Shown piece by piece: positions 1 through 64,000 of a stretch of 64,000 nucleotides of DNA (position 1 is the stretch's first letter; every line of letters starts with the position of its first letter). Origin of the DNA: Schizochytrium sp. TIO01 (lineage: Eukaryota > Protista > Bigyra: Labyrinthulomycetes); the NCBI GenBank assembly GCA_004764695.1, contig SMSO01000033.1, forward strand, positions 1,798,001 through 1,862,000. The letters are read 5' to 3'. The translations under genes and the position numbers were made by a program. The notes beneath the pieces were generated by a model, which worked only from the letters and a program-made list of their open reading frames with translations, searched no databases and was not told the origin of the DNA.

Positions 1-3000
1 TAGATAAGTAAATTAATATCAATATATTTTTTTAAAGGCATAGATAGATACATTCAAGTAGTCGATGGGTAGGTGGGCGTGGCTAACTACTAAAGGGCCT
101 GGTGGTTTGAATGAGGGCGATGATGGAGTAGAGAAAGCGACTTTCCATCGCCTATTCTGAACCTCACTTTCTTTCCTTCGAGTAAGCACAAAGAAAGCGA
201 CGCGACTTGGCTTTATGTATTTTATTTTTGTTGAGAATTAGAAACAAAAACAAGAACAAAAATAAAAATAAAATAAAATTAAAAACTTGGAGAATGCTTT
301 TTCTTTTTCTTTTCTTTCTATTTTTTTTTTTTAAATGAGTGGAACCTCTGTTTTTCCTGTTCTGCGTTGAACCGCGGCCACACGGAATATCAGGAAGAAG
401 AGCAACCTGAGTTTAACAGAATGGCACTATAAAGCTCGAGCCCCGCCTCAGAAAGAGCCTGGTACTATTTGGATAAACATTAGAGCAGCTCCGACAAATT
501 ATTGGCAACGTGCGTGCTGGACGCCTAAGAACCTTCTATAGCATCTTTATGAGGGTTCGTGAAGAAGCTCAGGCTTTTCTTACCTTTTTAGATTGTATTA
601 CTCTAGAGACCACTTCATAATCTCAGTTTCCTTGTTTTTAGTTTATTTTTTTATTTTGGTCATACTTGTTTATATTCAAGTTTAAATATGTATTTTAATT
701 TTATAAAAGGATAGTCTTTCTGGTTGGGCAGTAAGTCGATTGTAATTCACGTGATGTTTCCAAAAGGATGATGATGTCGATCGATGGATTCTTCGTGATT
801 TAAGTCATGTCGGTTGAGGTCAGAGTCGCAGATGCTTCTAAATCACCCGAGCGTGATTGTGCACAGCAGGAATACTAACGCTCCGTCCCTTTCTCGTCTG
901 CTAGCTGGATTGAGGAAACTTCTCTTCGTTTGCAAAGAATCTCTTAATTTGCATCCTAAGTCATCTACTTACGCCCCTCTACTGTTAGCATCACTAGGGG
1001 GTCCTACTGCGGCCAGGATAGCAGAGGCTTCTTCGACTTTCTGCACAAAAGCCTTCGAAGGTCCGAGATTACCACTGGAAAGGCTCGACCCGACTATCAT
1101 CATGACGAGCTCAAAGCCTTCAATCAGAACATCAGCGTTATCCACAATCCACACAGAGCTGCGCAAAGCTTTTCTTCTTCTGCCCTTCGTCTTCTTCGTG
1201 TCCACCTCGAACTGCCAGGTTTTCCCCGCTCTTTAAAAACGTATGAATATATTACATATATCGTATATATCGTATATATATATATATATACACTTTTATC
1301 TTCCTCTTCCCTCAATTTTATCTCGCTCTTTTCGTTTTCAATTAACTCGCCAACAAACAAACAAACTACTTTCGATTTTTATTTCGATCTAAAGATAAAC
1401 TTAAGAGCCCAGCAAAGGTTCTTTTCAGACTGTCTGTTTGCGTGCCAACGAGGGAATAACAAGTGCCTACGAAACAAGGCAGAAAGGGAAACGAAAGCTT
1501 AGAAGAAGAGGAAGAAAGCGAGAGAAACTTTGCTTGATTGGTCCTTGACGAGACTCACACGCCCCGGAGAAGCAGGCTTCGGCCGGCCGCCAGAGCTCTC
1601 GCGTCTCCAGCTCGAGGCCGCTTTTCAGGCGCTTGTTAGGCCTCCGCCTTAGGTTCGCTTTCAGTCTAGTTTTGAGAGAAAGAAACAAAGAAAGAACGAG
1701 AGAAATAAATAAATAAATAAATAAAAAGGAGACAATCAAACAGACAGACGGCCACGGCGGTATAGACGTTAACGTGGTCTGCGTGTTAGACGCACCAAAG
1801 CGGTGTACGTGTTCTGTTCCTCTTTCGGGAGATAGGAACGAGGTGGCAATGGAGGAGACGAATAAAGTGCGAGCGAGAGCTTGAAAGAGGCACGAGCCGA
1901 AGCCCGACCTTGGATACAATCACCGCTTCGCGTGGACCTTTCGAAGCAGCCAAACAATCAAACCTCGGCCTGCGGGGTCATTTTCATTCCCTCGCTCGCT
2001 GAGGACGTCGAGCACGGACCGTTAGTCGAGGGCTGCTGCTCCTCCGCGATCTGGGCTCCGCAGAAGTTGATTGAGGTTCGAGATTCGAGCAAAATCGATC
2101 TTCTTTACTCTCCATATTGGTTTATCATTTTTATAACAGAGGAGGAAATAACGGCGAAGAAAATCAGAAAATCGGAAAGTTGGTGCTTTTTCTTATTTTA
2201 TTTTTTTTAATTAAAGATGAATTGAAATTGAAATTAACAAGGAAATGTAAATTAAAGTTGCTGTGTCCTCAGGAGTGAGAAGAACCGCTCATTTGAACTG
2301 TGGAAAGAAAAGATAGGTCCCAACGATGGCGCCTTAATAATAAGGACCCGCGTGACGCACAATATGGAGAGAAAGGGGAACACGGCGGTGCAAAGTATCG
2401 AAAGCCGCTTGTACCTGCCAAATCCAAATATAACTTGGCTGCGGCCTGACCGCAGAAGTTAGTTTCCAGGTACGTTCTGTACGACTCTCGCATCATGAAA
2501 GGGCCGTGGCTCACGCCGCTTTTCGGGCATCGGCGAGCGGACCAGGCAACTCTGAAGCGAGCTCTCGAACCCATGCACGCGTTGCATGCGCTGCACCGCG
2601 GCAGCTCCTCGGCTTAGGAGTCAGCTACATGCAGGTAGCAAGTAAGCAAGCAAGCACGCCAACATTCTCGTGAATGTCGAGCTTCCCGCATGCATGCTGT
2701 GGGAACTGTGTGCTTCTCTCAGCCACTTGGCGAAGCTCGACGCACGTAGATGCGGGAACTGGGGGGAAGACTGGGGGAAGCTTGAGAATACTGACAACTA
2801 TGAACAGTGCACAGCCTTCGAAACTTTTGCTTGATTTAAAAACTAAATTTATACTGCAAACTAATTTTTACAAGCAGAAGAAGCAACGTTAGCTTAGCAA
2901 AAAACAATCCTTCTTCCGTTTTTTATGTTTTTTATTTTATTTTTTTCTTTCTTTCTTTATTTCTTCTTTTCCAAACACTTGACTTGAATGAATTGATTTG

Positions 3001-5618
3001 CAAAGGACAACTCAAAAGGGCGATCGGAGGATAAAGCTGTTCACAGAACAACAACAAATGAATGGTCCAATGGAAATATACATAGTACAGAAATATATAT
3101 ATATTGAGAGAGAGATTTGCGTCGAAATGCATGAATTCGATGGATGCCAGCGACTGGCTATTGGAGGAGCCTTTGCGCCTGCGCGACCGCCATAGCCGTA
3201 AGGGTATCTCCGACCTGTGTCTCCGGAAGCAGTCCAGGTAGACGGCCACCTGGTCAGACACAGGCAGCTTCGTGAGCGCCGTCATGGCCACTTCCTCGCC
3301 TCGCGAACGCTTGTTATTTTCCACGCTCCATCCGCCATTGAATCACAGCTCGATTTTTTATTCGCTGTTGCGATTGATCATCGTTGTTCGTGCATAACAA
3401 ACATTTTAGTTTCTTAGTCTATTTATTTCTTTTTTTTGAATTTTTGATTTAGTCAATTTTAAACAAATACATTCATGTTATCTATGTATCTTCATCTCAG
3501 GTCAGCTTTTAACTCCGCCTCTTGCTCTGCTTCATGCCTCCTCTGCGACTTGCGAAGAGGCGGGACGACAAGTCACCAAAGCCACTCGCTCCTGCGAGGT
3601 CCCGTGCCTGTTATTTGCCAAAGCCGCAGAAGCGACTGCCACTGCCTTCGCGCACGCACTGCACGAGCTCCTGTGAGCTTGCTTTCGTAGTCAATCATTG
3701 TATTCCGCACACCGCGGCATTCGCTCTTTGATGGTGTGGTTGGTTAAAAGTGCTTCCGCGTGAGGTGATACTGCTATCGTTTCCGCTGAGCGTTCCTACC
3801 GCGAGAGCTCATGAAACCACGCTTAGGCCCTACCCTAGGAGAAAGGCAAAGGGGGATGAAAGGAGGAGGGAGGCTGGCGATCGCACTTTTGGGCTCCTCG
3901 TTCTTCCTCGAGACGCCCTCAGGTGTTCCCGAAGTGGTTTCTTCGAGAGTGTTATGGCGGAGCAGAGGATCGCGCGTGTGAGGGAGCAGCCGTCTTTGCA
4001 TCGGTGGCCTCCATCCAGCTTTGAACTGCTTGACTTGGCTTTTTCTGCGGCCTTTGCTCTCTGCAAAAATTGGCAGCGCTGCTTTTAGGATCTACCCCTT
4101 TTCAACTCCTTTCATCTTTCATGGGTGTGGAAGAAAATAAAGAAAAGAAGAAGAGAACCAAAGAGCGAGAGACCAAAAGGGCATTTCCTCCCTTTTTTTT
4201 TTTTTTTTTTTCAATTGTTTTTAATTTTAATTTTAATTTTTTTTTTTTAATTTCAGATAAAAATAAAAATTAACAGATAGAAAATATGATTTTTACTTCT
4301 TTTTCTTTTTTTCTTTTTTTTAATAGTTGACGAAGTAAAATGCATATTTGCATATTATCATCGCGAGTGAGAAAGAAAGCGAAGGCGATTCAGCGCATTG
4401 AAAACATCATGGCGGGCCGCCGCACTTTTCGCGAACTTTTGAGCGCCTTCCGCGGCGTGACTGCTATGATACGATCAAGCGCCGCAATATCTTTCGCTGG
4501 CCGCTCAGAGCGCACGCAAGGCAGCCGTCTAGCTAGCGAGGAAGACGGATAGACAGCTGGAGAGCCTGGCGAGCATCGTTCTGAAAGCGGCTTCGTTGAT
4601 GCAGCCTTCGGCCTCAAAGATAAACGAGGCCCCGGCATTCGTTTATTCGTTCATTCAATGCTGTACAATCAATTCATCAATCACGGAGCAGTTGGAGAGC
4701 GTCCCTCAGCCAGTTGTCGTGTGTCTCGCTGCGGTGGCTCCTTGGCAGCCTCATATGCCTTTCTCTAGGATTGTTGGGGTGGGATCCCCCACAGTGTTCC
4801 CTACTTCCGCTGTGAGGCAGGGTCAGCGAAAAGGGGAAAAAACTCATGAGAGAGGAACCGCAAAGCAACATTCAGGATCAAAGGAACCTCGAGGGAACCG
4901 CGGCGTGAGATATCGCTTCTCGATGATTGGGCTAGCTAGTCGTTCGAAAGGGCCAATCGAAGACGAAGCACGGATAATCTGGCGCTCTTCAAGACCGTGC
5001 TGACAAGCACTTAGCACATACGCATTGCGCGTATTCTGGCCCAAGGCACCTCGAGGTTGAGATTTAAGGCATTTCCTGGCAAGCTTGGGCTTGGTCTGTT
5101 AACCTTTGGTCTTAAAATGTGCGGTGTTTGACAAATTCAAAGTTCGAGAACTTGTTAATTTAATATTCCCCAAACTTCGCATTCCCAATCAAATCTGTGG
5201 ATACACTCGGAATTTCTGAGCTCTAAAGTTTGCTGGAGGCCGTTCAGGAGCTTTTCAGAGCGCTTGACGACAGGTGGGTTCATGCGGATTGAGTAGTGAC
5301 TGTGCACTTCGATTCGAGACGTCGCTGGTTTTCAAGAGACTGTGAGCGAATGCCATTCAACTTGCGCGCTGACTCAGAATGCGGCATCCAAGATGGCGCC
5401 CCAAAGCCAAGATGGCCCCTACTCGAGCCAAAGCGCCTCGTGTCTCGCCATTTCTTTTCTTTTTGTGCGTGTTGTTTGAATGATTCGTCTCGAATCATGC
5501 ACCGCACCTTAGGCAGCGCGAAGCTCGCATTCCATGGTGCTTACAGAATCAGCAAAAGCGCTTCGCGTGACTTTTCAAGATTTTTCAAGATTTAATCTTC
5601 TTCTTCTCGCTTTATGAA

Positions 5619-5673
5619 AACAAACAAACGAACAAATAGACAAACAAACAAACAAACAAACAAACAAACAAAG
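5619..5673. repeat. (CAAA)n microsatellite, imperfect
   Basis: Direct reading. Confidence 0.9.
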
Positions 5674-6309
5674 CAAACTGCTCCGACCTTTTTTCTTCCT
5701 TCAGAGAGAGTGCGTTTCCTCTTCTTCATAGTCTCATTTCACGAGTTCGCAGAGCAATGCAGAGCGATCGATACCTGAACAGAGATTCGCTATTTTCGTG
5801 CGGATAACACAGACAGTGAGGCAGAAAGAGAAGCTAAGTTGGCCTTGTGGAGCGATATGGGAGTCGCCGACCATCGCTACGGCGGTCTCCTCAAGTTCGC
5901 ACCGTAGCTCTATCGTAGGTGCCAAAATCCACACGTTGCTCAAAAGATAGAGAAACAAACTCCTCTCAAAAGGAGGCGATTTGTATCCGGAGGTAGAACT
6001 TAGTTTTGAATGTAGCTTTGTATGTACTACCTATTCCAGTTCGTCGAGCTTGTAGATTTTTAAATTTTTAAATTATATTTATTTTTATTATTATTAAATA
6101 ATAATAATAAAGACTCGGAGGGGGTCTCTTAGATTATGGTTTACGGGGAAATACTATAACTAGAAAGCTCTTGGCCCATAGCACTGCCAAGCTCGGATGC
6201 CACAGCCACAGGGGTACCTAACAACGGTATAGACAAACCCCAATCACGGCAGGCAGGCGGCTTGCTTACCACAGAATGATTCCCAAAGGCCAGGAAGCTG
6301 GAACGATGA

Positions 6310-6351
<42 letters not shown>
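6310..6351. repeat. (CTTG)n microsatellite
   Basis: Direct reading, about 10 units. Confidence 0.9.
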
Positions 6352-6450
6352 ATGACGATCTGTTCTGTTGTTATTAGTATGCTTTTCCCTTCCTTTCCCT
6401 TTTTGTTCTCTTCAAGTTCCGCTCACCCAACTCTGAAAGGTGCCGCTTCT

Positions 6451-6531
6451 TGAGAGAAGAAAGGAGAGAGAAAAGAGAGAAAAGAGAAAGAAAAGAGAGA
6501 AAAAGAGAAAGAAAAGAGAAAGAAAAGAGAA
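6451..6531. repeat. Polypurine GA/GAAAA low-complexity tract
   Basis: About 80 bp composed essentially of A and G. Confidence 0.85.
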
Positions 6532-9500
6532 TTGGTGAATAATTGAAAGAAAAAGTGTCTCGTGCCGCGCTGTGCCTCAGAGCTCCGTCGCCACGAATTC
6601 GCATGCAGCCAATAAGCCGCCCAAAATACGGACTCGCTCTCGCCTGATCACGTTTAACTCCAACAGAGCGACCTTTTCCGCGCCCTCTCTCCTCTCAAAA
6701 CTACCTTTGCTGGAGTGGACTGGAGTTGATTTGTTTCTTAATTAATTATTTATTTTCACGCATCTTCCCAATCGTTCTCTGTTTCCTTGTGCTTAGCCCA
6801 TCTGTCACGCCTGCCCCAGACGCGGTCCCGTAACACCCGCACGCAGTATGGCGCTCCTTCAGGTTCGCGTGACACGCGCTTGGCTGCGGAAGAAGGACCT
6901 CCAGCCAGCTCGAGCTGAGGGGTGCCTCTCTTGGGGGACACGGAGGCCTGCGCGACGCTAGGTTTGGAGGAAGGTAGTAGTTTAGGGCGGATAATACTAT
7001 ATAGCTTGTTCTGTTTTCTCTTCCCCTCGGGTGAAGCAGAATCGTGAAGCTTTCTTGGTTCCTTTCCATGCGCAGTGAATCATTTAAAGCTTGAATTTAG
7101 TTTTATACATAATAATTCGACAGAGTTATGCAACTAAAGGGGTGAAAAGAAGCTCTTTCTTCTTCCTCTCCATCTTCTTCGACTTTTACCATTTTAAAAT
7201 TAATGAATCACCATTTCAATTTCTACTTAGTGTTAAAACCAAACTTTTTTTTTCTTTTTTTTTAATGAAATGAAAATGCCTTTACGTATGTATGGATGGA
7301 TGGATTGTTTTAAAATTTGTAGCTTTCAACCTGTAAAAATGTGTATATAATCAACGAATGATCTGAATGAATGAGAGTAAATTAACAGCTTTCGAGTTGA
7401 GGAGGTCAAGTTCACTTTGAAACGAAGGAATCGATTGCTTTTCAGGCAGTGCAGTCAGTATTTCCGGAGTTTTGCCTCAATTTTATGCATACTCTATCCA
7501 AGAAGATGCATCCGGAGACCAAGGTACTGATTAATTGATTGATTGATTGGGCGGCGAGTCCCAAAGTTGCAGAGGACTATGGTGGTCTGCTTTCGTTGAA
7601 AACAAACACAACACAGAGGAGGATGCGGAGGTAGTACTTACTTGCGAGCTTGCAACCAAAAGAGTGAGAGGTCGAAACTCTGCCCTTCCGTTGCCTTTTA
7701 CATAACAAGGTCGAAGTTTCAAGCAATAACCTGAACTTAGATCTGAACTCGAAGGGGTGTTTCCTCCAACTCACTCTTCTTCAACTTCAGATCGGGCTTA
7801 CGAAGCAGTAGAACTGACGACGACATCAAGCATCACGAGGCGTATGTATTCTCAGCGGTTCTTCGTCTTCCCTCCCCTCCGTCTTCGGCTTCGGGAGAGA
7901 ATGAGGCCAGAGAATCGTTGACGGCGGTTAGCAGAGGGCTTTCTGCCTTTCCTTCACCCATTCCATTCCATCCATCCGTTCAGATAGATGCATGCATGCC
8001 TGGGCTTGTCTTGAAACTCTTTGCCGATGTGGCTCTCATCCCTCAAAGTCAGCTGGCTGACTTGAGCTTTAGGGCGGCGAGGAACCTCTCGTCTTGGAAC
8101 TCAGAGACGCCCAGGCGATTTGGGAGACCGGCTCCGGGCTAGCTCGCGCGGCCAATGCCAAAAGCTCTTGGGGAAGCCCATCAGGGAGCCGCTGCTCAAG
8201 CTAGCTAGCTAACAAGCAAGCAAGCAAGCAAGCAAGCTGTTTCGCTCTGCGATCAATTTCGATGGGCGATGGTTTCTCGCCTTCACAGCAGTTTCGAGCG
8301 GCTGGACTGGTTCTAGTTTGCATATGGCCGTGAAGAAGGTCGCAGCATGTTCAATCGTGCCCAGGCTGGACGTGGTTCAGGCGGTGCTTGATTGATCATC
8401 GACGCCATCGTGATCACGGTCGGCAACGCCCATGGCTCGCCCGTGGCCATCGACCAGCTCGGCTCCCCAAGGATAACCGTTGCGGCCTTCGGTTCGGTCT
8501 GCGTCTGCATTCCTGTCGTGAGTTTGGCCAGCTGAGCTCTGGGCAGCCGCGAGGAAGACGCAGAGGAAGGGGCGCCTGTCGCGGTCGATCGGGCCTCACT
8601 GGTCGAACAAGCAGCGTACGAGCTTCGTGGAGGTCGTCGTGAGCATAATCGTGGAGGCCAGCCAACCCCGGCGACGAATGAATGGCCCTTGGCGTGTACA
8701 CGAGCGAGTCTGGGTTCGCAAAAGCGAACAAACTAGAGCCAAGCCAAACCAAGCCAGGCGAGCAAAGACCTGAAGACCTTGGCCTCTGAACGATGATGGA
8801 GCTAGTGAACTAGCGAGGCGAGCGAGCAGCAAACACAAGTCCCGCGCCGGTCTCTGCGGCTCCGCTGGTGCTTTCTGGCCACAATCATTCTGCACGGTCT
8901 GCAGCACGATAGGAACTTTGATGCAGACCTGGAGAAGGACGGAGTCTTGCGCAGAGGGATCCTGAACACCTCAACAGGACTCCAAGGCCACGGTCGCTCC
9001 AGACTTCCCTGCTCAGGCTGGGACTTTTCGAACCTTTGAGGTTGTGCTCGATTCCTGTTTCAAGACGGAGCTTGCGATGGCGATGCTGCGACAAAGCGGC
9101 GTGAGCTCGTCATGAGTCGCGAGCTTTCTCTTCGGCGGAGCACGGGCTGAAGAGCGGATGGGAGCGAGCGAGACGGTGCTGCACAGAACTAACTCTGTGT
9201 CTCAACTCAAGCTCACCGCCGATGGCTGATCAGATCAGATGGTTGCTCGTGGACTCAAGTGTTGCAACAGCTTTAAGTTTAGAGGCTCGACTTTGAACAG
9301 ATCATGGCGCAAGGTCTTGGTTGTCGATGGGACATCCATCGATGGTGCGAGGCCGTGCGTGAGGACCGCCATCATGAATCATGATGTTCTCTTCGTCTTA
9401 TCAACAGTCGCTCTCATTTTTCTGAATCCTTTTTTATTTTCCAACACTGGCACCCTCTTGATTTTTTAATCGTTTCGAAACAATTGTTTTAAATGTTTAT

Positions 9501-10442
9501 TGATATTTATTTATTCTTTTGTAATTAAAGTAATTTTTAAAACAGAAGTATACCTCACCATCGTAGAGTAGTAGATAGTGGCAAATAGAACCTCATTACT
9601 ACTAGTCACTATTTTCATAGGAAGAAAGTTCATCAAAGCTTTACGCAGTACTAGGTAGTAGTTTTATTTTACTGCATCCTTACTGGTAGTCTAGTTTCGA
9701 AAAAAATAAATAAAATAAAATAAAATCTTTTAGTTTGAGGAAAATTTCCATCTGCTTTTGCTCCCCAAAGTAAAACCTACCTAGGCACCTAGTACTTTAG
9801 CACTAAAAGAATTCAAAGTTCTTTGCTGGTGTGCTGATTCCATAGGATTTGGTCTTCATAAATATTTAGCTGTACGCGTTGGTTGTATCGCCAAATAAGC
9901 AGAACTGATGATCAATCATCAAATGAAGCCAAATCTCTAATATGTGAATCGAAATCCAAAATTAAACCTACCTACCTACACCCAATACATCCAATAAATC
10001 CATTTCATGTTATGGGGGCTTTGGAATCTCACCCACCCATTGCTGCTGTTACCTATTTCATAGTTATGATGGCTCTTCTTTTGCAACTAATCTAGTCAAG
10101 GTAGTATTGTTGATGCATGTTTTCATAACATGATGGATTGTCGCTTCGACCGACTTTGAGAATAACTAATGATAATGTGATATGCCAATTCAAGTCTATT
10201 CGGTTGTGCACAAGCAGATCATACTTGCTGTCAGCACGCGCCATGCATGCGTTACATCGTCTGACCATGCTCGTGGTGGCATGAAAATGGATTTGCAGCA
10301 GTTTCAGTGTAACAAACCAGGACTACTAGAAAGCTGGATGTGATTTCGTAACAGCACGTGAGAAAGTGACAGTACTACGAATGTGACCGATAACAGCACT
10401 AGGTCATGACCATTGTACAGTTTGGTGATTCGGCTATTTGTG

Positions 10443-10509
10443 AGCATGCGATGCTCGACTGACCTTGACAGTAGCATGCGAATATTCGACTGATCTCAAG
10501 AGTAGCATA
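10443..10509. repeat. Degenerate ~30-bp minisatellite (about 2 units)
   Basis: AGCATGCGATGCTCGACTGACCTTGACAGT / AGCATGCGAATATTCGACTGATCTCAAGAGT / AGCAT. Confidence 0.6.
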
Positions 10510-12119
10510 GCAGCACATGAAAGATAGTTGCAACAGACTTACGATAGCGAGTTGCTACATAGTAGCAGGAGCGAATAGCATCAAAGTTCGGATTTGTCCA
10601 AAAAAAGAAAAAGAAGAAAATAAAAGCAAAGAAAAACTTGAGAACACCTAACAGAAGACTACTTACTACCAATACGATTGTTCACGAAATTCCAGCTGTG
10701 ATAATATAAGTTGAGTGGGGGAATAAATCTACCCAGCGACAAGAGGACACTGTGATTATTGAGCAAGTTAAGAGCTGGCTTTCTAAAGCTACCGCTCAAA
10801 AGAACAAAAATCCAGTCATTTCTCTATTTACCCTTGATTGGTAGACCAGTAATCTAGGAAGCATACGAATAGGACGTGCGCCTGCGAAAACACGAGTCTG
10901 GGGCCGGCCGCACTCTTAAAGGGAGTATTTTCGACTGATATACACTCTAAAAGTAAACTTACAAACATCAATAAAACGCCCGAAGATAGCAAAAACAAAC
11001 TGTATAATATCATAGCCAATCCACTCATTTTAGTTCTATTCGTCGAGATACTTCAAGGCAGAAAGAGTTTAGATTCTCGCATAGCTCAGCTCCGACGATG
11101 TTGTTGCAATGGAAGAGCTTTAAACCCACTCACAACTGCATTTCAATGAAAAAAAAAAAAATAGTTGGATTGGGGTAAAAGATGTAACTATCATAGGAAT
11201 GTGTAAATGTAACCGGGAGAAGAAGACAAATAGTAACTACCTGCATTTGTGCAAGTATCTCTCTTGTGTTCGATTGCATTATCTGCTGTTGTTTTTTATA
11301 TTTAAATAATTAAGAACCAAAAAATCTAATATATGCAACATTGATTGAACCGCTCAAATAATAGATTAAGAGACCTCGCTTGTACTAGATTGTCTGTTAA
11401 CACTTCTCTGGCAACAAAGTTTTGCAAGAGTCAGTCTAATTTGTAAATTTAGAGCAAGGAATGTTTAGTATGTGTATGTCGCCGCCATTGCGCAAAAAAC
11501 TATTCATACTAAACTATTTCAAAAGCCCAGCCTAACCAATATTATTTTCACAAATGTGTACTCCGATAACCATATTCTGAGCCACCTTTCTTTTTAAACA
11601 CTCGCTGAAGTAGAAAGCGTTTTGCAAAACGATCATTCACCACAAATCCATTTGTAAAGGATAGGAATAAATGGTACTACGCAGGGGAACTTGAAGAGCG
11701 CCTATACGGCTCAAATCAGAATATTGTATACGCCATGAGTAAAGAATTCGCGTAAACATACTAAAATCAAGTGCTATGATATTCACTTTCAAATGTGTAT
11801 TCAAGAGAGAACAAATAGTCTAAATCAAGCTTTGCTTTTGTCTTTTCGATAATCCACTTTTGCTATATTTCATAGAATTCTAAATACAATAATAAAAACA
11901 TGCACAATGTAAGAATTACAATAAACAATTTAATCTTCAAGTTGTCTGCATATGTCTTAGATAATAATTCAAGATCTTTTGCATAGACTAGAAGTAGCAA
12001 ATGAATTCTTTAATTTTAGGTGAAAGTACAACCTTTTATTAATGGTTATGTAACAATAATATTAGCAATCTTTAAAAGCACTGGCAAAACTACTGCGTTG
12101 CGATGTTATGTGACAAACA

Positions 12120-13740
12120 GCAACTCTACGTTTAAAGACAATATACTGGCGTTTTGAATGAAAGCAAGCATGACATTTTCGAGTGTTTACAGGAGTGCTG
12201 GAGGTTTATTACTAATGAACGAGAAGTTGACTGAGAAGATAAAGGCAAGAGGCTTTGTCCTGCGCTTTGAATGATTGATTAGACTTACAAGGTTACCTAG
12301 TCTTATAAGTTTAGTGATCTAAACAGCCAGGTGAACTGGATGATATTTTATCTAGGAACCTAGTCCTAGCTTGCTCTATATTATACAGAACTCAAGGAGT
12401 TTGGCTAACTTGTTTCCTCACCCACTAATTTAGATTTGTCTTTATACATTCCCTGGATGACATATTGCGCTTTCACTCTTGAATGAACACCACTAGCCTC
12501 ACACTTGATAGTTAAGTTCTTATCATATGCATTTCTAATTGGTCAGGACTTATAATAGTGTCTCAAGGATCTTGGTAATGTCCTGTCAACATATTCTAAT
12601 CAGGAATCCGATGCTTCACAAAGTTCCTTGTAACACAAGATGCGCGGCAACAACACTTCTAAAAGATGATTCTGGTCAGCTTGAGGTTGACTGTAAAAGT
12701 GAAGGCAAGGTCCTTGATGAAGACTTTAAGAAGGTTGATGAACCGCTGTCCTGGAGAATGAACTCCAGGACAGATGGATTCATGCAGTAACTTAGAAGGT
12801 TTAAATATTCTTGAAAGGTGTTAGAGATAATCAATGGGGTTAGGATAATTCAACCTCAACCATCGATTCAAGTTACACCATACTTGGATCTAGGTAATGT
12901 GAAGTACACTTTTATCTCTTGGGTCTGGCAGCCACATGAATCTGGCTGCCTACTCTTGCGCCATTGTAATCCCTATGTCTGTGAAAGTTCTACAAAGGGA
13001 CGTCAAGAGCCCTAGCATTGTCATGTCCACTAGTTCCTTCGATGGGAGATCTCACCAAATGCGTTCGAGTGCCCCGTATCATTTTAAAAGGTGTTACAAG
13101 GCTGCTCGTGTTTCATGTATGCATTACAGCCGGCTATATGATTGAAAGTTAGCCTTTTATCAATATTGCAGAATAATTTGTGCTGTGAAGTGTGCAGAGG
13201 TAGTCTGAAAAGGATGGCGAACTAGGATGACGAAGTCAGGAGAAACAGAAAAAGGATGATATCTGAGTTATTGGGGTTTCGGGTCTGCATACAGGCAGGG
13301 ATGAATGTGTAGACAGGAGAGGTTTATTAGGTTAGCTTAGACACACAGCTGTATATTACTTAATACATAAGCTTTGGAGAGCATCGATTTTTCAACAAAA
13401 CCAAGTTTGATCCGAAGAAGCTCATTCATCTCTCATAAAAGTACATCTACAGGAGCCTCTCGTATCACCAACATTCGAAAATCATAAATATCATTCAGTA
13501 TTCGCCATTCAAAGGATGAACATCATGCACTTAAGTATCTGGAGAAAATGTTGGGAGGTTTAACCCTTTACGGAAATCAATTCTTTAAGACTTTAAATAA
13601 TTCACCAAGAGCGGTAGCAACTTCCTCAGTTGTCCCTTCGACTGAAAAGCTCAAAAGTACGTCAAAGACCCTCGTGTGCTATCTTATCTGTGAAGTTTTA
13701 ATTGGTAATCTGACCAACGCCACTGCCAAGCCTCTGTAAG
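12120..13740 (-). mobile_element. Decayed Ty1/copia LTR-retrotransposon pol relic (integrase to RT)
   Basis: Manual translation with stops. Integrase-like *HTRVFDVLL...EEVATALGELFKVLKN*FP*RVK...KSMLSKAY...ANLINLS; then GCNAY (cf. post-integrase FGCxAY); then ASGVHSRVKAQYVIQG...EETS*P (cf. RYKARLVAQG...ETFSP) and CLLSFKTPVYCL (cf. LKKSLYGL). IN-before-RT order is the copia arrangement. No LTRs seen. Confidence 0.6.
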
Positions 13741-13789
13741 CCCAAATTTAGAATACCAAAAAACCATTAAAAAAACATTAAGTAAGATT

Positions 13790-14680
13790 GATGGCTTTAG
13801 TATATTCACGATTGGGTACATATTAAATGATGTACACAGATTGTAAAGTTATGTAGATTTGACTCATGAGAAAAGGGTACACATTCGGGCTCAAGTCTGT
13901 TGATGAATGGCGTGACCTTCATTACACATGTCTCACTTGCAGCGAACCCGTACTTACAGCTTTTCTGCGGGACCTATTTGTACGGCCTCACTACAGCAGC
14001 GAAGAGAACGTATGATTATGTTTCTAAGTGACGGAGCTGCAAGCGATTGGGAGAGTGAATATGCTACAGTATTCTCACTATGGTGTTCTGTTTGTTTGTG
14101 TTATAATATTTTCTACTACAGAATTTCAAATTGGCAGTCCGTCTCTATTCTTAAATTGATTTCGAGTATTCATTGTAGTAGAGATTAGGGCTCTCTTTCT
14201 CAACGATTTTTTTTCATGAAGATAAGTCGTTAGCTGATGATCTCTGTTTTTCAAATCCCTGCAACTGCTGTTAATAGTATTATTTCGGGTGCAATCCTAG
14301 CCACTATGGATTGATTTAAAAAATCAAATTAGTCGGGATAGTGACTTATTTTGAGACATCCTGGAGGAATCTATTGATGCACATGCTGGACAAAGCGCCA
14401 TCGGAAACATTTGAACAGCGTTGTGCCTGTTGCATTAATAGCCCGAAGAAAACGTAGAGCAGAGTTATAAAAAGACCCGTTCTGAGACTCTTGGCTTACG
14501 TGAAACACTAGCGGATCAGCGTTGCATCTGATGGCTCTAATGCCATGTGGTATGAGGTGTGAATGGATTCTCCAACCTTCTCTAGATTGTAGTTGAATGA
14601 AACTAAAACCAACGATCAATTTCTTTTGAAGACCTAATCTCGAATGGTGAAAACGAGTCATAGCTACATTCCTTGACGCT
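13790..14680 (+). mobile_element. Decayed Ty1/copia RT to RNase H relic
   Basis: Across frameshifts: TDCKVM*I*LMRKGY (cf. DG..KARLVAKGY), VLTAFLRDLFVRP, LSDGAASDWESEY, LADDL, QSAIG, KRPVLRLLAYVKH, ISVASDGS (RNase H SDA), SRMVKTS (cf. RVVKST). Motifs are in canonical order but with irregular spacing. Confidence 0.55.
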
Positions 14681-15049
14681 ATATATAAAAAAAGTTCGTA
14701 TTGCTATCCATCATTCATACTCCATACTTTATCAACAAATAGAGATTATATTTTGAATGTTAAATTCTTTGGTTTTACAGCTTCGTTAATGATCCGGTCA
14801 TTATTATACGCGATTTTTTTAAAACCAGGAATTGCAATGACATGACGAGGGTCCTATCAATATGTTGTACACATGGTACCTCCGCAGGGCAACGGTCTGT
14901 GATTCCCCCTTATTGCCCCTAGATGATCAATTTATCGTCAGGAGAAAAATCTGAATACTACTTTACATCTTGCGAGAAACAAATAATTGGAACCCATTTT
15001 TAGCCTTAATGCCTCAACACTGCAGAAATAAATATATATATACATCTTT

Positions 15050-15570
15050 GTAAACTCTCAGAGATGAAGCTGGTCTTGGTGAAATTGCCTGCACCATAGT
15101 ATATCGTTTTGCAATACTTGCGAATAACTAGATTTAGGTATGGCATGCTCTGCTTGCGATGAATGTACGCCAGTGCTTGCGCTTCATTATATGAATTCAA
15201 TACAAAAAAGTTTTGAGCCAGGCGCTCATACTGGCGAATACCAGCATTCCGCTGAAATGTTTGAGATTTTCATGAAATAAGATGTCCCTAATCTACCAAG
15301 GGGCATTATAATCTCATAGCCTATATGGTCTTGCATGTTATTCATCTGAATTCTTTTTCGGAGGTATATCAGCCGCCTCCTTTGGACCCTCCAAATCATA
15401 GACTTTTCTAAGATTTTATTTTTTGAATCAAAGTCTAGTTATAACATCTCCGTAAACTTTACTTAGACATTTAGATTCTTTTAAAATGGTTAAGCCCGAG
15501 GCTGAGGCCAAATAACGACAAGGGATCTATTCCCTTTAGTAGAATGGCCGAGTAAAAGGGAGTGACCAAA
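15050..15570 (-). mobile_element. Possible copia RT-end/RNase H relic
   Basis: LSLFGLSLGLNHFKRI* (cf. LSRF..P..H..KRI), ISAEC / AWLKTF (cf. EAEY..WLR), YNEAQALAYIH...IRKY...AGNFTKT (cf. DN.AA..LA..H...ADIFTK). Confidence 0.4.
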
Positions 15571-15805
15571 GACAAACAAAACAACAACTACCTCAAGATC
15601 AAGAGCAAACGAATGAACTTTATAATATGTGGGAGTCAAAAGAATCGAAGAAATTTGGAAATATGACAAATATTGCTTTGTTCAAGAGGGGGCTAAGGGG
15701 TAAAATTACTACTAGTACTACGCGCAGGATTTATTGGTTGAATGATGGAGCAATAAGAGAGAAAAATTAGAGTGCTTCTCCAAACATTTTAATACTCCTG
15801 TTTGT

Positions 15806-18800
15806 TTAGGAGGATTCTGAGCAACCAAGGTCGTTGTAGTTGAAGGATACGCTGATGTTGTAACCAAAGTTGGCCATGCAGGAAGCCTCAACGTTCTCAG
15901 AGGCAAGGCAGCCATCCTCTGAGTTATCAAGGTCGCATTGCTCAAAACGAACAGGGTAGAGGAAGAGTGGCGCATACTTGCTTTCATAAGCAGGGATGAC
16001 AAGCTGGTTGTTACAGGGGAGCAACGTCGAGGGAATAAAGAAAACTTCCGTCCAGCCGTCGCTACCTTCATACTGAACAGATACACCCATGGTGCAGGCA
16101 TCGTAGTCGTCACGAGTGGAGTACTCGTCAACAGAGCTGGCACAGTAGCTGCTGACCTTGTCGCGCTCACCAGCAGAACCATAGTTGAGGACAATAGCAT
16201 AGTATCCCTCGGTGTCGGCGAGATCTTCGCACTCAAGCAGAAAGTCATCATCTGAATCAGTAGACGGCTTGAGTGGCAGGAGGGCGGTACATACAGCCTT
16301 GGTCCATGCAGCTGCGGTCTTAGCCGAGGAGGACTTGGAGATGCTGCTTACACAGTCATCGACAGAGTCAGGCTGGTTGGCAGTAGAGCACCACTTGGAA
16401 ATACCAATGTCAACCTGCTCAGAAGTACAAGATCCAGTCCAGAAGGCCTTGCAAGCCCTCACCTCTGCGGTAAGGTCCTCAACCTCGCACTCAATAGCGT
16501 TGGAGCTGTTGGTGTAGCTACCGGCGTACTTGTACAGGTCACCGGTCTCACAGTAGCCACCAGCAGTAGTGCGGTTGATGTTTGTGTCGATCATGTGCTC
16601 TACGTTGAAGCGGTATCCACCGACGTAGTCCGAAGTAATAGCCTCCGTTGCAATACAGGTCACACGGAAGAAGATGCCCATCCATGGCTCAAGTACTGAC
16701 CAAACAGCCTCCAAGTCACCATAGCCATCCTCACCAGGGGCCGTGTAGGTGAGCTGAAGAGCATCCTCTGCATCTACACCAGAGACAGTAGTCCACCCAT
16801 CCGCAGGGTTATCTGAGAAGCAGGTCTTCGGCTCAAGAGTGTAGGTTCCGTTCGGGGTAGTAAGAAGAAGCTTGGTGAGAACGGAGCGTTCACCAGTATA
16901 GAAGCTGAGCTGGAAGGTCGGCTCCTCGACGGAGTAGAGAATGACTTCATCTTCTCCAGAGTTTTCCCAATCTGGCAAACAAGGAGATCCATAAGCTCCG
17001 ATGTTTCCGCGGTGAGAGCCAATTTCGTTGGCGACAGTCTCATTCCAAATGCAAGGGTTTCCTGCGTGGTCAACAAGGCTAGAGCAAATATCTTCCTGCA
17101 TCCAGCAAGAGTCATCACGAGCATCACAAATGATGAACTTCTCGCGAGTACCATCGAAAGACTGACCAAAAGGATCACCCCAAAGGGCACACGAGTTGCA
17201 GCAGTCAGAATCAAAGCCGGTGGAAGGAGGAGTAAAGCTGACAGTCATGGTGGTGTTGTAGGACTCCTTCTGGATGTTCTTGCAATACTGAGTGTTCTGG
17301 CTCTCGGTTTGCTCACAGAAGGCGTTAAGCGTCTCAACATAACGGCAGGTAGCGTTTTCCTGGCCATTCACGTAGTTGTTGGTCTCACAGCACTGTTCGC
17401 AGGTTCCGACGTAAAACTCATCAGTGGAACCACATACAGTAGGAGAGGCGAGCAAGTTTTGTGTACAAATGGAGCAGTTAGCAGAAGATCCAGTGGTACC
17501 AACATCATTACCAGTGCTGCTGCATGACTCGCCAGCGAAGATAAGGTCGGCAGTGATTTGCATAATAGGCTTGCACTCTGTACCCTCTTCAGCAACAAGG
17601 CAAGATGCTTCGAGGCCACACTGACGCAAGCGAATCTGGTACTTGAAGAGTTCCGGGTAATCCTCGCCGGTCGCCACGAGGGAGGAGCCATCACAGGGGG
17701 GAGACTCGGGAGGGAAATAAAACACGGGGACCCATTCTTCATCTTGGTAGGTCTCGACCATAAGACCAGAAAGGCAGGTCTCGTTTTCCGGAATGTCAGT
17801 AAAGGCACTGAGGTCAGTTACGCAGGTCTCTGATACAGTCCACTGGTGCGGGATAATACCAACATAGGTTTGACGCCAGTCCCACCATCCAAACTCCTCA
17901 AGCTTGTTCATGCACTCATCAACGTAAGAATCTTGGCTCGAAGATCCGTATTCCTCTTGAGAGTTCATCTGACAAGCATACTTAATCCAAGTCTGAGACT
18001 GCTCTTCAGAAGTGCCCTCACGAATGTCTGAGAGACAGGTTGACACCATTTCCTCGTAAGAGCTAGACCCAGATGAGGCCTGAGTGTTGGAGAGCTCAGC
18101 GGTCTCACACCAGTACTGCTGCCAGCCATCGATAACACGGTCATAGCAAGAGTCATCAGCAAGAGCTTTGCAAGTGTTGGCAAGGTCGGTGAGTTGAATA
18201 CCAAGGCAGTTGACATGGAGCTCAGGATTATCCACGTTTGTTCCACTTTGGTCGCCACGGTCAATCACACCACTGAAGCAAAAGCCTTCACCATCGGTGC
18301 GGTTCTGTGTGTCGGTGACGTTTTCAATATCAAGGCGAGTGCGAACAGCATCAACGGCCTTGGTACAAATGATCTCAGCGTAAAGGCCGAGAGACTTGTT
18401 GCCAACATGCCAGCGAATTTCGACATCATTCGGGGTGCTCACATACCATTCAGATGGGATGGCAGATGAAGTTGACGGAAGCTGCCAGGCCTCAGCAGCA
18501 CCATCAGTGCCAACATCACGAGGATCGTAGTTGAAGCAGTCATCGGAGTTTAGCGTGTAAGGTTCGTCGTCACCAGGAAGGGTAATAATGAAGTCCATGA
18601 TCACACCACGTTCGCCAATACGTGTGTTCATCACAAGGTCATCGACATCAACCATGGGAATGTTCATGTATCCGCTGACGTTGTAGTCGGCCTGGCAAGG
18701 AGAACCACTGACGAGGTTGCTGACCCAGTCGTAGTGAGCATTGCCCTTGAGCCACTTGCAGCGGTTTCCAGCATGATCATACTGTTTCCGGCAGATGCTT

Positions 18801-19252
18801 TGCTTCATTTTGCATGTGGAGTTGTCACGAGCGTCACATTCGATAAACTGGTCGCGGGTGCCATCGAACGCCTCGCAGAGAGGATCTCCGTAGCACTTGC
18901 ACTTTTGACAGCAAGTTTCTGACGCGTTTGGGTATGTGACATTGATGTCGAAGGTGATGGTATCGTTGACATCGGGTTCGAAGTTAGCGCATGATGCGCT
19001 GATGACCTGGCTCTCACAGTAAGCGCTCTCGACAGTGAAAGTGCGGCATGTCTCGTTGTCGGAGCTGGTGAGAAGGTTGCCACAGCATCCAGGCATATTC
19101 AAGCTCAGGGTACCACAGCCAGCAAAGTCGCTGTCAATCCAGTCCAAGACCTCCTGCGAGGCGGAGCACTGGCTTGTCATTTGAGCTTGAGCGGATGTCA
19201 AACTCAACACGAGCCCGAGCGCCGCGAGAGATCGCGACATCTTAGGCTGCAT
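15806..19252 (-). CDS. Secreted Cys-rich tandem VWD-like glycoprotein, paralog 1 (1148 aa)
   Basis: Single uninterrupted ORF. Hydrophobic signal peptide (LAALGLVLSLTSAQA). Two homologous halves with CKCYGDPLCEAFDG and CALWGDPFGQSFDG, resembling the VWD start C-x3-GDPH-x2-TFDG, plus downstream GFC/GYC (cf. GLCG). Many Cys, N-x-S/T sequons, acidic. Alternative ATG at 19240. Confidence 0.93.
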   Translation of the reverse strand: MQPKMSRSLAALGLVLSLTSAQAQMTSQCSASQEVLDWIDSDFAGCGTLSLNMPGCCGNLLTSSDNETCRTFTVESAYCESQVISASCANFEPDVNDTITFDINVTYPNASETCCQKCKCYGDPLCEAFDGTRDQFIECDARDNSTCKMKQSICRKQYDHAGNRCKWLKGNAHYDWVSNLVSGSPCQADYNVSGYMNIPMVDVDDLVMNTRIGERGVIMDFIITLPGDDEPYTLNSDDCFNYDPRDVGTDGAAEAWQLPSTSSAIPSEWYVSTPNDVEIRWHVGNKSLGLYAEIICTKAVDAVRTRLDIENVTDTQNRTDGEGFCFSGVIDRGDQSGTNVDNPELHVNCLGIQLTDLANTCKALADDSCYDRVIDGWQQYWCETAELSNTQASSGSSSYEEMVSTCLSDIREGTSEEQSQTWIKYACQMNSQEEYGSSSQDSYVDECMNKLEEFGWWDWRQTYVGIIPHQWTVSETCVTDLSAFTDIPENETCLSGLMVETYQDEEWVPVFYFPPESPPCDGSSLVATGEDYPELFKYQIRLRQCGLEASCLVAEEGTECKPIMQITADLIFAGESCSSTGNDVGTTGSSANCSICTQNLLASPTVCGSTDEFYVGTCEQCCETNNYVNGQENATCRYVETLNAFCEQTESQNTQYCKNIQKESYNTTMTVSFTPPSTGFDSDCCNSCALWGDPFGQSFDGTREKFIICDARDDSCWMQEDICSSLVDHAGNPCIWNETVANEIGSHRGNIGAYGSPCLPDWENSGEDEVILYSVEEPTFQLSFYTGERSVLTKLLLTTPNGTYTLEPKTCFSDNPADGWTTVSGVDAEDALQLTYTAPGEDGYGDLEAVWSVLEPWMGIFFRVTCIATEAITSDYVGGYRFNVEHMIDTNINRTTAGGYCETGDLYKYAGSYTNSSNAIECEVEDLTAEVRACKAFWTGSCTSEQVDIGISKWCSTANQPDSVDDCVSSISKSSSAKTAAAWTKAVCTALLPLKPSTDSDDDFLLECEDLADTEGYYAIVLNYGSAGERDKVSSYCASSVDEYSTRDDYDACTMGVSVQYEGSDGWTEVFFIPSTLLPCNNQLVIPAYESKYAPLFLYPVRFEQCDLDNSEDGCLASENVEASCMANFGYNISVSFNYNDLGCSESS

Positions 19253-19305
19253 TATGTATTTTATGTGATACTCCTATCTCACGATTTATGTGACAGAAGT
19301 ACAGA

Positions 19306-19500
19306 GCACGTGCAGCACGTGCGCTCCCACTTCGTCTGCAAGAAGCGCAGAGAAGCGCGTTTGCGAGTGGGTTCTGGTTTTGCTTGCTGTTTGCAAGACA
19401 AGGCTTTCTTTCAAGTATTCCTAATGCGATTAAGTGATGTTTTTTGTTGGCAGTAGTTCATCGCAGTTACCATCGGAAGCAGATTGGATGTAGCACGTGC
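19306..19500. promoter_or_regulatory. Three GCACGTGC (G-box/E-box) palindromes upstream of paralog 1
   Basis: At 19306-19313, 19315-19322 and 19493-19500, all within 250 bp of the ATG. Confidence 0.4.
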
Positions 19501-21726
19501 AGAATTATTCAAGGTTAGTGAACGTTAGTACACAAAGTCCCCATTATTCGATGTCAAATCCCCCTTCCACTCAACTCCCATCTTCTTCTATCTTCTATAT
19601 GCTGGCTTGGTCGACTCCTCGCTTCGATATGTTATATGATCCAAGACATGATTCAGGGAGCGCACCTCTGGCATGAAGAATAAAGAAAACCGTCTGCACA
19701 ATGCCGACACGTCGTTTCCTTGACCTTATACATTAGCTATGCCAGCTTTGCTTCGGAGGGACAACTGCTTCCACGAAGTTGGACTCAGGTATGTGTATAT
19801 ACCTTCTCCTCCAGTTCTGATTCACTCTGCCCACGCACCATCATCTATTTTGTCGTTGCTCGATATCAAATTACAAAGCGTCCTGTCGGCTTGCTTCCGT
19901 CTTTGTGATTGTGATTGTGATTTGTGCAGGTGTGTGCGCTAGGTCATTGTCCTCTTTCTATGCCGTTCTTCCTCTCTGATCCTAAACAATCAGTACGAAA
20001 AGAAGGGAAAGAAATAGAAAAAGAAATCAAAACCTAACCGCAAGTTAGATTTGCGGACGACATCGAGGCCATTGCCAGCACCACAAGGCAGCCCGCCTGG
20101 TGTAGTTCACAAACAAATACTAAAGGGACCATGTCGCGGAGTTTTCCAATCTCTACAGCTCCATAGATCTGGCACAATTGGAGAAGAGCTTAAGGAGAAG
20201 AAATTGAGGAATCCCAACCACAGGAAATGAATAACCTTGAGCTAGGGCAAGAAAGAAGAAGAAGAAGAAGAGGCCTAGGAGTTCCTGCTCCGATGACACT
20301 TACCTGTTGCGCTGCTTGACCAGCAGCGAGAGTTCGAGGTCACCTGGGCGCTCGAAGTCGCCGCTTTCACGTTTGGGTTTTGCTTGAACTTGGTCTGGGC
20401 TTGCGCAGGCCTCAGCGTGATTGATTGCCAGAAGAATGAGAGGAGAACAGGACTAGTAAGATAGGTTTTCTTTTGGTAAGTAAGTGCATAATTAAAGATA
20501 ATGAGAGTAAGAATAAAAAATAAATAAGGCGAGAAGAAACAAAGTGTTCTTTTCCTTTTTACTTCATAAAAGTAGAATTTTATTTCTATTTTTAAATTTC
20601 TATTTTTAAAATAGATCAACAACAATCACGATGAGAGGAACCAAAAGTGAGAATCCGTTCCATGACTCTCGATTTTCTTCAACTTCGAGCTGCGAAAAGA
20701 TGTGCGTGCCCTTCAAAAAGTTTTTAGGAGGTCTCTTCAGTGCACATTTTCGGGTCTTAGTACCTACGTACAGAAGACGATCGCTTCATCTGATGTTCTT
20801 CAGGAACTGCATGTGGGCTTGCTCAAAATATGTTTAATCTATTTATTTCATAAACACCGCCAACAAAAATCTTTACTTAAAATTACAAAAGCCAAATAAA
20901 GACAGAGGGAAGAAGAAATAAACAACAAAGTATAAAGCGCAAGGTACTCAATAATTAGCCAATGACAATTTTTTCTATTAAAAAAGTATACGTATATAAT
21001 TATAATATAAAAATTCCAAAAACCTTTTTACAACCTACAATCAATGAAAGTAAAAGCTGACAAGAAAGAATTGAAAAGAACTGGCGCATGGAAGCACGTA
21101 CGGACCTTGTTTCTCAGCCTCCAGAGCCACCTCCATCTTCCGTTCAATCCAATCTCGCGGCTTTAGCATGGCCCCAATACGCCCAGCAACGCGGCAGTGA
21201 CTGGTGTAGCGCACGCGTGCTTCTGCCCTGATGCCAGGTCCCGCTGCTTTGCTCGCTCTCGTCGCCTTCGATCACTGCCAACTGTTCAAGCCAGAGCAAC
21301 AGTTTTTCCGGCTTCGGTTCTCGTTTTCAAGAAATCAAGGCTTGGCAAATAGCTCAAAGCCGAGATAGCTTTGGCTGCAAGGAGCTCAGAGCCTTTTGCT
21401 TTAATTCAAAGTCGACAATTTGTGGCGGCTTCAAAGCTGGCCTGCTTGAAGAAGAGTTTAACTCCAAGGTTGGACGTCGAACCGAGGCCAAAACACGGAC
21501 CGCCGGAAAGGCCTATCGGCACGAGTGAAGTGCTTGTTAGCTTTTGTTTGTTTGCTTGCTTGCTTGAGAAGTCATGGAACAAGGCGACGCCGCAGAGGTC
21601 GCGAGCGTGTGGCTTCACATTCTTTGACCAAACGAACCCGAAGTCTCTGGCAACTTGCGAGTGGGAGGACCGGATTCGAAGCATTTTAATCCTGTGGAAA
21701 GGAATGCTGTAAACCAACGTTTCCAG

Positions 21727-21758
21727 GCAAAGCAAAGCAAAGCAAAGCAAAGCAAAGC
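21727..21758. repeat. (GCAAA)n microsatellite
   Basis: Direct reading. Confidence 0.9.
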
Positions 21759-22349
21759 GAAGCGATGCGAGAGCAAAGCGAGAGCACTCATATAGTGCAA
21801 CGACGCAAAGGAAGTGGGCAGTCTGAGGTTCTTAAACTCCAGGTTTCTTTGAAGAAAACCCAAAATGAGATGCTTTCTCTTCTTTGAAAATTCCTCAGCG
21901 CAAAACTAGTGAGTAGGCTTGGAATAAGGCCAAGGTTTGCTGCAGCAGGGTTTCAAGAAGCCACGATAGCTGGTTTTATAGAATGTACTTGGATTTACAG
22001 ATACACGGCTCGCCTCGCATCGAGACGGTCTGTTGAGACTTGAAGAAGAAGCAGGCAGGTGTTTTGCTCGATCATGTCAGCCCGGAGCCTCAGGGCAGCC
22101 ATGATAGCGGACCGCACCTTCTGCTGCCGCGGTACGAGAACCCAGCTCTTGCCCAGGAAGCACTAGTTAGGTTATCTGTGCCAAACAAAGCCCACAATAT
22201 CCCTGTTCTGCTTCAAGCGAAACAAACAAACAAATAAATAAGTAAATAAATAAATAAATAAATAAAAGAGCGAAAGCATCCCACCGCTTCAAGTTGCATG
22301 ACGAGTGGTTTTCAGTCGGTTTCTTTGTTTCTTTCATTGTTTCTTTCAT

Positions 22350-22350
<1 letters not shown>

Positions 22351-22386
<36 letters not shown>
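22351..22386. repeat. (GATT)n microsatellite
   Basis: Direct reading, about 9 units. Confidence 0.9.
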
Positions 22387-22882
22387 AATTTCGAGCATCG
22401 GTTTGGCATTTCGAGGATTCTTTTGCTCCCTGACAGCACGCGAGCGCTGCTTGTGCGTTTCTCTCTCTGCACTCAACGCTCGTGGCGGGCTGGTGGTAAT
22501 TGCCTGACGACGTGATACCTGCTGTTTCTCTCCGAGGCTGCGAGCGAGAATTCCTTGATGACAGGATTGGGGTCATCCTCGGAATGGCAGCGCTCGTCGT
22601 TGAAGTTGTGAGTCTTCACGTTGTCCAAGATGGCGGGTGGTCGCTCTTTTCCGTTTCTTCCATATTTTACTTAATTTGTTTACAAGTTTATTCCCCTATG
22701 TTATTACTTTTATTCCGCCAGGTCTGGTTCTCATTCCTCTATCTGCCGGAGGCCAAGGCATTTGCTAAATTTCAAGATCAATCTCTCTGCACTCCCTCCA
22801 GAACGAACGCCCAGCGATATCAACGCCGCCACGTTGCTCATTTCATCTCAGTCCTGAGAACTGGACTTGATGTGAGTGCTGC

Positions 22883-22934
22883 TGAATGAATGAATGAATG
22901 AATGAATAAATGAATGAATGAATGAATGAATGAA
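22883..22934. repeat. (TGAA)n microsatellite
   Basis: Direct reading, one variant unit. Confidence 0.9.
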
Positions 22935-23829
22935 CAAGCACAATTTAACAGAAGACAGCTCCGCATCTACTCTGAAAGCTTTTCTTCATGTTCTAAACTT
23001 TTCTTTTCTTTTCTTTTCATTTTACCGCTCTTTTTTATTTTTTCATTTATTTTTTCATTTTTCCATTTCTCTTTTTAAATAAATAAAAGTGTTCAAATAA
23101 CGAGAAATAGAATTGTCCGAAGATATGGTCACCAAGAAGAACAGAATCGAGTTTCCTCAGCCTGGGAAGTTGGAAGCCAACAGACTGGCTAGCTGAGGGG
23201 GCGCAGGCGGCTTCATTCTCTCGAGGATCTTTCCCTCTATTTCTCCAACCTCTTTCACCAGCTGAAAGCAGAGCTTTCTCCAATCTTGCTATTGACAGCT
23301 TTGTTTTCATTTTCATCCCTCATCATGACTCAAATTTTATCCTAGCTCTAGAAACTTTAAAAATAATGTTTTAATAATTTAAAAAAAAAAATGACTAGGA
23401 ACTTCTAGTGCCCACTTAGTGTTCTCCGCTGGGACCCGAAGGAACGGCGTGGTCGGAGAGAGGCAAGGCCGTATAGAGAGGGGTTCAGTCGTCGCGGAGA
23501 AGGGACCGTACTGTAGCGCAGGCCGTACGAGCTGCTAGAGGCTGTTCATTTCTGAGCCAGCGAGAGGCCCGTGCGCGAGCCGCGCCGACCTATCTTGAAG
23601 GCGGCGGGCCTCTAATCCACCTTGCGAATTTGCGGGACTCTTCGTTTCGAGATCCCGAACTCGAATTCTTCTTCAGGGCTCCGTCTCGCTCTTTGGTGCG
23701 AGGGAGCGGTGTGCGAACTAGAAAACCCTTTTCGTTTAAAGGCACAGCCCAACCTCCTTCTCCTTGTGCAAGAAATGAAATGAAATGAAATGAAAGAGAC
23801 CAATATATATAATGTATCTGTAAAATGTG

Positions 23830-24720
23830 TTGGGCTTATGCGATAGCACTCATTATCAGAAGAAGACATTGAGCTTTTGATATCCTACGCCGAGCGACAA
23901 GAGTTTGGAGGACCTGAGATCGATTTGCAAATCATGGAAGCCGAGGGGACGGCTTGAAGAGGGAGGCGCACAGCGTCCATGACTTTTGCTGGTTCCTTTC
24001 AATTAATGGTAAAATGTCTTGGACTTGCGGGAGCCTGACCTCTCTTGAGTAAGAAGCATGCTGACCGAAGAAAAGAAATGTTGACGAAATCTTGGTAAGC
24101 CCTTCCTCTTCTGTGACACTACCCTTTGCATAAATAGTGGTGAGGTGCAGAAGTCTTTCAATCAGGCTCCGGCTTCAATTGGGGAAGTAGGGGTTGTGGC
24201 TTTCTTCTTTCACGACGCCGATGTTTTAGAAAGCAGCATTTAGAAAACTGTACTTCAAGTAGGTTTGGGAGTTATATAGGTATGATGATGATCTCTTCGA
24301 AGCGAGAGTTATGAAGATCTGATAATTTGATTCTTGATAGTGCCGTGATGGCGTGTAGATGTGCGACACTAACCTAAAAAAGCGCCGTGAAAATAATAGT
24401 TCCAGTTCAAACTCTAAATGCCAAATATACTTAGCGAATGGGTGGTTTGGTGTCAATAAAGGACACTCTGATGACGACTTTTCGATTTCCTCATGGGGAT
24501 ATACAGTTATGGTATTACAACTTTCAAGAATGATATTCTGCGAAGGGGACAAAAGACGCGCCTCGTAGCCGAACCGAGTCAAGCAGCACGAAGTCCGCGA
24601 AGCGTACTATAACTGCTGAAGTTAATCAAAAAAGGTGCGGAGGAGGTCACAGATATCTTTGCTCGCTTGTATAACAGCCGCACTTTCAATCACGTTGCAA
24701 TGTTGATGATCCTGTTATAA
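23830..24720 (-). mobile_element. Possible decayed gypsy-type/rve integrase relic
   Basis: One frame has only ~3 stops over ~250 codons (24582-23830). PLLTPNHPFAKYIWHLEF..L.S resembles PL..P..PF...H.DF...LP.S, and F*NIGV...HNPYFPN*SRSLIERL resembles F..LGI....PY.PQ.NG..ER. Confidence 0.4.
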
Positions 24721-27700
24721 CATAAACTGTCTCAGGATCAAGAACCTCAAAGATTTGCAGGATCTGCTAGTACTCCAAAGTATAAGAAAGAATGTATCTA
24801 GGATTTTTGTCAAAACGATTTCCTTCTTAGGTGGAATTGCCATCTGAGCCATTTCTTATTCACTCCCTGGGAATCTGATGCTCTTACTTCATTCGGCACC
24901 GGACAAAACTGCTGCGTATTTCCGGGACGCTCGCCAGCCTGATTTAGCTCAATTTCCATTGCCCTCTTCCGCGCAGGATTGCATGAGACCACCAGCATTG
25001 TTGTAGTTCACAAGCAACAAAATCCACTCTCACTTTGCTCAATTCTAAAAGTACCATAGATATCACAAAACTCAAAGATGGGACACCCATCGTGTTTCCC
25101 TGGTACTGCTAGGACCTCTTTTTTTTTTTTTTTTTTTTTTTAAACACTAAATTAAAAGAGAGGAAATGAAAAGCACTACACATTCTTTTCTTTCCTTCTT
25201 TTTTAAAATTAAAGTTCAAGTTCAAGTATATATTTTCAATTTTTTCACATTTGGGGGGGAAAGAATGCAAGTAGAAAAAGGAATGCTTTCAGGATATTGC
25301 AACAATTCAATCGTATAAGTCCCGGACGAGCGGAATGTTGCGGTAATCACGAGTCGCTGCAGGTGGCAAGGCGTCCTATGCTGGACGCCCGAGCTGGTCG
25401 GAGTACTTGCGGTATCGATTTGGCCCATTCTCTAACTTTAATTTTGTTTTTTTGATGGTTAGATTTCCAAAGAAAACCTTTTCACGCTCCATCTTGGAAT
25501 TTCAACTTTATGATGCAAAAGAACATACCCTTTGCATAAAGTCCGATTCATGCATTGTTAGCATCAAATATGGAGCAGTGCTATCTCGAGCTGATCTTTA
25601 TGCGATTCATAGCTCTTGTTCATTTATGTCCAGGAGTCTGACTTACCAATTGAATGATACTCACCTTGCACGATGAAAGATAGAATCAATCAATAAAAGA
25701 AGGCGCAGAAGACGAATGTAAAGATGATGTTGATAGAAATGAGGAAGAAGAAGCAAATCAGAAGAGGAGTAAGCCGTTTTGCTTTTACTGCATAATCACT
25801 CCAGGATAGACGTCGGGCACCATTGCTTTTGCAATTTATTGCGTTCACAGAACTCTTTTTATTGAGCATCATGTCTGGCGCACTTAAAGAGGCGGGGCTT
25901 GTGCTGACTCATAATGTATGATGCGTTGCATATAGGCACATGAAAGTATGCTTGGCTGTGCTACAAATATCTAACAAATTCAACTGGAACCTAGAAAGGA
26001 AGCCTTTGAACGTATATTGGCTGATTTCAAGAGGCTGGGGAAAACCGAACCTTTGTCACTGCCTCATCGTTCTGCTAAGGTCATGCAGCACAGCACAGCA
26101 CAGCTTTGTGCCTGCAAATTAACTATGTCCTGTTGTCGTGACTGCCCCTGCTATTATTTAGTTGATTCTACCTCAATGGAGAGCGAGGATAAATCAAACT
26201 CAAAATGTCTGTCTACCAGCCATAATTAGAAAGGGGGCCTAAAGCCGAGCCGCAATGCAATCTCCATCTTGTGTTTTTAGTCTTGATTTCAAACCCAACT
26301 TGAAGGAGATAGTGGATATGTGCTATGTAGCTGCTCGTAAATAGGGTCAACTGTCCACGGAGAATGCCAATAGTCAAGCTTGAGGAAAGATTTCCACCTT
26401 TTTTAAAAACCTTTTTTGTTTTTGTTTTTGTAGTAACTATCGATTTGAGCTTGACCAATGATTGATAATTTTTGGTGGCTTCGGAGCATCACGAGTTTTT
26501 CGAAGCAGAGCAGGTGGTCAGCGGCGCAGAACCGCAATCCACAGGCTCTCCAGCCGTGACTCGAATCAGGGTTGGAGTTGTTCCATTGCCGTTCTCTTCG
26601 CTGTTTTGAAGATACAGAGTTACAAAGTGAAAGAATAAGCAAAACACATTCATTCCACCAGGAGGCTCTTAGCTGTCTTCTACTGACGATTGCTCTAGCT
26701 CGGTGCAACAAATGTATCTATTGTAGATGTGGCTCAAGATTGTGGTCGATCAAGCAGTCTCAAACTCCAAGCAAACTGTTGTTTAGAAATGAGATACATC
26801 GGGAGTCAATATGATCAATTCGCCTATAGTTCTGGAAGGCACTCCTCCATCTCACTCGTGGGTACCTTTCTTTCTTTCCAATCCTTCCTTTCTTAATAAT
26901 TATAAGTAAATACCAACGTGCCTGGAGCAGAGTTTTTCTAGTTAGTGGTTTCGGACCATCCGGGACCACGTGACTGTATCAACTTAACAAACGGCAGAAG
27001 GCGCGTTCAGAGTAACGCTTGGAGTATTCATTTCACTTTCTCCCCTTTCTTAGTTGAACAAACTGTATCGACGTGCGCACTCACCAATACACTGAAGTGT
27101 TTACTTTACCATTGTGAGTTTCATTTCTTTCTTTCTCGTTGTCTTGACTCTCTTATCATGAATTAATACCGTGTTGCTGACTCTTTTCTCTTTTTCTTTT
27201 TAAATTATTAAAAAAAAAACAAAAAAAACATTCTGTTTTATTCGTGTGTCCTGAAAAGCACACCAATTCTTAAGCAGCAGAGACTCGCTTTTCATTTTTC
27301 CCGTTCTGTGTCCTTATGCATCCCAGAAAAAGACTAAAAGATTAAAAGTTAACAACAAGCTGCGGGGATAACCTTTGCCACGTGAGGCTCCGCCTCCGAA
27401 AAAAAAAAGGGAGACCACTTCTTTGAATAAATGTAGACGACACCAGAGTATTACTTCTGCCGGCGTATAACAATAGCATGCAGCGTGGCCGCGTTAATAC
27501 GGATATTAGTTCAAACTCACTCGAGCAAATATCACCTCGATGAAGACAGCGAAATCTCTCTCAGGTGAATTTCTGAGGGCATCGTTAGTGTCACACTCAG
27601 GTCGAAGGGGGAACCAGCAGCGCGTGGGATTGAGTGGCAGTGAGGGAAGAATCCCCGCAGCTCAAGCAGCGCACGTCCCGCAGCCCAAGCCATCACGTGA

Positions 27701-28976
27701 AAGCCCTCACGAGAAACTGAGAAACTGAGAAACTGCAGTGAGCTTCTTTCACGCTATCCTCGCCTGCTCTTCCCATACCTGTCGCGGCGATGACTCCAGC
27801 ACAGATAGTAAATATCCAATGTCTCACGGTGTCGCACATTTAGCATGAATCAACTTCATACGCTCCCTTCGAAAGCAAGCTTCGACCTCTGCTTATTTTA
27901 AAACTACTTCTGTGCCAAGAGCCCTTGGTGACCCTGGGCTTGCTATCCATTAAACTTTCTATGCGACTGCTACTATATGCGGTCCTCGCTGTTTTTTCTC
28001 ATCATGTAGCTAGCTATATATAGCTATCTGCCTTAAACTGGCGAGCGCTTTTTTCGTCTTCGGTCACGGCCAACTAAAAGCCACCGCGGACCCGACGCAG
28101 CGACGGCGGGGGTGAATCCCCGTGCGTTGAAGCTGGCGAAGTTGATGCTGTGGCGAGACTGGCGACTCGCAAGAGAAATGAATGCCTCGTTGGGTCTAGC
28201 CGGCAAGGCAGCTAAAGCAGCAGGATACAGCTTCGTTTGGCTTGCAGCGAGCGTCCGCAAGGGTCAAGGGGAAGATTTCTGATTGGGGCTTTTCAGAAAG
28301 AAAAAGATTTTCTTTCTTTCCTTCTTGGCTTTGGTTATGCTCAACTCTATTCAGGCTCTCGGCCCTTTCAGTTAACCCTTTTTTAAACCCTTTTTTTTTT
28401 TTTTAATGTTTGATTTTTAAAGTTAATTAAACATTTAACTGAAAGAAGAAGGGTTTGGAAGAAGAAAAAAAATCAAACTTCAAACTTCAAACTTAACTAC
28501 AACAAACTATTTAAAAAAGGCACCGCACAGTGTTAGGGTAGCACCTACCTACTAGTACCTAATAGTTAAACTTCGGGTCTTTCTTCCCTTCGTACTCCAT
28601 TTTCTTCTGTTACCGTCTAATTTTCCAAAGGGCGATTATGGGTCTTCGATTTCCGAAGATCTTGGGCTCTTGGCTCTCTTTCTGCATAAAGATGTCCAAG
28701 CCTCGAGCCAGCTGCAGGCTCCCCGATCGTCGCGCCCGCCCGGGGTTTGTAGCGCTTGAGCGGTCCTATGCAGCGCCGGATAGAACGTGACGGCGCCGGA
28801 AAGAAGAGGAGAAGAGGGTCTGGTCTGGGCAAGGGCACCCACCGCGACGTGATGACCGTCTGTTCTTGCCATAATACAAACACGTATGCAGATTATGAAA
28901 GAGACAGAGAGAAAAGTGACCGAAAGGATCCGTCGTTCAGAGTTTCTCTTGATAAGCTGAAGAAGTTCAAGGAACA

Positions 28977-29060
28977 AATGAATGAATGAAGGAATGAAGG
29001 AATGAATGAATGAATGAATGAATGAATGAATGAAGGAATGAAGGAATGAAGGAATGAATG
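28977..29060. repeat. Compound (GAAT)/(GAAG) microsatellite
   Basis: Direct reading. Confidence 0.9.
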
Positions 29061-32000
29061 TATGTCAAAAGAGGCACATTCTCCATGATAAGACAGACCA
29101 TTCCACCTGTTTGTAGCCTGCAACCTCGAGGAGGGAGGCCCAACGGTGGAACCGGAAATGTTTCTGCATGCAAGAGCTCAGGTGCAGCCCGCAAGGCGAA
29201 GGAAGGCTTAGAAGCGGGAGCTATCGTGAGTGAGTGAGTGAGTCTTTGATCGTGCGTGAGTGAGTGAGTGAGGACGAGAGACGCGCCGCTGTTTCCCCTC
29301 TTCTTGGCTAAAAGCTGGGATCTGAAAGAGAGCTAAAAGCGCTGCCATTTGCTGTTATCATTCAAGATGGATCCCCCTCTTCAGGCAGGTCAGCCAATGA
29401 AGAATCGATCTGCAAGGCGGCGATGAAGCGAAGGGGATATTGGGCGAGGAATCTGCGATGATAAGGTATCCATCCGCCGCACTGGGTGAGGTTGAGAGCT
29501 CTCTCGTATGTGGCGGGTTGGCTGCGATGGTGGATCTAGATCGAACCTAGGGATACGTCGCGATCACGCTAAATCTACGAAAGTCCCACTGAGGCTTTCT
29601 TTGACACGGCGTGGCTTGTTTGGGCAGGTTTCTCGTGGGTCCTATCGAGGTTTTCAAGAAAACGTTAATCCAGCCATCAGAACAATCGAAGCAAACTCGT
29701 TTTCTCACTGGAAGTGCCACTTTTTTCGATTGAAAGTTCGTTCCTTTAATTTGCTGTAATTTTAGTTTAAAAGATTAGTTTATTTCAATTTAAATTAAAA
29801 AGTTTAAATGATATCAAAGAACGGATTGAATGAAAGTCACTTTCGAAAGGCTGTGTTGTTTTTGCTTTTTTTTTTTCTACAATTAAAAACATGAAAGAAC
29901 AACATCGAATGATGACACGGGAAGGAAGAAGGAGAAGAGAGTTCTGCGTAGAAAATAAAGAAACGGTTATCGAAACATGGAAAACTGGGGAATACATGGG
30001 CGAATGAATGGAGCATGGATGCCCACTCGGCCATCCATGCATGTGGACTTTGGAGGCAGAGCATTCGAGGGCACCGAAATAGAATTAACATAGACGGTGC
30101 TCTGACTCTAGACGCAACGAATGGCAGCGCTGGAACCCACGGACACGCAAACCGCATTCTTGAAGGGGATTTTTGCGGACTTCACGGTCAAATGTAGGAA
30201 ACCAATGGCATTCGATGTACCATTAGATGGCAGATGCATAGACCTCGTAGAGTCTTATCTTATCAACTGCGCGGCTGATTAAGACAGAACAGCGCCTTGG
30301 ATGAAAAGTTGAGCGAAATCATGCCAAGTTCCGGTGGCTACGAAGTGATTCACTGTAGATGTTCATTTGTTCACGGTGCTTTTGTTCCGATTCATGCATC
30401 ATCAATCCAGGGATACTGACTGGCTAGTAAGACACCAGACAGTGAAGATAGTGCCCGCGAATGAAAGCTTGAGCTCAAGCAAGCGTGCAATTTTCCTGCG
30501 ACCACAGGGGAACCTCGGGTTGACGTATATGTTGACGCGCTTTTCCATTTGCTTCGACGAGCCTTGCCAATAATAGGCGAACAGCCAGAAAATTGGGAAC
30601 GTGACTATTCGTACAGTAAGTCAACTTGAAGTTTTACTTTTACCTTTATGGAGGTACCAGCCATAAAGCATAGGCCTACGTTAAAAAACGTTTTATTAAA
30701 TAAAACGTTTTTATTTTAATTAACAATAAAATGAAATGAAATGAAATGAAATAAACATGTATATATATATATGTAATGTTTGGTCTCTGCTTTTGACGAG
30801 GCACTTTTTTAATTTTGGATTGGAAAAAAACCTGTACGTACGTACCTAAAGTTCCCCAGCCACGAAGCTGAGCCCTGTGAAGCGGCGTCACCGCTCTTCG
30901 CCAGCACGCAGAAGAGACCATCGCAGTCGACGGCGCAAGGCAGCCTTCAGATTACGACGGCGCCGGTGCAGGTAAAGGCAGAGAGCCTTGTCATAGAGCA
31001 CGCATGCTCTTCCACCTCTTCAGAAAATGCCACGCAGCGCGATCTTTCTCCAATCTTTTTCTTTCTCTTTTTTCTTTTTCAAGGCCGTATGTAGATAGAT
31101 AGCCGTGGTTCAGAATTCATCTCGCTTCTGCTTGCATGAGAAACAAGCAATTGAAAAGAAACTAATGAATGAGTGATTGAATGAATGAACAACCCAAAGA
31201 AGGGAAGATAGAAGGGAGTGAGTGAGAGTGCTGCACGCTTGTTCCTCAGCACTCTTTGAACTGCTCAGTTCGCAGTTTGGACTATATTGTGTTATAAATC
31301 ACGACACTATTTTTTGAAGGAGAAGAGTGTCCGTGTTCTCTTTCGCTGTTCTTCTTCTTCCTTTCTTCCCCTGGAAAGCTGGGAAACGATCAAAAGGAGG
31401 ATGAGGAAGTTGGAGGCAAGAATGAGGGGACAGCGAGGAATTTAAAACTCGCGCAAAGAAGAGCAGAGAAACCAGAGCTGGCCTGGCATCCATCGATCGA
31501 CCTGGAATGGTGGGCGGGGAACGCAGACGTGTCCTCCGTCGCTTCGACGATGCTCGAGCGGCGGCCTGCCTCTCGCCTGCAATGGACTCTGCGGCGTTGG
31601 CTTGAGTGACGTTCAAAGGCTCTCTTTGGGTGGCTGCCGTGAAAGATGGTTGGATGGAGAGGAAAACAGCGAGGAAAGAAAGTGCGAGGAGAGAAAACAT
31701 GGGGTCTCCATCTAGTGAGACTTATTAGCCCCTTAGGGGAAATGCCGACGCACCAAGGCACTAGGTCGTTCCTAGTCTCGAAGGAGAAAGAGCAAAGAAG
31801 TCGATACCTAAAAGTCCAATTGGTGTGGCTGGAATGCCACTTGTAGGCCCCATTGACTTCTTTGCGAATCATGATGACGGCAAGTTAAGCCAGGGAGTAT
31901 CTTCATGGGTCATATTACATGAATGTCAAGTGTTTGAGATGGATTGCTGAAGAAAATAAGCACGATCTTCCTCGAGATGGATTACAGTAATTCGCGCAAG

Positions 32001-32149
32001 AGAATTTATGTCGAGTAGGAGCAATACCAGCGTGTGACACCACGCCTTCATAGTTTTTTGCAAGGGAGTGTGGATTCGCAAGGGCGTCCAGTCAACGAGG
32101 TTTAAAGCGAGGTTTAAAGCGACGTAAACAACTTGAAAGATTTAACAAG

Positions 32150-32980
32150 AAATAAACACGGTCCATTCCAGGGCCGATGAGAAGCTCGAAGGAGCTGGGC
32201 TGCACCGGAACATCGGTACATCCCAACTTCTGGGAGAAATGGCGAAGTTTCTTTGTGGATGAAACACTAAATTGTTAAGGTGGCGTGTCAACTCCTTATC
32301 TATTCATCTCGTCGGCTGTGTGATTACTCACTCCGCCGGGTAGTGTGAATGCGTCAGACACCAACATTTTGAAAGATCTACAGACTGAGCCTTTAATCAA
32401 AACTTTTTCTAAATTTTCTGGGGATTAGGACTGCAATCCGATCAAGATATGTAGTTAAAAACATTCTTTCCGTTGCTTATTAGCTGGGCCGTGTTTTGCC
32501 GATGTGAAAGCAGAAAACTCGCAATTCTCATCAGATATCCAGGCCAAGTCTGATATATTGTATATTGCACTGCACATCATGATGCTGACACACATCAGTG
32601 ATTAAAAATTTATTCATTGTGAAGGATCTTCAAAGATGATGATTTTAAAAAGATGTGTTCCTAAAATTTGGCTTGATTAATGATAGCCGGATTGGTTCTT
32701 GACAAACTGTATGCCGCGCCAACGCTATTTCTCCTCTTCTCCTGAACAGGAGTCTTGCTAAGCTAGGTTTTCCATGCACTTATGTACTTCGACCCTGTAA
32801 CGCATGAATTTGATAGTCTAGTAGCTATAAAAATGGGTCTGACTTCTTGACTCGCAACGCTGGGTGGGACTGACTTTATATTGCCTGACAGCCTGTAACG
32901 GATTCAAGCCTCTGAGACAGATACAAGTTCAACATCCAAATCTAGACAGCTCGCTATTTGCCAATAGGTACAATGTATCT
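32150..32980 (+). mobile_element. Decayed Ty1/copia RT relic
   Basis: PNFWEKWRSFFVDE (32222), IRSRYVVKN (32436), SDIQA, IGS*QT (cf. YGLKQ), LNRSLAKLGF...(D)PC (~32760), and TGGGTGGGACTGACTTTATA, which gives WVDDFI after removing two 1-bp insertions (32861). Canonical RVT_2 order. Confidence 0.55.
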
Positions 32981-33599
32981 TATCGTACTTCCTCGTGAAA
33001 GTTAAAGCAAACGCTGTACGAATGCCTCCTCTGATTGCATAGGTAGGTAGGTGTCTGTGTCTTTGCAAAAATATTCTACGAGTAGCATATTCATGATATT
33101 CGAATGATTTCTTATCTATAATTAGTACCATCAAAAAACACAAGATTGTTATGCACTGCCCAAATATCCAGCTTTCGCTGACAAGTTTGGCTCATGTAGC
33201 TAACATCCTGCCAAATAATCAACGGCCTGCTAGCGAATAAGCTACTAGCAGAATTCTCGTGATAATGATGATCACGTTTATCATAATGCTCACTGAGTTC
33301 CCATAAACCGTGCTCTGCAACGAATTCCGAGCACAAAACCTACAAAAAGAAAAGGCCCTGGAAGCACAGCACGCTTATTAGTAGCTCTGAAAGGTAAGTA
33401 GTAACAACTTCTATTTAAGGAGTACTGCTAAAACTAGGTATTTATCTTTATATATATATATAATTTTTTTTAATAGCAAGAAATCATAATAGTTTCGTAT
33501 TAATTAGAGCTTTAGGAGCTAATGACTCTAAAGCTGAAGATGCTGGCCACAAATAATATATGTTTCCTTCAGGATGGCTCGGTAGCAAGGAAAGCCAAC

Positions 33600-33950
33600 T
33601 CCTCACAGCAATACCTCTTAACGTCTTAAAACTTGCCGCTGACTCAAAGCAGGCTGGTTTCCTGGATTCTGCTTTTAATTTTATAAATTCCATCTTTCGA
33701 AGCACTCTAAATGTAAATCAGCAACTATATGTACTGCTAGGTATAAAGATAACTTTAGCTTTGGTAGTTAGATGTGGTGGGGACCCTTGGCATAGGTCTT
33801 ATCTAATCTTCAGTGAGAATTCTCAAACTGAATACTGATTGGAAATGTTGATGTTGCCCAAGTAAACTTTGCAAAAGAGTTCGGATTTGAGGCCGGGAAG
33901 GGAAGACTGTTTGATTGGTTTGAGTACAGCTGCCCAAGTTTAGCTGACTT
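33600..33950 (-). mobile_element. Possible copia RT fragment
   Basis: SRPQIRTLL, then LDKTYAKGPHHI*LPKLKLSLYL (cf. Ty1 LYIRPPPH...LKKSLYG), then VLRKMEF. Confidence 0.35.
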
Positions 33951-34780
33951 GGAATTGCAAAACTAATAGTCAGCACCTCTCTCGACCGCATCGCCTAATA
34001 CAATATAGATTGTCAAACAGAAGAAAAATCTATTATTTATTATTTCTCATTTTCAGTTTTACTTTTTAAGGCCCAGATCACCATCATAATTATGACTGTA
34101 AAGGGCCTTTCGTAGTCTTCAGTTTCTTCATACCATTAAATGCTCAATACAGTGTAGGAAAGGAAGCCTGAGAGTAATATTTTCAAAGAATGATCTATTT
34201 GGCTTCACATTGAATCGAGTTGATCTTATAATAAAAGGCAAATTGATTCCATGCATCATTTTCCCCCCAAAGCTAGCAGCAGAGTATTTATTAACCATCA
34301 ATTCACAAGTCATGAGTTTTATTTTTCTGCATTAATAGAAAGGACCAAAACCTTGTATTCTTGGATGCGAATAAATTTATTGCACTTGGGTTTACTTTTG
34401 TGATAAAATTTGCACGGTGGAATCATTGAAGCTGTGTCTTGAAATTTTTACAAAGAAATCAAGAAGAGGCTGTAAAATAATATACAATTTCAATCGTGAA
34501 ACTTACTTCGTGCGGTTCTGTCCCTAAGTTATTGAAGTGCATGGCTTGTTAAAACTTTAAACATTCTTTATTTTGAAGAAAAAAATCCCTACACGAGTTA
34601 AATTTTGGTACCGGGCGAGCATGCAGAGTAGGCATATGATAAGTAATAGTACGAGGTTGCCAACTGCGCATCACCTTTGAAGGATGAGACTTGGACAATT
34701 GAAAACTGTCAAGTCTGTCATTATGATTTCGGGAGAAAGAATCTCCTCAAAAAGGAGCAATGACGCGAAAAAAGCCCCCT

Positions 34781-37700
34781 TTACTCCTGGTTCGGGCAAG
34801 AGAGAGAGTTCTCGTACGAGAACTGGTAGCTGATGGAGTAACCAAAACTAGCCATACAGGTAGCCTTTACATTAGCGCTTGCCGGGCATCCATCTTCGGT
34901 GTTGAGTACGTCACACTGCTCGAAACGGATCGGATAAACGAAGAGCGGGTAATACTTGCTATCCGTAGCGAAGAGCTGCAAAGAGTCATTGCATGGCATA
35001 AGGTTCTCGGGCATGAAAAACACCTCAACCCAAGCTGTTCCATTGTAGTATTGCACAGAAATACCTTGCACACAAGGGTCCACCTCATCACGTGTAGTAT
35101 ATTCGCTGACAGAGCTCGCGCAGTAACTCGAGTCATCAGAGCGCAAACCAGCAGATCCATACTTTTCAACAATGAGGTAGGGCTCGCTAGTAGACTCACC
35201 AAGATCCTCACAAGCACTAATGAACTCATCATCAGTCTCTGTAGAGTTCTTTTGGGGCAAAAGTGCAGTGCAGACTGCCGTAATCCAAGCTTGGCCAGTG
35301 GCCTTTTCAGAAGTCTTCAAAATGTTGCTTGAGCATGTCTCTACGCTATTCCGGCTGGTTTGCGATCTCACACCAGCGCTCAATACCGCGTTCTAACTGC
35401 TCGGGGGTACATGCACCAGACCAAAAGGCCTTACAAGCCAAGTGTGCCAATGTCAACGAAGTCTCCTCACACTCCTCGGCATAAGTGTTGTTGGTGTACT
35501 CGCCACCATACTGGTACATATCAGCATTCACTGCATAGCCGCCAATATCATCACGATCCATAGTGGCATCGACAAGGTGTTCAATATTGAGACGATAGCC
35601 ACCAATATAATCGGTTGTGAGCGACTCTGAGTATACACATGTAACACGGAAGAAAATGCCAGATACCGGGTCATAGACAGCCCAGACGCGCTCGTTGTCT
35701 CCATAGCCATCCTCTCCACCATCGGTAAAGGTCAAGTTGAGTGCCTCAGAAATGTCTTTGCCTGACACTGTAGTCCAGCCGGCATACTCTGAGCCGTCAT
35801 AGCAAGCCTCAGGGTCCAAAGTGTAGTGACCAAGTGAAGTATTCAGGAGAAGTTTGTCAAGAATGGAGCGCTCGCCAGTGTAAAAGCTCAAACGATAGAG
35901 TGGATCTTCTACGGTATAGAGAACAATTTCATCCTCACCAGACTTTTCCCAATCAGGCAAGCATGGTGATCCGTAAGCACCGATGTTGCCCCGGCTATTG
36001 CCCATGAGGTCACGAACGGTTTGGTTCCAAATACACGGGTTACCGGCGTGGTCAACAAGCGAGTCGCAAATTGATTCGTAAGGCCAACAGTCCTGATCAC
36101 GGGCGTCACAGACGATGAGCTTCTCGCGAGATCCATCAAAGGCTTGGCCAATCGGATCACCCCAAAGAGCAGCTTCGTTACAACATGAGCTAGATACAGT
36201 GTCGCTAGAGAAGTTGGTGACAACTGTGAGTGTCATTGTAGCGTTTGTTGAGTCCTGTTTAAGTTCTTCGCATACAGCGCTGATGGAACTGTTCGTGATG
36301 TCGCAGTATGGAGTCGTTACCATGAGTTCACGGCAACTCTGGTCTTCCTCACCTACTAAGTAGTTGCAGGTTTCGCAACACGTTTCACAGTAACCCATAG
36401 AATACTCATCATTGAAAGACGAGGTACAGACTTCAGGAGGTGAGTCAGTGTTCTCTGAGCAAGTCGAACATGTGGAATCAGAGCTTGTCGTAACATCCTC
36501 GGCACAAACACCATTGTATAAGGTCAAAGATCCAGTTACGTCGCTTGTGGGCTTGCAGCCAGTTCCGGGAACCTTGACGAGGCACTCTGCAGAAAGGCCA
36601 CACTGGCGGAAACGCACATATTGAGTGAACAGCTCGGGGAAACGATCGCCCGTGGCTTCTAGGACAGTTGTAGAGCAAGGAGGCGTCTCGGGAGGGATGT
36701 ACAAGAGAGTCACCCAGGTACCATTGCTCAGTTCTGCTTCAACAGCAACACCATTGGCACACGTAAGATCGTCAGGAATGGTGGTGTAGTTGTCAATGGA
36801 GGTACCGCATGTAACATCAGAGGTAGTCCACTGGTGCTCAATGATACCGGAGTATGTTTGAGACCAAGAGTAAGCCCCGAATTCTTCCATGTTGGACATA
36901 CATTCGGTGATGTAGGAGTTCTGAGCAGTACTGCCGTAAGTCTCTTCTGAGTTCATTTGGCACGCATACTCAAGCCAGGTGTATGCTTGCTCCTCATCAG
37001 TACCATTAGTGATTTCTTGCAGACAAACATCCACCATTTCACTGTAGGTACTAGCCGAGACGGAAGCCTGGGTGTTGGACAACTCGGCGTTTTCGCACCA
37101 GTATTGTTGCCAGCCTTCCACGGTACGGTTGTAACACGTGTTCTCAGTAAGAGCCTTGCAAGTGTTAACAAGGTCAGGGAGAGAGCGTTCAAGACATTGC
37201 ATATGAAGTGCAGCAGAATCCAAAACATTTGAACCATGCTGATCCTCGTTATCAATGACACCCGTGAAACAGAAACCATCACCTGCGGTGGTGTTCTGAG
37301 TTGTCACAATGCTGTCAATATCAAGACGCGTGCGAGTTGCTCCAACAGCCTTGGTACAAATGACAGTGACAAAAATACCGAGTTCGGAATCACCTACTTT
37401 CCAGTGAACCTCCACATCGATCGGAGAGGTGACAGACCAACTCGAAGGCAATGAGGATTCCGAAGATGGCAATGTCCAAGCTTTTGCGGCATTAGAAACG
37501 TTTACATCGCGAGGGTCGTATTCGAAGCAAGCGTCCGAGTTCAATTGATAAGGCTCACTATCTCCAGGCAGCTGCAGGAGAAAATCAGTTTGAACACCTC
37601 GCTCACCAATGAGGGTAGAGATCTTCAGGTCGTCATCGGTGTCGACCAAGACAAGCTCCATTTGCCCACTAACGTTATAGTCAGCTTGGCATGGAGAGCC

Positions 37701-38267
37701 ATCTTCAAGGTTGCTAGTCCACCAGGAGTAGTGGCTGTTACCCTTAAGCCATTTGCAACGATTGCCAGCGTGGTCGTATTGCTGACGGCAGATGCTCTGC
37801 TCCATCTCACATGTGGTAAAGTTACGAGCATCGCACTCAATCATTAGATCAAATGTTCCATTGAAGGACTCACACAATGGATCGCCATAGCACTTGCAGG
37901 AACGGCAACATGTATCCTCCTCATCCGGGTACACAAACTCGAGCTCCAAGGTGATAGAGTCATTGGAGGCAGGGGTGTAACCAGAGCAGCCTCCAATATT
38001 GATGTTATCACAGTAACGTTCAGAAAGGAGCTGTGTACGGCAAACAGCTTCGTCGGCCTCGTCAATAGAAGCAGCAAGTACATTGCCACAACACGAGCTA
38101 AACCCAAAGCTTGCAGAGCTGCATGAAGAATCCGAACTTGAGGAGTCGCTGACTGAAATGGTGCCTTCAGTGACACTACAAGTGTCTAGTGTCTGTGCTT
38201 CGACATTCTGAGATGCGCATAAAACTGAAAACACGGCACAGGTCAGAAGAACTGCTGATGCCTTCAT
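34781..38267 (-). CDS. Secreted tandem VWD-like glycoprotein, paralog 2, with a +1 frameshift at ~35349-35352 (recent pseudogene or sequence error)
   Basis: The 973-aa ORF ends at ANQPE*. The homologous C-terminus (NSVETC...LSCPNQE) continues in another frame. The coding strand reads CAG CCG G AAT AGC versus ANQP(D/N)(S/T)V in the paralogs. Removing one base gives ~1161 aa. Confidence 0.88.
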
Positions 38268-41149
38268 GGCGACCTTGGAGTGCTACCCTTTCGAGGGCTT
38301 GTGCCTGTAGTCCAAGCTCTATTGGGGGTTTGCTAGCACTTCCCCGAGTCGATTGGCTCTTCTTGAATTAAACTACTAGGAAGGGAAAATGCGCTTCTAG
38401 GTTTCCAGATTGCTAGACCCTTGAGCAAGGCGTCCTCTGAAGTTTAAGTTTTGCCGTGGAAACAAGAGACTTTCGATGCAAGGTGCTGTAATTCCGTGCT
38501 TCGTAAAAACTAACATTTTCCTCCTATAGTCAATCAATCATCAAGCAGCTATCGTAAGGTAGGAGGAGGTAATAGTAGGAAGTACTTCTTCTCCTCTTTC
38601 GTTTAATGCTAGACGAGCGGCACCATTCGCTATAGATACAAATGGTAGCTCGATCAGGCATGAGTGCCCTAATCGCTACTAGCCAGCTGCTCAATTCGTG
38701 CTGAAAGATCACCTAAATCGTTGGCGCAGTGCAGAGGTGCACGCGAACTCTGAGCCACGACTCCAAAAGTTCGGAAATACTGGAATCGCTGAGCGCCGAA
38801 CGCCCCACCCACGCAAATGAGTCACCTAAATAAGTAAGCGCCTTGCAGTGCTGACTTAAGGTGCGCCAATATTCTTGCTCGCGAGCAACTAACTCCAAGA
38901 CTCGCTTGCCGCCGGGCCTGCGTGCTGCTGCGAGAACCTGCGTGGTCACTGGCGGCCTTCAGGGGCCTCAACACTTCTTCAAGAGGCCTACAAGCCGCCA
39001 ACGGGGGCGCTCGCTACCTAGTGTGACAGGAAACTCCGTGCGAATGAAAGAAGGACGTCATCATCTCATCGATCTGTGAGAATCTCAATCAATCCTTCGC
39101 AGTTTTTGCGCTCACTCCTTTCGTCGACGTGGGGATTTTACATCTCAAGTCTCCATCTTGTTTCTTTTAAACTTAAAGAAACAACACGTAGTGTGAGTAG
39201 TTTAGTTAGTGCCACGGCCTTTGCCAAACAAAGCACTCGAACGGAGCGGAGGTCCAAGCAACGCTCTGAAGCAAGAGCGGGACAGGCTGAGCCTGAAGTC
39301 AGCACGCCAATCCCCTCGTCACCACACGCTTGGGGTTGAAACAGGGGTGCGGTTGCTTGCACATAATGTCGTCGCTGGCAGTGATTAGCTATCATATCGG
39401 GCCAGAAAAGAGCGAGAAGCAAAGAAGTCCGGGGCGTTCAAAGCCGCACTTCGCAGGTAAAAGCAGTTCTTTCTTTTTAATTGAAAACAAGAATTAAGAT
39501 AAGTTCACGATGTAAAAAAAAAGCAAAATAGTTTCGCGAACGTGCCGCTCACCACCCAGGCCGAGGCGCGCTCACTGTATTTTCAAACTTTGGGCCGGGG
39601 GCTACGAAGCTCGGGACTCCATACGGACGGCACCTCGCTAGCTACCTACACGTTTGGCAAGAGGCCGGAATCTTTAGCGAAACCAACGGCGAATGGAGGA
39701 TTCCTAGAATGTAAAAAAGCAACTTCCATCGAGTATGGATTCTTCTAGTGCAGGCCTCACTAATTAACTGGTACTAGCTCCTGTATAGTATTTTTATTTT
39801 TATTTATCTTTTAATTATTATTATTTTTCATGAAAAGAACATTCGTGCGTAGAGAGCACGTGCTGCCCAAGGACGCGACCGAATTCAAAGCAGTCTTTGC
39901 TGCTCGGCACTCCTCCATTCTCTTCTTTGCACCTCGTAGCTGACCTTCACTGGTGCCATCAGCCAAACATCAGCCCAAACAACAGGACTGACCTGGGCTC
40001 TCTCTTCTACCGAGCAACCAGACTAAAGGCACACCGCGTCAGTGGCGGCTGTTCTGAGTTTTCTTTTTTGGACAGCGCATCATGCCTCATATATGTTATT
40101 TTTTCCAGTGTCAGACTTTTTCTACTCGATTCCAATAGTGTGGTCGTTAAGCTCTTATGAAAGCAAAACAGTGTACTAAGTTTCATAGGTGGAACTGGAG
40201 AGCGGTGGAAAGGGAAAGAATCACAGATAACCTCAGCAGTGAGTCGAAAGTGCGTAGCTATGGCTATGATACCTTGCGGCTCTTAATCTGTGAACTGATA
40301 GTTACTATGTAGGGACTGCTGGTGCGCAAGATAGAGCGCCGGAGCTGTTCCTGACAGGTGTAAACTTGTGTGTTTTCATAGGCACCATATCGGGGATTCG
40401 TGAGCTTGGCTCGTAAGGCATTGGAAAAGTGGGCTTCGAAGGAAGGATCTTGAAAAGAGCAAGTTGCGCAGCAGCGCGGTGTGCAGCCTCTGCGATTGAT
40501 CAGCTTTCCTCAAGCACTTGGATATGTAGAAGGTAGAGGTAGGTCGTACCTACCTGCGCTTATCCGAAAGCAGTCGCTTTTCTTTTCTTTTTCTCTCTTG
40601 GCCTGTATCTCCATCACAAAGTTATCCTCTGTTTTGCATGTGCTGCCAAATGAAAGTCGAGCGGTCAAGAGGCAGGCCAAATCTGAAGGACTGGCGGCGC
40701 AGGCATTGCTGACTTATAGACTGGCGCTCGCGTCCGACGTGTGCACAGGTCTGTTGTCGACGCGGGGATGGGGAGTGAACCCAAGAGTGATGTCTCCGAG
40801 CTTATTCTCTTTTTGGTTTGCTCTTTTTTTTTCAAATGGGGAATATAAACTGCGATAACCTCGCAGTAGCACTAGATACTAAGTAGTAAGTAGTAAGTGC
40901 AAGTGCTGCGGCCCGGCCGTCGTTAGTCATCAATTTTACTCCTCTCGGGGTTTGTCCCTGTTGCACAAATTAAATTGCGCGAAGCTGAAGAAACGGTTTA
41001 TAATGATGGTTCTTTTTTCAAGTGATGGTTCGTGAGTCCCCAAAGGGGGTTTTGGCTTCATGCCTCATGATGCTTCAGACGGACTTTTTGTTCCACAGTA
41101 GTTCGAGTGCTGGCTAATTTGCTGCTCGCTTCACCTGGTTAAGCAATGT

Positions 41150-41715
41150 TTGCAAATTGCATCAAGTCGCATCAGCCTGGTACAGCATAGCGCCTGTTTG
41201 CCGCACCAATCAAACTATTTCCACACGCAGCAAAGGGATCGGGACAGCAAATCCTTCAGCTGAAGTGGTTGGTTTCGTTCGACGTATTCGCAACGTGTAT
41301 TGCTGTACCCTCGAGATCTAGCCGAATCCGAGTTTGCAAACACGCTCCACAGCACACGACAATTGTTCTAGTTGTTCCAACAAATGATATGCACTGCTAT
41401 CAGTACCTAGCACGACCTACGTACTTGTGTTACGAGGCTATGAATCAAATTTTGGTTCTCAAGATCTCACCTAATACATCAAGATGCGTATGGATGTCTA
41501 CGGCAAGCAGACCGATCTAGATCTTCGGACTCGCCCAATCCGGCTCTGTCTAAGCAGGCGGGCTTTCTGATCCATGAATTCTGGATTGCCAGTTTCCGAC
41601 ATGTGCAAATCCCGCAGACCCGCACGCGCTCGAAGGCCAGCATGGTCTCGGTCTTGGAGCCACTGCGGTCTCCGAAAGTAAAATCGACCACTCCGACGCC
41701 TATTAGGTGGCTTTA
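41150..41715 (-). mobile_element. Possible copia protease-adjacent/GAG-pre-integrase/integrase N-terminal relic
   Basis: LIGVGVVDFTFGDRSG...LAFERVRV (cf. G.G.V....G...L.L..V..V), NLIHSL (cf. LWH.RLGH), CGACLQTR (CxxC), NQPLQL-KDL-CP (cf. PL.LVHSDLCGP), across frameshifts. Confidence 0.35.
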
Positions 41716-41864
41716 GAAAAGCCAAAGGCTCGCCTTTTATCGCACTATTGTTTTGAATTCATGGACTAGTCAGCACCTATATGGTACCTACTTCCTACTC
41801 TTGCAAAGATGTTGAGAAAACCCCCACAGTAGTCTAGCTAGAGGCTTTAACTACTGTGTCGCTC

Positions 41865-41903
41865 GAAGAAGAAGAAGAAGAAGAAGAAGAAGAGGAGGAG
41901 GAG
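41865..41903. repeat. (GAA)n(GAG)n microsatellite
   Basis: Direct reading. Confidence 0.9.
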
Positions 41904-42189
41904 TTGTCAGAATTGTGCATAGAAGATAGGTCGGCACAGTACTTGGCGAAATTGAAAAAATTGATGAAAACGGCAACGAGCTAGACAGCAGCTGCGTTTA
42001 CTTCAACTAAGAAAGCAAAATCATGGTATAGAAAGAATAGGACTTGGAGTTGAGAATCAATAGAAGCAGGCGGTTAAGGCGATGATGACAAAATCGTCGA
42101 TGACTACAGTTTAGAATAATATGAACTACCTGCATCGTCGGACTTAAAGTGACAAGGTAGTCCTGTTATGATAAGGACACAGAAGGACT

Positions 42190-42700
42190 CGAGTGCTAGT
42201 ACATTCCGATCTTCTTTCACAGAAATGCATCTGGCCTGAGGCAAGACTTGAAAGAGCAGATACTAAGATATTGGCGAAGCCAGCTGAAGTCCTCGGAGCA
42301 AGATGTCTTATCACTAGTGCAACAAATCAGCGCAATAGCTTTCTAGCCTCGAAGCTATTTATATTTCCAACCCAAAAATGGAACTCTACAACGAAAGAGT
42401 ATTGTAGCCACTACATGCGGCACATTCTGCTGCACAAATGAAGGATAATTTAACCTATGATAGATTTGCACATTTCAAACACGCTCGTAAATGTGGCAGT
42501 CTCGAGAAGCAAAGGATTCTATACAAGGGTACCAGATGAATCACGGGCGAAGTTTTCAGAATTCACAAAGATTAAACCTCAGTCTTGTTTTGTTTTGCTT
42601 TGTCACATATTCCAAAGTTTGCCTTTCTTCATTTTTGATGATCAGGTAGTCATAAAATAATTCGAGCGTTAACTTTCATCTGTGGAGAGTTATAAACTCC
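42190..42700 (+). mobile_element. Possible copia RT fragment
   Basis: ORFs 42193 and 42457 share one frame. LGARCLI ... YMRHILL ... DLHISNTLVN ... FYTRVP ... CFVLLCHIF (cf. KARLV ... LDISNAFLN ... Y...P ... C.L.K.LY). Confidence 0.3.
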
Positions 42701-42935
42701 TGAAATAGTTTCTTTGTTCTGAAACTCAATATTTTCAGCCAAGAATGAAGTCCTGTCGGGTGCTCATAGAGTGAAATCATTCAGTATATGATTTGGATCA
42801 TTTGCCCCCCTTGCTTAACTCCAATTAACAGAAAGGCTTTAGTTTTAATCTTACCCAACCTATCATCATGTGAACCTCTATGATATGCAAATCGAATAAG
42901 ACCAATGAGTAAAAATATGTGCAAAATAGATTACT

Positions 42936-45900
42936 TTAGGATGATGTTGGGCATCCCAGATCATCACTATAGGTAAAAGCGTACTCGATACTGAAGCCAA
43001 AGTTTGACATGCATGTAGCTTCAATGTTGGACTCAGCAGGGCAGCCACTCTCCGAGTTGTCCAAATCACATTGCAGAAAGCGAATCGGGTTAACGAAAAG
43101 AGGGTGATACTTTTCCATGTTAGCAGGAACCTCAAGCGTACCATTGCATGGCATAAACGTGGAAGGGATGAAGAAAAGTTCAGTCCAACCATCAGTACTA
43201 TCTTCATATTGCACAGAGATACCGTTGGTACAAGGGTCGGTATCTTCGCGCATAGAATAATCATCTACAGAACTAGAACAGAAACTTCTTCCGCTGCCAA
43301 AGTCACCAACTGAGTTGAACTTCTCAACAATAGAGTAAGGGTCTCCTTCTGAATCATCAACAAGAGCGATGCAATCATCGATGAAATCATCCTTGGTCTC
43401 ATCACCTTTCATGGGCAAAAGAGCAGTGCAGACAGCCTCGATCCAAGCTTCGCCCGTCTTCTTTTCAGTTTTCTTTGTAATCTGGTTGATACACGCTTGT
43501 ACAGTGTTGGGTTGGTTCGCAGTCTTGCACCAATTTTCAATACCTAAAGGAATCTGCTCAGTGGTACAAGCACCAGACCAGAAGGCCTTGCAAGCAAGGT
43601 GGGCCAAAGACAAACTATTTACTTCGCACTCTTCAGCCATAGAGTTTTCCGTGTACTCGCCACCGTAGGAGAGCAGGTCTCCAGATACACAGTAGCCACT
43701 GACAACATCATCACCACGCTCAGTGTTGACATCGACGAGGTACTCGACATTGAGGCGATACCCACCAACGTACTCAGCATCATCGTTCGAAACAGAGTTC
43801 ACACAGGTAAGGCGGATGAGAATGCCAGTGGTTGGGTCACGTACGGCATAGGCACGCTCGTCAGATCCGTAGCCCTCGTCACCATCGATAAATGTTACAT
43901 CAAAGGCATCTGCAAAATCGATACCATTAATGGTGTGCCAGCCAGGGTAGTCTGTAGTGTCCTCAAAACAAGCCACAGGGTCCAATGTATAGTTTCCGCT
44001 CTGAGTTTCGAGGTACATCATATCGAGAATGGAACGCTCACCGGTGGCGAAACTGATGTTATAGAAGGCGGTATTAGAGTTGACAGAGTAGAGTACGATG
44101 ATGGCTTCACCAGATTCGGACCAATTTGGTAAACATGGAGAACCATATGCACCGATGCTAGCACGATTCTTACCAATGAGATCTTGCACAGTCTGATTCC
44201 AGATGCAGTCATTGCCAGCAAAGTCCTTGAGCCCGGTACATATTTTTTCAGTAGGCCAGCAGTTACTGTCGCGAGCATCGCATACAATGAGCTTATCACG
44301 GGAGCCATCAAAGCCCTGACCGAACGGGTCGCCCCAAAGCATGCACGTTTCACAGCAGCTTGTCGTATTGGTACTCTCCTCGCTAAACCTCAAGGTAAGA
44401 CTAGCATTACTAGTGGTACTTATGAGGTTCCCACAGACAGTGCTCAACTCAGAATCCGAAGCATTACAGTACGGAGCTGTAATCGTCAAATTGCGGCAAG
44501 TTTGGCCTTCTTCACCAACCGCGAAGTTGTTCGTGGAGCAGCAGCTATCACAAGATCCCAAAGTAAAGTTCTCCATCTCGTTTGAAGTACAGATAGAAGG
44601 GAAGTTAATGGATGTATCATCGTATGAGCATACGTTGCATGTAATGTTTCCTTGCGGGCAAACGTTGCCTCCAAAATTAATATTACCACTTACAGTGGAT
44701 AATGGTTTACAATTTGAGCCATCATCAGCAACAAGACACTCTGCGCCTAATCCACACTGACGAAAGCGAACCCGGTACTGGAACAGAATCGGGAAGTCCT
44801 CCCCTGTGATGATCGTGCTAACGTCACTGCAAAGAGGCTTATCAGGTGGGATGTAGAATACAGGGGTCCAGTCACCATCTACATCAGCTTCCACAATTAC
44901 TCCAGTTGCACAAGTCAAGTCATCTGGAATATTAGTAGCGTAGTCGTCCCAAGAGGTAGCACAAGGGACATCCGCAATATCCCACTGGTGAAAAATGATG
45001 CTCTCATATGCTTCCTCCCAAACAGACCAGCCGTTTTCTTCAAGAATGTTTACACACTCAGCGACGTATGAGTTCTGGGAGCTGCTGCCATAAGAAAGAC
45101 CAGAGTTCATTTGGCAGGCATATTCAATCCACGTCATAGATTGCTCCGACGCTTTGCCATTGCGAAGGTCTGTAAGACAAGTGGCAACAACTTCAGCGTA
45201 GGTCACATCAGCACTGTAGGCCTGTGTGTTCACAAGCTCAGCAGACTCACACCAGTACTGCTGCCAGTCCAGTACGGTACGTTCATAGCAGCTAAAATCG
45301 CTGAGGGCTTTGCAAGTATAGGTGAGGTCCGAAAGAGAAGCAGACAGACACTTTTTGTGAAGCGATACAGTATCGGCAACATTCGTACCACTCAAGTCTC
45401 CTGAGGGAATAATGTTGGTGAAGCAGTAGCCATCGCCAACACTGTCTGCGGTGATGCGAGTATCAGTGATGTTCTCGATATCAAGGCGAGTGCGAGTAGC
45501 ACCAACAGCCTTGTTACAGATGACATCGGCGTAGATACCAATGCTCGCATCTCCAATGTGCCAGCGAATCTCCACATCGTTAGGGGTGCTTACACTCCAT
45601 GTAGATGGAAGAGATGACACAGATGACGGAAATGACCATGCGGCAGCGGCGTCAGAATTGCCAACATCGCGAGGGTCATAGTTGAAACAATCATCAGAGT
45701 TTATTGTGTACGGCTCGGAATCATCAGAAAGCTGAATGCTAAAGTCTGTTTGGACACCACGCTCACCAATAAGAGTGGACATGACGAGGCCACTAGTATT
45801 GATAAGCAATAGCTCGAGCTGACCGCTTACGCTGTAGTCAGCCTGACACGGAGAGCCATCTTCAAGGTTGTTTCTCCACCAAGGGTAGTTGAGGTTTCCT

Positions 45901-46403
45901 TTGAGCCACTTGCAGCGGTTGCCAGCATGGTCGTACTGTTGACGACAAATGCTTTGCTCCATTCTACAGGTAGTAGAGTTACGGGCATCACATTCAATGA
46001 GCTGGTTAGTTGAACCGTTAAAGGCTTGGCAGAGAGGATCACCGTAGCATTTGCACTTGCGGCAGCATGTGTCATTGACGTCAGGGTAAGTGAAGGCGAT
46101 CTCCATTTCGAGGGTATGCGAGCTGTTAGGGGTAAAGTCTGTGCAGCCATCATCCTGATTTGCACAGTATGCTGACTGCATAATAGCTGTGCTGCAGATC
46201 GGGTCTGTGCTGTCGGCAGTGTAGGTATAGTTGAGCGAGTTACCGCAGCATCCACCAAATTCGAATTTCTGAGTAGTACAATTATTTCCCAAAGGCGTGG
46301 TCAAATCTAACTGCGTTGCTTCACAAGAGCCTTGCGCCGTGCTGGACTTCACAAAGCTCAGGAGCATTGCAGTGATAATTGCTGCATAACTGCGTACCTG
46401 CAT
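42936..46403 (-). CDS. Secreted tandem VWD-like glycoprotein, paralog 3 (1155 aa)
   Basis: Intact ORF with signal peptide. CKCYGDPLCQAFNG and CMLWGDPFGQGFDG motifs. Colinear Cys pattern with the other paralogs. Confidence 0.93.
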   Translation of the reverse strand: MQVRSYAAIITAMLLSFVKSSTAQGSCEATQLDLTTPLGNNCTTQKFEFGGCCGNSLNYTYTADSTDPICSTAIMQSAYCANQDDGCTDFTPNSSHTLEMEIAFTYPDVNDTCCRKCKCYGDPLCQAFNGSTNQLIECDARNSTTCRMEQSICRQQYDHAGNRCKWLKGNLNYPWWRNNLEDGSPCQADYSVSGQLELLLINTSGLVMSTLIGERGVQTDFSIQLSDDSEPYTINSDDCFNYDPRDVGNSDAAAAWSFPSSVSSLPSTWSVSTPNDVEIRWHIGDASIGIYADVICNKAVGATRTRLDIENITDTRITADSVGDGYCFTNIIPSGDLSGTNVADTVSLHKKCLSASLSDLTYTCKALSDFSCYERTVLDWQQYWCESAELVNTQAYSADVTYAEVVATCLTDLRNGKASEQSMTWIEYACQMNSGLSYGSSSQNSYVAECVNILEENGWSVWEEAYESIIFHQWDIADVPCATSWDDYATNIPDDLTCATGVIVEADVDGDWTPVFYIPPDKPLCSDVSTIITGEDFPILFQYRVRFRQCGLGAECLVADDGSNCKPLSTVSGNINFGGNVCPQGNITCNVCSYDDTSINFPSICTSNEMENFTLGSCDSCCSTNNFAVGEEGQTCRNLTITAPYCNASDSELSTVCGNLISTTSNASLTLRFSEESTNTTSCCETCMLWGDPFGQGFDGSRDKLIVCDARDSNCWPTEKICTGLKDFAGNDCIWNQTVQDLIGKNRASIGAYGSPCLPNWSESGEAIIVLYSVNSNTAFYNISFATGERSILDMMYLETQSGNYTLDPVACFEDTTDYPGWHTINGIDFADAFDVTFIDGDEGYGSDERAYAVRDPTTGILIRLTCVNSVSNDDAEYVGGYRLNVEYLVDVNTERGDDVVSGYCVSGDLLSYGGEYTENSMAEECEVNSLSLAHLACKAFWSGACTTEQIPLGIENWCKTANQPNTVQACINQITKKTEKKTGEAWIEAVCTALLPMKGDETKDDFIDDCIALVDDSEGDPYSIVEKFNSVGDFGSGRSFCSSSVDDYSMREDTDPCTNGISVQYEDSTDGWTELFFIPSTFMPCNGTLEVPANMEKYHPLFVNPIRFLQCDLDNSESGCPAESNIEATCMSNFGFSIEYAFTYSDDLGCPTSS

Positions 46404-46504
46404 TGTGATAAGGTATTCCTTTTATCAATTCGTGCTGTTCTTGAATCCCGATAGAGCAGGCCTTTCAGAATGTTTCACTATGAATGTCCAAGTTGAGGTT
46501 TTAA

Positions 46505-46639
46505 ATACGTAAATGGCTGCGGTGTCGCGCAAAGCTAGACTATCCAGGAGCAAACTATTCCTGGGTGGCAGGATACAAAGCTACCCTGCTAACTTAGCAA
46601 GACAGCAAATCTGAGTAAGTTGGTGATTTGGTTTTGCTG
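46505..46639 (-). promoter_or_regulatory. Conserved upstream elements of paralog 3
   Basis: ATACGTAAATG (46505-46515) and AGTTGGTGATTTGGTTTTGCTG (46618-46639) recur at similar distance upstream of paralog 4 (52830-52840 and 52965-52986), while the intervening DNA has diverged. Confidence 0.6.
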
Positions 46640-47599
46640 AATGGTGATGTGCGTATACGTGTTTATTAAGTTTCAAAGTCTTTGGGATCTTGAAAATTCT
46701 TCAACAACAAACCTTAGCGTACTCTTCCTATGTCAATGCATAAATACTATCATCAAAACTTTTTGTTTATCTGTGACACGACCACGATATCGGCCGCATA
46801 TCACCTGATACATCCTCGATGTTTCATCTTCCTGGGTACCCCATCGGAAAGGGGGCGCGTGTGAGTACGCCTTTTCTTGTTTCCCTTTCCAGTAACCGCG
46901 GAGAGAACTTTTACCCTCTTCTTTTGCATCTAGCGTGTCATTTTTAATTGTTGATGTATTATTACGTTTTTAATTCAATTCAATAATGCTGCAGGTACTA
47001 CTAATCGTCTGTTGTTGTTTATTTTTGGAGAATATTTTTATTTCGTTCCGGAGGAAGGTACGTATGGCGCGGTGTGCAGCTCATTTAAAGGATTTCGCTG
47101 CTTACTGGAAACTGCGCAAGGGTTCTTTGACTCGGGTACCCCGGCCCATTGACACGAGCTTGAAGGATGCTAAATTTTAAAGATGGGCCAAGCTCTAAAG
47201 TACGCATTTGGGAGCCAAACGAAGCAATGTGCAAAATTTTATTCTGACATCAATTTCCCTCTTTTTCTGCAAAGTATTCCTGGAAGATTACCTTTTTCTC
47301 CTTTTCTTTTTTCCTCTAATCATTATATCATTATTATTATTTATAATAATTAATATAAATATTATTATAACAAAAGTAGAAATACAAACAAACCAGAAAG
47401 AGGTATTACTTGCACGACCCCTTTCAGGCTTCAGACGTACTACGCTTCTGAAGTACGTATAAGTTACTTTTTACTTGGTATGTCGCTCGCTACAAAGGTA
47501 AAGGAGCCGCGGTATCAGCATAATACAAACCTTTCATGGACGACGCCTCTACGTGGAATGCAACTTTTGTTGTGAAATCATTCAAGTTGGTGATTTTCA

Positions 47600-48560
47600 T
47601 TCATTGATTTTTCGGGGTGCTCGTCAATGTTTAGAGAAAGGGTGAGTTCTCTCTTTTCGTTAGTACTGACTCTTAATTTTTGACCCTGAGGAGAAAGGTT
47701 CTCCAATACATGGTAGTAGGTACCCCGTCTTGACTGTAAGCAAGGGATATGAAAAGGTGTTCATGAATGCGATCGCGGAGAATAAATCCAGTGTTCAGAC
47801 GCTGAGCAGACTTTTAGCTTTATGGAATGTTCAGATGGATCGAGTTTCCCTGAGTCTTTAGAATGATTGCCTGTCCAATGCAAATTCCCTCAGAGAATAC
47901 ACGGGTGCTTCTTTGAACTTTGTCAATCTTTGCTTTCCCCCCTTTCCTCTTTGAATTAGAAAATAAATATATTAGTTTAACCTTTAGTTTTGGAAAACCA
48001 CAGAAAATAATAAAATAATAAGAAATAAATGACTGAGGAAAAGAGTACATGTAGGCAAGATTCGGAAGCATAAAAGTTTCCCCTTGCCCAGGAAGGTCTA
48101 CGAGACTGCTTGCACGCACTCGTTTCGAAGAAAGCTTACTTTAAGTCTTTTGCCATCGTATTGAGCCCGCGTACCCCGCCGGTGAGGACCCCAACTTTAT
48201 TGCGCAGCCATCAATCTACGTGTTTAAGATCGCAGCCAGCTTTTCTTTTTTTAGAGGGTCCTCGCTGGGTGTTCGGGCTTTCTATTATTCGTTATGACTT
48301 TGTGCTTTTGAAGGACCAAAAAATAACTAAGTGAGAAGTAATGGGTTTAAGCAAAGAAGCCTGGTTAAGGGAGGAAAGAATAAGCCCAGTTTGGAGGGCG
48401 AAAGAAAGCTACCTAATGGTTTGGCGGAGATTTTTTTGAGGTTTCCAGCAAATTTAAAATGTGATCCTTCATATTTGATTATTCCAAATGCAAATCTTGT
48501 AACAATCTTGGTATGCACCAGAATCATTCCATCGAAGGAAAGTAAAAGCCGTGCACAACA
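47600..48560 (+). mobile_element. Possible copia relic (post-integrase domain plus RT fragment)
   Basis: FGVLVNV...FDP...MVVG...SKGYEKVF...SR at 47600-47820 (cf. FGC.AYV..KLDP...FVGY...KGYR...SR). NKPSLEGERKLP...LRF...KCDPSY at 48370-48480 (cf. NKSLYGLKQAP...GF...DP.LY). Confidence 0.35.
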
Positions 48561-49275
48561 GTGGAACGCTCAAAGAGGAATCTGAAGAACGCTGTTAGCA
48601 CACAGAAGCCCCGCTGTTATTTTCAGGCTTGTAGTGAATGAATACTTACTTCCTCAGGTCAAGGTTCGCAATGTGGAGAGAGGAAACAAAATCACACCCG
48701 CGAAAGTAGGATCTCTTCTCTGAAACTCGGCAGGTACCCCGGTACGCGGGTCGAACCTCTTAGAAATGTGGAACATTATGTTCCAATATGGATCCCCATA
48801 GAATGGTCAGAAACATTATAAACAAAAATGGAGGCGTGCACTTTATTCCCGACACCTTTTCTGAGGAGTGGGCATAACAGGAGTCTTTGAACCCCAAAAG
48901 GTGGTAACCTTAAAGAAGGTGTGCTTGAACAAAAAAATTCAATTTATATGTAAATCAATTTTGATTTAAGACCAAAAAAATTAAAGAGTTAAAACCCTGC
49001 GCAAGTCAAATTACTGATATTATATTTCTTGGAGATACACAAAACCAAAATACTCGTATGGGGCTTCTTACGGTGCTTCATCAGCCTACAGCCGAGGATA
49101 CCAAGAACGGGCAAGCAATAATTTAAAGTTGCTTTGCAAATAGTAAGGACAACGAAGATGGACAAAGAGCAGAGCATCAGAAACCAAAGGAACAATAACA
49201 CGGCGTTTGCTTGGTACATATGCCCGAAAAGGAAACAGAGTATGAGATATGTGCAAAATAGAACTAAAGTTTAAT

Positions 49276-52200
49276 TTAAGCAGAGCTTGGGCATCCCAAA
49301 TCACCCGAGTAGCTGAAAGCGTACTCAATGCTGAAACCAAAGTTAGACATGCATGTAGCCTCAACGTTAGACTCAGCAGGGCAGCCACTCTCAGAGTTGT
49401 CCAAGTCACATTGCACAAAACGAATCGGGTTCACAAACAGAGGGTAGTACTTGCTCTTGTAAGCAGGAATCTCCAGAACACCATCACACGGCATGAGCGT
49501 AGAAGGAATGAAGAATACTTCAGTCCAGCCATCAGTGCTATCTTCGTACTGAACAGAGATACCATTGATGCAAGGGTCAGTGTCGTCACGTGTGGAGTAC
49601 TTGGTCACAGACTTAGCACAGTAACTGCTGACTGAACCAAAGTCACCAGCAGAGCCATATCTCTCCACAATAGAGTAAGGGTCGCCTGACTCATCCGCAA
49701 CAGCAATACATTCATTAATGAATTTCTTGTCGCTGCCAGACTCTTTCAGAGGCAAGAGAGCCTTACATACAGCCTTGATCCAAGCCTTGCCGGTCTTCTT
49801 CTCAGTACCCTTAGTAATCTGGCTGACACACTTCTTCACAGTGTTAGCTTGGTTGGCAGTCTTACACCAGTTCTCGATACCGAGAGAAATCTGCTCAGTG
49901 GTACAAGCACCAGACCAGAAGGCCTTGCAAGCAAGGTGAGCCAAAGACAGATCATTCACTTCGCACTCCTCGGCGTAAGAGTTGTCCGTGTAGTCCCCAC
50001 CGTAGGAGAGCAAATCTCCAGATACACAGTAGCCACTGACAACATTATCACCACGCTCAGTGTTGACATCGACGAGGTCCTCAACATTGAGGCGATACCC
50101 ACCAACGTATTCAGCATCATCGTTCGAAACAGAGTTCACACAGGTAAGGCGAATGAAAATACCAGTGGTTGGATCACGTACAGCATAAGCACGCTCGTCA
50201 GATCCGTAGCCCTCGTCACCATCGATGAAGGTCACATTAAAGGCATCTGCAAAATCAGTACCAGAAACGGTGGTCCAGCCAGGGTAGTCTATAGTGTCCT
50301 CAAAACAAGCCACAGGGTCCAAGGTGTAGGATCCGCTCGAAGTCTCAAGGTACATCATATCGAGAATGGAGCGCTCGCCTGTGGCAAAGCTGATGTTGTA
50401 GAAAGCAGCGCTGGAGTTGACAGTGTAAAGCACGATGATGTCTTCACCAGACACGGACCAATTCGGCAAACAGGGAGAACCGTACGCTCCGATACTGGCA
50501 CGGTTATTACCGATAAGCTCGCGCACGCTCTCATTCCAAACACAAGCGTTACCAGCATGGTCCTTAAGTTCAGTACAGATGTCTTCGGTAGGCCAGCAAT
50601 CAGAGTCGCGAGCGTCACAAACAATGAGCTTCTCGCGAGAACCATCAAAGGCCTGACCAAACGGATCACCCCAGAGCATGCAAGTCTCACAGCAGTCTGT
50701 CGAGTTTCCGCTGTCCTCGCTAAAGGTCAAAGTAAGAGTACCCTTGCGGGCCTTCTTCTCGAGGTTAGCACAAACCGTACTCATTTCAGAGTCAGAAGCA
50801 TCACAGTAGGGAGTGGTAATGGTAATGTTACGACAGGTCTGGTCTTCCTCGTCAACAGCGAAGTTGTTTGAGATACAGCAGTTCTGGCACGTTCCCAAGG
50901 TGTACTCATCCTGTTCGTTTGTAGAACAGACAGAGGGAAAGTCAACAGTCTCATCGTCGTAAACGCAAACATTGCAGGTAAGATCTCCTAGCTGGCAGAC
51001 ATCGCCTCCAAAGGTCACTGTAGCATTCACGGTGGCCAAGGGCTTGCAGTCTGAGCCATCATCAGCAACAAGACACTCTGCACCCTGACCGCACTGACGG
51101 AAGCGAATACGGTACTCGAACAAAGCCGGGAAGTCAGCACCTGTGACAGACATATCAGCGTCGCTGCAAGGAGGATACTCAGGAGGGATGTAAAACACAG
51201 GGGTCCAGTCACCATCCACATCAGCTTCAACAATTACACCAGTTGCACAAGTAAGATCGTCCGGAATGTCAGTGTACTCACTCAAAGAAGCGGCACAAGA
51301 AACATCCGAGGAGGTCCACTGGTGGGCAATGATACTTGAGTACACCTTCTCCCATGCAGGCCACCCGTTTTCTTCAAGAATGTTGACACATTCAGTGACG
51401 TATGAGTTCTGGGAGCTGCTGCCATAAGAAAGACCAGAGTTCATCTGACAAGCGTATTCAATCCAAGTCGTGGACTGCTCCGTTGAGTTGCCATTGCGAA
51501 GGTTTGTAAGACAAGTGGCAACAACCTCAGCGTACGTCACATCAGCACTGTATGCCTGAGTGTAAGCAAGCTCAGCAGTCTCACACCAGTACTGCTGCCA
51601 GTCCGGCACGGTACGCTCGTAGCAAGTATCATCAGCAAGGGCCTTACAGGTGTTGGCAAGGTCCGGCAGTGATGCAGAGAGACACTTGTAGTGAAGAGCG
51701 ACAGTATCGGCAACGTTAGTGCCACTCAAGTCGCCCGAAGGAATTACGTTGGTGAAGCAGTAGCCATCGCCAACACTGTCTGCGGTGATGCGAGTATCAG
51801 TGATGTTCTCGATATCAAGGCGAGTGCGGTTAGCACCAACAGCCTTGTTACAGATGACATCGGCGTAGATACCAATGCTCGCATCTCCAATGTGCCAGCG
51901 AATCTCCACATCGTTAGGGGTGCTTACACTCCATGTAGATGGAAGAGATGACACAGATGACGGAAGTGACCATGCGGCAGCAGCGCCAGAATTGCCAACA
52001 TCGCGAGGGTCATAGTTGAAACAATCCTCAGAGTTGATTGTGTACGGCTCGGAATCATCAGAAAGCTGAATGCTGAAGTCTGTTTGGAACACCACGCTCA
52101 CCAATAAGAGTGGACATGACGAGGCCATCAGTACTGAGAAGCACAAGTTCGAGCTGGCCACTTACGTTGTAGTCAGCTTGGCATGGGGAACCATCCTCGA

Positions 52201-52735
52201 GGTTGCTTGTCCACCAAGGATAGTTGAGGTTACCCTTGAGCCACTTGCAGCGGTTGCCAGCATGGTCGTACTGTTGACGACAGATGCTTTGCTCCATTTC
52301 ACAGGTAGTAGAGTTACGGGCATCGCATTCAATGAGCTGGTTAGTTGAACCGTCAAAGGCTTCGCAGAGGGGGTCACCGTAGCATTTGCACTTGCGGCAG
52401 CATGTATCATTGACGTCAGGGTAGGTGAAGGCGATCTCCAGTTCGAGGGTGTGTGAGCTGTTAGCCGTAAAGCCTGTACAGCCTCCGTCCTGGTTTTCAC
52501 AGTATGCAGACTCCATAATAGCTGTGCTGCAGATCGGGTCTGTGCTGTCGTCAGTGTAGGTATAGTTGAGCGAGTTACCGCAGCATGCACCAAAGTCGAA
52601 TTCCTGAGAACCACAGCCATTTGAAGCCCAGTTCATGGTTGAAAGCGTAGCGTCACAAGAATCCTGACCTGCGCTGGTCTGTGCAGAGGCCAAAACCACC
52701 ACAGCGGCAATCGCCGCAGATGTAAAGGCCTGCAT
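49276..52735 (-). CDS. Secreted tandem VWD-like glycoprotein, paralog 4, with a +1 frameshift at 52088-52089
   Basis: True ATG is at 52735 (MQAFTSAAIAAVVVLASA; the ORF-track start at 52750 is TTG). The coding strand reads GGT GTT CCA AAC versus GGT GTC CAA ACA in paralog 3, i.e. one extra T. The downstream frame stays open for >900 codons. Corrected length is ~1152 aa. Confidence 0.88.
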
Positions 52736-52829
52736 TCTGATGAAGTGCAAGTTTCACGAACTCGTGGTTTCCTTGAGCCTCTAGAAAGTAGACCTTATCA
52801 GTGGTCTACTACGGGTGCCTAAGTTTTTG

Positions 52830-52986
52830 ATACGTAAATGACCCGCTGGGTCGCGGAGGATCAGTATCTCCGCAGAGGGGAGATGAGTGTCCTTGATCAA
52901 CAAGGCACACGAGCTAGCAGGATGCAGCCCGCCAGCTACGCAATCAAGCCGACTTGCCGTGGCGAGTTGGCGATTGGGTTTTGCTG
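52830..52986 (-). promoter_or_regulatory. Conserved upstream elements of paralog 4, including a CCAAT-like site on the coding strand
   Basis: Homologous to the paralog 3 blocks. The coding strand reads CAGCAAAACCCAATCGCCAACT. Confidence 0.6.
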
Positions 52987-54390
52987 GCTGGCGAGCGCAG
53001 AGCAGCTTTCCGCTCTTTGCACCCAGTCACATTTCCCATTTCTTACGTGAAAACTTTTAATGTGCTAGAATCCACATAGCCCCGCGTAGCCTCGAGCGCC
53101 TCCAGAATTTCTGGGCTTACGAATCCTTTGTGAGAGGGATTTGCACTCTGAGGGAGGGGGGCTAGGATGAAACACTTGGACCGACTCGCCGAAATTTGCA
53201 AGCACAGCTAGTTTACGACCTAGCGCGAGCTACGCTACGTGTAGAGCCGCCTGCCTGCCTGCCTTGCAGCGCTCGCTACCACCGGTAGAGAGTGGCCCTC
53301 GCCAAAGCCACCTTGAAGAGGGATCAGAGCAGCTCAGTCAGCTGTCCACCGCGCAAGCAGGATCCACTGCAAAATGAACGCGATAACAAACAAACTCCTG
53401 GCTTGGCATTTGGAAATTAAAACTTCTGCGCGGCCGACACTCGAAAGAAAGAAGGCGGAGATTCGCAGTCTGCCCCCTCCCCGCCTTAGGCTCACGCGTA
53501 TGGTTCTCCTGCGGCCACTGCAGACTGCGCGCAGTTAGTTTAGAAGAAAGAACAGTAAAAATGAGCGAAAGTTACTTTTACCTTTTTCGATGGTAACAAA
53601 AAACGCCGCTTCGCTCATTTTCGCGCATCAATGCATCCATCGCCCCGCAAAACGCAGGGGGGTCTCAGCACGATGAGGCGCCTCGAAGCGAGGCGAAGGG
53701 ACCCCTGTCTCGAAGGCACCAGAGCCGAAGCAGGATGAGAGAAGTCTGCGAATCTGCAGGTGCACACTCCGCGGAAAGCAAATGACCAATGATCATGAGT
53801 CATACTTTTTTCAGAACATGCAATCAAATTCAGAGGCCGCCGCTCTTTTATTCTTTCAATTTCCTTCAATCCCCTTTGATGCACACAGGAACTACTGGCA
53901 GGAAAAGAGAAACAAGAGATAAAAAGTAAAAAATCACTCGAAATGCGCGATTGACGGAGCAGTCGTAAAGTTTAGGATAAGAGGTAACTAAGGGTGGAAT
54001 ACTAGCAAGCGGCATGGCTCCCTCACAAGATGGAGACCCACTGATGAGTAATTCTGTAAAGTTAGAATGAACCATCGAGCCATGGCCGCTGCAGCTCTTC
54101 ACGTTGTCCACCCGCTTCGTCTGGGATCTTGACGGCAGCGCTGGAGGCCACCTCTGAGACGAGACGGCAGCAAGCGAGGTAGACGAAGAAACGCTTGCAC
54201 CGCGCTGCAATCCTGCTTCAGGCCGGCTGTACTTAAGAGCTTTCGGCGGCACGGTGTGTCTTGGTTTTAAAATTTATTGTTTTGTTTTTTTCCTTTGCTC
54301 TTAAATTTCAAAGCTTCCTCTGAAAATCTTTTGTTCATATATACAATCGACGTTGAAGTTCAACTTCAAGAGGGACACTGAGAGGGAGAC

Positions 54391-54434
54391 ACAGAGAGAG
54401 AGAGAGTGAGTGAGAGAGAGAGAGAAAGAGAGAG
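54391..54434. repeat. (AG)n microsatellite, imperfect
   Basis: Direct reading. Confidence 0.85.
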
Positions 54435-56000
54435 TTGAAATGGATGAAGATTTTCAAGTTGTAAGAATGTAAGTTAAGATCAGCAGGGAGAAAGTACAGA
54501 GCACGCATAACAGCGACGACGAAGGTGTTTAGCCAAACTCGAAACGCGGCAGTTGGTAACGAAGAAGAGCGTCTGCTACCTGTAAAGAAACGGCAGAGAG
54601 AGGCAGGCAGAGAGCCAAATGCCGTGACCGGACTTGCACTCACGCGCCCTTCTCTCAGCAGTGAACAGGACTTCAAATAACTTCATAGAGAAGGATGGAA
54701 GAGTGTTTCTCCTCACACTGCTGGCTTCCCTAGGGCTTATTTAGGAGTTAACGTTAGCAGGCTACAATTGCCGTTGCAAAGTTACGCAGCCAATTAATTG
54801 GATGGATACGGCGCGGTGTGCAAGGACTCGCTCGACTTGAAGGCGCAGCAGAGGTTGAATATCGTCGAAGACGCGCGGGCTAAGACAACATGCTCTAAGG
54901 TCGTTCGGGCGTCTGCAATGCCAGCCAGCCAGCCAGCCGACATCTTGATTAATTAAGCGCAGCATGGACCAGGTACAAGCTCCGTGCAGCATGAGTGTGA
55001 GTGACAAGGCAAGCATGAGAGATTCTGGCTTGTATTGGTTGCTCTTGTTCTCTATTTCCTGCAAGTAGGTACGTACACGCTTTAATTTAATTATGATGAA
55101 CAAATGATACCATGTATTCATTTGCTGGCGGATATAATTTATGTAATTTATGTTTCTATAGTTATTTTTTTTTTTTTTAAAAAAAAAAAAATTAAATTTA
55201 AAAGAAAAAAAATGAAAATGGGAAAAAAGGCACTAGTCTTCCTAAATTTGCGCTTTTCTTCCTTAGTCGCTTTCTCTCTTTAGATAGATAGAATAACTTG
55301 CATTCGGCACGGTCTGCAAGTGCTGCCGCGGGGTGAATATAGAGTGCTTTCGACTACTTTTGTGGGCGGCAGGTGCCAGCAGCGGCAGTAGGCCAGCGCG
55401 AAGGGACTCCAGAGGTTACCCGAGCGTTTCGGAGGCCTCCGGCCGCAGGCTGCGCGGCCCTGCGAAGGTAGTGAGCGAGTTCCCTTTCTGCCTTTCCAAA
55501 GAGCGCCTGGAGCCTTGGAAAACAGGTGAAGTCTCGGAGAAACTTTCGAGGTGATCGACTTCTTCCGGGAGACTGCCCGATTGTTAGAAGTGGTTCTTTT
55601 TCTGGTAGGAAAGTGTCATCCTTATTACTGGCCATCGAACTGTAGATGATATGTAGGTTTCGTACTAGCTACCTAGCTGCCTAGCTAGCACCTCAACTTT
55701 TTCTTATTTTTTTTTGTATGGACAGTAGAGACGAAACCTTGAGGATCGAAAATGGATGAACGATTTGGCCCAAAATTGAACAGGATACAGCTTCATATCT
55801 TCATTATTCAGGGGAAGAATGCGACCACAGCGAGTGCAATGGACTAATCAGAGCGACTATCCGAGCGGCAGAAAAGAATCCAATGCACCATTCGATAAGT
55901 TAAAAAACTAAAATCTTGAATTAAAAGCCTTTTCTTCTTCTTATTTTCTAATAACTACAGTACTATCATGACCCGGATGTACAAGTATTTAAAAAAATAA

Positions 56001-56002
<2 letters not shown>

Positions 56003-56037
<35 letters not shown>
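56003..56037. repeat. (AT)n microsatellite
   Basis: Direct reading, about 17 units. Confidence 0.9.
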
Positions 56038-56038
<1 letters not shown>

Positions 56039-56384
56039 CGAAAAAGGAAATGTCGGGCTTACCAAAGGTTAAAAGCTATTGACTAGTCCATTTACTTGGA
56101 TTCCTTTGCGCTTCATTGTCTTGGACTGAATTTACTTCGAGCTGCTGTGAGCTGTCGAATTATGATCAAAGAGCTGTATTTTGCAACTCTATCGGTCTTT
56201 GGCGTGGGCATCTACTGTTGCAGGCCAGTTAGTAAGCAACGATTGACTTGAATAAATTTAAATTATTAGGGTCAAGATTCGCCGAGAGAAGGCAGCACGC
56301 GTCGAAGTGGGAATTATATTAGAGTTCCACACTACCCCCTACTCAATCAAAGAGGAGGAATAAGAAAACAATATGGCTCTCCGT

Positions 56385-56880
56385 CGAATGGAGAAAGAGA
56401 GCTCTTGGAACATACACGAGAAAAGAAGAGAAAAGAACAGAGCCTTTGCAAGAGGAGTTTATTCTAAGCAAAGTTAGCAGTCTTTCTATTCCTACTACGA
56501 TCAGTAAGTAGCTTGATATCTGATGCTTTTGTTATTTGTCCATTGCGCTTTAGAAATCGAGCGACTCCTTGGATAACTGCGTTCTTAGACAGTACTTCTA
56601 GGTGAATCAGCAGCTGCGCCTAGAACTAGGAGAATGATATCTTACGAAATGAACCTTGATCGATTCGCAACGAGTCACTCTCAGAGTTATATGTATTCTT
56701 GCTGGTCATAAATCTAAGATAGGCACATCATTAATGCTTTGGGTTGAAAGATAGCAAAGCGGGCCAATTATCTCAAGGTAGCTAGTATCTCATATTACAA
56801 TCAGCCACTTGAAGCCTCTGTGAGTTATTTATCTGTGTCAGTAGTTGAAGTTCATTGCAAGATGCCCAGGAACGTAAACT
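56385..56880 (+). mobile_element. Possible copia RT relic
   Basis: SSWNIHEKRREKNRAFARG (cf. KWV..K...KARLVARG), QSFYS, LMLLLF, ITAFLDS (56573), NESLSEL, CW...INALG, in canonical order. Confidence 0.4.
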
Positions 56881-57167
56881 AGGCTTTTGAAGGAATGTGT
56901 GCATGTAGCTGAATGGTTTGTTGCTTATGTGAAGGAGATTTTGGAAAAAAAGCTTCCCAAGAAATTGAAGAATGTATGCCAATCGTCATTGGTTTGTATT
57001 GATAGATCAAGAACAAAAGGAAAGAACTCAATCATGCCGCATTCGTCTCGCTAGAGCGAATTAATAAGTACCGCCATGTTAAAAAACTCTCTCAGCAGGC
57101 TTCAGATGATAAAAGACTAAATTAGTTTATTGATTAGCTCATACAAGATGGATATTTAGATTGTATT

Positions 57168-60100
57168 CTAAGAAGATCCTGAGGTACAGCCTACACTGCC
57201 AGAATAACTATAAGCATAGCTGACACTCAATGGTAGCATGGGCATGCAGCTAGCTTCAATGTTAGACTGTGCTGGACAACCATCTTCAGAGTTGTCGAGG
57301 TCACACTGCACAAACTGAATTGGGTAGATGAAAAGAGGCCAGTACTTAGACTTGTACGCCGGAATCGTAAGTTCGCCATTGCAAGGCATTAAATTTGCTG
57401 GAATGAAGAAGAGTTCAGTCCACTCAGAACCAGGGTTGTATTGCACGGAGATTCCACCCACGCACGGATCAATTTTGTCACGAGTTGTGTATTTTGCAAC
57501 AGAGCTTGCGCAGTAACTGCTTACAGATGTGCGATCACCAGCGGAACCATACTCTTCAACGATTGAATATGGGTCACCAGACGACGAAGCCAGCGCTTGG
57601 CAAGCTTTTATGAACTCCTTGTTTGTCTGAGAAGAATCCTTTTCGGGCAAAAGGGCTTGGCATACAGCATTAATCCAATTGTTTCCAATTTTATTACTTT
57701 TCTTTGTGATTTTTTGCACGCACTGACTCACTGTATTCGGCTGGTTCGCTATTTTACACCAGCTCTCAACGCCAAGTTCAATCTCGTCAGGGGTACAGGA
57801 ACCAACCCAGAATGCCTTGCAGGCGCGTAAAGCCAGAGAGAGATCCTCTTCCTCGCAGTCTTCTGCGATGGTACTGTTTGTGTAATCTCCACCATAAACG
57901 CGTAGGTTGGCCGTTTCACAGTACCCACTTGCGTCACTGCGAGACACAACGTCAATCAACTTTTCGACGTTCAGACGGTAGCCTCCAATGTACGACGTTG
58001 TAACCGCTGGAGTGCGAACACATGTAACACGAAAGAAGATGCCTGAGTTTGGTTCGTAAACAGCCCAGACACGTTCATCAGTTCCATAACCTCCTTCTCC
58101 ACCATTAGTAAATGTAAGCTCAAGAGCAGAATCATAGCTATCCCCAGAGACAGTAGTCCATCCAGGGTAGGTAGAGGTGTCGAAGCAAGTTGTAGGATCC
58201 AGCGTGTAGCTTCCGCTTGCGGTTTTCAGGTTCATCTGGCTCAAAATTGAACGTTCACCAGTGTAGAAAGTCAAGTTGAACTGAGATTCTTCCAGAGCGT
58301 AAAGAACTACCTCAGCTTCGCCGGAGAGGTCCCAGTCTGGCAAACAAGGCGACCCATAAGCACCAATATTTGCTCGGGAGCTTCCAATCAAGTCTTGGAC
58401 AGTTTGATTCCAAACGCAAGCATTACCAGCATGGTCCAACGTGCTGTTGCAAATAGCCTCGTCTGTGACGCAGTCATCTCCACGAGCATCGCAAATGATA
58501 AGCTTCTCTCGGGACCCATCGAATGCTTGACCGAATGGATCACCCCAGAGGCCACATGACTGACAGCAGCTCGCGGTATCGACATTATCGTAACCTTCGA
58601 AAGTAAGAGTTAGCTGTCCCTTTCTATTCTTCTTTTTCAGCTTATTGCAGACACCGCTCATTGATGAATCGCTAGCATCACAAAATGGAGTTGTCACAGT
58701 AAGGTTGCGGCACGTTTGATCTTCCTGACCTGGTAAGAAGTTGTTACTTTCACAACAGCTACCGCAAGTTCCGATGGTGAATGTATCAGACTGACTTGCT
58801 TCACAGATTGCAGGTGCATCCTCAGTTGACGAAGTCAATTGGCAGTTGCAAAGGTTTGCAGAGCATTGTCGGGTTGGGAAATCAATGCTTCCAGAGACAG
58901 TGCTCAATGGCTTGCAATCTGAGCCTTTAGGGGCAACAAGGCATTCAGCCCCCAAACCACACTGGCGAAAGCGGATCCTATAAAGAAAGAGATCAGGGTA
59001 CTTGTCACCAGTTGTACTCAGATCAGCATCACTGCAGGGTGGGCTTTCAGGTGGGAAGTAGAAAATAGGCGTCCATTCGCCACTTTTATTGACTTCCAGA
59101 ACCAGACCCGTCGCGCATGTAAGATCATCTGGAATTGAAGTGAAGTCATCAAGTGAGGAAGCACAGGTTACTTCATCGGATGTCCATTGATGAGGAATTA
59201 CGCCATTGTATTCTTGGGCCCAAGAATACCAGCCGTTCTCTTCGATCGCGTTTACGCACTCGGTCACATACGAGTTTTGTGCAGACGAGTTGTATGAAAG
59301 GAGCGAGTTCATTTGGCACGCGTAATTAATCCAAGTCTTAGATTGCTCTTCAGAAGTTCCATCACGAATTTCTGTTAAGCAGGTCGCGACCATATCTGCA
59401 TATGAGCTTGCACTCACTGACGCTTGCGTGTTTTCTAGTTCTGCAGTCTCGCACCAGTATTGCTGCCATCCAGGAATTGTACGCAAATAGCATGTATCAT
59501 CAGCGAGAGCTTTGCACGTGTTTGCGAGATCAGGAAGTTGTGCAGATAAGCACTTAAAGTGCAAAGCAACAGAATTATCGACATTTGTTCCACTCTGAAG
59601 ACCAGAGTCAATCACATTAGTGAAGCAGTATCCATCGCCTTCACTATCTTCCGTAGGTCGTGTATCCGTAATATTCTCGATATCCAATCGAGTACGGCTT
59701 GCGCCCACAGCCTTGTTACAAATCACATCGACATAAAAACCTACACTGGTATCACCAACATGCCAACGAATCTCAACATCGTTCGGTGTGCTCACTGACC
59801 AGGTTGAAGGAATTGAGCTTACGCCAGACGGTAGCTGCCATGCAGTTGCAGCATCATCATCGCCAACATCGCGAGGGTCATATTCGAAGCAATCATCGGA
59901 ATTGATTGTGTATGGCTCGGAATCGGAAGAAAGCTGAAATGAAAAATCTGTCTGCACACCACGCTCACCAATAAGCGATGACATTATGACACCACTAGAG
60001 TTGACCAGAACTAGCTCCATCTGACCACTCACGCTATAGTCGGCTTGGCAAGGGGAACCATCCTCGAGATTGCTGTTCCACCACGAATAATCAGGATTGT

Positions 60101-60614
60101 TCTTAAGCCACTTGCATTTATTACCAGCATGGTCAAATTGAAGTCCACAGATGTCTTCCTCCATTTTGCATGTGGTAAAGTTTCTTGCGTCGCATTCAAT
60201 CATTTGGTTCGTAGAGCCGTCAAATGCCTCACAAAGAGGATCTCCATAACATTTACATTTTCGACAGCAAGTATCATCAACATCTGGATATGTAAATGTA
60301 ATGTCAAGATTCACCTCATGGGTACTGTTTGGCGTGAAGGTATCGCAGCCTTCGGTTGCACAGAATTCGGATTCCGCAATCGCGACACTACAAATTGGCT
60401 CAGTTTCACCGTCACTTGTAAACGTATACTCGAGGGAATTACCGCAACATCCGCCAAATTCAAAGGATAGGATGCCGCAATCGTCCGTACTAGTACTCCA
60501 AGGTAATGCTAGAAGCGAGGCATCACAAGTAGATTGCCCATTGACGGACGTCATTGACGATAGGGCAAGAAATGCTATCACGAGCAAAGCCGTGCCGGCC
60601 TGCATCGTGGGCAT
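57168..60614 (-). CDS. Secreted tandem VWD-like glycoprotein, paralog 5 (1148 aa)
   Basis: Intact ORF with signal peptide (ALLVIAFLALSSMTSVNG). CKCYGDPLCEAFDG and CGLWGDPFGQAFDG motifs. Alternative ATG at 60605 (MQAG). Confidence 0.93.
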   Translation of the reverse strand: MPTMQAGTALLVIAFLALSSMTSVNGQSTCDASLLALPWSTSTDDCGILSFEFGGCCGNSLEYTFTSDGETEPICSVAIAESEFCATEGCDTFTPNSTHEVNLDITFTYPDVDDTCCRKCKCYGDPLCEAFDGSTNQMIECDARNFTTCKMEEDICGLQFDHAGNKCKWLKNNPDYSWWNSNLEDGSPCQADYSVSGQMELVLVNSSGVIMSSLIGERGVQTDFSFQLSSDSEPYTINSDDCFEYDPRDVGDDDAATAWQLPSGVSSIPSTWSVSTPNDVEIRWHVGDTSVGFYVDVICNKAVGASRTRLDIENITDTRPTEDSEGDGYCFTNVIDSGLQSGTNVDNSVALHFKCLSAQLPDLANTCKALADDTCYLRTIPGWQQYWCETAELENTQASVSASSYADMVATCLTEIRDGTSEEQSKTWINYACQMNSLLSYNSSAQNSYVTECVNAIEENGWYSWAQEYNGVIPHQWTSDEVTCASSLDDFTSIPDDLTCATGLVLEVNKSGEWTPIFYFPPESPPCSDADLSTTGDKYPDLFLYRIRFRQCGLGAECLVAPKGSDCKPLSTVSGSIDFPTRQCSANLCNCQLTSSTEDAPAICEASQSDTFTIGTCGSCCESNNFLPGQEDQTCRNLTVTTPFCDASDSSMSGVCNKLKKKNRKGQLTLTFEGYDNVDTASCCQSCGLWGDPFGQAFDGSREKLIICDARGDDCVTDEAICNSTLDHAGNACVWNQTVQDLIGSSRANIGAYGSPCLPDWDLSGEAEVVLYALEESQFNLTFYTGERSILSQMNLKTASGSYTLDPTTCFDTSTYPGWTTVSGDSYDSALELTFTNGGEGGYGTDERVWAVYEPNSGIFFRVTCVRTPAVTTSYIGGYRLNVEKLIDVVSRSDASGYCETANLRVYGGDYTNSTIAEDCEEEDLSLALRACKAFWVGSCTPDEIELGVESWCKIANQPNTVSQCVQKITKKSNKIGNNWINAVCQALLPEKDSSQTNKEFIKACQALASSSGDPYSIVEEYGSAGDRTSVSSYCASSVAKYTTRDKIDPCVGGISVQYNPGSEWTELFFIPANLMPCNGELTIPAYKSKYWPLFIYPIQFVQCDLDNSEDGCPAQSNIEASCMPMLPLSVSYAYSYSGSVGCTSGSS

Positions 60615-62210
60615 CTTGTCCCTAGACTGGATGGAAACGAGAAGTTTGCAGATATGTAGACTGCGTACAATAAGTCAGTTGACAAGTTCTCTTAATTTGT
60701 ATTTTGGTTCACTTGGCAATCTCTGGGATCAAACGGAGCTACGTGGACTGACTTGTGATACGGATGAAATAAGCAAGTCGCAGCTTATTTCAGATCTTGT
60801 AGCTTACTTACCGGAAGATCTCAACTTGAGTTGTTGGTTTGCTTTCCTTCTGACCGATCTGGATTTGTATTTTCAAATTGCAATGTGGCCAGCATTTTCA
60901 AGGCTCGCCAGGCTCAGACTGGTTACACCAAGTAGTACACTTCTTTATACAAATAGCTGGGGCATCTTTAAAAGTCCTATTGAATTATATATAATACGTC
61001 TATAAAATTCATAAGGGCAGGACACCAACAAAGTGTAAACACAGCGCGGACTCCCATTGACTCCCATTGACTTCCACAACAATTTACTTTGTCTTGGTCC
61101 AGACAGATTAGGAAGTCAGTCGCGGGGAGAAAAGATAGAAGAGGAGGCTAGTTGGTGAACATTTGGATGCGAAATGTAAAGGTAAATACGTTCATAAGAT
61201 AGCTTGTACATAGAAATAGCCGAATAGGTTTGGGCAACTTCAACATGCAATGGTTTGAAGCTGCTTCCTTTAAAAAGAAACATGCAACAAAACTCTTCAG
61301 AACAATATGAACACTTAATAAGCGCGAGGACTAGGCCTGCTTCACCATCGAATTAGCAATTTCCAGCTATTACAACCATGGTTTAAGCGCCGCGGCGTGG
61401 TATTTAGTGGGTGAGGATGTACTCATTGTTTTGTTGTTTGAAAAAATATATAGGAATTTTTTGCCCTGTGAAATAATAGTTTTTTAAAGATCCGGTAGAC
61501 TGCATTAACTATAGAAATTTTAAAGATACCTATAAGTGCACACCGCGCAACTCGCGATTAATTGCTTTTGTTTTACATGTGTATATTGGCTTAGTCTAAG
61601 CAAATACTCCAAGAGCAACTATATGAGTTAATTCAATTAGTCTCGACAGAATAGGCCAAATATATTTAGTTTTTCCATGTGTAATACACAGCTCCGCGCT
61701 TCATGCCGCGCTACTTCCTGTGGGTCCAAGCTACAGCAGCAGCAGCAGCAGCAGGTCGACAGACTCTGGTTATCTCTGATTGCGGCCTTCAGGAGACAGT
61801 GCTGAACTAGAACAGCGACCGCGTACCCTGGTGACCTTCAGTGTACTCAGGAACTGGACTTTTCTACCCTATCAGCAAAGGGGGTTTAACCTCACAACCT
61901 TTCGCGTTATTTTATGTCCATTGGTTTCCAATATTTCGATTTTCTTCTTAACGGATGAATCCATTTCTGTGGGCCCTGCTGGGGAACTCCTATGCTTACG
62001 CGCGTTATTCCTTCGGTACCTTGATCCACCAGCATGCTCTCCTGCATTCGCGCGTGATTCCTCCAGCATTTTGATGCACCACCTTTGAAGGTTTTGCTAT
62101 GAACAATAAGCGCTTACATCTTGAAAAAGACTTTATCTATCCAAGCTACTCTTTTATTCTTTTTTTCAACTACAGTAAAGCTCTATTTACGCAATTGAAA
62201 AGCAGAATTT

Positions 62211-62298
62211 GGGATCAGGGGAGACTTGTGTCAAATTCTCTCTATGCCAGTCTAGGGATCAGGGGAGACTTGTGTCAAATTCTCTCTATGCCAGTCTA
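62211..62298. repeat. Perfect 44-bp direct tandem duplication
   Basis: GGGATCAGGGGAGACTTGTGTCAAATTCTCTCTATGCCAGTCTA x2 (62211-62254, 62255-62298). Confidence 0.95.
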
Positions 62299-62469
62299 AC
62301 TCAATAGAAGAGCCGTGACATGGAAGCCTGCTGTAATATACAATCATTCTGATTGTATCTAAATAAATGTATTCAAATCTTCAAATATAGGTAGCCTCAT
62401 CTAAATTCTTATGGATATTTTAATAATTAATATTTAATTTTCAATTATAAAAAAGAAAAACCTCGATGT

Positions 62470-62730
62470 AGCTCGAAGGTGATCCACTTGAACACCTAAA
62501 CATTACTACTTTTCGTTATGTATCAAAAGGCTGTAGAGACCAGAATGTTGCGTTATGAGAATGTTGTGCAAATTCATTGCACCAATATTATCTAGCAACG
62601 TAACCTGGACGGTTCTTTGGAAACAGCTCAGCTAAAAGAAATGACATTTCATAGTATAGCTTAATGACACACACCTGCTCTCTTGTGTAAAGTGCTCGCG
62701 AGATCTACGACCAGCATTTCTCACTTCCTG
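62470..62730 (+). mobile_element. Possible copia RT fragment
   Basis: Single frame: TFRYVSKGCRDQN...ANSLHQYYLAT...NDIS*Y...AREIY (cf. Ty1 KARFVARG...SNTVHHYALMT...DISSAYL...ELY). Confidence 0.35.
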
Positions 62731-63644
62731 ACTATGACCTTTGCTAGGTAAGGCAAAAATCCATTTTTATTCTCCTTTCCGTAAATCTGTGCTTTTAAGT
62801 TGGACTCTGCGTACACATTACTTACTTATAAGTTTTATGTACCACATATCGGAAATCGAAGTAAAATGGGTCTGGGAAATATCCGCTCACCCGGCGCGAC
62901 CCTGACTATTGCAGGTTAGTTTGAGGCGATCACCAAGAGATAGCGTAGGTAGAGAGATGAAGGAAAGGAATAGTTAGCATTAACATTCTGGAAGTGCTAG
63001 CAAGGCCTGACGTCCAAGTCTAGGCTTTGGGTTTGTATTCGTTTTACTTGGGTGTTTTCATAGATAAATACACCTATGTACACGCTTAGCTGTTATACTT
63101 CAATACTGACATAAAATGAAGAGGAAAGGATCAGCGGAAATAATTCGACAGAGGTAGTCATTAAAATGGTAAAGACAGGAGCAAAAGAAACATGACTTGT
63201 TTCAAATAGACAATAACATGCTCGAAGTTATTGGTATTAGGCTACTGCAAAACCTTTAGATTCCTGAAGAAATAACAAACAGAGTGCCTGCTTCTAATTC
63301 ATCATTGATCTCAACTAAGTACAAAGTATGCTTTGGTGCATCGTTTTGAATGAAACAGTACTTTCGATAACTTCAAGTGACGGAGAAAAGATGTGTATCA
63401 GGCGAACAAAGAAATGTAGACGCCATACTCTATTTTTTTTAGAACTACCACATGTACATTGCTTCCAAGAGCAAGCCAACTATCTCCGAACCCGAACAAG
63501 AGAAAGATGAATGCTGCAAGTTCTTTGCTATTTTGCCAGAGCGAAATGAAAAGATTCGCTTGTAGAAATTAAAAAACAAAAACATGTTTATACTCTTTTT
63601 CTCTTTTAGATAGCAGCAGTGAATTCAAAAGAGATCTACTATAC

Positions 63645-64000
63645 TTAACTTGAACCTCCAGCAGAGGAGCAGTCGAGATTGTCACTGTAGGAATAAGTGA
63701 GGCCAATCTGAAAGCCAAAGTTCGACATGCATGTGGCCTCAACATTCTGGCTAGCAGGGCAGCCATTCTCAGAGTTATCAACGTCGCACTGCTGAAAGCG
63801 AATCGGGTTTGTGAAAAGGGGAAGATACTTGCTGCTAGTCGCAGGTAGCTGCAAAATTCCATCGCAAGGTAAGTAATTAGAAGGCATGAAAAAGACTTCC
63901 ACCCAGTCGGAACCATCGTAATATTGAACAGAAACTCCGTTGATGCACGCATCAACATCATCACGCATTCCGTATTCAGATGGAGAGCTAGCGCAGTAGC
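63645..64000 (-). CDS. C-terminal part of paralog 6 (truncated by the window edge)
   Basis: Frame is open to the edge: YCASSPSEYGMRDDVDACINGVSVQYYDGSDWVEVFFMP...NPIRFQQCDVDNSENGCPASQNVEATCMSNFG...CSSAGGSS*. Clearly homologous to the other C-termini. Confidence 0.9.
   Translation of the reverse strand, partial: YCASSPSEYGMRDDVDACINGVSVQYYDGSDWVEVFFMPSNYLPCDGILQLPATSSKYLPLFTNPIRFQQCDVDNSENGCPASQNVEATCMSNFGFQIGLTYSYSDNLDCSSAGGSS

Follow-up and report, generated by a model that had tools for sequence, protein, structure and literature searches.

The 64-kb window, the whole stretch of DNA analysed here, carries part of a tandem array of real, transcribed and intronless genes encoding a thraustochytrid-specific family of predicted secreted proteins built from VWD units, for which a structural or adhesive role in the extracellular matrix is, on balance, the probable one. 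In animals, mucus and haemostasis both depend on VWD domains as their polymerising core. Because the VWD copies of this family sit in a new domain arrangement, the proteins are probably components of an extracellular matrix or adhesive rather than true mucin D-assemblies.

Results

Organisation of the array

A tblastn search with the 1148-aa ORF of paralog 1 as query recovers six minus-strand family copies in the window (Table 1), all intronless, about 1150 aa long and on one strand, in agreement with the initial annotation; two of them carry single-base insertions in this assembly. Paralog 6, described there as truncated, is incomplete in the window only; the genome sequence contains it as an uninterrupted ORF of 1153 aa (G000:C32:1861648-1865106). 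The full array comprises nine genes over 97 kb (C32:1,793,492-1,890,873) and extends past the window. Genome-wide, the family occupies at least 29 loci, arranged in tandem clusters.

The spacers contain no other intact gene, as had been claimed: no ORF longer than 200 aa lies between the window copies, Pfam matched none of ten ORFs searched, which were drawn from the spacers and the flank upstream, and the spacers gave no Rfam or tRNA match. The long spacers consist of unique DNA. Decayed gene copies and transposons were considered as their origin and rejected, a six-frame HMM search having revealed no decayed family copies there.

Table 1. Position and layout of family genes, modules and transcript in the 64-kb window
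Feature	Position	Strand	Description
Paralog 1	15806..19252	-	Intact, 1148 aa; signal peptide, N-unit and C-unit; from ORF list and translation
Paralog 1 predicted signal peptide	19181..19252	-	aa 1-24; hydrophobic leader ending AQAQ
Paralog 1 N-unit CUB-like sandwich, part one	18926..19180	-	aa 25-109; beta strands at unit residues 8-82 in the model; tentative
Paralog 1 N-unit VWD-like beta-sandwich	18281..18925	-	aa 110-324; invariant G-D-P at aa 122-124 (18881-18889)
Paralog 1 N-unit helical cysteine-rich module	17777..18280	-	aa 325-492; AF2 model, without known fold match
Paralog 1 N-unit CUB-like sandwich, part two	17510..17776	-	aa 493-581; model and structural alignment; tentative
Paralog 1 C-unit	15809..17494	-	aa 587-1148; equal four-module layout; G-D-P at aa 692-694
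Paralog 2	34781..38267	-	An additional base at 35349-35351 disrupts the frame in this assembly
Paralog 2 transcript	34549..38452	-	Unspliced; poly(A) tail after 34549; collinear with the genome
Paralog 3	42936..46403	-	Intact, 1155 aa
Paralog 4	49276..52735	-	Frame interrupted by a single additional C near 52083 in this assembly
Paralog 5	57168..60614	-	Intact, 1148 aa
Paralog 6, 3' end	63648..64000	-	Cut by the window edge only; rest beyond the window

Integrity, transcription and selection

With two of the six window copies frameshifted in this assembly, the ORFs might be taken for decaying pseudogenes or assembly artefacts without function, a reading that is effectively refuted. In the window, paralogs 1, 3 and 5 retain complete reading frames, and so does paralog 6 once its genomic continuation is included. 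Independent assemblies also contain nearly identical proteins in intact form, and both paralog 1 and paralog 5 are 99.7% identical to their counterparts (the Logan protein P0001 and P0007, respectively). The extra base in paralog 2 is missing from contigs of three other runs, X1, X10 (DNA) and X11; an intact 1161-aa form of this gene exists elsewhere, and P0006 is intact and 99.5% identical. An intact version of paralog 4 was sought and none was found; the gene is otherwise conserved, with an omega of 0.18 against paralog 3.

Purifying selection and transcription argue further against decay. Omega among family genes is 0.13-0.22, at saturated synonymous sites, and the genes are under purifying selection. 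For paralog 2, the X1 and X4 contigs cover the transcribed interval only, whereas the DNA run X10 covers its flanks too, and a poly-T loose end lies immediately before 34549. Complete MMETSP transcripts are 99.4-99.9% identical to members of the array and of the wider family.

Protein properties and internal duplication

All copies begin with a hydrophobic leader of about 20-25 aa, and orthologs carry an equivalent leader, which is consistent with the signal peptide proposed initially. Outside the leader, the Kyte-Doolittle mean stays below 1.3 in every 19-aa window and the C-termini are hydrophilic, so neither a transmembrane segment nor a GPI signal is predicted, again as proposed. The proteins are very acidic (pI 4.05), with 11-19 N-glycosylation sequons. 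Each contains 68 cysteines, distributed evenly and equally as 34 + 34 across the two units; with this even count no cysteine is evidently left over for bonds between chains, and disulfide polymerisation is neither supported nor excluded by it.

The two homologous halves recognised earlier correspond to two units of about 560 aa each, which align at ~28-30% identity with their cysteines in register. All C-units form one clade in a tree, and the domains found with the unit HMM fit a duplication.

A divergent VWD fold in each unit

Structural modelling reveals that each half holds a divergent VWD-type beta-sandwich that standard domain models miss. The AF2 model of the unit (pLDDT 87.3, pTM 0.80) aligns in VIA-align with MUC5AC D2 at Z 14.2 and an rmsd of 2.7 Å over 152 aa, and the best 19 of 48,161 PDB representatives all bear VWD. 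Over model residues ~86-345, Z ranges from 9.2 to 14.2 for 19-30 VWD-bearing entries, including MUC5AC, MUC2, MUC5B, VWF, FCGBP, vitellogenin, RGMB and Cypridina luciferase, before falling to 5.6 in one VIA search and 7.2 in another for the next structural class. In Foldseek, all nine matches with E <= 0.001 and 34 of 35 first ranks belong to MUC2, MUC5AC, MUC5B, VWF or FCGBP. The best matches in both programs are VWD-bearing structures and not an unrelated fold. VWD also occurs in non-matrix proteins (vitellogenin, Cypridina luciferase, RGM), an observation that counts against a matrix role.

The N-terminal VWD motif Cys...(W/Y)GDPH...(T/S)FDG is present as a G-D-P core and a following Phe, both invariant in 40 units, and we take it to resemble the canonical mucin VWD motif. 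Full GDPH occurs in 31 of 63 distant relatives; in the window paralogs the His is replaced by L, F, E or R.

Sequence-based domain searches gave a different picture. Pfam VWD (PF00094) has no match at E <= 1 in five full proteins, 40 units and 63 distant relatives, and searches of Pfam and of PDB sequences, whether with single sequences or with profiles, returned nothing relevant. PF00094 was also silent in a six-frame search of the genome, where the controls were equally silent, so that this search is uninformative; the ESM Atlas gave weak leads only (score 0.80) to VWD clusters. The double-VWD description thus stands at the level of fold, one beta-sandwich per half according to AF2, Foldseek and VIA-align, and fails at the level of Pfam VWD, which never matched.

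Helical and CUB-like modules

The VWD-C8-TIL-E assembly put forward in the initial annotation was not supported. HMM searches of the 40 units and 63 distant relatives matched neither Pfam C8 nor TIL. The helical module folded alone is modelled as six helices over about 150 aa (AF2 pLDDT 80); it has no Foldseek match with E < 2.5, its best VIA Z is 4.3, and no D-assembly or C8 chain stands among the matches listed for it. A C8-like identity of this module was rejected on the missing Pfam C8 match and the lack of a structural match.

At least 12 CUB entries align to the unit model at Z 5.2-7.2, a range typical of common arrangements, over ~103-110 aa drawn from model residues ~6-551; Pfam CUB has no match in the units. 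The flanking modules, left unmatched initially, thereby resemble one structure in the model: the N- and C-terminal segments of the unit appear, tentatively, to form a single split CUB-like sandwich, not TIL or E. Neither CTCK nor VWC is matched in Pfam.

Family range and paralog architectures

Named homologs come only from Hondaea fermentalgiana and Thraustochytrium sp. LLF1b, which bears out the suspected thraustochytrid host. More distant matches are mostly metagenome or Logan proteins; three cluster look-ups yielded no named taxon outside thraustochytrids, and a word-indexed profile search of the family alignment returned one Hondaea fragment only. Hondaea also carries adjacent locus tags of the family on one 93-kb contig. 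By its named members, the family appears lineage-specific to thraustochytrids.

Sister paralogs display three further architectures: unit-PT repeats-unit, unit-PAN-PT repeats and unit-PT repeats-VWA. The PT-repeat paralogs lie elsewhere in the genome, with Pfam PT matches up to 1e-139. The window proteins contain none of the PTS, PAN or VWA domains and show 22-24% S+T+P with no repeats, as expected from the original statement that they lack a PTS region. Their lack of these three domains counts against a matrix role for the window proteins themselves.

Discussion

Relation to known systems

VWD outside Metazoa has been described in few protists (Naegleria, Ectocarpus), and in no case together with C8 or TIL (Lang et al. 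2016, PMC4948705). The thraustochytrid family likewise combines a non-metazoan VWD with the lack of C8 and TIL, and Ectocarpus is also a stramenopile; however, Pfam VWD detects those proteins and not the present ones, which, as far as the sets can be compared by description, show a four-module unit peculiar to them as well as internal duplication and extensive expansion. RGM/hemojuvelin proteins possess a partial VWD with GDPH autocleavage, and RGMB matches the unit model at Z 10.3 with G-D-P at the equal place and GDPH in half of the distant relatives; they differ in the residue that follows G-D-P in the window paralogs, and RGM is a GPI-anchored receptor ligand of other architecture.

Spiggin, the stickleback nest glue, is reported to be the product of a tandem array of MUC19-derived VWD genes (PMC4989455). 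It offers a parallel in that secreted VWD proteins, encoded by many genes in tandem, serve as a bulk adhesive, but it is an animal protein with canonical D assemblies and the comparison is an analogy only. As to the outer sandwich, the N- and C-terminal unit segments align to the CUB jelly-rolls of Kremen, neuropilin, C1s/MASP and TSG-6, and the split CUB of C3, C5 and TEP/TEP1 is similarly interrupted by a large insertion; with no Pfam match and Z values in the range noted above, this resemblance is topological only.

Alternative functions

The family could instead consist of true D-assembly homologues that polymerise through intermolecular disulfides, as vWF and gel-forming mucins do. It shares with the D assemblies of mucins, VWF and FCGBP, which provide its best matches, a VWD beta-sandwich (Z 11-14, rmsd 2.5-3.4 Å, ~140-150 aa), a C-x-x-(W/Y)-G-D-P-(H)-x-x-x-F-D-G motif at the domain start, a presumably secreted, cysteine-rich chain in which units are repeated (two in the window proteins), and, in paralogs, PT(S) repeats between or after units, one with a VWA domain; some alignments reach the first helices past the VWD (model 90-345 against VWF 384-629). 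Such homology is nevertheless very unlikely, since the family matches neither Pfam VWD, C8 and TIL nor CTCK and VWC, its helical module of ~150 aa is not C8-like and finds no D-assembly match, its C-terminal module would pair with the N-terminal one as a split CUB-like sandwich into which the VWD and helical modules are, in the model, inserted, and its cysteine number is even. The window genes moreover lack a PTS region, and the family is non-animal and lineage-restricted.

Ligand-binding, carrier or enzyme-like proteins, whose VWD pocket binds lipids, pigments or small molecules for nutrient capture from detritus, would suit thraustochytrids as osmotrophic decomposers, and Cypridina luciferase (Z 13.3), vitellogenin (Z 11.1) and the Tettigonia green pigment protein (Z 10.4) match the unit at nearly the mucin level. 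Yet no catalytic motif was identified, family members also bear PT repeats, PAN and VWA, as adhesive and matrix proteins typically do, and the high tandem copy number suits bulk structural products, all of which makes this function improbable. We also consider it unlikely that these are defensive surface or mucus-like proteins which trap or agglutinate bacteria and viruses, like FCGBP and mucins, and which expanded through biotic conflict. In favour stand the presence of FCGBP and mucins in the list of structural matches, the size, lineage specificity and tandem duplication of the family, and persistent viruses reported from thraustochytrids; but the low omega (~0.13-0.22) together with invariant cysteine and motif positions indicates that constraint, not an arms race, dominates.

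A structural or adhesive matrix family

The favoured structural or adhesive role may be pictured as follows. Each protein is a tandem pair of one ancient ~560-aa unit, in which a split CUB-like sandwich would accommodate two insertions, the divergent VWD sandwich and a novel cysteine-rich module of six helices. N-glycosylatable and with up to 17 possible disulfides per unit, the proteins would enter the ER and Golgi, be oxidised and glycosylated, and then be exported. Thraustochytrid cells possess Golgi-derived scales and extracellular matrices (PMC12221091), and outside the cell the proteins may lend structure or adhesion to the scale wall, to the extracellular polymer layer or to the sites where the ectoplasmic net attaches. 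Two VWD-containing units per chain could make each protein bivalent for protein or glycan partners and allow a network to form, with the sister subfamilies carrying O-glycosylatable PT repeats, PAN/Apple or VWA as putative hydrated, mucin-like members. The paper on the A. limacinum settlement proteome makes no mention of such a family, which counts against a matrix role.

A broader proposal, possible but rather doubtful, is that thraustochytrids independently built a mucin-like extracellular polymer system from an ancient cryptic VWD. The two-unit proteins would then act as cross-linkers or as blocks of scale or matrix, and the unit-PTS-unit, unit-PTS-PAN and unit-PTS-VWA proteins as hydrated gel or adhesive, together providing the protein part of the scale wall, of the polymer layer or of the adhesive of the ectoplasmic net. 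If true, gel-forming mucins and vWF would have a counterpart outside animals in this system.

A large, expressed, lineage-specific thraustochytrid family thus hides a VWD fold in a new unit architecture, and its sister genes independently combine VWD units with mucin-type PT repeats, PAN and VWA. The family offers an outgroup for the evolution of VWD-based extracellular polymers. It also supplies, in organisms of ecological as well as industrial importance, concrete candidate genes for the matrix proteins of walls, attachment structures and extracellular polymer in thraustochytrids.

A tandem array of two-unit proteins

The window, C32:1798001-1862000 of a 64-Mb genome in 37 contigs, contains six minus-strand copies of one gene, identified from its listed ORFs and by a tblastn search in which the 1148-aa ORF 15806-19252(-) was the query. 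This agrees with the six same-strand paralogs of ~1150 aa described in the initial annotation, with frame changes in paralogs 2 and 4 and with the truncation reported for the sixth arising only at the window edge. The copies share 50-60% protein identity, with their starts spaced by 19.0, 8.2, 6.3 and 7.9 kb. Each begins with a hydrophobic leader, matching the proposed signal peptides, and the two proposed homologous halves align over their full length within each protein at ~28% identity with cysteines in register, forming an N-unit and a C-unit of ~560 aa. The three intact window proteins each contain 68 cysteines (34 + 34), have a pI of ~4.05-4.13 and carry 11-19 NxS/T sequons; neither a second hydrophobic segment nor a hydrophobic C-terminus is found in them, in line with the suggested lack of a transmembrane or GPI tail.

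As first described, no other intact gene lies between the paralogs: the spacers contain no ORF >200 aa, none of 10 ORFs taken from these spacers or the upstream flank matches Pfam, and decayed family copies, Rfam matches and tRNA matches are all absent from the window spacers. The 15.4-kb spacer consists of unique DNA. Two ORF-free spacers within the array, both of unique DNA, extend over ~15-17 kb each, an unusual length in a protist genome so rich in genes, and microsatellite tracts occur in the long spacer. The antisense ORF within paralog 4 is most likely a by-product of sense-gene codon composition. At the end of paralog 5 (window 57159-57170), the stop codon is read through in Logan protein P0007 (99.7% identical), which gains 4 aa; this is a strain difference.

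Positions of array genes, spacer features and family loci (window positions unless a contig, C, or locus, L, is named; G000 is the genome)
Feature	Position	Strand	Description
Array	C32:1,793,492-1,890,873		9 genes
Paralog 1	15806-19252	-	intact, 1148 aa
Paralog 2	34781-38267	-	frame change near 35349
Paralog 3	42936-46403	-	intact, 1155 aa
Paralog 4	49276-52735	-	frame change near 52083
Paralog 5	57168-60614	-	intact, 1148 aa
Paralog 6	63648 to window end	-	cut by window edge only; intact 1153-aa ORF in genome
Long spacers	1-15805; 19253-34780		
Microsatellites	22219-22958; 28955-29086; 31138-31225		(TGAA)n, (GGAA)n, (AAAT)n tracts
Spacer piece	28976-29064		89 bp, resembles C13:3324559-3324647 (92%)
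Antisense ORF	49849-50871	+	340 aa, within paralog 4
L031, L032, L033	L031:2447-8368; L032:2358-7364; L033:2307-6791 (G000:C32:197-232 kb)		adjoining genes, 1500-2000 aa; unit, then PAN/Apple and PT repeats running to hundreds of residues (Pfam PT to 1e-139, PAN_1/PAN_4)
L034, L035, L036	C36		putative signal peptide; two units separated by 125-214 aa of (A/E)PT repeats
L037	L037:1129-6675 (C31)		divergent; extra ~150-aa Cys-rich N-terminal head; weak TM-like match near C-terminus (aa 1796-1824)
L038	L038:2690-6641 (G000:C13:4818689-4822640)		putative signal peptide, unit, ~400 aa of (APTD)n, VWA domain
L040	L040:1176-4481 (C32:1.67 Mb)		divergent; extra ~150-aa Cys-rich N-terminal head
Other clusters	C32 (2.24-2.26 Mb; 0.20-0.23 Mb); C36 (3.53-3.58 Mb; 4.48-4.49 Mb); C4		
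Singleton loci	C13; C31; C35; C32:1.67 Mb		

A predicted VWD fold in the unit

Pfam profiles do not recover the VWD, C8 or TIL domains once expected here: no significant family is found in 5 proteins, 40 units and 63 distant relatives, and these three are never listed. A profile of the 40 units (A2) likewise gives no match to PDB sequences at E <= 10. The VWD-like domains emerge from structure prediction. The AlphaFold2 model of the N-unit, built with A2, has a mean pLDDT of 87.3 and a pTM of 0.80, and all nine Foldseek matches in the PDB with E <= 0.001 are D assemblies (the VWD-C8-TIL-E module set) of MUC2, MUC5AC, MUC5B, VWF and FCGBP. The same proteins occupy 34 of the 35 first ranks (best E 1e-4, probability 1.0), with a low global TM because the domain arrangement differs. 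VIA-align places MUC5AC D2 first (Z 14.2, rmsd 2.7 A, 152 aa), and a VWD domain is present in all 30 top entries, the next class reaching Z 5.6. Moreover, when 48,161 representatives were scanned independently of Foldseek, VWD was present in all of the 19 best entries (Z 9.2-13.8; next class 7.2), among them Cypridina luciferase, vitellogenin and RGMB.

The range matched to VWD structures spans unit residues ~86-345. This module opens with C-C-x-x-C-x-(C)-(W/Y)-G-D-P-x-x-x-x-F-D-G, of which all 40 units share the G-D-P and the Phe without exception. The full G-D-P-H, the canonical start of VWD domains and the motif of autocleavage in mucins, FCGBP and RGM, occurs in 31 of the 63 distant relatives; L or F replaces the His in the window copies inspected, and E or R elsewhere in the family. 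This sequence hallmark supports homology to VWD, and the model-based structural assignment is solid.

Helical and CUB-like parts of the unit

When folded by itself, the cysteine-rich helical module (unit residues 296-468) forms six helices with a pLDDT of 80.3. No Foldseek match to it reaches E < 2.5, its best VIA-align Z is 4.3, and mucin or VWF chains are absent among the matches listed. In the whole-unit search, at least 12 CUB domains (Z 5.2-7.2) follow the VWD entries, including those of Kremen, neuropilin, C1s, MASP, TSG-6, PCPE and enteropeptidase, and C5 and TEP1 are also among the structural matches with their split CUBs. Since the ~105 aligned residues are scattered over model positions ~6-551, the N-terminal (1-85) and C-terminal (470-557) segments must form one sandwich; this part is tentative because its Z values fall in the range of a common arrangement. 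The unit is thus read, on the predicted model, as a putative split CUB-like sandwich into which a VWD and a novel helical module are inserted. The D-assembly-like reading holds for the VWD fold, through its structural matches, but not for C8 and TIL, for which Pfam, the helical module and the putative CUB-like ends all speak against it. A true D assembly, one of the rival readings, is unlikely.

Architecture and range of the family

At least 29 family loci are present in the genome, and members outside the array have mucin-like architectures. In L031, L032 and L033, very long PT(S/D/K/E) tandem stretches follow one unit and PAN/Apple domains; these PAN-bearing genes may be related to the apple-domain adhesin candidate A0A6S8AHQ2 (PMC12221091). 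L038, a protist gene, joins the VWD fold to a VWA domain; its VWA is split by ~120 nt (Pfam VWA positions 1-49 and 60-117), either an intron or a frameshift. L037 also carries repeated Cys-rich tail modules and may, by prediction, be membrane-anchored. A VWD-type unit joined to PTS, PAN/Apple or VWA is typical of extracellular adhesive or matrix proteins.

Searching 1.84 billion representatives with A2 yields only 158 proteins at E <= 0.001. The named relatives are thraustochytrids (Hondaea fermentalgiana and Thraustochytrium sp. LLF1b), and the others are marine metagenome, MMETSP or Logan proteins; in Hondaea, several members with neighbouring locus tags share one 93-kb contig. In a quick maximum-likelihood tree of 40 units, all 18 C-units form one clade (support 96), with all N-units opposite and four single-unit PT/PAN proteins nested among the latter. 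This topology indicates that one internal duplication probably preceded the family radiation, with local tandem duplication of the two-unit gene coming after.

Positions 196-249 of the A2 profile also match 29 stretches of bacterial P0113 (WP_414701802.1, Paraglaciecola sp.; E 8e-26), a 3658-aa "tandem-95 repeat protein"; this could reflect compositional bias or a shared beta-hairpin motif. Among the distant relatives aligned in A3, one member also has an Ice_binding domain (PF11999, E 3.7e-47), suggesting that it comes from a polar or sea-ice protist.

Expression and selection

Contigs from four public sequencing runs were compared with window 33600-39500, the paralog 2 region, all of which is covered by DNA run X10. 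Coverage by X1 and X4 is restricted to ~34549-38452. Their contigs run collinearly with the genome, and the loose end of poly-T before 34549 represents the poly(A) tail of an mRNA read from the minus strand. It follows that paralog 2 is transcribed into an unspliced ~3.9-kb mRNA, in keeping with the intronless genes first described. In X11, one collinear contig spans the gene (34662-38520) and coverage extends upstream to 39456; the remaining joints in the comparison are cross-matches to paralogs.

Both frameshifts are single-base insertions, an extra A in ...CCGGAATAG... of paralog 2 and an extra C in ...GTTCCAAAC... of paralog 4, and it is to these that a pseudogene reading, which is very unlikely, would appeal. 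The extra base at 35349-35351 is absent from X1, X10 and X11, and the 1161-aa Logan protein P0006 (99.5% identical) corresponds to paralog 2 with its frame unbroken, which leaves a private mutation or an error of assembly as the source of the paralog 2 frameshift. Independent evidence on the paralog 4 frameshift was sought and none was found. Two more family members are matched by complete MMETSP transcripts at 99.4-99.9% identity (P0010 to L009, P0178 to L010). Synonymous sites are saturated between paralogs, and measurable dN/dS is 0.13-0.22 (paralog 3 vs paralog 4: dS 0.69, omega 0.18). Array genes are thus shown to be expressed and under selection.

Proposed role

With an N-terminal leader, 68 cysteines, acidic composition, many N-glycosylation sequons and two VWD-fold units each, the array proteins would traverse the ER and Golgi and then be exported. 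Golgi-derived scales and extracellular matrices cover thraustochytrid vegetative cells, and settlement-induced candidates include a secreted apple-domain "micronemal adhesin-like" protein (PMC12221091). Outside the cell, the array proteins may serve a structural or adhesive matrix role in the scale wall, the extracellular polymer or ectoplasmic-net attachment sites, where two units per chain could provide bivalent contacts; the chains may or may not polymerise through disulfides in the manner of vWF. Ligand/carrier or enzyme-like VWD proteins are a less likely rival reading, in favour of which the luciferase and vitellogenin matches count, and defensive trapping proteins are another; on the side of a matrix role, relatives of the array proteins bear mucin-type repeats and adhesive domains.

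Outside animals, Lang et al. 2016 (PMC4948705) recorded VWD in only a few protists, Naegleria and Ectocarpus, and not in combination with C8 or TIL; our literature search found no paper tying thraustochytrids to VWD or mucin-like proteins. What is new here is a VWD family that is cryptic, has a unit architecture of its own and has undergone lineage-specific expansion; its sister genes (VWD + PTS, VWD + VWA) parallel mucins and vWF. The VWD assignment would be unexpected for researchers of mucin evolution and of labyrinthulomycetes alike, and the function we infer for the family would be that of a secreted structural or adhesive matrix.
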